A stretch of 64,000 bases of DNA, taken from positions 123,690,001 through 123,754,000 of the forward strand of contig NC_042999.1 of assembly GCF_006345805.1 (NCBI RefSeq), read 5' to 3'. The translations under genes were made by a program, and so were the position numbers. Shown here piece by piece: positions 1 through 64,000 of this stretch; within the stretch, counting starts at the first letter, position 1; each line of letters begins with the position of its first letter. The notes under the pieces were generated by a model. That model saw only the letters and a program-made list of their open reading frames with translations. It was not told the DNA's origin and searched no databases. This DNA is from Octopus sinensis. Its lineage: Eukaryota.

Positions 1-2254
1 ATCTGCAAAGGATCATAATTTTAAACTGGAAGATTGGCAATTTAATCTTATGATTTAAAAACGAATCACCTAATTTTGGTGACATATTTTTAATAAAAAA
101 GTAAATTTAAGAAACAAAAAATATTGTTCAATGTAGCTAAAATATTCATGAATTTGTTCTCAAAATTAGTTTAATTTCATTGTACCAGAAGCAATTAGCA
201 AATTTAAGCTGACTAACATGAACACAGTTTTCATTTGCAGAATTTTAGTGAAAATTTAAAGAGTCTTAAGAGCATTCTCAAAACTTTTGAATAAATTATT
301 CAAATTTTAGCAATATCAGAATAACTTTTTTTAATTATAAAAGTCTAATGAATAATTTAGACATTTTTATTGTTTTACTGTTTGATTTTTTTAAAACTGA
401 TATTCAATAAATTCATATTCATATAATAATATACACATGTGCATACAAACAAAATATGTATGCAAGTGTAAATTTTATACAAGAATTTGGATGTTTTTAT
501 AAGTAGAATCATTATAGACAAATCAGATACGAGTTTGGTGTTATATTTCCAGGAGTGTGATTTGAAGAAATCTTATTGAAAAGAATCAGTTCAATTGTAA
601 TCACATCTCAGAATATGAAACCTGAATACATGAAATTTAGAGAGCAAAGTGAAGCTGGGGGAAGATTCCTTTCATTCACCGGAAGTTTCATTTGTTTAGT
701 GGCAAACTTTATCAACACGTCATATTCAGAAAAGGATGTTTTGATGTAATTATAAAAATCAATTTCTACAGCAGCCAAGGCAGCAACAAGAAAAAAGAAG
801 CTAAAGAAGAAGGTTTCAACTCTTCACCTAATATTCAATCAAAAGAAGGCAGGATTTCTCCCTGGTTGACAATTAGATTGAATGCTATGATTTAGAAAGA
901 GATTTCTTTACATGAGCTACTCACATGAATATGGTCAATTTCTCATTTAAGTATTTAGCCAGATAAAGCATTTAGTAAATCCAAAATACCTCTATAGTAT
1001 TTTCAGACAGTCTTCATAGGCTTAATGGGAAGGAAGAAGGCAACAAAACGCAGCTTGATAGGTCACATGTTTGGCAAACTATTTTATCTTTTAGAGTGAT
1101 TCTGAAAATCTGTCTAAATCAATGACTATCAATATGGATTGCAGACATGGAGCTTGAATGCACTTGATCTGCAGCCAAAGAAAGGAAGAAATATATTTCA
1201 GGAATTTGTTCAAGTAAACACATTTCAACTGAGTGTTTGTGGGGAAGAGAAAAAGATACAAAAATATATTAACAATATATATATAAGGGAAAAAGTGCAA
1301 GAAAGACCATAAGGAAAGAAGACATTACATCACAAGGAAAATGAAAACAGGGCAAAAAAAAAAAGAAATTTAGAATTGAAAGAACATATAAGTCATGTGG
1401 AGGAAAGCTGGTAAAAAGATCATTAAAAGGAGAATAAAAAAGAAAATGTGTTGATAATGATTGTCATTTGTATAGCATTGTCAGGATTCACCTTGATGAA
1501 GTAGATTTTAAAGTTTATTAATGATTTTTATAAGTTTGCTCCTGTCTAAAGTTTGACCTAAATAAGTTGTATTACTTGAATCTTTAAGATGACACTTTCA
1601 TTTCACTTTAACAGTCTTACTCTAGATGTTACCTACTGTTACTAATTTGTTTTATTATTTTCATTCAAACTACATAACTAAATTAGTGTACATATTTTTT
1701 TTTCCAGTTTAGATTCCTTTCATTTTTAGCCTGCTTCCTAAATCTTAAATCTAATAAATTCTCGAGGCTCTTATTACAGCCACAATAAGTAATAATCAAT
1801 TATTTTCCATTAAATAGCTAATATCACTCTGTTTCAGTATTCAAACAGTTAAAATTTCACTTCAGTTATTGAATAAATATTATTTGAATGTCTTCTGATT
1901 TAATTACAAAAACACTTCTTTCAGTTCAACTCCATTCTTTCAAAAACACTTCTTTTGTTCAACTCCATTCTTTCATATACTTCTTTCACCTGCTTCTTAT
2001 TTAACAATCATAATCTATCTAAAATATTACGTATCTTCCATGATTTAAAATGAACTAGTGTTTCAGATCGGTGTTAATGCATAGCAATTAAAATCACTGT
2101 CCTCTGTACTTTAGAATACTAAGGAGAACATATACATATATATATATATACATACACACATGCACACTCGCATATGCACATACACACACACGCACACATT
2201 TTACCATTCGTACTGTTTACTGATAATGGTTAAAAATCTTTGCACAAAGCTAGC

Positions 2255-2430
2255 AATTTCAGAAGAGGTGGGTAATTCAATTAGATCAACCCCGGTGATC
2301 AACTGACACTTATTTCATCAAACTCAGGAAAGTTAAAGTCAACCTCAGGAGAAATTGAACTCAGAATGTAAATACAGATAAAATCATACTAAGCATTTTG
2401 TCTGGTGTGCTAATGATTCTGCTAGCTTGG
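2255..2430 (-). mobile_element. SINE family F2 copy (decayed)
   Basis: Reverse complement of the F2 pattern. Confidence 0.55.
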
Positions 2431-2573
2431 TACTTTATCTATTTGATGTCTTTTGCCAAACTGTGAAGTTATGGGGATGTAAACACACCAGCACTGGTTG
2501 TCAAGTGGTGGTGGGAGACAAAACACAGAAACAAAGACACACACACATACATGTGTATATATATATATATATT

Positions 2574-3063
2574 TGAGTAGTTGAATGAATTATCTTATTA
2601 AGGATAATTTGAAAGATAACCGATACCTGGGTAGCAAATTCACATCAGAAAGAACACGGTTGAAGCTACGTCCCTAGGGCATAGACTATGTGTCTTCGTG
2701 CGGAAATTTGTATGTTTATTTTAAAATTATAAGTATATGAAAGAATGGAGTTGAATGACTAGTTAACAAATATCCTTTATTCTCGACATATATTTCGAAG
2801 GCTGCATATTCCTAATTCCGAAGGAATAAGGAGTACATTATGCAGTTTTGTCATGGGCTCCTTGAGAGCGGTCAGCTAAAAGTTTTTTGTGCATTTTGAT
2901 GTCGACATAAGTTCCTTGATTTTCCTGATGAGAAATCTGCATAATGTACTCCTTATTCCTTCGGAATTAGGAATATGCAGCCTTCGAAACATATGTCGAG
3001 AATAAAGGATATTTGTTAACTAGTCGTTCAACTCCATTCTTTCATATACTTATAATTTTTAAA
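2574..3063. mobile_element. Penelope-like terminal fragment with 123-bp inverted repeat, inserted in the (TA)n of a SINE
   Basis: Arms 2723-2845 and 2937-3059, ~2 mismatches, 91-bp spacer. Contains a hammerhead motif. Splits the SINE at 2432-2560 / 3082-3241. Confidence 0.65.
2919..3003 (+). ncRNA. Type I hammerhead ribozyme (Penelope-type, palindromic stem III)
   Basis: Stem I ATTTTC/GAGAAT; core CTGATGA (2925-2931); stem II GAAATCTGCATA/TATGCAGCCTTC (10 of 12 pairs); GAAAC-ATAT-GTC with predicted cleavage after 2997. Confidence 0.8.
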
Positions 3064-3456
3064 TATATATATATATATATATATACGATAGTCTTCTTTC
3101 AGTTTCTGTCTACCAAATCCACTCACAAGGCTTTGGTTAGCCCAAGGTGCCATGCAGTGAAGACACTTGCCCAAGATGTCATGCAGTGAATCTGAACTTG
3201 GAACCATGTGGTTGAGAAGTAGACTTCTTATTACACAGCTACACATGTGCTTTGGTTTTGAAATTTTTTAAACTCTTTAAAAATTGTTAATAGTTAATGA
3301 CATAACTTTGTACCTTCTATATGTATCTTATGTGCAGAGAGAGAGAGAGAGAGACTGATATCTTTTTTTTAAAATAAGCATGGCATTACTCATTCAGTTA
3401 ATGAATAACATCATTTTGTAGAATGTCAAAGGCCGATTACAGCTACATCTATTTAT

Positions 3457-3628
3457 TCATCATCGTCATCATCATCGTCGTTTAACGTCCGTTCTCCATG
3501 CTAGCATGGGTTGGACGGTTCGTCCGGGGTTCTGGGAAGCCAGAAGGCTGCACCAGGCTCCAGTCTAATTTGGCAATGTTTCTACAGCTGGATGCCCTTC
3601 CTAACGCCAACCACTCCGTGAGTGTAGT
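3457..3628 (-). mobile_element. (GAT)n-tailed retroposon family F1, 3' part
   Basis: Reverse complement of GGAAGGGCATCCAGCTGTAGAAAC...CCAACCCATGCTAGCATGGAGAACGGACGTTAAACGATGATG. Confidence 0.75.
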
Positions 3629-3650
3629 TATTATTATTATTATATTTAAG

Positions 3651-4092
3651 GTAAGGCAGTGAACTGGCAGAAACATTAGCATGCCAGGAAAAATGCTTAG
3701 CGGTAATTCATCTGTCTTTACGTTCTGAGTTCAAATTCTGCCAAGGTCAATTTTGCCTTTCGGGGGTCAATAAATTAGGTACCAGTTGCATACTGATGTC
3801 GATCTAATCGACTGGCCCCCACCCCAGAAATTTCGGGCCTTGTGTCTAGAGTAGAAAGGATTATTATATTTAAGGTGGTGAGCTGGCAGAATCATTATCA
3901 TGCTGGGCAAAATGCTTAGCAGCATTTCATCTGTTTTATGTTCTGAGTTCAAATTCTGGCAGGGTCCACCTTTGCCTTTCAACCTCTTGAGGTCAATATA
4001 ATAAGTATCAGTCATGCACTGGGTTGATGTTATTGACTCACTACTATCCCAAAGTTACTGGTCTTGTTCCAAAATGTGAAATCATTATTATT
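3651..4092 (+). mobile_element. Two tandem copies of SINE family F2 (GGCAGTGAGCTGGCAGAA head; GCCTTTCATCC..GGGTCGATAAA..AAGTACCAG core resembling the MetaSINE domain)
   Basis: Units 3651-3868 and 3872-4092, both ending AGAAAGGATTATT-like. Confidence 0.7.
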
Positions 4093-4796
4093 ATATTTAT
4101 TTCATTTTTCTTTGGTAACTGATTATAATTTATATAGTTAGCACTGGAAGAAAATGATATTGATGGTACCATATCATAAGCTTTTAAGAAATAGCATATT
4201 TTATTTCTCAGTTCTGTCAATTAGTTCATACATGACCTTTTAACTATCTTCTGTACCTGATAAATCTTGCTTCCAGCACCAAGATTTCTAGTGTGAAATA
4301 TTTCAAAATATTTAATCTCCTTGCAGCAACTTTAGAAAAGTTGGCAGGCATTCCAGTTTTTCAGGATAACCATTGCTGCTCCAACTTTTTACTATTATTT
4401 AGTCTCTTTATCTATCGCATATTTTCCATTCAAAATGCTTTGATTGAAACATGATCATCATCATTATCACCATCACCCTCCTCATCATATTTACCCTCAT
4501 CTGCCTCATCCTCTTCATCATCATCATCATTTTAACATCCACTTTTCCATGATTGCATGGGTCAAGTGGAATTTGTTGGGGTAGATATTCTATAGTTGGA
4601 TGCCCTTCCTGTTGCCAACCTTCACTTGTTTCCAAGCAGAATAATATTTCCCCATAACCAGACATGTTTTCACTGAAAATTAGAAACAAATGATACTGCT
4701 TGTATGATGGTGACAACCATTTACAGCCATCATGCTAAGTCAACACACACACTCACAAATAATTTTATATAGGCTCCACCACTAACTAAATGAATC

Positions 4797-5190
4797 TTTT
4801 ATCTTTTACTTGTTTCAATCATTTGACTGTAGCCATGCTAGAGCACAGCCTTTAGTCGAGCAAATCAATCCCAGGACTTATTCTTTGTAAACCTAATACT
4901 TATTCTACCAGTCTCTTTTGCCAAACTGCTAAGATACAGGGATGTAAACACACTAGCATCAGTTGTCAAGTGATATTGGGGGAACAAACACAGATGCACA
5001 AACAGATACACATACATACACACACACACACATATATATACGACCGGCTTCTTTCAGTTTCCATCTACCAAGTCCACTCAAAAAGCTTTGGTTGGCCTGA
5101 AGCTATAGTAGATGACACTTGCCCAAGGTGCTATGCAGTAGGACTGAACCCTAAAACCATGTGGTTGGGAAGCAAAATTCTTACCACTCA
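4797..5190 (-). mobile_element. tRNA-headed SINE with CORE-like CCTTGGGCAAGTG motif and internal (CA)n/(TA)n (family F3)
   Basis: Other copies or fragments at 2432-2560 + 3082-3241, 7545-7822, 25835-25995 and 39712-39798 (-), and heads at 5375-5475, 6852-7010 and 34715-34825 (+). Confidence 0.7.
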
Positions 5191-5546
5191 GACATGTCTG
5201 CCAACTTTTATTATGACATAGACATGGAAAGTAAAGCAGTGAAATGAGAAAGAGAATAGAAACAGATTTAAGATCTAAGTAATATATATTTGATGGGAAG
5301 AAGGATGTTTCAAGAATGTAATAAAAGGGAATAATAATACAGTAGAAGGCATGACTATAGGCATCAGCATGACTATAAGTGCAGGCAAATCTGTGTGGTT
5401 CAGAAGTTTGCTTTGCAACCACATGGCTTCAGGTTCAGTCCCACTGCATGGCACATTTAGTAAGGGTATTTTTCTATAATCCTGTGCCAATCAATGGAAG
5501 TCTCATGTTTATTGTTATTGCTATCACTATTGCTGTTGTTGTTTTT

Positions 5547-6057
5547 GTGGAGGCACAATGGTCCAGTGGTTAGGGCAGCAGACTCACAGTTGTAAGATTG
5601 TGGTTTCGATTACCAGGCCGGGCATTGTGAGTGTTTATTAAGCAAAAACACTTAAAGCTCCATGAGGCTCTGGCAGGGGGTGGTCGTGAACACTGCTGTA
5701 CTCTTTCACCACAACTTTCTCTCATTCTTTCTTCCTGTTTCTGTTGTATCTGTATTTCAAAGGGCCAGCCTTGTCACACTCTGTGTCCCGCTGAATCTCC
5801 CCAAGAACTACGTTAAGAGTACACGTGTCTGTGGAGTGCTCAACCAAATGCACATTAATAAATGAGCTGCAACATCACTGGTGCCAAGCTGTATTGGCCT
5901 TTGGCTTTCCCTTGGATAACATCGGTGGCATGGAGAGGGGAGACTGGTATGTGTGGGCGACTGCTGGTCTTCCATAAACAATCTTGCCCAGACTTGTGCC
6001 TCGGAGGGTAACTTTCTAGGTGCAATCCCATAATCATTCATGACTGAAGGGAGTCAC
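5547..6057 (+). mobile_element. tRNA-headed SINE (family F4, long head variant)
   Basis: A box TGGTCCAGTGG, B-box-like GGTTTCGATTACC. 3' half shared with 29937-30262 and 36566-36872. Confidence 0.7.
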
Positions 6058-7050
6058 AAGAAAAATTCCTGTTGTTATCCCTATCCCGTATTTCTTCAAT
6101 GAGTAATTGTTTACTGTAACTACCTTCTTTTTATCTATATACTATCAGTTTTTTGCCGATAAATATTTAATTCTTTAAAGAAGAAAAGAACTATACTGAT
6201 GTAACAATTAGGCTGATTAGAAGTCTGAAGAAATGAAATCAAACGTAAAATGTAATTATTAAGGTAGCCACATTAGTTTATGATATTCGAAGCAGTAATC
6301 ACTTCCAAAAGTGATCTTTCTTTATAATTTATTTCCAGAAAATATCAGTGGAATTAATTTTGTAATGGTGTAAAAGTTAACATCACCAGTTTGATTTATA
6401 AAACTAATAAGTGAACAGTCTGCACAAATAAGGTATGAATGAGGAAAAAAATAAATAAATAACTGTGTCAAAGAGATAAACAAGACAAGACTTAGACTCT
6501 AATGTAGTTAATTAAATTTCATAGTGTTCTTCTTTTAAGCTGTTCTTTTCTTTCTGATGTCCAGTTTGAGATATACTGTGATAGATGAGAGATATAAATA
6601 CATGTGATAAAACTCAACACATTCAAGTTTTTGAGCAAACCTTCAAACAAGGAAATATAATGCATTAGTTTTTGTACAAATACACAAAGAATAATTTGTT
6701 TCTTGCTTTTTCTATTTATTTATTTTATTTTATTTATTTATTTATTTTTTTGTTGAGACATCTAGGTTACATAGAGCAGAATAGAACAGCATAATTTATT
6801 TCATGGTAAACTCTTTTTAAAATAATGTCCAGAAGAAATTTGTTTTTGCCATCACATGGATCCAAGGTTCACTCCCATTGCACAGCACTTTGGACCAGTG
6901 TCTTCTATTATAGTCTTAGACTGACCAATGCATTGTGAGGGAATTTGCTAGACAGAAACTGTGGAACCCTATTGCGTGTGCATGTTTGTTTGTGTGTGTG
7001 TGTGTGTATGCACATATATATATCTACATATGCATATATGTATGTATGTA

Positions 7051-7088
<38 letters not shown>

Positions 7089-7089
<1 letters not shown>

Positions 7090-7379
7090 CATCATCATCA
7101 TCGTTTAACGTCCGTTCTCCATGCTAGCATGGGTTGGACGGTTCGACCGGGGATCTGGGAAGCCAGAAGGCTGCACCAGGCTCCAGTCTTATCTGGCAAT
7201 GTTTCTACAGCTGGATGCCCTTCCTAACGCCAACCACTCCGTGAGTGTAGTGGGTGCTTTTTACGTGCCACCTGCACAGGTGCCAGGCGAGGCTGGCAAC
7301 AGCCACGGTCGGATTGGTGTATTTTACGTGCCACCGGCACGGATTCCAGTCGAGGCGGCGCTGGCATCGGCCACGAGTC

Positions 7380-7415
<36 letters not shown>

Positions 7416-7516
7416 TCATCATCATCATCATTTAACGTCCATTTTCCATGCATGTATATATATATATATATCATCATCATCATCATTTAACGTCCGTTTT
7501 CCATGTTAGCATGGCT
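7089..7516 (-). mobile_element. F1 copy (7089-7379) plus two tail-only fragments (7413-7450, 7471-7516) in (TA)n
   Basis: Three CATCATCATC(G/A)TTTAACGTCC tails, each preceded by (TA)n. Confidence 0.75.
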
Positions 7517-7544
7517 GAATTGACCCAAATACTTATTTTTCATT

Positions 7545-7822
7545 TTAAGCCTGGTACTTATTCCATCAATTTCTTTTTGCCAAACCCCCAAGTTACAGAG
7601 GATATAAACCCACCAACACCGGTTACCAAAAGTGTGGAGTACAAACACAGACACAATCACATGCACACACACACACACACATACACGCACACATATAATG
7701 GCTTCTTTCAGTTTCCATCTACCAAATCCACTTACAAGGTTTTGGATGGCCCAAAACTAAAGTAGAAGACACCTTCCCAGGTGCCATGCAGTGGTACTGA
7801 ACCCAGATCCATGTGGTTGGGA
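7545..7822 (-). mobile_element. SINE family F3 copy
   Basis: Aligns to 4870-5170. Confidence 0.65.
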
Positions 7823-8777
7823 AAACTAAATATTTTTCAGAATATAGCCTAGTGTCTAACTGGGATTTGATTCTATTCTCCCTCAGTTGATGCCTCTAGA
7901 ACTTAATGATTTTGCCATTTGTTATTCAATCATGTACCTAAACAAAAAATTATAATTAATATAGCTATATGTAACAGCACTAACAAGTGATAGTATATAA
8001 CTATAGTTTTAACTTTAAAGTTATGTGAATTTTTCCATAGTTTGCTGTAACAACATATGGCTTCTTGAATAGATTCCCTTGCATTCTGAAAGTACAGAAC
8101 TTTCTCATACTTAATATGTCAGGATAAATAATAGTTTATACAGACTTATTTCAAATTGTACTACATAATAGCTAACTTTCTATTAATATATCAAATGTTA
8201 CAAATGAATAATTCATTGTAGTATTAACTAACTTAGTTTGTCTTTGGAGAATTCTGTCACTAACTAGCATCTTAATCTTCATCATGCTATCATTCATTTC
8301 CTTTTACAGAAGCCCTTCTTTCAATGTTTCAACTTAGTTTTAGATCCATTTCAAATTTTAAAATGTGATGCAATTATTTCAACTTGTATGATGATCGAAA
8401 TTCCATTACAAAACTCTTTGGACAATCTATACTTAAACATCAGAGTCATTATTTTCTAATTGTTAAAGACTTATAATTTAGTTTATATTTAGCTCAGTGT
8501 TAAATTTATTCATGATATCCTTATGGTATATTTATTTCTGCCAATTTACCAACACTCAGACAAAAACAGCAGCAACAACACCAACAGCTAAACACACAAG
8601 AACCATTCTTCAATTTAACTGTTTAAGACAGAAACAGCAGTGACTTGACAAAATACAAAGACTACCAAAGCAAAAGATATAAACAAAAGGGAAAGGGTTT
8701 GAAGAGCTTGTATTCTAAACTCCAGTGAGCAGGCTTCAACCGAAAATCCCATTACATAACTACAAGACCCTTGAAAT

Positions 8778-9240
8778 AAATTTGGCATCCATGCTAGTGG
8801 AGCACTAAGATCACCATCTGAGCATGATCGTTGCCAGAACGGCTAACTGGCTTCCGTGCCAGTGACATGTAAAAAGCACCATTCGAGTGTGATCGTTACC
8901 AGTGTCACCTTACTGGCACTTGTGCCAGTGGCATGTGAAAAAAACATTCAAGCGAGGTCATTGCCAGAGCCACTGGACTGGCTCCTGTAGGTTGCATATA
9001 ATAAACACCATTTGAGCATGGCCATTGCCAGTACTGCCTGAATGGCCCTCGTGCTGGTGGCACGTAAAAGCACCCACTACACTCACAGGGTGGTTAGCAT
9101 TAGGAAAGGCATCCAGCTGTAGAAACCCTGCCAGATCAAGATTGGAGCCTGGTGCAGCCATCTGGTTCGCCAGTCCTCAGTCAAATCGTCCAACCCATGC
9201 TAGCACGGAAAGCAGACGTTAAACGATGATGATGATGATG
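8778..9240 (+). mobile_element. F1 copy with internal repeated modules
   Basis: GGCACGTAAAAGCACC-type modules and (GAT)n tail. Confidence 0.75.
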
Positions 9241-9341
9241 AATGTGGAAATTTTTCACAATAGAGTGAATATTTTTGGGCTTACCCATCTTCTCTAAAAC
9301 AAAAGTAAACAATTTCTCCCATTTCTTTTCTTTCAACTAAT

Positions 9342-11387
9342 ATGACCATGCTCAGAATAGGTTGTATAAATGCATGTGGCCTGGGTTTGCTTAAAAGATA
9401 GATCACTCACTCAATAACATCAGGTTAGTAGATTTATGCACAATAGCCATCAGAGAGACATGATTTTTCCAACCCATACACCTATCAATAAACAAGAACA
9501 AAAGCAGTGCTTGCAAAACAGTGCAGAGTGGGTGGATTTCAATTTTCTAAATAGTTTGAATGTTCCATTATTTAGTGCTGGTAGGAAACTAGAATAGCAG
9601 TTTAACTACATATTGAGATTGTGTGGTGTGAAGTTAGCCAACTGAAATGCAAGATGGGATACGTCACAAACTTGATCAAAAAGCTTTAGACAATTGACAG
9701 GTAGACTGGATTTCTTGAATGCATCAATGCAGACATGGAGCAACATATCAGGTCATCTGGACAGATAAAGTATTTGTTGGGTTAGCAGAGAGAGATAAAG
9801 TGAGAGAGAGAGTGTGTAAGGTGTCCATCATTTCAACTGTTTGACTACAGAAGCCACACATTTGTAAGCTGACATTTAACCTAGACAGAACGCATAGACA
9901 GGTGCCTGACTACAGGAAATTGTATGCAACATGCAAGGTGTACAAAGTCTACAACCAAAAAAAGATTTCCAATGGACATGAGTTGGAATAAGAACAGTAA
10001 TAACCAAGTAAAGAACGAATATATAGTGCATGTGCTTATTTCACAAAAAAACAAAAACAATGACCATCCCAAAATACAACAACACACGATTTCACATCAG
10101 GAATCTTGCAATGCAAATTCATAAATGTGACAGATTTTGTCTTTGTTGTATAATATCACCTGACCATCATTCCCAGCCCCAGTTTTTATCTGATCAAAAT
10201 GGATCATCTACTATTTCATGCATGGAGGGATACTCTGACTGAGGAACCATAGATATGCACTGTAGCTGTATCATCTGTCCTCTAGAGATTCTAGCATGGT
10301 AAGCAAATGTGGTAAACTTTTGTCAGACATACTTTTCCCACAGCTCCTCTTTTTGAAAATATACAGTCTTGGGGTGAGTAAAGACTCAGACTGGACAACT
10401 AATATCTAGAATATTGTCAGGTACTCACATCCTCTAGACAATTTGGCTGGTGTAACTTTCACATTAACTTATCTAATGAGAACTTGTAGTGGGAGCAGAA
10501 CGATTAGACACTTGGTTAGTTTGTTGCCGAGGACCTTCAACCCAAGAACTGTGGAAAGCTTTTAAATGTCCCTGGTTTAGCAGTGCTACCATAGAGTATT
10601 GCTGTCTGAGATAAACCCAACAGATATGGAAGTATCATGAACTGAATCTAAGATGCATGCAAAGCAGTTATACCATTTGCATACATCATGTATACATTCA
10701 ATCAGTTTCCAATGATCGCTGACATGTAAAAGGGCCAGGCTTGCCCAAGATGTGTGTAGAGTGACAAAAATCTTCTGCATGTTCTCATCCTGTGTCCAAT
10801 TATTGCTGACACACAGGTTTATGTTGAACACCTGCTGTCATGTGCAGAATGGATCTGGCTATTGAAGGGTCCATTGTGAAGATTGTCCCACCACCTTCCT
10901 TTAGCTGGGAAGGGCTGGCAGTGTTTCTTTGCTGGAGGCCTTAGCAAAAGAAGTTGTGTGGTGGACCACATTGAAAGGGTTGAAGACACTTTCTTCTTTG
11001 ACAAAGCCTTCATCCACCTTTCAAATTTCAATTGAGAAAGAAAGCCAGAGTAGAGAGGGCATTGCTGCCACCTAGCAATTTTATTGAAAGGTGGGTGAAT
11101 GTGGCAACAATGGTCCAAGTGAATAGGCCTATCCTAAGCATGCACCTGTAGATGATGTGGAGAGGGAACTAGATGGTGTGGACGTGGTCAGGATAACATT
11201 GGTTTTGTGGGGTTTCCATGAGCAGCTCTAGGAAGCCCCTTCTTTTGGGGAATAATTCATTGTTAAAATTTTATATTGTTACTGTTTTTTTTTACATTTT
11301 ACACACCTTTTATGTAACCTCACATTGTAATGTCCTGTACCATCTCCAGTATTTTTCATAAACCTTTAGTGATTAATAAAGAAAACA
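9342..11387 (+). pseudogene. Decayed, internally deleted L1/Tx1-clade ORF2 related to element B, with its 3' UTR
   Basis: Manual translation: MTMLRIGCINACGLG (B: VGCLNVRGLG), LVLVGN*N (LVVLGDFN), TWSN..HLDR, CPSF (CPQF), ACPRCV*SDKNLLHVLILCP..QVYVEHLLS (ICPRCGRDRETVPHAIVHCP..WVYAEHLLS), ALAKEVVWWT, ERWVNVA. Ends TAATAAAGAAAACA. Confidence 0.8.
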
Positions 11388-11404
11388 TAATTATTATTAT
11401 TATT

Positions 11405-12617
11405 GTTGTTGCTGTTGCCTTTGCACAGCTTCTAATGCTGGAGATGTACTATAGTGTCAGCTGTTCACTACCAGTGAACTAAGATAACACCTCTTATTTT
11501 CCAAGCACCTTCCAGAGTATTTGAGTGGTTCTAAGGAGTGCTGTTTTCTGCAAGTGCCCACCCTTATTGCAGCGCCTATTTGTTCCACATACTTCTCGAG
11601 ATTTTTGCTCACTGTTCCTAGGGCTCTAACAATTATTGGTACTACTGCTACCTTTTCCATCGACCACAGCTATTTAACTTCCCAAGCTAACCTGTCATAT
11701 CTCTCAACTTTTCTTTCTTCCTTATCGCATACCTTGTTGTCAGCTGTCTATGATCCAGCATACTTTGTTTTCTTTCTCGATTAAGACTATGCCCAGCTTC
11801 CTATTCTCAATCTCATGGTTGCACTGAATCATAGAATCCCATAGGATCTTTGCATTTCTATTTTTGACAATGCCTTCAGGTTTCATTCGTTTTCAATTTC
11901 TTGTATAGTGCTTTATCTTTGCAATCTTTCATCCTACACAAGCCTGATCTTCCTACTTCTAATAACAGTGGTTCTGTGGCATTTTTTACATACCATGCTA
12001 TGCTGTTTTCTTCTGCTCTAATGCTGTGTTTGCATCCAATAAGCCCTCTTTTTCTTGGTACATACAGTCTGTCTGTGTCACTTTTTGGGCGGAGTGACTC
12101 ATATCTACTTTGCAACATCTTTGTCTTTCTGTTTAAGCTGTTCAGTTCGTCTACTGTCCATGCGATTACCCCTGATCCATATCTAAGGAGTGAAACTACC
12201 CAGGTGTTGATAGCTTTGATTTTATTCCGTCTGTTTAATTTTGACTTAAGGATCAGTCTCAGTCTGCACAAGTGCTCCACCTTAAACTTTTCTGTCATTT
12301 CTTTCTCCATCAATTTATCCATTTCCAAAATCCCCAAGTACTTATAGCCTGTCTCTTCTATCTGCTTCATAACCTCCCCTGACGGTATTGTTAGCCCGAC
12401 CATACATTTGATTTTACCTCTCTTCAAGACTAACACACCACACTTCCTCAGTCCAAATTCCATTCTGATATCAGCACTGAAGGTATACACTGTATCAATG
12501 AGGGAATTGATTTGGGCTTCATCTTTACCATAAAGTTTGAGGTCATCCATGAATAACAAATGGTTGGCTTTTTTTTGGAGGCTTTTAAATACATACCCAG
12601 CTTTTGCTTTCCTATTG
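11405..12617 (-). mobile_element. R4/Dong-clade non-LTR retrotransposon fragment (RT C-terminus + restriction-like endonuclease remnant)
   Basis: HLLFMDDLKLY, DIRMEFGLRKC, YKYLG, AINTWVVSLLRY, RLYVPRKRG; VPIIVRALGTVSKNL at 11457-11660. Confidence 0.8.
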
Positions 12618-12620
12618 TTG

Positions 12621-12676
<56 letters not shown>

Positions 12677-12814
12677 GTCATTATTATCATTATTATTATT
12701 ATCATCATCATTATTATTATTATTGTTATTATTATCATTATTATCATCATCATCATTATTATTATTATTGTTATTATTATCATTATTATCATCATCATCA
12801 TCATCATCATCATC
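12615..12814. repeat. (TAT)n/(CAT)n compound microsatellite
   Basis: Direct reading. Confidence 0.95.
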
Positions 12815-13040
12815 AAGGCAGTGAGCTGGCAGAATCGTTAGCACACTGGGTGAAATGCTGCTCAGCATTTCATTCAACTTTAAATTCTGAGTTCAAAATC
12901 TGCTGAAGTCAACTTTGTCTTTCATCCTTTTGGAGATTGATAAATTAAGTATAGCAAAACACGGGGGTCGATGTAATCGACTAGTCCCCTTCTCTAAAAT
13001 TTCAGGCTTTGTGCTTTTTTGTAAAAAGGATTATCATTAT
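12815..13040 (+). mobile_element. SINE family F2 copy
   Basis: Colinear with 3651-3868. Confidence 0.7.
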
Positions 13041-13371
13041 TTCTTTTTTTCAATTTTGTTACCATTTCTTGCCAAGTGTCTTCCTGATACCTAGGGCAAA
13101 GAAACTCACTGTATACATTGGTAGGCTATTAAAGTAAACACACCAGATTTTTCATTTACAAAGTTAAGTTACGTGATAGAAAAAAGAAAGAAGGAAAGAA
13201 AAAGTAATAAAAAAATAAATAAAAATGGGGAAACAAGCAAAATAAAGTGGGAAGATAAGAAAGAAAATAATACAAAGCAACAAAGCTTTTCTTAATAAGT
13301 GTGACTTAAGATTATTATATATTAATCAATAATTATTATCACTATTATTATTATTATTATTATCATTCAGT

Positions 13372-13515
13372 TCACTGCCTGGAATCGAACTTGGAATCTG
13401 GGTGTTTGTAGCCTGTGCTCTGAACCACTACGCCATATGCCCATGGGCATATGGCGTAGTGGTTAAGAGAGTAGGCTACTAACCCCAAGATTCCGAGTTC
13501 AATTCCAAGCAGTGA
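13372..13515. repeat. Head-to-head palindrome of two tRNA-like (Pol III A/B box) units
   Basis: Perfect 42-bp palindrome at 13423-13464. Arms ~72 bp and ~80% complementary. A box TGGCGTAGTGG and B box GAGTTCAATTCC / AGTTCGATTCC. Confidence 0.8.
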
Positions 13516-13620
13516 CCCAAATAACAATAATAACAACAACAATAATAATAATAATAATAATAACAACAACAACATGAAAAATACCTTAGGAATGAGAACC
13601 CAGGTTCGAAATTTCTCCAA

Positions 13621-13663
13621 GATACCTGAAGAGGGCTGGAGGGTATGTCAGCCGAAACGTGTT
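13621..13663 (+). ncRNA. Degenerate hammerhead-like motif (NUH triplet appears to be missing)
   Basis: GATAC-CTGAAGA-G-GGCTG..CAGCC-GAAAC-GTGTT. GATAC can pair with GTGTT, but there is no NUH between GAAAC and stem I. Confidence 0.45.
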
Positions 13664-13771
13664 AACAAACAAGATGAGGACAAATATCCGTCAAATGTAA
13701 ATAATGTAAATAATGTACATAATTCCTCATCTCTTAAATATAGAACTGTATTATTATTATTATTATTATTA

Positions 13772-14210
13772 GACAGAATAGCTAGCACGCCAGGCAACAT
13801 GCTTAGTAGTATTTTGTCTGCTGCTATGTTGTGAGTTCAAATTTCGCTGAGGTTGACTTTGCCTTTCATCCATTCAGGGTCAATGAATTAAGTACCAGTG
13901 ATACATTGGCATCTATGTAATTGACTAGTTACCTCCCTACAAATTTGAGGTCCTGTATCTTTAGTTGAAAGGATTATTATTATTATTATTATTATTATTA
14001 TTGCAGAATAGTTAGCACCCTGGACAAAATGCTTAGCAGCATTTCATCCATCTTTATGCTTTATGTTCAAATTCTGCCAAGGTTGACTCTGCCTTTCATT
14101 CTTTCAGGGTCAGCGAAGTAAGTACCAATTAAACACTGGGTTTGATGTAATCAACTAACTCCCACTGAAATTTTCTGGCCTTGTGCCTATAGTAGAAACG
14201 ATTACTATCA
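13772..14210 (+). mobile_element. Two tandem SINE F2 copies separated by (TAT)n
   Basis: Units ~13772-13980 and ~14001-14210. Confidence 0.7.
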
Positions 14211-14655
14211 TTGCTATATCTTTTTATATATAAAATTAGCAATGAATTAGACTCATATCAATGTTATAAACTGCTAATTTGTAAGTTAAATGTAAGCAAA
14301 ATACAACATAAGAATATATAGTATATTTTCCAGAACTTAACTGTGTACAATAGTATCTGACCATCTCCTTTGTATTGTTCTTTCTGAGAAGAAATCACTT
14401 AGGTTGTTTCCTATTATTTTGTTAACAGATTGTCAAACACTTTTCCACTTTTCATTATATTCTCTTCGAAACTTTTTCAAAAGCCTAAATAAACCTTACA
14501 CTCCATTACAATGTACTTTTAAAATTTCATTCATTATGTGTAAATTGTGTTCTCACTCAAGTTGCTAGTCAAATAATGAAATGTTTTTATAAAAACAAAA
14601 ATGTTGAAAAAAATAAATAAATACTTAGCTTCTGCTTGTTCAACATTTTTGTATT

Positions 14656-14689
<34 letters not shown>

Positions 14690-14995
14690 CTTATTTTTGA
14701 TTTAATTATTTTTTTATAAGATGGAATTGGTCACTAAATGGATTTGACATTACTTTAATCTCAATACTGTAAATAAAAAAAAATGTAGGTAAACATACAA
14801 TTTAATTGTTTGAAATAATTTGAATAGCTTCCATTCATTCACCCTTTTCTTACTTTTTCTTTAGCAGACATCTTAAAAATAAAAGCTTTGGTCTTCAAGT
14901 AAAATAATATAGCAATTACCAGATATAAATAATCATACTTTATTTCCAAAAATCTTTCAGATTTACAGCCTGTAATACTGTCATATTTTTTTAAC

Positions 14996-15600
14996 ATCTT
15001 TCACCTGCGCTGCCTCCGAAAAATCCTCCACATCAAATGGCAGAATCATATCCCCAACAAAGATGTCCTCAGGCAAGCAGGAATACCAAGCATGTTTGCA
15101 CTCCTCACACAAAGACGTATGAGATGGCTTGGGCATGTTAGCCGTATGAAAGATGGCAGAATCCCCAAGGACATACTCTACGGAGAGCTTGCTAGGGGTA
15201 CTAGGTCTGTGGGTAGACTGATCTTACATTACAAGGATGTTTGCAAAAGGGATATGAAGGCCTGCAACATCAACATTAGCGGTTGGGAGGCAGTCGCCGG
15301 CAACCGTGGAGAATGGCGACGTACAGTAAAAGAGGGTATACAGAGGAGTGACAGAAAGAGAGAGGAGAAATGGAAAGAAAGGAAGAGACATAAACAAGAG
15401 ACCATGGCACTACAACCAGCCAGGAACAGTCTTCGCTACATTTGCAGTACCTGCCAGAGGGAGTGTTTGTCCAGGATAGGACTACACAGCCACAGCAAGA
15501 AATGTAACAGGAAATAAAATATAACAGCCGGACTAGACCTAGAAAAAAAAAAAAAAAAAAATGCGCAACTCCATTGTCTCCCGAGACAGAAAGGATGCCA
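14996..15600 (+). mobile_element. RTE-clade LINE 3' end
   Basis: RRMRWLGHVSRMKDGRIPKDILYGEL...CSTCQRECLSRIGLHSH; terminus ATTGTCTCCCGAGACAGAAAGGATGCC. Confidence 0.85.
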
Positions 15601-17539
15601 AACCATACTTCTAAGAAGAATACATTGCCTATATGTTTCAATTTCTTCCTAAAATAAGCAAAAAATTCTAGAGAGGGATGAATAAAATAACTTTTTTCAT
15701 TTGGTAGTCTATTTTTCCTTTATTTGGAACACATCTTAAGGATATATTCTCAGATGACACTATGGTCAGATTTTTACTGAATAAAATCTTGCATTGTTTT
15801 TTTTTTTTTTTGTAATAAGACTACAATCAAGATTTCAATATTAATTTCAATTCAAAACAAGTAGGTTTTGTGGTCTTGTTCATAGCATGAGGCCAGAGTC
15901 TGTTTCAGACTAGTTGTTACCAGAAGGACTAATAACAATTACAAGCTATTAAAAAAATATATATGATAGTGAGGTTAATAATGGATTAAGTTTTTAATGC
16001 AGGTATGCATAAAGATTAGTTTCTTGCACATTTCTATGCTCTATTTATGTATGATTTAAAGGAATTTTCGGCCCCACTGACTATTCTGCATCTTCCATAT
16101 AACCATGCTTTCCATCTATTCATTCATACCATCAACCATTTCATTTGTTCAATATCCCCTCTTCTGCACTCTGATATGTACCAGTCCTGTTTCCTTGTTC
16201 TTTTCCACCTTCAATCCACCTATTGCCTGTTTCTTAACCCTTTACACCCAACAGTTCAAGTGGCTATCATTAGACTTCCACTTACATAGCCCAACTAATA
16301 AGCACTGACACTCTGACCTAATCCCTAATGTCCATTTTGCACCATTGAGTATAGTCACATAGTCGTAACTCTACTCTATGACCTATCAGTCACCTAAACT
16401 GCACATTTGATGACACCCACACTGCTGATGTCAAAATTGTATTCATTATAGTCATTAACTCCTTCCACTCACTCTAATAGCTTATCTCATCCACTATTGA
16501 CAACTTCCTGCACCTCACTGTTTCTTTTAACCCTTTCACTCTCTCCAACCAAACTCTAACAAACTTTGTTCACCTACCTTGATGTCATCTACATTGATAT
16601 CATCTCATCACATACTATTCACACCAAATTTGCTAATCTCTTCTCACAATTCTTCTAAGACAGAATTTGAGGTCTTATCAAGTGGTTATTTCTTCCTACA
16701 AAGTGATTACTCCCAGCTGACTGCTGATACTGATCTCTTTCACATCCTCACTCACAGCTCAATTTTACTGTTCTGTGCCTTCCTCATCATGCTCCATCCC
16801 ACAACCCAACTTCTCCTATAACACTTCCATCTTCTTTAATCTGACCCTGCAAACCCTGACATCTTTTGTAACATGACTCTTTACTGACATCACTTCAATC
16901 TTTTAGCTAACCTTCTGGTTCACCTTTCATTCACCTGAGCCATATCCTACCAACTCCCAATTTAACTTCAACTGTAGTCCCTTCATCCAGCACAGCATCA
17001 ATTTACATGCATCTGGGTTATTTCTCATAGCATGTGCTAACTACTCCATACATACCATTTGTAATGGAAACCAGCTCTGGTGCACTATATACAGAGGAGA
17101 GTCATTAGAGATTGAGTGATGATTTTAGAGATTTTGGAGACACCTAATGCAAAAATACCAAATCACTTAGGCTTGGAGGAGAACAGTTCAGTTCTTCATT
17201 TTTTTGCATTTTGCTGTTTATGATATTATGCAACCCATGGTATTCCTATCATCCAGCTTCATCATGAACAAGAATTAATCTTCTACTTATGTACAGCTTG
17301 CCTTGCTGATATTAATGACCAACTTGTATTAATGACAACACCCCTAAGTAACCATAATAAAAGCTTACACTTACAATTCATATTTCTCTCTTCCACTCAT
17401 ATGTTTGCATATAATTCACCACCTATTTTCCATCTACGCACTTATATACATTTCCAATCATCCAATACACATCCATCTGTGTTATGTCTCTTATTCATAC
17501 CGCCCACATATTACCACTGCTTTCAACTATCCCACAGAT

Positions 17540-17742
17540 TTATACATAGAGGGAACAATCAAGAACAGACAAAGGGATTAAGTCGACTACATCGACCTCA
17601 GTGTGTAACTGGTACTTATTTAATCAACCCCAGAAGGATGAAAGGCAAAGTCGACCTCAGTGGAATTTGAACTCAGAAAATAATGGCAGACAAAATACTG
17701 CAAGGCTTTTCGCCTGGAGTGCTATTGATTCTGCCAGCTCAA
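17540..17742 (-). mobile_element. SINE family F2 copy
   Basis: Aligns to 35662-35880. Confidence 0.7.
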
Positions 17743-18220
17743 TCCTACACATTTATTCCCTGCTATTGCATACACACCACGTCAACTTAACATTCATTAT
17801 GCTATTACACATTTAATTTCTGTTATAACGGATGCACATTTGCACTTTACACCATCCACCTCAATACTCACACATATATCCATCGACTATGACTCCACAT
17901 CACTTACTAATATCATATTTTACGCATTCTATGACACATTTATTCTCCACTGTTGTATACTCACCACACATTTGTACTTAGCCTTGTCCACATTATTCAC
18001 TTTCTATTTGCTTATACACACAAACATACTTCACTCATCTATATTCTCCCATGCTTGTAACATAAATAAACATATGCCCCTTCACTCTATCTTCCCACAG
18101 TAGTCAAGCTTATTTCACTTGCTTTATACTCATTCTTCTATGCTGTAAAACAACCTTTTTACTCGACTCATTTGTCTTCTGCTGTTAAAGCCTATTGCGA
18201 GTCTGATCTTACAACATGTA

Positions 18221-19089
18221 CAAGAGTAGGCTGAAAAGTTAATAGGCTGACTCATATGAAGGAGTGATGCTAGAGCCGGGAAATCACACATGCACTAATT
18301 TCAACTCTTTTTATTTATGACTGCATTATTTCTTTCCAGGAAAACGGACATCTGACTGTTCAAAGAAGACTTCAAAACTAACTTGTATCGACTTGAAAAT
18401 CGACAAAATTTGGCACTTGAGGCAGATCCAGCTGGTTTCCTTAAATGCTTCCTAACCTAAAATGAGTGTTGGCTTTATCACTTTGAGCCTGAGACAAAAA
18501 GACAATCCATTCAGTGGAAACACTCTCTCTCACCTGCCTCAAAGAAGGCCAAAGTTGTTTCATCTACAGGGAATGTTTTTGGGGGGATTCAAAAAGCATT
18601 GTGTTTATTGAATTTCTTCAAAAGGGCCACACCATCAATGGAGAGAACTATACCAACCTATACCAACTCACTGAGGAGGTTCTTAAAGGCTACCAAAACC
18701 AAACACCCAGGAAAACTGTCAAAAGGGATCTTGTTTCATCAGGACAATGCTCCAGCACACAAGTCGTTGCTTTCAGAGACTGCTATATGTACACTAAGGT
18801 TTTGAACTGGTTGATTAGCCTGATTTGTCCCCATATGTCTATCCTCTGTTCCCCAACATGGAAAATCACTTGGCTGGGAAGCTTCATAGCAGTGATGATG
18901 ATGTCATATCTGGTGCTGATGACTTTTTTGACCAACAGGATGAAAGCTTCTTTTCTAATGGGATCTAAATGACACTGATAGAAGAAGTATCTGGACAGAA
19001 AAAGGGCTATGTTGAGAAATAAACCTAATTTGGTCACATACTCCATGAGAGTATCTTGGTCAGCCTATGAACTTTTAAGTTTACCCTCA
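18221..19089 (+). mobile_element. Mariner transposon, internally deleted and decayed
   Basis: ~30-bp imperfect TIRs (CAAGAGTAGGCTGAAAAGTTAATAGGCTGAC / GTCAGCCTATGAACTTTTAAGTTTACCCTC), TA at the left end. Transposase remnants FWGDSKSIVFIEFLQKGHTINGENY and LFHQDNAPAH. Confidence 0.85.
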
Positions 19090-19129
19090 GGACTGCCTGC
19101 TGTGCTAACCTTGGATCATAGAGTGACTC

Positions 19130-19538
19130 GCTGTTCTTGAGGAGACCTATTGAGTCAAGTACGTCAACACCAACATCAAAATAAAAATCAAATGGAAATT
19201 GTAGTTAAGATACCTGTGCTGGTGACACATAAAAAGCACCGTCTGAATGTGGCAGATGCCAGCACCACCTGACTGGCGTCCGTGTCAGTGACACATCAAA
19301 GCACCAACCAACCGTGGCTGTTTTCCAGCCTCCTCTGGCCCCTGTGCCAGTGGCACATAAAAAGCATCCACTACACTCACAGAGTGGTTGGCGTTAGGAA
19401 GGGCATCCAGCTGTAGAAACACTGCCAGATTAGACTGGAGCCTGGTGCAGCCTCCTGGCTTCCCAGACCCCAGTAGAACCGTCCAACCCATGCTAGCATG
19501 GAAAACAGACGTTAAACGAGGATGATGATGATGATGAT
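19130..19538 (+). mobile_element. F1 copy
   Basis: Aligns to 35085-35463. Confidence 0.75.
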
Positions 19539-21505
19539 ATCTCCATCCATCAGTTTTGGTGGAGGACAACTGTCTAAACCATTGATTTGCTTCTTTTCTT
19601 GTCCTTCACTGCATAATTACTTTGACTTTGTACTTTTGTTTGCTGTTTCTGATATTTTTCTATTTTCATCTTGTTTTTCCTTGTGTCATGTCCAGATATA
19701 ATTATCATGCTGATGCAGAATCAACTTGAATTAACACTGGATTTGTTAATTTCTTATTTAAAAAAAATAACGTTCAAAATTAACTTTTAATGATCACTCT
19801 TGCAATTCACTAACCATATTTTGTTACTGTTATATTGGAAACTGATGAGAAGAAAGAACTATGCTATTTCAGAATACTAGTGACAAGAGGGCTGCTGAAG
19901 TACTTTTCTAGAAAGGTTAAAACCAAATTATTCAGTACAATCTAAATATGAATTTGAGACATTAGTTTAAAATCTGTCAGTATTGTACTAAATGAAATGT
20001 AGAATATTTAATTTGAGAAACAAAATGATACCTTTGAGCTTTGAAATTTGAATCATTATGACAAAGCAAAGTGAAATGGATTCCATGATCATCAGAGTAT
20101 TAATAGTGATGATTGAATCTAATTATGAAACAGAATTGTTAAAAAACAAAAATTGACTGAGGGCTAATGAAATGAAATGAAAAAAGATGATAGATTATAG
20201 ATATAAAAGTTGAGAACAAAAAATAAAGTAAATGAAAGTGAAAAGGACAAGAAATAAAACAAGTAAAGCAACTAGAAATAAAAAGAAAGAAATGAATGTA
20301 GAAAAATTGATGATGCTGATGAAATTGGAGCATCAGACAGTTAAGAGACATAAAATAAGCTGCCGATGAAGATTAATTTTATATTCCTTCCCTGCACTAG
20401 AATCTGACACCTTGCCATATGAACTATATTAACATTCTAATGCACCATAAAATAGTCTTTTACATTTCTAATATAAAGTTTTTATGTAAAAAGATGTGAT
20501 CTGATCTGCAATCATATAATCCCTGTTATAATCTCCATGGAACAAAACAGTATTAAGCATGGACTGATAAACAGGACTTACTAAAAGTGAGATTTGCAAT
20601 TTCTTATGTCTTTTGACTAAGAAAGGATAGAGATTAATTCTATAAATCCACTATGATACAGCAATTGACTTTCTCATTGGAATAAATGGAATATAATTTT
20701 ATCAAGTAAATGCATGGGAATCCCAAGATAAGAACAAAGGAATCATTTTAGTCATGCATGGCTGATTTGCAACTACCATTAACATCTATTTAATCTCCAC
20801 TTGATCTGCAGTTTAATGATGTAAACATCTAAAGATGTATCTGGTGATTTTGTTTCTCTATTCAGTAGCTAATCTTTGGCTTTGCAATAATTGTCAGAAA
20901 TTGATTCTCCCAACCACTTTGAAGAATCAAACATGTAAGAAGAAATAAGGTGCCCCACTTTCGATTACTGATCAAAGTTTTAACACTTCTCCACTCATCT
21001 TTAATGCTTATTTCATGTTAGCTCTAGTATGCTTTATCCCTAACAAGTAATTTTGCCATAAATTAAGAGCACAGTTATAAAAATTAATATACTATATCAA
21101 ATGTCATTATCATAATAACAAGAACAGCTGACAGGAAGAAGGATAAGAATCTTTGAATAAATAAAGATGTTTTAATCAACTATGATAAAAGTAAAGATTT
21201 GTAACTCAAAGGATATGAACATGAAAAGTAGAAATGGTGGCCAATACTGAAGTTAAAATGGGAAATTAGGGAAGTAAAAGATATATGGTTTACCAAAAGC
21301 ATGATGATATGGAGCAAATAACCTGTGTAAAGTATAACCAATGGTTCAGAATCTCAACAAAGAATGGGTTTTTGAAGGTGTTTAAAAAAAAACAGTTGAC
21401 TAAGACAAATGAATAAACTGGTGACAGGAAGAACATCCAATTATAGAAAATCTACTTTAATAAATTCAATCTAACTGATGGAAGCATGGAAAAGTGGACA
21501 TTAAA

Positions 21506-21812
21506 ACAATGATGATGATGGTGATGACAATGATGATGATGATGATGATAACGGTGATGATGACAATGATAATGATGCTGCTGCTGATGATGATGACGAT
21601 GATGACAATGATGACAATAACAATGATGATGATGGCAATGATGACAATGACGATAACAATGACAACGATGATGACAATGATGAGAACAATGGCGATGACA
21701 ATGATGACAATGACAACGATGACAATGACAACAATGACAATAATAATAATGATGACAGTGAAGATGACAACGATGACGACGACGACGACGACGACGATGA
21801 TAATAATAATAA
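21506..21812. repeat. (GAT/GAC/AAT)n compound trinucleotide repeat
   Basis: Direct reading. Confidence 0.95.
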
Positions 21813-21849
21813 TACTGTGTAAAACTTTATAGCCACACAGCAGAGGTTG

Positions 21850-22330
21850 ATAATAGTTATGTGCTAAAACAATTAAGAAGATAAATTCTCTAATATACAA
21901 GGGCCAGAAATCACCTCTGAAGAAGTTGCCCAAACAGTCAGGAAGCAAAGCTAAAATATCATAAATCACTTGGAATAGATAATGAAAGTGTAGAATTGTG
22001 AAACCAGGGAGGTGGGTATAGTGCTAAGATTTGCTGGAAAATTTGTAAAAGTGTCCTGGCATGTAAATGGACACAATCAAATGTTGTACCATTGCCAAAG
22101 AAGGGAACCACCAAAAAGTGTTACAGCAACCAAATGAGTGTAATTAGCCATCCAAGGAAGGATTTTCTATATGGTTTATTTGATTAGATGAAACCAAGAT
22201 TAATAATGATAGTGAGATGCAAACTGTTTCCTAGAAGGAAGAAATACTGTTGTGCAAATTTGTAATGTTAATATTCTAGCAGAAAAATATTTGGAATATC
22301 AATTAGATATTTATCATCGCTGGTTTTAGA
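21850..22330 (+). mobile_element. Highly decayed RTE-like RT remnant
   Basis: Manual translation: EITSEEVAQTV, KSLGIDN, WTQSNVVPLPKKG, VISHP. Confidence 0.5.
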
Positions 22331-22789
22331 AAGGCTTTTAATTGTGTGTGGTATAGAATATTACAACTTAGGAGAAAATGAAACATCAGCCCACCAATAG
22401 TAAATACTATAAAGACATTATATGAACATGTAGAAAGTCTGGCTTGGGTTAGAAATCCTCTAAGTAACTTGTTTAAAGCAATTGTTGGTAGCGGACAATT
22501 GTGTTTCTTCACCAAGCCTTTCCAGTGTTTTTATTATACAATGCTAATCACTTAAAGTGAAGAGGAGATGTGAAAGAGGGAAACCCAAGAAGAGTTACAA
22601 ATCTTTTCTTTTATCATAGTTGATTAAAACATCTTTATTTACTCAAAGATTCTTATCCTTCTTCCTGTCAGCTGTTCTTGTTATTATGATAATGACATTT
22701 GATATAGTATATTAATTGTTATAACTATTGAAGGCCAATCTCAAAATGCTGAGCCTTAAGAAGGAGATGGCAGAGGACCAATATATGTG

Positions 22790-23076
22790 GTGCATTGTTG
22801 TACTTGAGAAGACCTACATCCCACAACAGAATTGAGATCCTAAAACCAAGGTACCACATAAAAAGCATTTGTGTGGGTACTAGTGCCATGTAAAATGTAC
22901 CCATTACACTCTGTAAAGTGGTTGGCATTAGGAAGGGCATCTAACTTTAGAAACCAAGTCAAAACAGACTATGGAGCTTGGTGTGGCACCTGGCCTTGCC
23001 AGTTGCAGTCAAGCCATCCAACCCATGCCAGCTAAGGAAAATGGATGTTAAATAATGATGATGATGATGATGATGA
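22790..23076 (+). mobile_element. F1 copy (decayed)
   Basis: GGCATTAGGAAGGGCATC...CCAACCCATGCCAG...(GAT)n. Confidence 0.65.
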
Positions 23077-23756
23077 CAGAAGCTCTAAACTCATTTACAA
23101 GAAATATTAAAGAATGAGGTAGAGAAGTCAGTAATGTATTTTGTCAATAGCGTTGAGTTGAAAAGGTACAATGATGGTTAATTGAAATAAGTTTGAAAAA
23201 AAATGAATATAATTAGCAAAAAAAACTGAAGAGTTGATCTAAATAAAATTGTAGGAAAGATACTCAAACAAGCTGATGGATTTAAATGAAAGATGTGAAA
23301 TCAAAGAATGAGGTAAAATAATAATTCTATTAGGTACCTTAGCTTTAATAGAATTAGATACTGTTTAGGAAAAATAAAAAAATTACAACAAAATCCGTGC
23401 TTTATGAGTAAAATTAAAACTGCTTTAGCCTCTCAAATTCCTGATATCAACTCACTTCTTTCTTCCTCCTGTTCTCTACCGCCACCCCGTACACCCTTAT
23501 ATCACAATTCCAACACACCACCAGGCAATAATAATACCCCTAACACATATACTCCACCCTTTCGTGACCTCATCTAATTTCAAAGTTAATATTTTTTTGT
23601 TTAGTTGCATGAAGAAATTTTGTGAAAGCCATTCAGAATTAGCTTGGTACACCTACGTTTTAGTGCCCTTGTTAACTAATGACAGGGTAAGATATTACTT
23701 TTAGTTCTTCTGTTCCTAGAGTAAATAAGGACCAGTCACTATTACAAAAAACCTAT

Positions 23757-23970
23757 GAAGGCAGCAAACTGGCAGAATTGTTAGCATGCTGGACAAAATA
23801 TATAGTGGTATTTTGTCCACCTTTACATTCTGAGTTCAAAAATCTGCTGAGGTTGCCTCACAACCTTTCAGGGTTGATAGAATAAGTAGCAACTGAGCAC
23901 TGGGGTCAGTCTAATCAACTAGTCCCACCCCCAAAATTTCAGGTTTTGTATCTATAGTAGAAAGGATTAT
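23757..23970 (+). mobile_element. SINE family F2 copy
   Basis: GGCAGCAAACTGGCAGAA head to AGAAAGGATTATT tail. Confidence 0.7.
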
Positions 23971-24435
23971 TCTAAAAACTTATAGTATCATTGCAATTCT
24001 GTTTCAACAAAGAAGACTTCTATATTTTAAAAACTTTGGAGATTTTAAGATACTGAATTCATATATTTATTTGCTAAAATGTTTGTTTATAAGGAAGAAA
24101 AATTAATAATAAAATCTTTTGAAAGTCTATTTTTAACTCTAATATTTATATCTCATTTCCCCTGCTGCCACAGATAAAATTGATGTGAATGTATGAGTTA
24201 TTAGTTGCCTTTCTTACCTCTAACCACTCAATAGTGTAAGAGAATTGCTTTTTATATTTTCAGTTTAGTTAAAGTTTTCTGAAAGATGCAAAAAAAAAAA
24301 ATTGTTAAACAAGCTCGCCACCATGCTACATGCTTCAGTCAGGCAAGCTGTTATTTATAAATATATGATCCAAACTGAAAACAGATGTTGTTCTAAGTCA
24401 GCCCTAGTCAGACCAGCCAACGATCAAAAGCATTC

Positions 24436-24665
24436 GTTGTCATCATCATTTAACAGCCAATTTCCCTACTGGAATGGGTTGGACAATTTGACAGAAGTTG
24501 GCAAGGCAGAGAGCTGCACCATGCATCAATTGTCTGTTTGGTATGATTTCTACTGTTCAACACCCTTCTTAATGCCAACCACTTCACAGAGTGTACTGGA
24601 TGCACCAGTGCTTTATATGTGGCACCAGTATCAGTAAATTTTATGTGACACCAGCACCTGTGCAC
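24436..24665 (-). mobile_element. F1 copy (decayed)
   Basis: CATCATCATTTAAC...CCCTTCTTAATGCCAACC. Confidence 0.6.
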
Positions 24666-24997
24666 TCAGGTGCTGAAAGGTATAGTGTACCCAAGAATAC
24701 ATTATTCTGTGTCTTCTCCCATTCTTTTTTAAACAGACAAGTGGCAGGAGCAACACATTAGCATAATATATGATAAGAAGTCTCTCTAACCATATTAGTT
24801 TAGAACTTAAAAGGAATAACACTGAGACAAGAGATAAGTTTCAAATAGAAAACAACAAAATCAAGAATGCTGCAAAATTTAATAAAATGGTTTCTATGGC
24901 AATATAGCTTTCCTCCTGACAACCATATGAAATTCAAACAGTAAATGGATTAAATTTGTTCTCTATAAAGCATTTACACCTTTAAATGCTTTGTTTA

Positions 24998-25064
24998 GAT
25001 GTATGTATGTATGTATGTATGTATGTATGTATGTATGTATGTATGTATGTATGTATGCATATAT

Positions 25065-25127
<63 letters not shown>

Positions 25128-25444
25128 TTATGTGTGTATATGTATTCATGTATGTTTTGGATATATAAATGTGTATGTATATTCGTGTGTTTGTACATAT
25201 ATGTGTGTGTATAAATATATATACATGTATATATACACAAATATGTATACATAAATATATATACATATATATATAAATATAACAGTTATTAGTGATGGAT
25301 AATCAATCCGAGCAAAATACTTTATAAGCTCTCTAACAATATTGTTTAGATTAGTAAAGAACTCCACATCTTGCAGCATTTTATATTGTAAACCCGTAGT
25401 TTCGTAATGATCATTATCATTGCCTTGTCTTGTATGTATGTATG

Positions 25445-25534
<90 letters not shown>

Positions 25535-25560
25535 CTTGTATGTGTTTATATATATATATA
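24998..25560. repeat. (TATG)n, (TA)n and (TG)n microsatellite cluster
   Basis: Direct reading. Confidence 0.95.
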
Positions 25561-26245
25561 CATGCATACATTTATTGGTGTATGCCACAGAACCTTCCAA
25601 AACTAGTAACTCTTGAATAAGCATTATCCTGGTATAATAAGACTACCAATGAACACAATCATGCAATATCAATAAATGTAATAATACAAACCACCATAAA
25701 CCATTTACGAGAATGAGGTACAACTCAGAATAACAAGACCCCAAGATATAAAAGATACCCAAGCATACTAAACATATATTCCCATCATCAGCTCCCTAAC
25801 AGATATCACTATGGTTTCAACATCTGGGCAGTGTCATCCAGTCTGGCAGTGTCAATAGTGTTCAAAACAAACACTGCCTGAGAATAAATAGACAATTGGC
25901 AAGTGTCTTCTACAAAACTTTGCATCAGACAAGGTTTTGTCAGTAGAAACTCAAAGAATCTTGTCCTATACATATATGTGTATGTATGTGTGTGTCTCGC
26001 TATCTTTACATCATGCAATTGTTGAAAATACAAATTGCCATCAGACCAGTAGTGTCTTTCACTTCCAGTTTGCTGTAATAGCATTTCAGCTACAGGAAAA
26101 TAATAGCTTGTATAGAAGAAACTTAATGTTTGTGACAGGGATGGTATCCAACCATAGAAAGTCTACCTCAATGAATTCCATCTGCTCCATACAGGAGTGA
26201 AAATATGAATATTTACTGTTCACAATAAATCGATGATATATATAG

Positions 26246-26280
<35 letters not shown>

Positions 26281-28074
26281 GTTGAAATTTATAGAAAAAC
26301 AAAAGATGAAGACAGGTGTATGAACAACAAGCAAATGTATTAGTTTGATGCTCGGGAAAATAAAAAAGTATTTTATGTTTCAGGCCTATGCTCTTCAAAA
26401 GAAAGAAATAAGAGAAAAAAAACAGAGAGGGAATGAAAAAATATTGCAGATTTCAACAGTTCAATATATATATATCATTGTTGTCGTTGTTTAACATCTG
26501 CTTTCCATGTATATATATATATATATTGAGAGAGAGAGGGGGGGAGAGAATATGAGGAGTTTACATCAGAATGACAAACTATAGCTATGCATTCTGAGTG
26601 CTCGAATAGGTGTGCCACAAAAATTCCACTTAGAACAGTGATTCAAGTTGTGGTTGAGTGATTGTCCTGTTCAAAAGCTGCTAATGGTGGCTTCCCTCTG
26701 AGTCAGTAGGTATCGGTTAAAGTAGTGAGGAAATGCAAACAATTAGGCAATGCAGGGCAAGGGCATTTAATTTCACTTCATTCAATCTAAAATTTTAGCT
26801 ACATCGGACGTTAAACGATGATGATGATGATGATGATGATAATGAATGGAAAGAATAGTACAGACTGGAAAAGATAGTCTCTGACAGCTGTTTCTGGATT
26901 ATCCCAGCTATTGGAGATTGTATAAAGCAAAGACTCTATAAGATGGGTATTCTGTCAAAGGAGAAATATAAGTTAGACAGTGGAAGAATGTTCCTCATCA
27001 ATGATATTCAATATGTTTCATTATATCCAGAAGGGAGGAGGGGTTCAATTAAATCCAGTTGGGTTGGGTCTTCTTTAGGTAAATCCATGATCTAAAAGAG
27101 TGGTTTAAGTGGTACAGCAAGGTAAGAAGAGGGAAAGAATTGTTATGCAGTACTCTGTATTAAGGGGAAAATGAAATTGAATGCTAGCAGATCTAGGATT
27201 GTACATGGAATAAAGATACATTCTGGTAAGAACAAAGATAAGGTAAGAGATATATATTGGATATATATTTTTCAGTATATTGAAGGGTTCATTCCAGAGG
27301 GAGTATGAATGCTTGCAGTTCCAAAGTTGTGTGAATAATGAGAGGAGGAATGAATAATATATTCTGGTGTGTGAGAAAGAATAAAGAAAGATAAGTAAAA
27401 GCATTGTATTAGATATATAATGCAGAGTATATCAGAGGGTATTCAGTCTTGAGATAAGGGAGAGGAATAAATAATACATTTTAGTATGAGAAAGATAGGT
27501 AGATAAATAGATAAGGATACTGTGGTAGATATACACTAAGCAAGATAATGTGGGGTGTTATTGTTTTGAGAAATTAGGGGGAAAGAATGGACAAAGGCTA
27601 GAAAATTGGCATTCTCATCCAAAGACGTTGGGTGGGGGTGGTGGTGTAAAGACTGACAGATAAGGGAGAGAATAAACAGGGCAGATGCCAGACTAACAGG
27701 GCTGGGTATCAAAGAGAGGTTGTAGATAATAAAATGGCCGTAAGAAAGATAAACAAGTGGAGATGTGGTTGATAAATAGCTAAAAAAATAAAAATAACAA
27801 ATAATTGAATTAAAGTTAAAATAAAGTTAACACTTAAAATTAAACATTAAAATTTAGTGTCTATAGCACTAATGGATAAACTATGGGCCTATGGAGTCTA
27901 TGTATATACAGAGTAAACTACCCTAAACCCTAGCATGCCCTCAAATAGTACAGCATCCAATCCACATGCAGCGAGCTTTGGTGTACTAGATAGATTTAGT
28001 TACAACTGTATATCTAAGAATAAATGTCTGTTGCAAATCCATTGCAGAAAGTTTAACGTTTTTTACAAACACAT

Positions 28075-28240
28075 GTTTCCTAACACACTTCACAATTCTA
28101 CTAGGTACTATATAGGATCCACAATTAGTTTCAAACATAGATATTTGGCCGATTTAAATTCATTTAAGTATGAAGAGCACAGCAAGTCTACCTCTCTTGC
28201 TGGCCATGTGCATTATCTTGAGGAAGAAAATTCCCTATAT
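28075..28240 (+). mobile_element. Penelope-like element GIY-YIG endonuclease remnant
   Basis: YYIGSTISFKHRYLADLNSFKYEEHSKSTSLAGHV fits the PLE pattern YIG.T...FK.RY..H..SF.......ST.L..H. Confidence 0.65.
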
Positions 28241-28849
28241 TTCTTAGATAGGCTTTGGTTTCAGTTGGCTCTGATCATGACTAACTTCACAGCACCATCT
28301 GAAAAAGACAATTAATGATGTTTCCTATTACAGTTGTTCTTTGGGTACCATAGCCCATTTGAGTAAAGAGTTATTGCTTGAAGAGATATATCCAGGTGTA
28401 AGTGGTTTATCTACAATTCGTTGGAGATATTCATCCAGGAACTATCTGAATGTCATGAGATCTTTTTCTTCTCTTATGTGTCTTAGCATGATGATAAAGA
28501 GAGCAGAGCCACTGGAGGGGAAATAGTTCTGTCTTAGTATTGTGGTGTGCCACAAGTGTGATTTGTATACAGGATGGATGGTGTGGGGATCAAGCTTTGG
28601 GTGAATTTTAAATCTGATCCCATCATCATTTGGGCGATGCTGTTGGAATATTTTCCACATCATACAAATGATACAAAACTTAGTGGTGTTGGAGGGAATA
28701 GAATTTGTGATTCTTGAGTCAATCTGAATAATTAAGACCTGTCATGCATTGTATGTTTTTGTGATTAGTTTCTGGGATGCTTCAATTTTTATAATATTCT
28801 GTTTCATGTGGACAACAATGTTCAAAGTGAAAATGGGCAAAGATAGAGT

Positions 28850-29450
28850 AGGATAAATATTAGAGCTTCCCTAGACCAGAAAGTTTAAAGATCCAAGGTC
28901 TCTAGTGGTGTTTGATGCCATGAGGTTTTCACCCAAGGGAAGAGTATATGATAGCTTAAGTGCAGCTTCTTTACTGAAGTGGATTAATTCAAATTTATTC
29001 TCGTTTAGCTGCATATTGTGTTTTTCTGCTTATGGGATAACAACAAGCAGATCCTTCAGCAGATTTGTCAAGTCTCCTACCTTGTTGATGACCTTCAGAA
29101 GTTTAGTCATCCACGAAAATTCTAATACGGCTTTGTCTGATAACATCAGTGATATCATTAAAGTAAATAATGAAAAAGAACAAGCCCAATGCAGTGCCTT
29201 GTGGGACGCCACTAATGACTTTTGTTAAGTTTGATCAAACACCATCGATCACCACATATTGGGTTCTGCTCACCAGAAAACATTTAGTCCACTTTGATAG
29301 TTTCCCTTGAACTCCAGCGTTGGATAGTTTCTTTAAGAGGATGCTGTGGTCAGCCTTGTTTAAGGCCTTGCTTAAGTCAAGATATATGACACCTGCATTG
29401 GAGCCACTTCTCAAAGCTTTTAGGATGTCGTCAAAGTGATGCAAGAGATG
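28850..29450 (-). mobile_element. CR1/L2/Jockey-type RT fragment
   Basis: IYLDLSKALNKADHSILLKKLSNAGVQGKLSKWTKCFLVSRTQYVVIDG; GVPQGTALG on the minus strand at ~29200. Confidence 0.75.
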
Positions 29451-29936
29451 TATATGTGTATGTGTATATTATCATCTTTATACACATCCTCCTCCTCCTC
29501 ATCATCATTTTAATGTCCACTTTTTCCTGATGTGTGTGTCTGTGTGTGATATGTCAGGTTACTCTTAGTGCAACTGGTATCATGTAGCACAGTACAACTT
29601 GTACAAGCTATCAGCAACACCAAAAAACAGCAACCTTACCAAGCCTGCTTAGTAGTGAGAGTAGTTTTTATTGGACACCCCACAGGATGTCAATGGGGAC
29701 ATGAATCCAGTAAAGTCAATAGCTATCCAATAGTTGGGAGTGAGAGATCTCCCTAGTCTTTGTTCAGACATTTCTCTGAGAGAAGGAAAACTTTGATGTA
29801 TCCCTTGTGACTTTATTCACATCCAATGACGTAGATTAGCTCATGCTTTTGGAAAAAAGTATATTTTGTTAAGAGAGTGGGATTGGTTCAGTGCATGAAC
29901 TACCCTTTAACCCTTCAACATTTAAACTAGTTATAT

Positions 29937-30262
29937 CAGTGGTTAGAACGTTGGGTTCACAATCATAAAGTAGTGAGTTCAATTCATGGACTAGGTTTTG
30001 TGTTGTGTTCTTGAGCAAGACACTTTATTTCATGTTGTTCCAATTCACTCAGCTGTAGAAATGAGTTGTGATGTCAAGCTGTATTGTTTCAAGCTGTAGT
30101 TGCCTTCACATTTCCCTTGGATAACATCAGTGGTATGGGAAGGAGAGACTGGTATGCATAGGTGATTGGTGGTCTTCCATAAGCAAACTTGCCCGGACAT
30201 GTACCTTGGAGGGGAACTTTCTAGATGCAGTCCCATGGTGATTCATGACTGAAGGAGGTCTT
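29937..30262 (+). mobile_element. tRNA-headed SINE (family F4)
   Basis: GTGGTTAGA...GAGTTCAATTC head, CTTGAGCAAGACAC core, shared tail ...CATGACTGAAGGAGGTC. Confidence 0.7.
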
Positions 30263-30966
30263 TATATTCTATATGTATTATGTTCAAATAAGGCAGATCT
30301 GGTCTCTCACACCTGCTCTACAACATTCAAAAACTAAACAATTACATCATTGAAATCTGAAAGCTACATGATAAGAAATAATTAATTTAAAACTATGTGA
30401 ATAAATAAGCATCATATTTGACAGATTAATCTGAATACTAAAAGGTTAAATAGCTTCAGACAATAGCATTGCTTGATTTATTTTTGCATTTCTGTTATGT
30501 GTTGCATAAGTCATAGGTGAACAAAACAAAACACTTCATAAAAATTTCCCTGATAGAATGAAGGCATGTGTCAGTATAGGTGGTAACTCTCTGGACACCT
30601 ACTGTAAGTGGTGCCCATCATTTCCACATCTACGCAAAAGAAATCTGTAGTTCTCAGCAAGAGAACAATCAAGCAATGCTCAATATTGAAAGGCAGCCAT
30701 CATATATACAATAAATGTTTGTGTGTGTGTGTGCGCATGTGTGTGTGTGCATGTGTGTGTGTGCGTGTGTCTGTGCACATGCGAAGTTGTGCATTCAGAT
30801 CTCAGGCTGGTCGGTTCCCTGATAACATGAAACAAGATCAAAATGAGTTTTAATATGTTGCAGTGCAAGTATATCATCCCAATACATGCAAGCGTAGAAA
30901 AAAACAGATATACAGATATTAGAATAAGAATGACTATATATATATATATATATATGTATGTAAGAA

Positions 30967-31026
<60 letters not shown>

Positions 31027-32309
31027 ATATACATATTTATACATGAATATGTGTTTATATATGTGTGTGTGTTTATGCATGTATGTATGTATATGAAATT
31101 ACTGATATTTTCAGTGATCTCACATAAAAGAAAATATTCATTGATCTATTGAGTAAATTTCCCAAGAAAATATTATTAGTGCAGTACAGTCAGTGTCAGT
31201 GCAAACAGTTTAGTGATCTGCAACCAAATATCTTTCATACAGTCATACATGAAAGTAAAATGTATTTAATTCTATCTTGATTTTGAAACGACATATACTC
31301 TGACAGACACATATATACCTTTGGAAATCATATGTAACTATATATAATCATGAAAAGCTACTTATGAATGTGAATAGAAATCAACATGAGAAGTCAATTC
31401 TAAAGTGATAAGATGCTTTCAAATATTTAATTTTTGCATTCCACAAGTTGATTTCCAGAGGTCACAAATGTTTGGAGATAACAAAACCAAGACAATATTA
31501 TGGTTAAGAAATGAGATAGAAATAAGTAAAATTTTGTTCCTAATTTTATTATTTTATTATTTCTTGAACAGCTGTCCTCAAGTTTTTTTCCTCAATGTAA
31601 TTTTACACTGTGAAAATATTTGTAATCTTCAATGTGTTATCCAAAAGTTATCACAGGTATTCTTCATGAAAGTTAATAAAATTCTTTCTAATCTTATATC
31701 ATCTCTCAGCTCACTGGTCACAAGAACGATATCTATGATTAATAACATATTGGATCTCATCAGAAAAAAAAAATCTATCATGTCCAGAAAATATAAGTTA
31801 TTTACTTTATTCCAATAAGATTTTCTTTGGGCTGAAATAGGATTTGGACTGTCAGATGATTGAAGGACTGTAAATACAGACCATACAAAATGAAACTGTA
31901 GTTATAAATATTATCAGTAGATACGAGACAAAAACTAAAGTTAGCTAAGTATTGATATGTTAAATTTTAGGCCAAGAACATGTCTAGTAATTATTATATT
32001 ACCACACTAACTTGTGACCAAGAAATTCTGCTACATTTTTGTTCTTAATATAAATGTTTGCATAAACAATTCTTTGAAACATTTTCTTTAATAATTAGTC
32101 TGAGAAGGATTAAAAGACACCCATGATCTTTGTAGTCACTTTCTCAGACTGGAGAGACCAGTGCATGAGACATGCAACTCCTGCAGGAAATATATGAGTG
32201 ACTGCAGAAATGAGAGAAAAAATATGAGCCACATCAGAGACGATGAGAGGTGGAGAAACAAATGTGGTCTGGTGTAGGGATGATATGTAGCTTTCTAGTT
32301 AAAAATTCA

Positions 32310-33670
32310 TATTATTGTAGTAGAGGTAGAAGCTGAGAGAAGAAACAGTGCATCCATAATCCAGAATTTGCAGTGTGTTGGAAAATACATTGCATGGCTT
32401 TCTTGTAAATGCAGCCTAAATTATTTGAGAGTGAAAAAGCAGTACCATCTAAGATGTATGAGTAGTACTCTAATGTGGGTTGTAGTTGTGTTTTGTAGGA
32501 AGTTAACAACTGATCAGGGCTCAAGTATTTTCTGCTCCTGAAGCAGAAACCTAGTCATTGGTATGCAGTTTTGGTAATGCCACATAAATTGGATTCCTAT
32601 GAAAGGTTGTCAGAAATTCTGAGACAAAGTATTTGTAGCAAGCTGGAAATATTTTGTGGAATTTATTTGTGCACCAAGTCATTGCAATGAAGGTTGTCTT
32701 CTTGATATGTATTGCAAGCGAATCTGATTATTTTTTCTACTGACAACTTTTCCAAAATATTTGTAGATTGAAGGAAAATATATTTCAATTGATATGTCTA
32801 AGTAGAGTGTGGATAAGAATCATGTGTAGAAATGTGTAAACCAGTTCACTGTCCCATCATCTATGTTTCTATAAAGGCAAAGCAACCAGTCTTTTCACAA
32901 GTATGCATATTTTCTTTTTCTATGGAGCTTCAGATATTTTCTTTACAGAATTTTAAATAATAATGCTTTTATTTTTGTGTTCCAAGAAAATATTTCTTTC
33001 TTTGTTAGTGATAAAGTAATATTAAATTTTGCCTTCAAAGAGTAAAAGGTTTGTATCACCTGTGTGTGAGGTTAAAAATTACATGTAAATAATAAATGTG
33101 TAGAAGGAACATTGTAGGGGAAAATTAAGTCTTGTGGTACATCAGAGTTGATAGCATATGTTGTCAATGAATGCCGTAATCGAGCACTGACTGAATCCAT
33201 GAGGTTGATTTGGGGACAAGAAGTGGCAACTTAACTTTGGTCAGTCAGAGTCTTTGCTGACACCAATGGCACAACAATTCTTTCATCATAGTTCTCAAAA
33301 GCAAGAGATTACTGGAATGTGACAAAGTATAACAATATTTTTGAGAGATTTTCTTTGTGGAAACTATGCTGATAGCCACTGAGAAGAAAGAGACAGGTTC
33401 AAGATAATGAATAAGTTACTTACAACTAAGCCCATCACCTTTAAGATATTGGAAATGAGAGTGAAGGGCAATAATTGGTAGGGATGAGAAAATGTTTTTT
33501 CAAAGGGAATGGAACATTGTTGTGTGTTTCCATAGATTGGGATCCGTGTAGAGAAAGAAAGGTTGGGTACTTTACTGAAAATAGGGGATAGCAGTGGAGC
33601 ACACTGTTTGAGGGTAAAGAAAAACCAAAATAAAGAACAACCTGGTAATCGCTTTCCAAATGTCAATTAT
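32310..33670 (-). mobile_element. Very decayed CR1/Jockey-like LINE remnant
   Basis: LLTSYKTQLQPTLEYYS resembles LL.LYK..IRP.LEY.S; PYQLLPFTLISNILKVM resembles NYRPI.L.S.ISKVM. Confidence 0.4.
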
Positions 33671-34984
33671 TTAAAATTAGGATTGATTTTTAATTGAATA
33701 AGATTGTTTCATCAAAAAGGAATGAATCTTTTTTTTAATGTTGCTTCTGTGCATTATTACATAAATAGAAATCCCCATGTATTCTAATGGTTGTATCCAG
33801 GAAGAAAAATTAAATAAACAATTCTGTAGAGACAGAAATGATATTAACAAGGGGAAAATGCTAAAAATACATCATCTGGAAACAATCAGAGTACTGCAAA
33901 ATGAGAGGGGGAAGAAAAAATAAGTGAAAATGTGAAAGCAAGAACAGTGAAGAGGAAAAAATAAATGGTAATGATTGCTTGTAATTTGGCAATTACTTTT
34001 AAGGTTGGGTTGTGTAGTTGTTCATTTTCTATAATAACATTAAGTTAAATGCTTTTATTATTCCTTTGTATTATTTGAATTTTTTTATTTAACTAGGAAA
34101 AGAAAGAATTAAAAATTTTAGGGGATTATGAAGAATAGAAACCAAAATTATCAATAACCTTTCCTAGCAATAAAATTTTTTTAATATGTTAAATATTATT
34201 CAATGTTAGAGCGACATAGAGAAGATTTTCAATGGTTATTGTTGTCACTTAACCCCAGGTAAATCTTGATTAAGAAGAACTATGATCAAAGGCATTCCAT
34301 GTTATTGTCTTATCTTGTTTCCTTCTTTTCTTAAGACAGTAAAGTGTTATCTGATGAAAATTTGGTGTTTATTCTAACAGATTGAGCATCCATCACTAAT
34401 ACCCTTGCTGGCCTACATTACAAAGAGATTTTAAAACTGAATCAAAATTAAAGGGGAATTTGTTTTATCTCTCATAAATAACTTTAATCAGGATAAAAAT
34501 CTATGCAAACTAATGTTTTCAATGCAAAACCAATGAAGTAACATGAAAAAATAGTTTGAAATTTGTCTTTTCCATAACAAAATAACTTATTTCACTATGT
34601 GAATTTTTCTATTGACATTTAGTAAAACAGACTATCATTAATTTATCTGAATTTTACTGTTTCAACTAGTCAAAGGCATGATGTTGTCATTTAAAAGTTC
34701 ACTTTATAACCACATTGATCCAGGTTCAATCCCACTGTACAGCAACTGGGCATGTGCCTTTTGCCATAACCTTCAGTTAACCCTGTGAAAGGAAATTTAG
34801 TAGACAAAATCTGTGCAGAAGCTCATCACTTATGTTCATAATTTTTACAGCCATTCCTTGGACACACCTGTTGAGGTAAGCGAAGTTGAAATCAAACCTC
34901 ATCCAACGACAGGCACCCATGCCAACCTCCCTTCATTGGACACTAAACTCTGCTTGCGAAGACCTGTTGGGGCAAGTGAAATCG

Positions 34985-35463
34985 GAATCGAAATTGAACC
35001 AATCCTATGACTGGCACCCGGCAGTTGCCAGGGCCACTGGACTGACTCCTGTGCAGGTGGCAAGTGAAGAAACACCATTTCGACCCTGTGCTTGAGGAGA
35101 CCCATTGAGTCAAGTACACCAACATCAAAAATCAATGGAAACTGCCATTGTGATCCCTGTGCTGGTGGCACGTAAAAAGCACCATCCGAACGTGGCCGAT
35201 GCCAGCGCCGCCCAGACTGGCTTCTGTGCCAGTGGCACGTAAAAAGCACCAATCCGATCATGGCTGTTGCCAGCCTCGCCTGGCACGTAAAAAGCACCCA
35301 CTACACTCAAGGAGTGGTTGGTGTTAGGAAGGGCATCCAGCTGTAGAAACACTGCCAGATCAGACTGGAGCCTGGTGCAGCCTTCTGGCTTCCCAGATCC
35401 CCGGTCGAACCGTCCAACCCATGCTAGCATGGAGAACGGACGTTAAACGATGATGATGATGAT
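34985..35463 (+). mobile_element. F1 copy, best preserved
   Basis: Three GGCACGTAAAAAGCACC modules; CpG-intact tail GGACGTTAAACGATGATG. Confidence 0.8.
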
Positions 35464-35661
35464 TTCTTTCATGCTAGCATGGCTTGGATTTATGTTTCAA
35501 TGTGATGTCTTACCACATATCATCTCCTTGATAAGGTTCAGCATCTAAGACATTCGCTATTCCTTCTATCATAACCCTGGTCTGATCAAAGTCTTGTGAG
35601 TAGATTTAGTACATGGAAACTCTAATAAGCTCATCATATATGCATGTTTCTTATTTCTTTT

Positions 35662-35880
35662 ACTGCCCCCAAGGGGCTACACATAGAGGGGACAAACAAG
35701 GACAGACAAATGGATTAAGTCGATTATATCGACCCCAGTGCATAACTGGTACTTATTTAATCAACCCTGAAAGGATGAAAGGCAAAGTTGACTTCGACGG
35801 AATTTGAACTCAGAACATAGCGACAGACGAAATACCGCTAAGTATTTCACCTGGCGTGCTAACGCTTCTGCCAGCTCACC
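35662..35880 (-). mobile_element. SINE family F2 copy
   Basis: Well-preserved reverse copy. Confidence 0.7.
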
Positions 35881-36565
35881 ACCTTATATGCATGTGTGTG
35901 TATGTTTGTATGCAGGTGTGTATATGTGTGCATGTTTGCATGTATGTGTTCATGTGTGCATTAGTGAGAGCATATGTATGTATATGTAAATGAATTTCCT
36001 TTCCATGACAGCATGCTATAGTTGTTAACAAGTTCATCATTATATAAGCAGTGCTCCTCATTTTCCATTTGTGAAAACATGTCCCACTGGGATATGATGT
36101 GTTGTGTCATGGGTAATGCACATATTGAGCATTTAGGAAGCTTTGTGAAATCAGTTGTAAAATCTACATCACTCTGAATCTCTTGTTTGAATTTTGATAA
36201 ATAAATCTTTTATTGTTCAACATAAAGCCTATTTAATTTTGTTTACCTCGGACATGTAGTTTCTCAGAAATTCACTTTTCAAATGATGCCAATTTTGGGG
36301 AGACACCCTGCATTACTTTACTTGAAAACAGATGAGGATTAGCAACAGGGAAGGCATCTGGCCATAGAAAATCTTCCTCAATAAATTGTGTCTGACCCAT
36401 GCAACCATTGAAATGTAGATGTTAAAACAATGATGAAGATAATTCTGATAACCAGTGTTTTTAAAGTTGGGATGGTCATTGCTGGGATGCTTTTGATTCG
36501 AGGTTTCCTCAGTCAGGGATGACAATAATTACATCTATTACTACAAAATTAGCCGATTTAAGAAG

Positions 36566-36872
36566 GTGCAGTGGTTAGAGTATCGAGCTCACAATCATGA
36601 GATAGTAAGTTTGATTCCCAGACCATACTATGTGTTGTGTTCTTGAGCAAAACACTTTGTTTCATGTTGCTTTAGTTCACTGTGACATCACTAGTGCAAA
36701 GCTGTATTGGCATTTGCCTTTCCCTTGGATAACATTGGTGGTGTGGAGACAGAAGGCTGGTATGCATGGGCGACTGCTGGTCTTCAATAAACAACCTTGC
36801 ATGAACTTGTGCCTCTGAGGGCAATTTTCTAGGTACAATCCCATGGTCGTTCATGACTGAAGGAGGTCTTTA
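36566..36872 (+). mobile_element. tRNA-headed SINE (family F4)
   Basis: Colinear with 29937-30262. Confidence 0.7.
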
Positions 36873-38330
36873 CCCTAAGAAGGTTTCAAACTAATTTAAT
36901 CAAGGTAGTAAACAAGTTATATTTGTCAGTAACATTATTGCTTCTAAGGTATGAATGAGTGAAAGAGAACCTGGCAATTACTGCTTTATTTAATAACACA
37001 AGATTGAACATTGAAAAAGTGTGAGGAAAATCTTTGCAAGCTGCAAACAAAGTGATGTCAAACCATTGATATTAACCAAAAAGAATATAAATATACAAAT
37101 GAAATGGTATTGCTTTAGCAATGAAAATTAAAGATATGTATGTGAGCTGGAGAAAAAATTGATAGAGGAAACAGCAGTTAACGATACACTTTTACTAGTT
37201 CTATAAAGGAAAATCTATTTCAAAAATACTATTAAAAATTTAGAGATTTCCTATTAAAGCATAGTGAAATAACTTTTTGGTTCAATATAAATTTTTGTTT
37301 TTACCTGAAGCATAGTAAAGAAATATTTTCATTAAGCAATGAATTAGAAGCATTTTAAAAGATATATCATTAAATTTAAGCTTGGTGAAATATTTTTCTT
37401 TTATTGTACTTAATTCTGTGGAAACCAGAGTCATCCAGTCATGTGTATATTGAGCCAATATATTTTGTTTAGCTATAGTTTGTTTTTAGTTATAGCTTGT
37501 GTATTTTATTAAACGTTGTATGTGTGTACTTGTTAAATTGTTTGTGTGTTCAGTTATGTATTTAGTAAAGGCACCAAGTAGAAGAGAAAACAAAATATAA
37601 TTCAGCACCCACAAAATAAAACTCAACATATAAATATAACTGTGATTAAGTGCATTTCCTACAGAATTAAATTGAAACGATGGAAAAATTATTTCAATAA
37701 ATTACTTGTGTGTTTACAATGTTTTGTTTCAGTATTATTGTGTACTACAGAATACACTACTAAATATATCTATAAATTTTTAGTAAACATTCAATGTATA
37801 GGCACCTATAAACACCCTATTTGTACACATGATACTTTCATGAACAGAAAAAAAGGAGCAGCTGGACTAGTTTCAATTGTGTGTTGAAATTTCATCAGCA
37901 ACTGATATATGCAAATTGATCCATAAATTTACTTAAATCCTTAGTAACATGGGTTTCTTATAAACATTTCCATGGAAAGTTAAAGTGGGTACTTAGTCAC
38001 TGATCAAATCACTACATAGCATTAAAATTTATCTCTAACTGATATCTCTTTTTCTGCCCATAAAGATTTTGTATATGGACGCACAGTGTTTATACCTATC
38101 TACATACACAGTGTTGATGAAAATATCTATAGATATATTCTGTAGTACAGTTTAGCATAAAAATTATTGTATTTTACAGCAATAGGAACTTATCTAAAAA
38201 CTATTACTAGTGATGAAATTAGAGATGTCATAAGTTTTTTCTGTATATAATCGATTTGAATAAATAAAGATTTCTATGAACAAAATTAATATTTCATTTT
38301 TATTGATTAAACTCTATCATTAGCTATCTT

Positions 38331-38579
38331 ATCATCATCATCGTCCATTACCTATGGGTTGAACAAACTGTGATGGGTTAGACAGATTGCCCAGAGCTGG
38401 TAAGCTGGGGAGCTGCATCAGACTCCAGTCTGATTTGGCATGGTTTCTACAGCTGGATGCCCTTCCTGACTCCAACCACTTTATAGAGTGTTGTGGGGCG
38501 CTTTTACATGGCATCACACTGGCGTTTTTATGTGGTGCTGCATAGATGCTTTTACATGGAACATATAAAAGAATATATG

Positions 38580-38618
<39 letters not shown>

Positions 38619-38795
38619 GGCACATAAAATCACCCACTACACTCTCGGAATGGTTGATATTAGGAAGGGCATCCAGCTGTAGAAACTCTGCCAGATCAGA
38701 TTGGAGTCTGGTGCAGCCATCTGGTTTGCCAGACCTCAGTCAAATCATCCAAATCATGCTAGCATGGAAAGGGGACGTTAAACGATGATGATGAT
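38331..38795. repeat. Inverted (head-to-head) pair of F1 copies around a (CT)n(AT)n spacer
   Basis: 38331-38560 (-) and 38619-38795 (+). Confidence 0.7.
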
Positions 38796-38811
38796 GAGAT
38801 AGATAGATAAG

Positions 38812-38881
<70 letters not shown>

Positions 38882-38883
38882 TA
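38796..38883. repeat. (GATA)n microsatellite
   Basis: Direct reading; continues from the F1 (GAT)n tail. Confidence 0.95.
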
Positions 38884-39289
38884 GCCTGAATTTTATAGTG
38901 TTAATTATCCATCACGGCTGTTCATATCAATCTGTGTTGTGTGAAAATGTATAATGGAGTGTTAGGCAACAAACCAGTTATATAATACACACTTGTCAGA
39001 GAAAGCCAACATGGAAGGGGGAAATGGCAACCACCACATATGAACTGAACTCACTTTATCTCCAATGCTGTCCAAAGATTGGAAGTATGAAACTTGGATT
39101 AATGGCTAGTGAATTTTCAGCTTCCAATAACTGACACAAGTCACTATTTTGTTAGTGGGTAGGGCATTCAAAAGCTTTATAGCTACAGGGATTTTAATGA
39201 GAATGTTAAGGGTGGGAGAGAGAAAACAGCTAAGCAGTCTAGTTCATTATCGACCTATAAGGTAATGTCTGAGTTAACTATATATGTAT

Positions 39290-39435
39290 CTCCTTAAGTT
39301 CAAATTCTGCTGAGGTTGACTTTGCCTTTCATCCATTCAGGGTCGATAATTTAAGTACCAGTTGCTGGGGTCGATCTAATCGACTGCCCGCCCCTCTCCG
39401 GAAAATTTTGGGCCTTGTGCCTAGAGTAGAAAAGT
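39290..39435 (+). mobile_element. SINE family F2, 5'-truncated
   Basis: GACTTTGCCTTTCATCC...GGGCCTTGTGCCTAGAGTAGAAAAG. Confidence 0.65.
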
Positions 39436-39804
39436 ATATATGTATCTCCCTGTTATTCATTCTATTAGATTTTATTCTATTTTATGTCAACTTTATTTCA
39501 CTAGGATTTGAAATGGGAATGAAAATAAGATGAAACTAAGGGTACATATTAAAGAAAAATAACTTAAATAGTGGCTCAGGGTTATAACAGGGAGAGGATG
39601 GTGACAATAACGAGAATGGAAGATAATATTATGTAAATGGTATAGGTGAGGTTATATAAGTTATGAAAATATTGATATCAAATTACGAAATGAAATCAAG
39701 CAAATCTTTTATTTTTTTATGTTTCAGTCATTAGATTGTGGCCATGTTGGGGTACTAACTTGCAGAGTTTTAGTCAAACAAATTTGCTCCAGTACTTTAT
39801 TTCA

Positions 39805-40353
39805 TCTCTGTATATATAAAACTGAGAATGTGTGTCTGTCTGTCTGTCTGTCTGTATGTTTCCCTTAAACTTGAGAACTGCACAACCAATTTCATTCAAA
39901 TTTTATACATGCCTTACTTAGGGTCCATGTAGTTTCATCGGCAAAAAAAATGTTCAACTTCTTCCCTAGAGCGAGCCCATAGCAATATCATATCTTCTCC
40001 ACTATTTCAGTATTATGTGTTAAAAGTGAAACAAAAACATTTCTCTATTCTATGTCAGATACTTTCACTTTAACAATAAAAATAATAATAACAATTGAAT
40101 TATATGTAGTAAGTAATAATTAAAATCAAACTAAAGTATAATATAATTGTAACATAACAAAAGTAAAAATAGCAATTGGTATAAAATTGCATCAATGACT
40201 TGAACTTGAATAAGTGGTTTCACATGAATGGGAATAAATTAAAAATAAAATTAGCGTGCAGAAATGGAATAGTCCCGATGGATAATAAAAAATTAAATTA
40301 AAGAAAAGACTATTGTCTATAAAGTATACAATGTAGAGAAAAAAGATTTGAAC
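39805..40353 (+). mobile_element. Putative non-autonomous Helitron-like element, 5' part, abutting the array
   Basis: A|TCTCTGTATATATAAAACTGAGAATGTGTG(TCTG)n...AACTGCACAACCAATTTCATTCAAATTT resembles non-autonomous Helitron 5' ends. No 3' hairpin or CTRR seen before the array. Confidence 0.45.
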
Positions 40354-42281
40354 ACGTGGCTCCAAGCTATATACGTGTGTTGTGAGTTATTTTATATGTG
40401 AAAATTGAAAAAAGACGGTTAAAAGTTGTCAAAAATTGAATCGCGCGAGGCGTTTTGCCGCTGCGTGTTTGAACCTTTTATAGAAGGTGTGTCGACCCTC
40501 AAGTCATGGAGACTTACGCGGGGGTCGCCACAACAAAAAGTGACGAGTCACTTAGAATAAAAGAAGTGTTCTTTAGAAAAGAACAATTGAAAGAATACGA
40601 GAAGTTCGTCAAAAGGGAGGGTGATAGCGTGAAGCTGGTCCCGCCTGTGGAAACAATAGAAGAGAAAAATAACATCACGATAACGTATAGAACGCAAGAT
40701 AGAAACACGAGAAAACTGGTGAGAGTGACGATTGAAGAAATAGAGAAATGTCTGGGGACATCATGAAAAAAGCGACTTTTGTAGACAGAGGAAAGAAATA
40801 TGGTACGGTGGAGGTGAGATGCGCAACAAAGGAAGTGGCGGCCTCATTGGCTTCCACTGTCCTGAAAGCGGAAAATTTCACCATGTGGCCGACTTATAAA
40901 GGAAGACGAGGGGTACGGGTAAGAGTCCCAAAGGTACCCCCAAATATTAAAACAGAAATGCTGGTAACAGCCATTATTGGAGCAGCAAAAGAGGAAGTAG
41001 AAATAGGGTCAATTAAGGAGACGAACGTTGTAAATTGGAAGGGATTCGGAGTCGAGTTGTGGCTAATGGCCACAATGGAAGACATCGAAAGATTTCCCTT
41101 CCAAATAGAAATAGAAAACGAGAAGACAATTAGTGTAATAGTGGAAGGCAGAAAACCGAACTGCTACCTGTGCGGATCAAGAGGGCACATAAAAAAGGAA
41201 TGTCCGCTGTATGAATTCACAGCGGAGCAAAAAGAGACACAAAGTGGAGAGAAGGAAAACGAACACGAAGGAAAGAACAGCGAAAACAAGGAAAAGGAAA
41301 TAACGGAGAAACAACAGAGAAGGGAAGTAACAGCGCACTGAAGGAAAATGAAAACAAAGAGAAGAAGATAGTAGAAGAGGAGCAAAATTCACAGGGTGCA
41401 GAAGTAGTGGAGAAGGAGCCAAGGCAGAAGCAAGAGAAAGAAAAGGAAAGTACATTAAAGGAAAGAGAAAAAGCAGGAAAAGAACAAGAGAAGGAACAGA
41501 AACAAGAGAAAGGAAAAGATGGTATGCAAAAAGGAAAAGAAACAACAGGAAAGGAACTTAAGGCACAGGGTAGAGAGACGGCAGACAAAGAGCCAAAAAG
41601 ACAAGAGAAGGAAAAAGAAAGAAGAGAAAGCAAAAAGAGAGAAAGAGAGAAACCGAGGGAGGAGAAAAAAGAGGAAGTAAGTCCTAAGAGAAAAACTAGA
41701 GAAAACGTAGGTACGAATAGAAAATACAAATACTATGGAACGTTGATCCATCACAAGCACTGTGAGGAGATGGAAGATTTAATAAGCGCAACAAACGGAT
41801 ATACGTGGGTCAGGATGGGCACCGAATGGGAAGAAACAGGTGCACTCATCCACGAGAACGACGCCGAGGCGTTCATCGAGGCAGCTGGCGAGAACGTGTT
41901 AAAACATATGAAATGCCGACTTAAAAGGTGGCCTCGAACGATGGAACTTTACTCAGATTTGGTAGACATAATGGAGTGTATAGAATAGAAAAGGTATTGT
42001 GAAAACTTAATTTGGAAATGATAAAAAGAACTTTAAATTCTGAAAAAAAAAAAAAAAAGGAAATGTTGAACTTTGTAAAACTTTTTGAAATGTATGTTGA
42101 AAATGTAAAAAATGTTTTATTGAAAATATTGTTGACGAACAAAATTAATTGACGAAATGTAACCGCTCGATTTCGGGGATCGAGCGGGCATTACACCACA
42201 TTGTACAAACTTCATAATTCATTATTCATTCCCGATTGTATTGTCCCATCTATGTAGCCCCTAGTGGGTAATAATAAAACA
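40354..42281 (+). mobile_element. Element A copy 1: ORF1-only (gag-like) non-autonomous non-LTR retroelement, 1928 bp
   Basis: Starts ACGTGGCTCCAAGC and ends ...CCCCTAGTGGGTAATAATAAAACA. It is directly repeated at 42282-44211. It has one zinc-knuckle ORF and no EN/RT, and shares its 3' tail with element B. Confidence 0.88.
40506..41988 (+). CDS. Element A ORF1-like nucleic-acid-binding protein (~490 aa when reconstructed; frameshifts near 40762 and 41317)
   Basis: ORF-track pieces 40506-40766, 40748-41341 and 41407-41988 join into one protein. Motifs: RGKKYGTVEVR, CX2CX4HX4C knuckle CYLCGSRGHIKKEC, E/K-rich linker, ~85-aa C-terminal domain. The first break is a G4 vs G5 run compared with copy 2. 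Confidence 0.82.
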
Positions 42282-44211
42282 ACGTGGCTCCAAGCTATAT
42301 ACGTGTGTTGTGAGTTATTTTATATGTGAAAATTGAAAAAAGACGGTTAAAAGTTGTCAAAAATTGAATCGCGCGAGGCGTTTTGCCGCTGCGTGTTTGA
42401 ACCTTTTATAGAAGGTGTGTCGACCCTCAAGTCATGGAGACTTACGCGGGGGTCGCCACAACAAAAAGTGACGAGTCACTTAGAATAAAAGAAGTGTTCT
42501 TTAGAAAAAAACAATTGAAAGAATACGAGAAGTTCGTCAAAAGGGAGGGTGATAGCGTGAAGCTGGTCCCGCCTGTGGAAACAATAGAAGAGAAAAATAA
42601 CATCACGATAACGTATAGAACGCAAGATAGAAACACGAGAAAACTGGTGAGAGTGACGATTGAAGAAATAGAGAAATGTCTGGGGGACATCATGAAAAAA
42701 GCGACTTTTGTAGACAGAGGAAAGAAATATGGTACGGTGGAGGTGAGATGCGCAACAAAGGAAGTGGCGGCCTCATTGGCTTCCACTGTCCTGAAAGCGG
42801 AAAATTTCACCATGTGGCCGACTTATAAAGGAAGACGAGGGGTACGGGTAAGAGTCCCAAAGGTACCCCCAAATATTAAAACAGAAATGCTGGTAACAGC
42901 CATTATTAGAGCAGCAAAAGAGGAAGTAGAAATAGGGTCAATTAAGGAGACGAACGTTGTAAATTGGAAGGGATTCGGAGTCGAGTTGTGGCTAATGGCC
43001 ACAATGGAAGACATCGAAAGATTTCCCTTCCAAATAGAAATAGAAAACGAGAAGACAATTAGTGTAATAGTGGAAGGCAGAAAACCGAACTGCTACCTGT
43101 GCGGATCAAGAGGGCACATAAAAAAGGAATGTCCGCTGTATGAATTCACAGCGGAGCAAAAAGAGACACAAAGTGGAGAGAAGGAAAACGAACACGAAGG
43201 AAAGAACAGCGAAAACAAGGAAAAGGAAATAACGGAGAAACAACAAGAGAAGGGAAGTAACAGCGCACTGAAGGAAAATGAAAACAAAGGGAAGAAGATA
43301 GTAGAAAAGGAGCAAAATTCACAGGGTGCAGAAGTAGAGGAGAAGGAGCCAAGGCAGAAGCAAGAAAGAAAAGGAAAGTACATTAAAGGAAAGAGAAAAA
43401 GCAGGAAAAGAACAAGAGAAGGAACAGAACCAAGAGAAAGGAAAAGATGGTATGCAAAAAGGAAAAGAAACAACAGGAAAGGAACTTAAGGCACAGGGTA
43501 GAGAGACGACGGCAGACAAAGAGCCAAAAAGACAAGAGAAGGAAAAAGAAAGAAGAGAAAGCAAAAAGAGAGAAAGAGAGAACCGAGGGAGGAGAAAAAA
43601 GAGGAAGTAAGTCCTAAGAGAAAAACTAGAGAAAACGCAGGTACGAATAGAAAATTCAAATACTATGGAACGTTGATCCATCACAAGCACTGTGAGGAGA
43701 TGGAAGATTTAATAAGCGAAACAAACGGATATACGTGGGTCAGGATGGGCACCGAATGGAAAGAAACAGGTGCACTCGTCCACGAGAACGACGCCGAGGC
43801 GTTCATCGAGGCAGCTGGCGAGAACGTGTTAAAACATATGAAATGCCGCCTTGCAAGGTGGCCTCGAACGATGGAAGTTTACTCAGATTTGGTAGACATA
43901 ATGGAGTATATATAAAAGAAAAGGTATTGTGAAAACTTTTAATTTGGAAATGATAAAAAGAACTTTAAATTCGGAAAAAAAAAAAAGAAATGTTGAACTT
44001 TGTAAAACTTTTTGAAATGTATGTTGAAAATGTATAAAATGTTTTATTTGAAAATATTGTTGACGAATAAAAATAAATGACGAAATGTAACCGCTCGATT
44101 TCGGGGATCGAGTGGGCATTGCACCACATTGTACAAACTTCATAATTCATTATTCATTTTCCCGATTGTATTGTCCCATCTATGTAGCCCCTAGTGGGTA
44201 ATAATAAAACA
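42282..44211 (+). mobile_element. Element A copy 2, 1930 bp
   Basis: Near-identical to 40354-42281 with scattered substitutions, and has the same termini. Confidence 0.88.
42434..43915 (+). CDS. Element A ORF1-like protein, copy 2 (frameshifts in the purine-rich linker ~43370-43580)
   Basis: ORF 42434-43489 (351 aa, open through the zinc knuckle) plus the C-terminal piece ending at 43915. Confidence 0.82.
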
Positions 44212-44431
44212 ACCTGGAGGAAATCTAATTTTTGCGTTATTAGTAAGTTGATATATATTTTTGCTCTTGTACTATTATCTCTGTTATTATATACTGTTGG
44301 TCTACCTGTTTTTGTCTATTGTTGTCTAACGGACGAAGTCAGCCTTCGCGCGAAGACTTCGCGTTGGTGTTCCCCCCTCAGTGGGGGAAAACTACAATTA
44401 ATTGGATTTACCAAAGGCTTGTTAAAGCCAT

Positions 44432-45818
44432 ATGTTCAAGATGGAGTCCCCCATCTCTTATTCGCCCGTGACGAGCGAGGATGAATACCCGGCGTTGTCG
44501 CCAAGTAAAAAAGAGGCGTTGTCGCCAAGAAAAAAAGAAGCGTTGTCGCCGAAGAAAAAAGAGGCGGCGTCGCCCAAGAAAATGGAAAAACCAGTACCAG
44601 CATCAACTCCAGCAAAAAAATTCGCTGAAGTGGCTGGGAAAAAGATCAAAAAAATAAATATAGAAAATTTTAAAAAATTTGCAGACTGTGTAAAAAAAGA
44701 AGGCACAGAAGTGACTGTGGCCACAAACATACAAATACATGACGATATAGAAAAAAAAAGAATAATATATAAAACTTACGACACAACGAAAAAAATGATC
44801 CAAAAAATCGAAGAAAAAAAAATAGAGTCTTGTCTAAAACCTTTTATGGATAAAGTAACGTATATAAACAGAGGAAAAAGATACGGCACAGTGGAGGTGC
44901 GTTTTACTACGGAGGAGATAGCGAAGAAACTATCGATGGAGCCAATCAAAGCGGAAAACATTGTCTTACTACCATTGTATAAAGGAAAAAGGACGTCGAA
45001 AATTTCGATGAACAACATTCCGCCAGAGGCAGATGCTGAATGTCTGGTGGCAGCAGTGATGGTAGGTCTGGAGGAAAAAATAAACATCCTCCAGGCCACA
45101 GTGGAGGAAGAGAGTTCTGGAAAGGGCAGAAAATAGTGATAGCCATTCAGGCGGAGGTGCAAACACTGGAAGAAATTCCAGAAACGGTAAAGATTAGTGA
45201 AGACGAGAAAATAACAGTTTTCGTGGAGGGCAGGAAGCCGAGGTGCTTCGGCTGCGGCAAGAAGGTCATGTAAGGGCGGAATGCCAACCCCAACCCAAAC
45301 CGCAGGAAGCACCTAAGCCAAAAGAAAAAGAAGATAATGTGTCACCAGAAGCAGCGTCGGACGGCCCAGAAGGGAAGACTGAAGGTGTGGCAGTGACGGT
45401 GACAGCAGAACCAGCGGCGGAGGAAAAAAAGAGCGAGGAAAAGATAAATGAGGAGGAGTGGGCAAAAATTACCGGAAGGAAAAAAAGAAAAACGGAAACC
45501 ACCCCTCCCAGAGTAATTTTAAAAAAGAAAAAAGAGTCAATGAACTCATATATGGCCGTAAAGGCAGCAAATAGCAGACTCGGAAACGTGTTGGCAGCCA
45601 TGGCCAAAGTGGAGAAAGTAGTGGAAAAAAACGACTTTGTAATTTACAGAATAGGCCGGAAGGATTACGGGCGGATAAAGTCAGAATTCTTCCATGACGT
45701 AGGCCCACTTAGATTGGATGTGACATCTCCACATATATTCGAGGGCCTACGTCAGACTCCCCCACGAGGCCCAGAAAAAGAGTTAGAAGAACAAGAAAAA
45801 ACCGAACCACTGATATAA
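44432..45818 (+). CDS. B1 ORF1 (SPxK repeats, RRM-like region, CCHC zinc knuckle); apparent frameshifts ~45110 and ~45265
   Basis: ALSPxKKE repeats, RGKRYGTVEVRF, knuckle CFGCGKKGHVRAEC (seen intact in B2 and B4), stop TAA at 45816-45818. Confidence 0.85.
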
Positions 45819-45826
45819 GGTAAGTA

Positions 45827-48800
45827 ATGGATTACATTTATGTTGGTTGTTTGAATGTGCGCGGCCTGGGAGCAGGCTGGAAGCAAGGTCGCTTCCTGCA
45901 TGATATCAGGTCGCGTAATTTAGATGTTATTGTTGCTACAGAAACCCGGTTAGAGGGACCAAGAGGTCTACTCCCGCTGTTTGACGGCTACGAGAGTTTT
46001 TTCTCTCCTGGCAGTCCTACAGGCGGAGTGGGGTGTTGGTCCTATTAAAAAGAAACCGGGTTTCTGAGAAAAGTTTAATTTTTGCAGATACAGAAGGTAG
46101 GCTGGTCGTCATGGATTTGACGTTCAGTAATGGTAAAGTTATCAGACTGGTTGCAATTTACGCACCCAACCATACAGGGCAAAGTGATTATTTTCGTGAA
46201 CTAGAAAACTTTCTTGGTACTTCGCATTCATTAGTGGTGCTAGGAGACTTTAACACAATTTGCAAAGCGGATGTAGATTGTGTTGGCTCGCGTCCAGATA
46301 GAAAAGGCAACAGTGGCTTCATGGAACTGCTAACCCGCTTTGAGCTAGCAGATCCTTATAGGCTGGAATTTCCGAACGCTCCATTGTGGACATGGTCAAA
46401 CAGCGACGGATCTTCCAGGTCATATTTAGATAGAATACTAATTAGAAAAGTAGACAGTAAAATAGCTAAGTGTCCACAGTTTTACCCGATCAGCTACAGT
46501 GATCATAAAATGGTCACCTGTAAGCTTGACATAGATAAGGTTAAAAATAGAGGATCCGGTTACTGGAAACTTAATACGTCCTTTTGGCGATTAAGGAGTA
46601 CAAAGACCGGATTAGGAATATAATTCAGAGGGCACTATCTGGTACCATCATTAATAACAAATGGTGGTACGCCCTCAAACGAGCCATCAAGTTTCAGTCT
46701 ATTAGATATAGCATAGGAGTAGTGGCTAGAGAGGCTAGAAGGGAAACTACTCTAGTTAAGGAATTAGAGGAAGCCTTGAAAACTGGCTCTGCGGCTCAGG
46801 TGGCGTCCAAGAGACTGGTGATAAACCAGCACCTCGAGGCCAAACACATGGGCTGCATTGTCAGGGCTAGAATCCGCCATATGGGATGTGAAGGAATCAA
46901 CGCCGTGAGATGGGCCCGAGTGGTGGAAGCTCAGCATGGTAACGATGCCACGATTCGATCTTTGACGAACCAACAAGGTGAGTTGATAAACGAACCCGAG
47001 GAGATGTGTGAGGCCTTTCAGGAGCACTTCGCTCAGCTTTTCGGTGAGTGCGGCGGACTGGATAGGAGGAGGGCCTTTACGGACCTACTCGACGGGCTGC
47101 CGCGCTTATCGGGGCGAGATGCGGAGGGCTGTGAAGGGCCAATCACGCCTGAGGAGGTGGTTGAGGCAGTGGCGGACTGCGGCGCGGGCAAGGCGCCGGG
47201 TTTGGATGGTCTACCCTATGAGTTATATAAGAGTATGCCAGACTTGTTCGGGCACCTACTGGTGGAGGTCTACGCGAACTGGCAGCAGAACGGGCTTATA
47301 CCCAGATCTGTGCGCGGGGAGTAGTGACTCTCGTCAGAAAGGACCCGAGCAAGGGGGAGTGCATTGATAATTTCAGGCCCATCACTCTACTAAACACAGA
47401 GTTGAAGATTTTGGCCAAAGTGTTATCGAAAAGATTGGCGCGTGTCGCGGATGGTCTGATCGGAGAGGCACAGACATGTGCCGTTCCGGGCAGATCCATT
47501 CAGGATAATCTCCATCTAATGCGGTACACTATAGAGGGGTTTAATAGTGATTCTGGCAAGGGTGGGGCACTGGTCCAATTAGACCAATCTAAAGCTTTTG
47601 ATAGGGTCGACCATCGTTACCTGGTATCTGCCCTGGCACAGTTCGGGCTGGGCCTTGGCTTCCTCAGGTGGATTATCCAAATGTATGATAACATCGACTC
47701 GGTAGTTCGGGTGAACGGCTTCTTGTCGAAGCCGTTCAAAATCAAACGCTCGGTTCGTCAAGGGTGTCCGCTCTCCCCGCTTTTGTACGTGATGGCTCTC
47801 GAGCCATTACTGCGAAAACTGAGCGGCATCCCGAGACAGCCAGGTAATGGAAAATCAGTATCAGCGTACGCGGATGACATCACCATCATCGTAACCGAAA
47901 TGGACCACCTATGTAAAGTAGGCAAGGCCATAGAGGTTTACGAGACGGTGACAGGAGCAAAAGTTAATCGCGAAAAGTCAGTCGGCTTGCAACTCGGCAC
48001 CTGGAGAGGCAAGTCGATGCCTCCTGACAGCGTCGTGGGACGTTGGACGGAGGGTCCGATTAAACTGCTAGGGGTCTGGTTCGGTCCAGACCTCCAAATA
48101 GAGAAGAATTGGGGCGAGGTAACGAGCAAGGTGGCTGCAGTAGCCAAGACCTGGTCTTGGCGGTGGCTATCCCTGAAAGGAGGGCGGAGGTGGCCAATGT
48201 GTTTATCGCATCGGTTATCACCTACCGCCTTTCCGTCGTTCCTTGCCCTGATTCGTGGTTGATCAAGTTGGAAAGACAGCTCTTCTACTTCTTGTGGAAG
48301 GGCGGGAAACCACTTGTGAAACGCTCTATTTGCTGTCAACAACCGTTAAAGGGTGGGCTAGGGATGCCTTGGCTGATGATGCGCAGACATGCGCTGAGGT
48401 TAAGACATCTGTGGCTCTACCTGGACGGTGAACGGGTGTGGTCTTCGCTAGCAAAACTGATGTTTCCCAAGTTCACTAGTTTCGGTGGATGGGAAACCTG
48501 GCTGAATCGTAGATCGAAAGTTGGTACTTGGTACACGGAGTGTCGCAAGGCTCTCCTGCTATTCCGTCGCTCGGGCAACGCCTGCGGTGGGGGTTCCACC
48601 ACATTCTTCTATAGAGGGTTGGTAGAGGCGGAATGTGAAGATACCTTGGGGGAAACCCTAGGTCTCGACGATAATCAGCTGGCCAGTCTGTTCCGACGTA
48701 CGTTCGAGCCGAGGACATTGGACAACTTCCAGAAGTCTCTGGCATGGCAATGCTACAGAGGAGCTCTACCTGTTCAGGATAAACTCGCAAGGCACGGTGG

Positions 48801-49218
48801 CCAAGACAGTCCGATATGTCCAAGATGCGGGCGGGATAGGGAAACTGTCCCGCACGCGATTGTTCATTGTCCGGACGTGTCTGAGGTGTGGGTTTATGCC
48901 GAACACCTGTTGTCAGGTACACGAAGAGTACAGCTGTCGACTGAGTCGATTACAAAAATTGACCCACCGGATTTCCTCGTGAATGAAGGTAAGTTTCGTT
49001 TTCTCGTTGTAGTAGCAATTGCGAAAGAGGTGATATGGAAGACGAGAATGAAAGGTTTACAGTCAGGCAAGTTCATCTCCGGCCCTGGTTTGATGAATTA
49101 TTTCATCTTTCACCTGAAAAGGAAGATAGGGCTGGAAAGAATATGCCTGACTAGGAGAGTGTATGAAGAACGATGGAAGGATGTAGCACGAAAGTTGCGA
49201 GTGAAAGATACAACATAA
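45827..49218 (+). CDS. B1 ORF2: AP endonuclease + reverse transcriptase + C-terminal Cys/His domain (~1130 aa; several single-base frameshifts)
   Basis: EN motifs: GCLNVRGL, ATETRL, IYAPN, LGDFN, YLDRIL, SDHKMV, GYWKLN. RT motifs: APGLDGL, FRPITLLN, LDQSKAFDRVDH, RQGCPLSP, YADD. C-terminal CPRCGRDRETVPHAIVHC. These are typical of the L1 clade. Confidence 0.93.
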
Positions 49219-49681
49219 ATGTAATACCAAGCGCAACCAAAAGTATCAGTGGGGAGGCGGGGCTCGTGGGGTCCGAGCTAAACCCGCACCCACTCCACCC
49301 GTAACGTCTTCCGGTCTGTCCCATCATTCGATTTCTGTCCATTTATTGTAATTCATGAAAAATTTTTAAATTCGATTTATTGTAAAAACCCATTCGTGTG
49401 TCTGACCCCTCATCAGATTGTATTGTCCCATCTTTGTTCGCCCCTTGTGGGTAATAATAAAACATGGAGGAAATCTAATTTTTGCGTTATTAGTAAGTTG
49501 ATATATATTTTTGCTCTCGTACTATTATCTCTGTTATTATATACTGTTGGTCTACCTGTTTTTGTCTATTGTTGTCTAACGGACGAAGTCAGCCTTCGCG
49601 CGAAGACTTCGCGTTGGTGTTCCCCCCTCAGTGGGGGAAAACTACAATTAATTGGATTTACCAAAGGCTTGTTAAAGCCAT

Positions 49682-51066
49682 ATGTTCAAGATGGAGTCCC
49701 CCATCTCTTATTCGCCCGTGACGAGCGAGGATGAATACCCGGCGTTGTCGCCAAGTAAAAAAGAGGCGTTGTCGCCAAGAAAAAAAGAAGCGTTGTCGCC
49801 GAAGAAAAAGAGGCGGCGTCGCCCAAGAAAATGGAAAAACAGTACCAGCATCAACTCCAGCAAAAAAATTCGCTGAAGTGGCTGGGAAAAAGATCAAAAA
49901 AATAAATATAGAAAATTTTAAAAAATTTGCAGACTGTGTAAAAAAAGAAGGCACAGAAGTGACTGTGGCCACAAACATACAAATACATGACGATATAGAA
50001 AAAAAAGAATAATATATAAAACTTACGACACAACGAAAAAAATGATCCAAAAAATCGAAGAAAAAAAATAGAGTCTTGTCTAAAACCTTTTATGGATAAA
50101 GTAACGTATATAAACAGAGGAAAAAGATACGGCACAGTGGAGGTGCGTTTTACTACGGAGGAGATAGCGAAGAAACTATCGATGGAGCCAATCAAAGCGG
50201 AAAACATTGTCTTACTACCATTGTATAAAGGAAAAAGGACGTCGAAAATTTCGATGAACAACATTCCGCCAGAGGCAGATGCTGAATGTCTGGTGGCAGC
50301 AGTGATGGTAGGTCTGGAGGAAAAAATAAACATCCTCCAGGCCACAGTGGAGGAAGAGGAGTTCTGGAAAGGGCAGAAAATAGTGATAGCCATTCAGGCG
50401 GAGGTGCAAACACTGGAAGAAATTCCAGAAACGGTAAAGATTAGTGAAGACGAGAAAATAACAGTTTTCGTGGAGGGCAGGAAGCCGAGGTGCTTCGGCT
50501 GCGGCAAGAAGGGTCATGTAAGGGCGGAATGCCAACCCCAACCCAAACCGCAGGAAGCACCTAAGCCAAAAGAAAAAGAAGATAATGTGTCACCAGAAGC
50601 AGCGTCGGACGGCCCAGAAGGGAAGACTGAAGGTGTGCAGGTGACGGTGACAGCAGAACCAGCGGCGGAGGAAAAAAAGAGCGAGGAAAAGATAAATGAG
50701 GAGGGGTGGGCAAAAATTACCGGAAGGAAAAAAAGAAAAACGGAAACCACCCCTCCCAGAGTAATTTTAAAAAAGAAAAAAGAGTCAATGAACTCATATA
50801 TGGCCGTAAAGGCAGCAAATAGCAGACTCGGAAACGTGTTGGCAGCCATGGCCAAAGTGGTGAAAGTAGAGAAAAAAAATGACTTTGTAATTTATAGAAT
50901 AGACCGGAAGGATTACGGGCGGATAAAGTCAGAATTCTTCCATGACGTAGGCCCACTTAGATTGGATGTGACATCCCCACATATATTCGAGGGCCTACGT
51001 CAGACTCCCCCACGAGGCCCAGATAAAGATTTAGAAAAACAAGAGAAAACCGAACCACTGATATAA
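49682..51066 (+). CDS. B2 ORF1 (homopolymer frameshifts in the 5' third)
   Basis: ORF 50092-51066 (324 aa) with the CCHC knuckle, plus upstream pieces. Confidence 0.85.
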
Positions 51067-51074
51067 GGTAAGTA

Positions 51075-54000
51075 ATGGATTCCATTTATGTTGGTTGTTT
51101 AAATGTGCGCGGCCTGGGAGCAGACTGGAAGCAAGGTCGCTTCCTGCATGATATCAGGTCGCGTAATTTAGATGTTATTGTTGCTACAGAAACCCGGTTA
51201 GAGGGGCCAAGAGGTCTACTCCCGCTGTTTGACGGCTACGAGAGTTTTTTCTCTCCTGGCAGTCCTACAGGCGGGAGTGGGGTGTTGGTCCTATTAAAAA
51301 GAAACCGGGTTTCTGAGAAAAAGTTAATTTTTGCAGATCCAGAAGGTAGGCTGGTCGTCATGGATTTGACGTTCAGTAACGGTAAAGTTATCAGACTGGT
51401 TGCAATTTACGCACCCAACCATACAGGGCAAAGTGATTATTTTCGTGAACTAGAAAACTTTCTTGGTACTTCGCATTCATTAGTGGTGCTAGGAGACTTC
51501 AACACAATTTGCAAAGCGGATGTAGATTATGTTGGCTCGTGTCCAGATAGAAAAGGCAACAGTGGCTTCATGGAACTGCTAAGCCGCTTTGAGCTAGCAG
51601 ATCCTTATAGGCTGGAATTTCCGAACGCTCCATTGTGGACATGGTCAAACAGCGACGGATCTTCCAGGTCATATCTAGATAGAATACTAATTAGAAAAGT
51701 AGACAGTAAAATAGCTAAGTGTCCACAGTTTTACCCGATCAGCTACAGTGATCATAAAATGGTCACTTGTAAGCTTGACATAGATAAGGTTAAAAATAGA
51801 GGATCCGGTTACTGGAAACTTAATACGTCCCTTTTGGCGATTAAGGAGTACAAAGACCGGATTAGGGATATAATTCAGAGGGCACTATCTGGTACCATCA
51901 TTAATAACAAATGGTGGTACGCCCTCAAACGAGCCATCAAGTTTGAGTCTATTAGATATAGCATAGGAGTAGTGGCTAGAGAGGCTAGAAGGGAAACTAC
52001 TCTAGTTAAGGAATTAGAGGAAGCCATGAAAACTGGCTCTGCGGCTCAGGTGGCGTCCAAGAGACTGGTGTTAAACCAGCACCTCGAGGCCAAACACATG
52101 GGCTGCATTGTCAGGGCTAGAATCCGTCATATGGGATGTGAAGGAATCAACGCCGTGAGATGGGCCCGAGTGGTGGAAGCTCGGCATGGTAACGATGCCA
52201 CGATTCGATCTTTGACGAACCAACAAGGTGAGTTGATAAACGAGCCCGAGGAGATGTGTGAGGCCTTTCAGGAGCACTTCGCTCAGCTTTTCGGTGAGTG
52301 CGGCGGACTGGATAGGAGGAGGGCCTTTACGGACCTACTCGACGGTCTGCCGCGCTTATCGGGGCGAGATGCGGAGGGCTGTGAAGGGCCAATCACACCT
52401 GAGGAAGTGGTTGAGGCAATGGCGGACTGCGGCGCGGGCAAGGCGCCGGGTTTGGATGGTCTACCCTATGAGTTATATAAGAGTATGCCAGACTTGTTCG
52501 GGCACCTACTGGCGGAGGTCTATGCGAACTGGCAGCAGAACGGGCTTATACCCAGATCTGTGCGCCGGGGAGTAGTGACTCTCGTCAGAAAGGACCCGAG
52601 CAAGGGGGAGTGCATTGATAATTTCAGGCCCATCACTCTGCTAAACACAGAGTTGAAGATTTTGGCCAAAGTGTTATCGAAAAGATTGGCGCGTGTCGCG
52701 GATGGTCTGATCGGGGAGGCACAGACATGTGCCGTTCCGGGCAGATCCATTCAGGATAATCTCCATCTAATGCGGTACACTATAGAGGGGTTTAATAGTG
52801 ATTCTGGCAAGGGTGGGGCACTGGTCCATTTAGACCAATCTAAAGCTTTTGATAGGGTCGACCATCGTTACCTGGTGTCTGCTCTGGCACAGTTCGGGCT
52901 GAGCCTTGGCTTCCTCAGGTGGATTATCCAAATTTATGATAACATCGACTCGGTAGTTCGGGTGAACGGCTTCTTGTCGAAGCCGTTCAAAATCAAACGC
53001 TCGGTTCGTCAAGGGTGTCCGCTCTCCCCGCTTTTGTACGTGATGGCTCTTGAGCCATTACTGCGAAAACTGAGCGGCATCCCGAGACAGCCAGGTAATG
53101 GAAAATCAGTGTCAGCGTACGCGGATGACATCACCATCATCGTAACCGAAATGGACCACCTATGTAAAGTAGGCAAGGCCATAGAGGTTTACGAGACGGT
53201 GACAGGAGCAAAAGTTAATCGCGAAAAGTCAGTCGGCTTGCAACTCGGCACCTGGAGAGGCAAGTCGATGCCTCCTGACAGCGTCGTGGGACGTTGGACG
53301 GAGGGTCCGATTAAACTGCTAGGGGTCTGGTTCGGTCCAGACCTCCAAATAGAGAAGAATTGGGGCGAGGTAACGAGCAAGGTGGCTGCAGTAGCCAAGA
53401 CCTGGTCTTGGCGGTGGCTATCCTTGAAAGGGAGGGCGGAGGTGGCCAATGTGTTTATCGCATCGGTTATCACCTACCGCCTTTCCGTCGTTCCTTGCCC
53501 TGATTCGTGGTTGATCAAGTTGGAAAGACAACTCTTCTACTTCTTGTGGAAGGGCGGGAACCACTTGTGAAACGCTCTACTTGCTGTCAACAACCGTTAA
53601 AGGGTGGGCTAGGGATGCCTTGGCTGATGATGCGCAGACATGCGCTGAGGTTAAGACATCTGTGGCTCTACCTGGATGGTGAACGGGTGTGGTCTTCGCT
53701 GGCAAAACTGATGTTTCCCAAGTTCACCAGTTTCGGTGGATGGGAAACCTGGCTGAATCGTAGATCGAAACTTGGTACTTGGTACACGGAGTGTCGCAAG
53801 GCTCTCCTGCTATTCCGTCGCTCGGGCAACGCCTGCGGTGGGGGTTCCACAACATTCTTCTATAGAGGGTTGGTAGAGGCGGAATGTGAAGATACCTTGG
53901 GGGAAACCCTAGGTCTCGACGATAATCAGCTGGCCAGTCTGTTCCGACGTACGTTCGAGCCGAGGACACTGGACAACTTCCAGAAGTCTCTGGCATGGCA

Positions 54001-54469
54001 ATGCTACAGAGGAGCTCTACCTGTTCGGGATAAACTCGCAAGGCACGGTGGCCAAGACAGTCCGATATGTCCAAGATGCGGGCGGGATAGGGAAACCGTC
54101 CCGCACGCTATTGTTCATTGTCCGGACGTGTCTGAGGTGTGGGTTTATGCCGAACACCTGTTGTCAGGTACACGAAGAGTACAGCTGTCGACTGAGTCGA
54201 TTACAAAAATTGACCCACCGGATTTCCTCGTGAATGAAGGTAAGTTTCGTTTTCTCGTTGTAGTAGCAATTGCGAAAGAGGTGATATGGAAGACGAGAAT
54301 GAAAGGTGTACAGTCAGGCAAGTTCATCTCCGGCCCTGGTTTGATGAAGTATTTCATCTTTCACCTGAAAAGGAAGATAGGGCTGGAGAGAATATGCCTG
54401 ACTAGGAGAGTGTATGAGGAACGATGGAAGGATGTAGCACGAAAGTTGCGAGTGAAAGATACAACATAA
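51075..54469 (+). CDS. B2 ORF2 (APE-RT-Cys/His), single frameshift at ~53559
   Basis: 831-aa ORF 51075-53570 covers EN and RT; 53507-54469 covers the C-terminus. Confidence 0.93.
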
Positions 54470-54713
54470 ATGTAATACCAAGCTTAACCAAAAGTATCAG
54501 TGGGGAGGCGGGGCTCGTGGGGTCCGAGCTAAACCCGCACCCACTCCACCCGTAACGTCTTCCGGTCTGTCCCATCATCCGATTTCTGTCCATTTATTGT
54601 AATTCATGAAAATTTTTAAATCCGATTTTGTGTAAAAACCATTCGTATGTCTGACCCCAAATCAGATTGTTTTGTCCCCTCTGTGTTCGCCCCTTGTGGG
54701 TAATAATAAAACA

Positions 54714-57700
54714 ACGTGTTGGCAGCCATGGCCAAAGTGGAGAAAGTAGTGGAAATAAACGACTTTGTAATTTACAGAATAGGCCGGAAGGATTACGGGC
54801 GGATAAAGTCAGAATTCTTCCATGACGTAGGCCCACTTAGATTGGATGTGACATCTCCACATATATTCGAGGGCCTACGTCAGACTCCCCCACGAGGCCC
54901 AGAAAAAGAGTTAGAAGAACAAGAAAAAACCGAACCACTGATATAAGGTAAGTAATGGATTACATTTATGTTGGTTGTTTGAATGTGCGCGGCCTGGGAG
55001 CAGGCTGGAAGCAAGGTCGCTTCCTGCATGATATCAGGTCGCGTAATTTAGATGTTATTGTTGCTACAGAAACCCGGTTAGAGGGACCAAGAGGTCTACT
55101 CCCGCTGTTTGACGGCTACGAGAGTTTTTTCTCTCCTGGCAGTCCTACAGGCGGGAGTGGGGTGTTGGTCCTATTAAAAAGAAACCGGGTTTCTGGGAAA
55201 AAGTTAATTTTTGCAGATCCAGAAGGTAGGCTGGTCGTCATGGATTTGACGTTCAGTAATGGTAAAGTTATCAGACTGGTTGCAATTTACGCACCCAACC
55301 ATACAGGGCAAAGTGATTATTTTCGTGAACTAGAAAACTTTCTTGGTACTTCGCATTCATTAGTGGTGCTAGGAGACTTTAACACAATTTGCAAAGCGGA
55401 TGTAGATTGTGTTGGCTCGCGTCCAGATAGAAAAGGCAACAGTGGCTTCATGGAACTGCTAACCCGCTTTGAGCTAGCAGATCCTTATAGGCTGGAATTT
55501 CCGAACGCTCCATTGTGGACATGGTCAAACAGCGACGGATCTTCCAGGTCATATTTAGATAGAATACTAATTAGAAAAGTAGACAGTAAAATAGCTAAGT
55601 GTCCACAGTTTTACCCGATCAGCTACAGTGATCATAAAATGGTCACCTGTAAGCTTGACATAGATAAGGTTAAAAATAGAGGATCCGGTTACTGGAAACT
55701 TAATACGTCCCTTTTGGCGATTAAGGAGTACAGACCGGATTAGGAATATAATTCAGAGGGCACTATCTGGTACCATCATTAATAACAAATGGTGGTACGC
55801 CCTCAAACGAGCCATCAAGTTTGAGTCTATTAGATATAGCATAGGAGTAGTGGCTAGAGAGGCTAGAAGGGAAACTACTCTAGTTAAGGAATTAGAGGAA
55901 GCCTTGAAAACTGGCTCTGCGGCTCAGGTGGCGTCCAAGAGACTGGTGATAAACCAGCACCTCGAGGCCAAACACATGGGCTGCATTGTCAGGGCTAGAA
56001 TCCGCCATATGGGATGTGAAGGAATCAACGCCGTGAGATGGGCCCGAGTGGTGGAAGCTCGGCATGGTAACGATGCCACGATTCGATCTTTGACGAACCA
56101 ACAAGGTGAGTTGATAAACGAACCCGAGAGATGTGTGAGAGGCCTTTCAGGAGCACTTCGCTCAGCTTTTCGGTGAGTGCGGCGGACTGGATAGGAGGAG
56201 GGCCTTTACGGACCTACTCGACGGGCTGCCGCGCTTATCGGGGCGAGATGCGGAGGGCTGTGAAGGGCCAATCACGCCTGAGGAGGTGGTTGAGGCAGTG
56301 GCGGACTGCGGCGCGGGCAAGGCGCCGGGTTTGGATGGTCTACCCTATGAGTTATATAAGAGTATGCCAGACTTGTTCGGGCACCTACTGGTGGAGGTCT
56401 ACGCGAACTGGCAGCAGAACGGGCTTATACCCAGATCTGTGCGCCGGGGAGTAGTGACTCTCGTCAGAAAGGACCCGAGCAAGGGGGAGTGCATTGATAA
56501 TTTCAGGCCCATCACTCTACTAAACACAGAGTTGAAGATTTTGGCCAAAGTGTTATCGAAAAGATTGGCGCGTGTCGCGGATGGTCTGATCGGAGAGGCA
56601 CAGACATGTGCCGTTCCGGGCAGATCCATTCAGGATAATCTCCATCTAATGCGGTACACTATAGAGGGGTTTAATAGTGATTCTGGCAAGGGTGGGGCAC
56701 TGGTCCAATTAGACCAATCTAAAGCTTTTGATAGGGTCGACCATCGTTACCTGGTATCTGCCCTGGCACAGTTCGGGCTGGGCCTTGGCTTCCTCAGGTG
56801 GATTATCCAAATGTATGATAACATCGACTCGGTAGTTCGGGTGAACGGCTTCTTGTCGAAGCCGTTCAAAATCAAACGCTCGGTTCGTCAAGGGTGTCCC
56901 TCTCTCCTCGCTTTTGTACGTGATGGCTCTCGAGCCATTACTGCGAAAACTGAGCGGCATCCCGAGACAGCCAGGTAATGGAAAATCAGTATCAGCGTAC
57001 GCGGATGACATCACCATCATCGTAACCGAAATGGACCACCTATGTAAAGTAGGCAAGGCCATAGAGGTTTACGAGACGGTGACAGGAGCAAAAGTTAATC
57101 GCGAAAAGTCAGTCGGCTTGCAACTCGGCACCTGGAGAGGCAAGTCGATGCCTCCTGACAGCGTCGTGGGACGTTGGACGGAGGGTCCGATTAAACTGCT
57201 AGGGGTCTGGTTCGGTCCAGACCTCCAAATAGAGAAGAATTGGGGCGAGGTAACGAGCAAGGTGGCTGCAGTAGCCAAGACCTGGTCTTGGCGGTGGCTA
57301 TCCCTGAAAGGGAGGGCGGAGGTGGCCAATGTGTTTATCGCATCGGTTATCACCTACCGCCTTTCCGTCGTTCCTTGCCCTGATTCGTGGTTGATCAAGT
57401 TGGAAAGACAGCTCTTCTACTTCTTGTGGAAGGGCGGGAAACCACTTGTGAAACGCTCTATTTGCTGTCAACAACCGTTAAAGGGTGGGCTAGGGATGCC
57501 TTGGCTGATGATGCGCAGACATGCGCTGAGGTTAAGACATCTGTGGCTCTACCTGGACGGTGAACGGGTGTGGTCTTCGCTAGCAAAACTGATGTTTCCC
57601 AAGTTCACTAGTTTCGGTGGATGGGAAACCTGGCTGAATCGTAGATCGAAAGTTGGTACTTGGTACACGGAGTGTCGCAAGGCTCTCCTGCTATTCCGTC

Positions 57701-58596
57701 GCTCGGGCAACGCCTGCGGTGGGGGTTCCACCACATTCTTCTATAAAGGGTTGGTAGAGGCGGAATGTGAAGATACCTTGGGGGAAACCCTAGGTCTCGA
57801 CGATAATCAGCTGGCCAGTCTGTTCCGACGTACGTTCGAGCCGAGGACATTGGACAACTTCCAGAAGTCTCTGGCATGGCAATGCTACAGAGGAGCTCTA
57901 CCTGTTCGGGATAAACTCGCAAGGCACGGTGGCCAAGACAGTCCGATATGTCCAAGATGCGGGCGGGATAGGGAAACTGTCCCGCACGCGATTGTTCATT
58001 GTCCGGACGTGTCTGAGGTGTGGGTTTATGCCGAACACCTGTTGTCAGGTACACGAAGAGTACAGCTGTCGACTGAGTCGATTACAAAAATTGACCCACC
58101 GGATTTCCTCGTGAATGAAGGTAAGTTTCGTTTTCTCGTTGTAGTAGCAATTGCGAAAGAGGTGATATGGAAGACGAGAATGAAAGGTTTACAGTCAGGC
58201 AAGTTCATCTCCGGCCCTGGTTTGATGAATTATTTCATCTTTCACCTGAAAAGGAAGATAGGGCTGGAAAGAATATGCCTGACTAGGAGAGTGTATGAAG
58301 AACGATGGAAGGATGTAGCACGAAAGTTGCGAGTGAAAGATACAACATAAATGTAATACCAAGCTTAACCAAAAGTATCAGTGGGGAGGCGGGGCTCGTG
58401 GGGTCCGAGCTAAACCCGCACCCACTCCACCCGTAACGTCTTCCGGTCTGTCCCATCATTCGATTTCTGTCCATTTATTGTAATTCATGAAAAATTTTTA
58501 AATTCGATTTATTGTAAAAACCCATTCGTGTGTCTGACCCCTCATCAGATTGTATTGTCCCATCTTTGTTCGCCCCTTGTGGGTAATAATAAAACA
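54714..58596 (+). mobile_element. Element B copy 3, 5'-truncated inside ORF1, 3883 bp
   Basis: Begins at ACGTGTTGGCAGCCATGG (internal ORF1 sequence, compare ~45584) directly after the B2 terminus. The 3' end is intact. Confidence 0.92.
54955..58350 (+). CDS. B3 ORF2 (APE-RT-Cys/His), few single-base frameshifts
   Basis: ORF pieces 54955-55743, 55850-56176, 56286-56978 and 56914-58350. Confidence 0.92.
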
Positions 58597-58822
58597 TGGA
58601 GGAAATCTAATTTTTGCGTTATTAGTAAGTTGATATATATTTTTGCTCTCGTACTATTATCTCTGTTATTATATACTGTTGGTCTACCTGTTTTTGTCTA
58701 TTGTTGTCTAACGGACGAAGTCAGCCTTCGCGCGAAGACTTCGCGTTGGTGTTCCCCCCTCAGTGGGGGAAAACTACAATTAATTGGATTTACCAAAGGC
58801 TTGTTAAAGCCATTTGTTCAAG

Positions 58823-60223
58823 ATGGAGTCCCCCATCTCTTATTCGCCCGTGACGAGCGAGGATGAATACCCGGCGTTGTCGCCAGGAAAAAAAGAGGCG
58901 TTGTCGCCAGAAAAAAAAGAGGCGCTGTCGCCAAGAAAAAAAGAGGCTTTGTCGCCGGAGAAAAAAGAGGCGGCGTCGCCCAAAAAAATGGAAAAACCAG
59001 TACCAGCATCAACTCCAGCAAAAAAATTTGCTGAAGTGGCTGGGAAAAAGATCAAAAAAATAAATATAGAAAATTTTAAAAAATTTGCAGACTGTGTAAA
59101 AAAAGAAGGCACAGAAGTGACTGTGGCCACAAACATACAAATACATGACGATATAGAAAAAAAAAGAATAATATATAAAACTTACGACACAACGAAAAAA
59201 TGATCCAAAAAATCGAAGAAAAAAAAATAGAGTTTTGTCTAAAACCTTTTATGGATAAAATAACGTATATAAACAGAGGAAAAAGATTCGGCACAGTGGA
59301 GGTGCGTTTCACTACGGAGGAGATAGCGAAGAAACTATCGATGGAGCCAATCAAAGCGGAAAACATTGTCTTACTACCATTGTACAAAGGAAAAAGGACG
59401 TCGAAAATTTCAATGAACAACATACCGCCAGAGGCAGATGCTGAATGTCTGGTGGCAGCAGTGATGGTGGGTCTGGAGGAAAAAATAAACATCCTCCAGG
59501 CCACAGTGGAGGAAGAGGAGTTTTGGAAAGGGCAAAAAATAGTGATAGCCATTCAGGCGGAGGTGCAAACACTGGAAGAAATTCCAGAAACGGTAAAGAT
59601 TAGTGAAGACGAGAAAATAACAGTGTTCGTGGAGGGCAGGAAACCGAGGTGCTTCGGCTGCGGCAAGAAGGGGCATGTAAGGGCGGAATGCCAACCCCAA
59701 CCCAAACCGCATGAAGCACCTAAGCCAAAAGAAAAAGAAGATAATGTGTCACCAGAAGCAGCGTCGGACGGCCCAGAAGGGAAGACTGAAGGTGTGCAGG
59801 TGACGGTGACAGCAGAACCAGCGGCGGAGAAAAAAAAGAGCGAGGAAAAGATAAATGAGGAGGGGTGGGCAAAAATTACCGGAAGGAAAAAAAGAAAAAC
59901 GGAAACCACCCCTCCCAGAGTAATTTTAAAAAAGAAAAAAGAGTCAATGAACTCATATATGGCCGTAAAGGCAGCAAATAGCAGACTCGGAAACGTGTTG
60001 GCAGCCATGGCCAAAGTGGAGAAAGTAGTGGAAAAAAACGACTTTGTAATTTACAGAATAGACCGGAAGGATTACGGGCGGATAAAATCAGAATTCTTCC
60101 ATGACGTAGGCCCACTTAGGTTGGATGTGACATCTCCACATATATTCGAGGGCCTACGTCAGACTCCCCCACGAGGCCCAGAAAAAGTTAGAAGAACAAG
60201 AGAAAACCGAACCACTGATATAA
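58823..60223 (+). CDS. B4 ORF1 (first ATG of B1/B2 is TTG here, so the start is probably the second ATG, MESP...)
   Basis: ORF pieces 58814-59203 and 59200-60228, with the CCHC knuckle. TAA at 60221-60223 by alignment to the other copies. Confidence 0.8.
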
Positions 60224-60231
60224 GGTAAGTA

Positions 60232-63200
60232 ATGGATTACATTTATGTTGGTTGTTTGAATGTGCGCGGCCTGGGAGCAGGCTGGAAGCAAGGTCGCTTC
60301 CTGCATGATATCAGGTCGCGTAATTTAGATGTTATTGTTGCTACAGAAACCCGTTAGAGGGGCCAAGAGGTCTACTCCCGCTGTTTGACGGCTACGAGAG
60401 TTTTTTCTCTCCTGGCAGTCCTACAGGCGGGAGTGGGGTGTTGGTCCTATTAAAAAGAAACCGGGTTTCTGAGAAAAAGTTAATTTTTGCAGATCCAGAA
60501 GGTAGGCTGGTCGTCATGGATTTGACGTTCAGTAATGGTAAAGTTATCAGACTGGTTGCAATTTACGCACCCAACCATACAGGGCAAAGTGATTATTTTC
60601 GTGAACTAGAAAACTTTCTTGGTACTTCGCATTCATTAGTGGTGCTAGGAGACTTTAACACAATTTGCAAAGCGGATGTAGATTGTGTTGGCTCGCGTCC
60701 AGATAGAAAAGGCAACAGTGGCTTCATGGAACTGCTAACCCGCTTTGAGCTAGCAGATCCTTATAGGCTGGAATTTCCGAACGCTCCATTGTGGACATGG
60801 TCAAACAGCGACGGATCTTCCAGGTCATATTTAGATAGAATTCTAATTAGAAAAGTAGACAGTAAAATAGCTAAGTGTCCACAGTTTTACCCGATCAGCT
60901 ACAGTGATCATAAAATGGTCACTTGTAAGCTTGACATAGATAAGGTTAAAAATAGAGGATCCGGTTACTGGAAACTTAATACGTCCCTTTTGGCGATTAA
61001 GGAGTACAAAGACCGGATTAGGAATATAATTCAGAGGGCACTATCTGGTACCATCATTAATAACAAATGGTGGTACGCCCTCAAACGAGCCATCAAGTTT
61101 GAGTCTATTAGATATAGCATAGGAGTAGTGGCTAGAGAGGCTAGAAGGGAAACTACTCTAGTTAAGGAATTAGAGGAAGCCATGAAAACTGGCTCTGCGG
61201 CTCAGGTGGCGTCCAAGAGACTGGTGTTAAACCAGCACCTCGAGGCCAAACACATGGGCTGCATTGTCAGGGCTAGAATCCGCCATATGGGATGTGAAGG
61301 AATCAACGCCGTGAGATGGGCCCGAGTGGTGGAAGCTCGGCATGGTAACGATGCCACGATTCGATCTTTGACGAACCAACAAGGTGAGTTGATAAACGAG
61401 CCCGAGGAGATGTGTGAGGCCTTTCAGGAGCACTTCGCTCAGCTTTTCGGTGAGTGCGGCGGACTGGATAGGAGGGGGGGCCTTTACGGACCTACTCGAC
61501 GGGCTGCCGCGCTTATCGGGGCGAGATGCGGAGGGCTGTGAAGGGCCAATCACGCCTGAGGAGGTGGTTGAGGCAATGGCGGACTGCGGCGCGGGCAAGG
61601 CGCCGGGTTTGGATGGTCTACCCTATGAGTTATATAAGAGTATGCCAGACTTGTTCGGGCACCTACTGGCGGAGGTCTATGCGAACTGGCAGCAGAACGG
61701 GCTTATACCCAGATCTGTGCGCCGGGAGTAGTGACTCTCGTCAGAAAGGACCCGAGCAAGGGGGAGTGCATTGATAATTTCAGGCCCATCACTCTGCTAA
61801 ACACAGAGTTGAAGATTTTGGCCAAAGTGTTATCGAAAATTGGCGCGTGTCGCGGATGGTCTGATCGGAGAGGCACAGACATGTGCCGTTCCGGGCAGAT
61901 CCATTCAGGATAATCTCCATCTAATGCGGTACACTATAGAGGGGTTTAATAGTGATTCTGGCAAGGGTGGGCACTGGTCCAATTAGACCAATCTAAAGCT
62001 TTTGATAGGGTCGACCATCGTTACCTGGTATCTGCCCTGGCACAGTTCGGGCTGAGCCTTGGCTTCCTCAGGTGGATTATCCAAATGTATGATAACATCG
62101 ACTCGGTAGTTCGGGTGAACGGCTTCTTGTCGAAGCCGTTCAAAATCAAACGCTCGGTTCGTCAAGGGTGTCCGCTCTCCTCGCTTTTGTACGTGATGGC
62201 TCTCGAGCCATTACTGCGAAAACTGAGCGGCATCCCGAGACAGCCAGGTAATGGAAAATCAGTATCAGCGTACGCGGATGACATCACCATCATCGTAACC
62301 GAAATGGACCACCTATGTAAAGTAGGCAAGGCCATAGAGGTTTACGAGACGGTGACAGGAGCAAAAGTTAATCGCGAAAAGTCAGTCGGCTTGCAACTCG
62401 GCACCTGGAGAGGCAAGTCGATGCCTCCTGACAGCGTCGTGGGACGTTGGACGGAGGGTCCGATTAAACTGCTAGGGGTCTGGTTCGGTCCAGACCTCCA
62501 AATAGAGAAGAATTGGGGCGAGGTAACGAGCAAGGTGGCTGCAGTAGCCAAGACCTGGTCTTGGCGGTGGCTATCCCTGAAAGGGAGGGCGGAGGTGGCC
62601 AATGTGTTTATCGCATCGGTTATCACCTACCGCCTTTCCGTCGTTCCTTGCCCTGATTCGTGGTTGATCAAGTTGGAAAGACAGCTCTTCTACTTCTTGT
62701 GGAAGGGCGGGAACCACTTGTGAAACGCTCTATTTGCTGTCAACAACCGTTAAAGGTGGGCTAGGGATGCCTTGGCTGATGATGCGCAGACATGCGCTGA
62801 GGTTAAGACATCTGTGGCTCTACCTGGACGGTGAACGGGTGGGTCTTCGCTAGCAAAACTGATGTTTCCCAAGTTCACTAGTTTCGGTGGATGGGAAACC
62901 TGGCTGAATCGTAGATCGAAAGTTGGTACTTGGTACACGGAGTGTCGCAAGGCTCTCCTGCTATTCCGTCGCTCGGGCAACGCCTGCGGTGGGGGTTCCA
63001 CCACATTCTTCTATAAAGGGTTGGTAGAGGCGGAATGTGAAGATACCTTGGGGGAAACCCTAGGTCTCGACGATAATCAGCTGGCCAGTCTGTTCCGACG
63101 TACGTTCGAGCCGAGGACATTGGACAACTTCCAGAAGTCTCTGGCATGGCAATGCTACAGAGGAGCTCTACCTGCCATGTTCGGGATAAACTCGCAAGGC

Positions 63201-63625
63201 ACGGTGGCCAAGACAGTCCGATATGTCCAAGATGCGGGCGGGATAGGGAAACTGTCCCGCACGCGATTGTTCATTGTCCGGACGTGTCTGAGGTGTGGGT
63301 TTATGCCGAACACCTGTTGTCAGGTACACGAAGAGTACAGCTGTCGACTGAGTCGATTACAAAAATTGACCCACCGGATTTCCTCGTGAATGAAGGTAAG
63401 TTTCGTTTTCTCGTTGTAGTAGCAATTGCGAAAGAGGTGATATGGAAGACGAGAATGAAAGGTTTACAGTCAGGCAAGTTCATCTCCGGCCCTGGTTTGA
63501 TGAATTATTTCATCTTTCACCTGAAAAGGAAGATAGGGCTGGAAAGAATATGCCTGACTAGGAGAGTGTATGAAGAACGATGGAAGGATGTAGCACGAAA
63601 GTTGCGAGTGAAAGATACAACATAA
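60232..63625 (+). CDS. B4 ORF2 (APE-RT-Cys/His), multiple frameshifts including a non-homopolymer 5-bp insertion
   Basis: ORF pieces 60438-61541, 61414-61731, 61731-61913, 62085-62723, 62862-63389 and 63146-63625. Confidence 0.88.
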
Positions 63626-63868
63626 ATGTAATACCAAGCGCAACCAAAAGTATCAGTGGGGAGGCGGGGCTCGTGGGGTCCGAGCTAAACCCGCACCACT
63701 CCACCCGTAACGTCTTCCGGTCTGTCCCATCATTCGATTCTGTCCATTTATTGTAATTCATGAAAAATTTTTAAATTCGATTTATTGTAAAACCCATTCG
63801 TGTGTCTGACCCCTCATCAGATTGTATTGTCCCATCTTTGTTCGCCCCTTGTGGGTAATAATAAAACA

Positions 63869-64000
63869 TGGAGGAAATCTAATTTTTGCGTTATTAGTAA
63901 GTTGATATATATTTTTGCTCTCGTACTATTATCTCTGTTATTATATACTGTTGGTCTACCTGTTTTTGTCTATTGTTGTCTAACGGACGAAGTCAGCCTT
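63869..64000 (+). mobile_element. Element B copy 5, 5' UTR only (runs off the window)
   Basis: TGGAGGAAATCTAATTTTTGCG... immediately follows the B4 terminus. Confidence 0.9.

What the first reader, a model, noticed from the sequence alone, without database searches (positions are those of the whole stretch)
40354..64000. Two-component head-to-tail L1/Tx1 retrotransposon array (HeT-A/TART-like architecture outside the Jockey clade)
Seen: at least 23.6 kb made only of same-strand units A-A-B-B-truncated B-B-B. Units are joined with 0-3 bases between them, with no host DNA, SINEs or microsatellites, in sharp contrast to the preceding 40 kb. B is autonomous (ORF1+ORF2) and A is ORF1-only. Established: Drosophila telomeres are head-to-tail arrays of gag-only HeT-A and gag+pol TART/TAHRE (Jockey clade) that include 5'-truncated copies; Tx1-group LINEs are often target-site specific. 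Inference: this is an independently evolved cooperative array system, possibly a chromosome-structural domain (subtelomere or centromere) or a self-made safe harbour. Caveat: the 5' ends face the unique flank, the opposite of HeT-A polarity if that flank is centromere-proximal, and I see no TTAGGG.
Basis: partly seen in the sequence, partly recalled or inferred. Interest (0 to 1): 0.92.

Follow-up and report, generated by a model that had tools for sequence, protein, structure and literature searches.

The report
Self-targeting octopus LINE arrays with ORF1-only partners
The head-to-tail array is real, but it is not a telomere-like chromosome structure: it is one of several internal octopus loci where an L1/Tx1-type retrotransposon and its protein-1-only partners insert repeatedly at the junction formed by their own ends, downstream of a shared 550-base anchor sequence.

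Summary
Window 40356-64000 is A-A-B-B-B(5'-short)-B-B on one strand, with 0-3 nt between units. B (5.25 kb) encodes ORF1 plus an endonuclease/RT/zinc-finger ORF2. A (1.93 kb) encodes only an ORF1. The two share the last 48 nt and a homologous 5' head.

The "unique flank" is not unique. Window 39804-40355 ("host-up") recurs in front of the same architecture (host-up, then ORF1-only units, then B) at four Octopus vulgaris loci. These lie on three chromosomes, 12-116 Mb from the ends, and some sit next to ordinary genes. Two further loci carry mixed arrays of related families.

- Junctions read (A/C)AC|GTG.
- B has a single internal AACGTG, and the "truncated" B starts exactly there.
- A unit next to host-up at one locus differs by 0.23% from a unit 51 Mb away.
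- A's ORF1 is under purifying selection (dN/dS 0.13-0.19).

Best reading: endonuclease-dependent, junction-specific retrotransposition that recreates its own target, plus some local recombination. The two-component and "self-made safe harbour" ideas survive. The telomere/centromere idea does not. This is a new variant of a known kind (site-specific Tx1-type LINEs; gag-only partners such as HAL1 and HeT-A).

The parts
39804..40355 (+). 'host-up': a 552-nt non-coding anchor. It starts ATCTCTGTATATATAAAACTGAGAATGTG(TCTG)n and ends ...AAAAAAGATTTGAACAC. It lies directly in front of the array.
   Evidence: 89-96% identical copies precede arrays at L005, L007, L008 and L010. The 5' edge is sharp and the upstream DNA differs at each locus.
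40356..42283 (+). A1: ORF1-only unit. Head GTGGCTCCAAGCTATATACGTGT, tail ...GGGTAATAATAAAACAAC. ORF1 runs 40507-41988 and is broken by two 1-nt indels.
42284..44213 (+). A2: ORF1-only unit. ORF1 runs from 42434; it is open for 351 aa and continues after frameshift indels (a 2-nt and a 1-nt deletion, with an in-frame 3-nt insertion between them) to about 43916.
   Evidence: CCHC zinc knuckle. dN/dS 0.13-0.19 against copies at other loci.
44214..49463 (+). B1: full-length autonomous unit. Head CTGGAGGAAATCTAATTTTTGCGT, tail ...GGGTAATAATAAAAC.
49464..54712 (+). B2: full-length unit and the best-preserved copy. ORF1 ends at 51066. ORF2 runs 51075-54469 with one frameshift near 53530. Its 5' 1.4 kb is 99.5% identical to B1, while its 3' 3.9 kb is the most divergent segment of the array.
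54713..58595 (+). B3: a B unit lacking the first 1373 nt. Its first bases, AACGTG, are the only AACGTG in the B consensus. It is 99.6% identical to the matching part of B1.
58596..63867 (+). B4: full-length unit with an extra 24-nt repeat in the ORF1 N-terminal region.
63868..64000 (+). B5: first 133 nt of another B. The array runs off the end of the window.
42233..42280 (+). Shared 3' box (GATTGTATTGTCCC.TCT.TGT..GCCCCT.GTGGGTAATAATAAAAC). It is also found at 44163-44210, 49416-49463, 54665-54712, 58548-58595 and 63820-63867.
   Evidence: 92% identical between A and B. The core is conserved in other octopus families and in Argonauta.
40441..40448 (.). Palindrome TCGCGCGA, conserved about 85-130 nt into every full-length head. 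It is also found at 42369, 44346, 49596 and 58728.

Best explanation
The host is an octopus (Octopus vulgaris or a close relative). B is an autonomous L1-superfamily LINE that behaves like a Tx1-type site-specific element. A is an ORF1-only partner that supplies its own selected ORF1 protein and borrows B's endonuclease/RT through the shared 3' box.

Inferred mechanism: the B endonuclease nicks at a short site of the form (A/C)AC|GTG, and reverse transcription starts precisely at the tail with no poly(A). Tails end in ...AAC or ...CAC and the ORF1-only heads start with GTG. Each tail-to-head junction of that kind, and the end of the dispersed 552-nt anchor (...GAACAC), therefore recreates the site. 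B heads start ATGG/CTGG instead, so they fit only loosely. New copies keep landing at existing junctions and build gap-free same-strand arrays downstream of the anchor.

Shown: the array anatomy, the shared termini, the recurrent architecture at other loci, the junction motif, selection on ORF1, and near-identical copies at distant loci.

Inferred: which protein reads the site, that A depends on B in trans, and the order of events. Local unequal recombination or gene conversion also reshapes the arrays.
For: 1. Anatomy and domains.
2. A shares only the last 48 nt (92%) and a homologous head of about 25 nt with B. The ORF1 proteins are 34% identical.
3. A ORF1 dN/dS is 0.13-0.19 between loci and subfamilies.
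4. Five loci have host-up, then ORF1-only unit(s), then B: the window (A x2, B x5+), L005 (A x2, B), L007 (A, B), L008 (A' x8, B) and L010 (A' x3, B). Host-up in the window and L008 is about 96% alike, yet the ORF1-only families behind it are only 71% alike. Different families therefore landed at the same site.
5. Unit L10u1, next to host-up, differs by 0.23% from L8u3, 51 Mb away, but by 7.5% from its own neighbours. This indicates a recent independent insertion at that junction.
6. B has a single AACGTG (position 1374), and B3 begins exactly there (chance about 2e-4). This also explains why B2's 5' part and B3 both match B1 at 99.5-99.6% while B2's 3' part is 2% off: a B copy inserted into an internal pseudo-site of a full-length B.
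7. In L006, a 5'-truncated E unit is preceded by CCCAC|GTGT and then by E-internal sequence. This is a 4-nt target duplication of a tail|head junction.
8. L006 and L009 hold mixed arrays of other related families, including further ORF1-only families.
9. Tx1-clade LINEs are known to target specific repeats and to give tandem sequential insertions (PMC4494074).
Against: - Copies cluster by position: L008 has blocks u1-3 and u5-8 with a hybrid u4. L005 and L007 share about 230 nt downstream of the array as well as host-up. DNA-level duplication and recombination therefore also occur and could account for part of the pattern.
- Junctions into B heads read AAC|ATGG or AAC|CTGG, and older subfamilies read AAAAC|AATTCC. 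The motif is loose and partly just reflects element termini.
- No empty host-up copy and no right-hand end of a young array was seen, so the original target and any TSD are unknown.
- All loci were reached through annotated ORF1 proteins, so the sample is biased and solo copies could be common.
Confidence: 0.68

Rival explanations
1. DNA-level amplification only. An ancestral composite (host-up + A + B) was dispersed by segmental duplication, and units were then multiplied by unequal crossing-over, as in a satellite. No ongoing site-specific retrotransposition is involved.
For: - Neighbouring units are the most alike, and a hybrid unit exists in L008.
- L005 and L007 share both host-up and about 230 nt beyond the last B, at 91% identity, similar to their A units.
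- The order ORF1-only, then B is the same at all five host-up loci.
Against: - Near-identical host-up copies (about 96%) are followed by different ORF1-only families (71% alike).
- A unit differing by 0.23% from one 51 Mb away sits beside neighbours that are 7.5% different.
- The B3 edge falls at the unique internal AACGTG.
- A 4-nt TSD is present in L006.
- Young A and B copies in L006 lie in a different context without host-up.
- ORF1 is under purifying selection.
Confidence: 0.14
2. Concatemers made in a single event. During one target-primed reverse transcription, the RT jumps from the 5' end of one RNA to the 3' end of another (A or B RNA in the same particle). This gives gap-free head-to-tail joins with 0-3 extra bases.
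For: - Joins have 0-3 nt (A or AAC) with no visible target duplication in the window.
- End-to-end template jumping is established for R2 RT in vitro (own knowledge).
- Mosaic B copies could reflect template switching.
Against: - Units within one array differ in apparent age (0.2% to 7.5%).
- The 5'-short B3 lies in the middle of the array at a sequence-defined site.
- The L006 junction carries a 4-nt duplication of target DNA.
- The same junction is used at different loci by different families.
Confidence: 0.1
3. Telomere- or centromere-like structural array. Elements are added to a chromosome end, or maintain a structural domain, as HeT-A/TART/TAHRE do in Drosophila.
For: - Same-strand two-component array with a gag-only member.
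- The window array is at least 23.6 kb long and its far end is not seen.
Against: - Six related arrays lie 12-116 Mb from chromosome ends and are interstitial: L005 and L007 are bounded on both sides within 7-9 kb, and L009 and L010 lie among ordinary genes.
- The window has no TTAGGG.
- The 5' ends face the anchor.
- The elements encode an APE endonuclease and use a sequence-defined site, including an internal one.
Confidence: 0.04
4. Assembly artefact: a looped or mis-joined repeat.
For: Many 1-nt homopolymer indels suggest a noisy long-read assembly.
Against: - Each copy has private substitutions.
- An internal short unit and an A-to-B transition are present.
- The same architecture appears in an independent chromosome-level assembly, GCA_951406725.2.
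Confidence: 0.03

Closest known systems
Site-specific Tx1-clade LINEs: Tx1L in the piggyBac-type Tx1D (Xenopus), Tx1-Mar in Mariner-N4_AMi with SINEU partners (crocodilians), Kibi/Koshi in microsatellites
   Same: APE-type LINE with a defined, non-poly(A) tail. It inserts at a specific sequence carried by a dispersed repeat. Non-autonomous partners share the target. Tandem sequential insertions at the same site have been reported (PMC4494074). Argonauta and one O. vulgaris relative sit next to (ATCT)n.
   Different: Here the site is recreated by the elements' own tail and head. Arrays therefore reach at least 7-9 units with no target DNA between them. The partners are ORF1-coding elements, not SINEs. 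RT phylogeny with Tx1 was not done.
HeT-A / TART / TAHRE telomeric arrays of Drosophila (Jockey clade)
   Same: Head-to-tail, same-strand arrays mixing a gag-only element with gag+pol elements. They include shortened copies, and the gag-only member is maintained by selection.
   Different: The octopus arrays are interstitial and endonuclease-dependent, and they are anchored on the 5' side by a repeat. They are not at chromosome ends, belong to the L1 superfamily rather than Jockey, and show no evidence of a host function.
HAL1 (half-L1) elements of mammals
   Same: L1-derived elements that keep a conserved ORF1, lack ORF2 and rely on an autonomous L1 (own knowledge).
   Different: HAL1 copies are dispersed, not arrayed. 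The octopus has several ORF1-only families (A, A', E and others) whose ORF1 is far from the partner's (34% identical).
Tandem R1 (type I) arrays outside the rDNA in Drosophila, and MoTeR1/MoTeR2 telomeric arrays of Magnaporthe
   Same: Repeated insertion of a site-specific retroelement at a regenerated target gives head-to-tail arrays. MoTeR pairs an RT-coding element with a short non-autonomous one that shares its ends (own knowledge).
   Different: Those arrays keep a piece of target (28S or telomere repeat) between units, or sit at telomeres. MoTeR uses a restriction-like endonuclease lineage.

Membership tests
L1 superfamily (APE-type non-LTR retrotransposons) | ORF2 with an N-terminal apurinic-like endonuclease followed by a reverse transcriptase | tested here: met
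   Pfam Exo_endo_phos (E 9e-14) + RVT_1 (E 1e-31). GDFN, SDH and YADD motifs are present.
L1 superfamily (APE-type non-LTR retrotransposons) | Closest solved relative is L1 ORF2p rather than R2 or another RT | tested here: met
   Human L1 ORF2p scores E 5e-62 over residues 6-826, against about 1e-24 for R2.
L1 superfamily (APE-type non-LTR retrotransposons) | Separate upstream ORF1 encoding a nucleic-acid-binding protein | tested here: met
   464-aa ORF1 in the B consensus and about 494 aa in A, each with a CCHC knuckle motif (Pfam zf-CCHC hit for A only).
Tx1 clade | RT domain groups with Tx1 reference elements in a phylogeny | not testable with these tools
   No named Tx1 or Repbase references were reachable. 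The homologues found are unnamed.
Tx1 clade | Target-sequence-specific insertion with a defined 3' tail instead of poly(A) | tested here: met
   All units end ...GGGTAATAATAAAAC(AAC). There are recurrent (A/C)AC|GTG junctions, the same host-up site at 5 loci, and an internal AACGTG site.
HeT-A/TART-type telomeric retrotransposon system | Arrays form the chromosome termini | tested here: not met
   Related arrays lie at 39.2/128.6, 13.9/41.2, 12.6/118.9, 64.2 and 115.8/225.7, and 96.9/147.5 Mb. The position of the window's own array is unknown.
HeT-A/TART-type telomeric retrotransposon system | 3' ends face the proximal (older) DNA because elements are added to a free end | tested here: not met
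   At all five host-up loci the heads face the fixed anchor. Insertions occur at internal junctions and at an internal site.
HeT-A/TART-type telomeric retrotransposon system | A gag-only element is maintained alongside gag+pol elements | tested here: met
   A, A' and E lack ORF2. A ORF1 dN/dS is 0.13-0.19.
HAL1-like ORF1-only LINE derivative | Retains a selected ORF1, lacks ORF2, and shares the 3' recognition end with an autonomous partner | tested here: met
   Trans-mobilisation itself was not tested.
Tandem sequential insertion at a TE-borne target (as for SINEU/Tx1-Mar) | Tandem copies sandwich a target-site duplication | tested here: inconclusive
   A 4-nt GTGT duplication occurs at one L006 junction. 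The window junctions show none. The repeated heads turned out to be element termini, not TSDs.

The most novel reading that the evidence does not exclude
Octopods carry a diversified LINE clade whose tail and head together spell its own insertion site. Together with a dispersed 552-nt non-coding anchor that acts as a landing pad (and perhaps a promoter), this yields self-extending "safe-harbour" arrays. In them, several independently evolving ORF1-only families under purifying selection outnumber the autonomous element. This would be a multi-partner cooperative or parasitic retrotransposon community, convergent in architecture with Drosophila telomeric arrays but interstitial. The host might use it, for example as a uni-strand small-RNA source.
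Probability: 0.3. Interest if true: 0.72.

Novelty: new variant of a known kind. Interest (0 to 1): 0.55.

Why it matters
- If the reading holds, it shows how a LINE can confine itself to harmless sites by targeting the junction of its own copies.
- It offers a second, independent example of gag-only elements maintained by selection beside an autonomous partner. This allows comparison with HeT-A/TART without the confounding telomere function.
- It bears on cephalopod genome annotation. Gene models in the O. vulgaris assembly span these arrays as multi-exon "genes" of 10-21 kb.
- The short, defined site and precise tail-primed initiation make the endonuclease/RT a tractable system for studying target choice in L1-type elements.

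Tried and rejected
1. TSD reading of the repeated spacers. I first took AATTCCAGTCT in L005/L007, and the 21-nt leader before window A1/A2, to be target-site duplications. I took the L005/L007 downstream flank to be host target. Alignment of all heads showed instead that these are homologous element 5' termini, and that "host-down" is a B-head remnant.
2. Higher-order duplication (B1-B2 copied to B3-B4). Rejected because B2 and B4 are only 98.3% alike while B1 and B3 are 99.6% alike.
3. B3 as a random 5' truncation. Disfavoured because its edge coincides with the only AACGTG in B.
4. TIRs or coding capacity in host-up. None were found, and no empty copy exists in the DNA held.
5. 5' HDV-like ribozyme or any Rfam family in the heads or the window. 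None found. No tRNAs either.
6. 3' stem-loop covariation. Only a 3-bp stem with one compensatory pair, too weak to claim.
7. Distant metagenome relatives (L003, L004). They gave no usable tail or junction information.
8. Literature searches for octopus/cephalopod LINE arrays found nothing specific.
9. Protein searches with B ORF2 and B ORF1 found no close annotated octopus copy. Only A ORF1 gave entry points into the genome.


Full report
**1. Observation**

A self-comparison of the window shows that everything from 40356 to the window end is made of two repeat units on the + strand.
- A1 is 40356-42283 and A2 is 42284-44213.
- B1 is 44214-49463, B2 is 49464-54712, and B3 is 54713-58595. B3 lacks the first 1373 nt.
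- B4 is 58596-63867, and B5 runs from 63868 to the window end.

Each unit ends ...GTGGGTAATAATAAAAC followed by nothing, A or AAC, and the next head follows at once. TRF finds no microsatellite or SINE between units. The preceding 40 kb is ordinary AT-rich DNA with SINE-like repeats, microsatellites and old LINE fragments.

**2. What the units are**

B's ORF2 has Exo_endo_phos, RVT_1 and zf-RVT domains. Its best solved relative is human LINE-1 ORF2p, at E 5e-62 over the endonuclease and RT, against about 1e-24 for R2.

A consensus of the four B copies has an open ORF1 of 464 aa. ORF2 (about 1131 aa) is continuous only when the single-C insertion at consensus position 3106, carried by B2 and B3, is accepted. 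Nearly all 1-nt indels that break individual copies sit in homopolymer runs, so they may be long-read errors.

A is 1.93 kb and holds one ORF1 of about 494 aa with a CCHC knuckle and no RT. Each of the two copies has frameshifting indels of 1-2 nt at different places.

The ORF1 proteins of A and B are only 34% identical over 208 aa. The last 48 nt of A and B are 92% identical, and their 5' heads are homologous, including a conserved TCGCGCGA palindrome. A is therefore not a recent deletion of B. It is a separate ORF1-only lineage that carries B-type ends.

**3. Host and relatives**

- B ORF2 found only distant relatives: 59% identity to an unnamed contig and 50% to Argonauta hians.
- A ORF1 hit Octopus vulgaris proteins at 94-96%. 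This places the window in Octopus.
- The A ORF1 hits gave access to six loci of the chromosome-level assembly GCA_951406725.2.

**4. The flank is not unique**

Window 39804-40355 ("host-up") recurs at 89-96% identity directly in front of arrays at four loci:
- L005: A, A, B.
- L007: A, B.
- L008: eight units of a second ORF1-only family, A', followed by a B whose ORF2 is 98.8% identical to the window's.
- L010: three A' units, then B.

Host-up has a sharp 5' edge, and the DNA upstream of it differs at every locus.

The loci lie 12-116 Mb from the chromosome ends. L010 sits between a patatin-domain gene and an acetyltransferase-domain gene, and L009 sits among haemocyanin genes. The window has no TTAGGG. 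This removes the basis for a telomere- or centromere-like reading.

**5. Evidence for junction-specific retrotransposition**

(a) Host-up ends ...GAACAC. A-type tails end ...AAC or ...CAC, and A, A' and E heads begin with GTG. Junctions therefore read (A/C)AC|GTG.

(b) The B consensus contains exactly one AACGTG, at position 1374, and B3 begins exactly there. The chance of this for a random truncation is about 2e-4.

This also explains a mosaic pattern. B2's first 1.4 kb and B3 both match B1 at 99.5-99.6%, whereas B2's last 3.9 kb is about 2% off. The simplest account is that B2(5') plus B3 was one full-length copy. A divergent B then inserted into its internal pseudo-site, with the 5' join resolved by homology. 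Gene conversion bounded by B3's edge, or microhomology capture, are alternatives.

(c) In L006, a 5'-truncated E unit is preceded by ...CCCAC|GTGT and then by E-internal sequence. This is a 4-nt duplication of a tail|head junction.

(d) Host-up in the window and in L008 is about 96% identical, yet it is followed by A in one and A' in the other, and these are only 71% alike.

(e) The L010 unit next to host-up differs by 0.23% from L008 unit 3, which lies 51 Mb away. It differs by 7.5% from its own neighbours. In both L008 and L010 the youngest clade lies next to host-up.

(f) Young A and B copies also occur in L006. There they are joined to tails of other families, with no host-up in the DNA held.

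(g) L006 (minus strand) has a B preceded by TTGAACAC, which matches the last 8 nt of host-up. One reading is 5' transduction from a source copy sitting next to host-up. This point is tentative.

**6. Evidence that DNA-level processes also act**

- In L008 the units form two positional blocks, u1-3 and u5-8, that are 4-5% apart. Unit u4 is a hybrid, and neighbours differ by only 0.2-0.8%.
- L005 and L007 share host-up and also about 230 nt beyond the last B. That stretch is a B-head remnant followed by (TA)n and a small repeat. This pair looks like a segmental duplicate.
- The order ORF1-only, then B is the same at all five host-up loci. Random junction choice does not predict this. It may reflect polar insertion at the host-up junction, or common descent.

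**7. Is A a real partner?**

dN/dS of A ORF1 between loci and subfamilies is 0.13-0.19, including against A'. The propagating lineages therefore need the protein.

Further ORF1-only families exist: E in L006, with a different tail (...GGGTAATAAAGAAATAG), and several in L009. In the sampled arrays, ORF1-only units outnumber autonomous ones.

B itself is modular. ORF2 is 91-99% alike between loci, but the 5'UTR and ORF1 are only 60-80% alike.

**8. Comparison with known systems**

Kojima (PMC4494074) documents three things for the Tx1 clade:
- Tx1-clade LINEs target particular transposons, microsatellites or RNA genes.
- Their non-autonomous partners share the target.
- Tandem sequential insertions occur.

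The Argonauta relatives, and one O. vulgaris relative, lie next to (ATCT)n. This fits such a clade. The octopus A/B system is the same kind of thing with a twist: the site is recreated by the elements' own ends, and the partners encode ORF1.

The resemblance to HeT-A/TART is architectural only. The terminal location and the polarity tests are not met. HAL1 is the closest analogue for an ORF1-only L1 derivative. Tx1 membership by RT phylogeny could not be tested here.

**9. Verdict**

The array is real, and the two-component description is correct. The best-supported mechanism is endonuclease-dependent, junction-specific retrotransposition downstream of a dispersed anchor, with some local recombination (confidence about 0.68). 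The structural-domain interpretation is not supported. I rate it a new variant of a known kind, of moderate-to-good interest for transposon biology.

The main gaps are a genome-wide census, the right-hand end of a young array, empty host-up sites, and direct tests of endonuclease specificity and trans-mobilisation.

Noticed in passing
L001:12700-13000 and 18800-19100 (Argonauta hians BAAFZT010000021.1); L007:28140-28230: Relatives of B in Argonauta, and one in O. vulgaris, end ...TGTGGCTAATAAAGAAA(C). They are followed by an (ATCT)n microsatellite. In Argonauta this is followed by an identical 150-nt sequence. This looks like a microsatellite-targeting sister family with a conserved 3' box.
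   Followed up: partly
L006:7000-8320: The 3' part of element E is present as an inverted duplication (palindrome centred near 7830). Two mixed head-to-tail arrays run outwards from it on opposite strands.
   Followed up: partly
L009:1-39929 (O. vulgaris OX597818.1:96863404-96903332): A mixed array lies between two haemocyanin gene models and overlaps the span of one. It holds at least four ORF1-only units and one autonomous unit of other families, with heads (AT)CATCGATACTC and tails ...GGGTAATAAA(G/A)AA.
   Followed up: partly
window 40441, 42369, 44346, 49596, 58728; also the heads in L005, L007, L008: A palindrome TCGCGCGA (context TTCGCGCGAAGG / ATCGCGCGAGG), reminiscent of an E2F-type site, is conserved about 85-130 nt into the 5'UTR of A, A' and all B subfamilies, although the surrounding UTRs have diverged.
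   Followed up: no
window 44214-63867 vs L005:11203-16221, L007:11165-16332, L006:6197-1010(-): B is modular. ORF2 is 91-99% identical between loci, whereas the 5'UTR and ORF1 are only 60-80% identical. This suggests repeated exchange of the ORF1 module.
   Followed up: partly
window 44214-63867 and 40356-44213: Nearly all indels between copies are single bases in G, C or A runs. They look like uncorrected long-read errors, so the reading-frame breaks in this window should not be taken as real.
   Followed up: partly
window 44491-44582, 49741-49831, 58873-58980: A 24-nt tandem repeat (GGCGTTGTCGCCAAGAAAAAAGA, encoding the SPKKKEA-type repeats of the ORF1 N-terminus) varies in copy number between B copies. 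B4 has one extra unit.
   Followed up: no
L006:6223-6197 (minus strand): A 22-nt filler, ATTAAGGGAGACCCTTGAACAC, lies between a B tail and a B head. Its first 15 nt match B-like ORF2-internal sequence also seen at a truncated B-like copy (L006:12333+), and its last 8 nt match the end of host-up. It may be a trace of 5' transduction or template switching.
   Followed up: no
L005:16380-16452, L007:16490-16571, L010:8440-8500 (reverse): A roughly 45-nt element, CATGCACTAGCACTATGACCCGGCAACGACGGGTCTTTAATGCTAG, is flanked by (TA)n and recurs in both orientations near the arrays. It is probably a small interspersed repeat.
   Followed up: no
window 10298-11012 (+), 11876-12877 (-), 15092-15517 (+): Old, unrelated LINE fragments (a zf-RVT-like C-terminus and RT C-terminal pieces) lie in the upstream 40 kb. 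They are not part of the array.
   Followed up: no
window 38797-38881: An (AGAT)21 microsatellite lies next to a SINE-like repeat, 0.9 kb upstream of host-up. It is the kind of site the Argonauta-type relatives use, but it is unoccupied here.
   Followed up: no
L005:10001-31523, L006:10001-21333, L007:10001-20335: The public O. vulgaris annotation models these arrays as multi-exon genes spanning 10-21 kb (proteins P0036, P0038, P0039). These are almost certainly artefacts of stitching ORF1 fragments from different units.
   Followed up: no
L010:17006-17500: The B copy is cut off at B position 2369 and is followed by a roughly 60-nt minisatellite containing (TTAGC)n runs.
   Followed up: no
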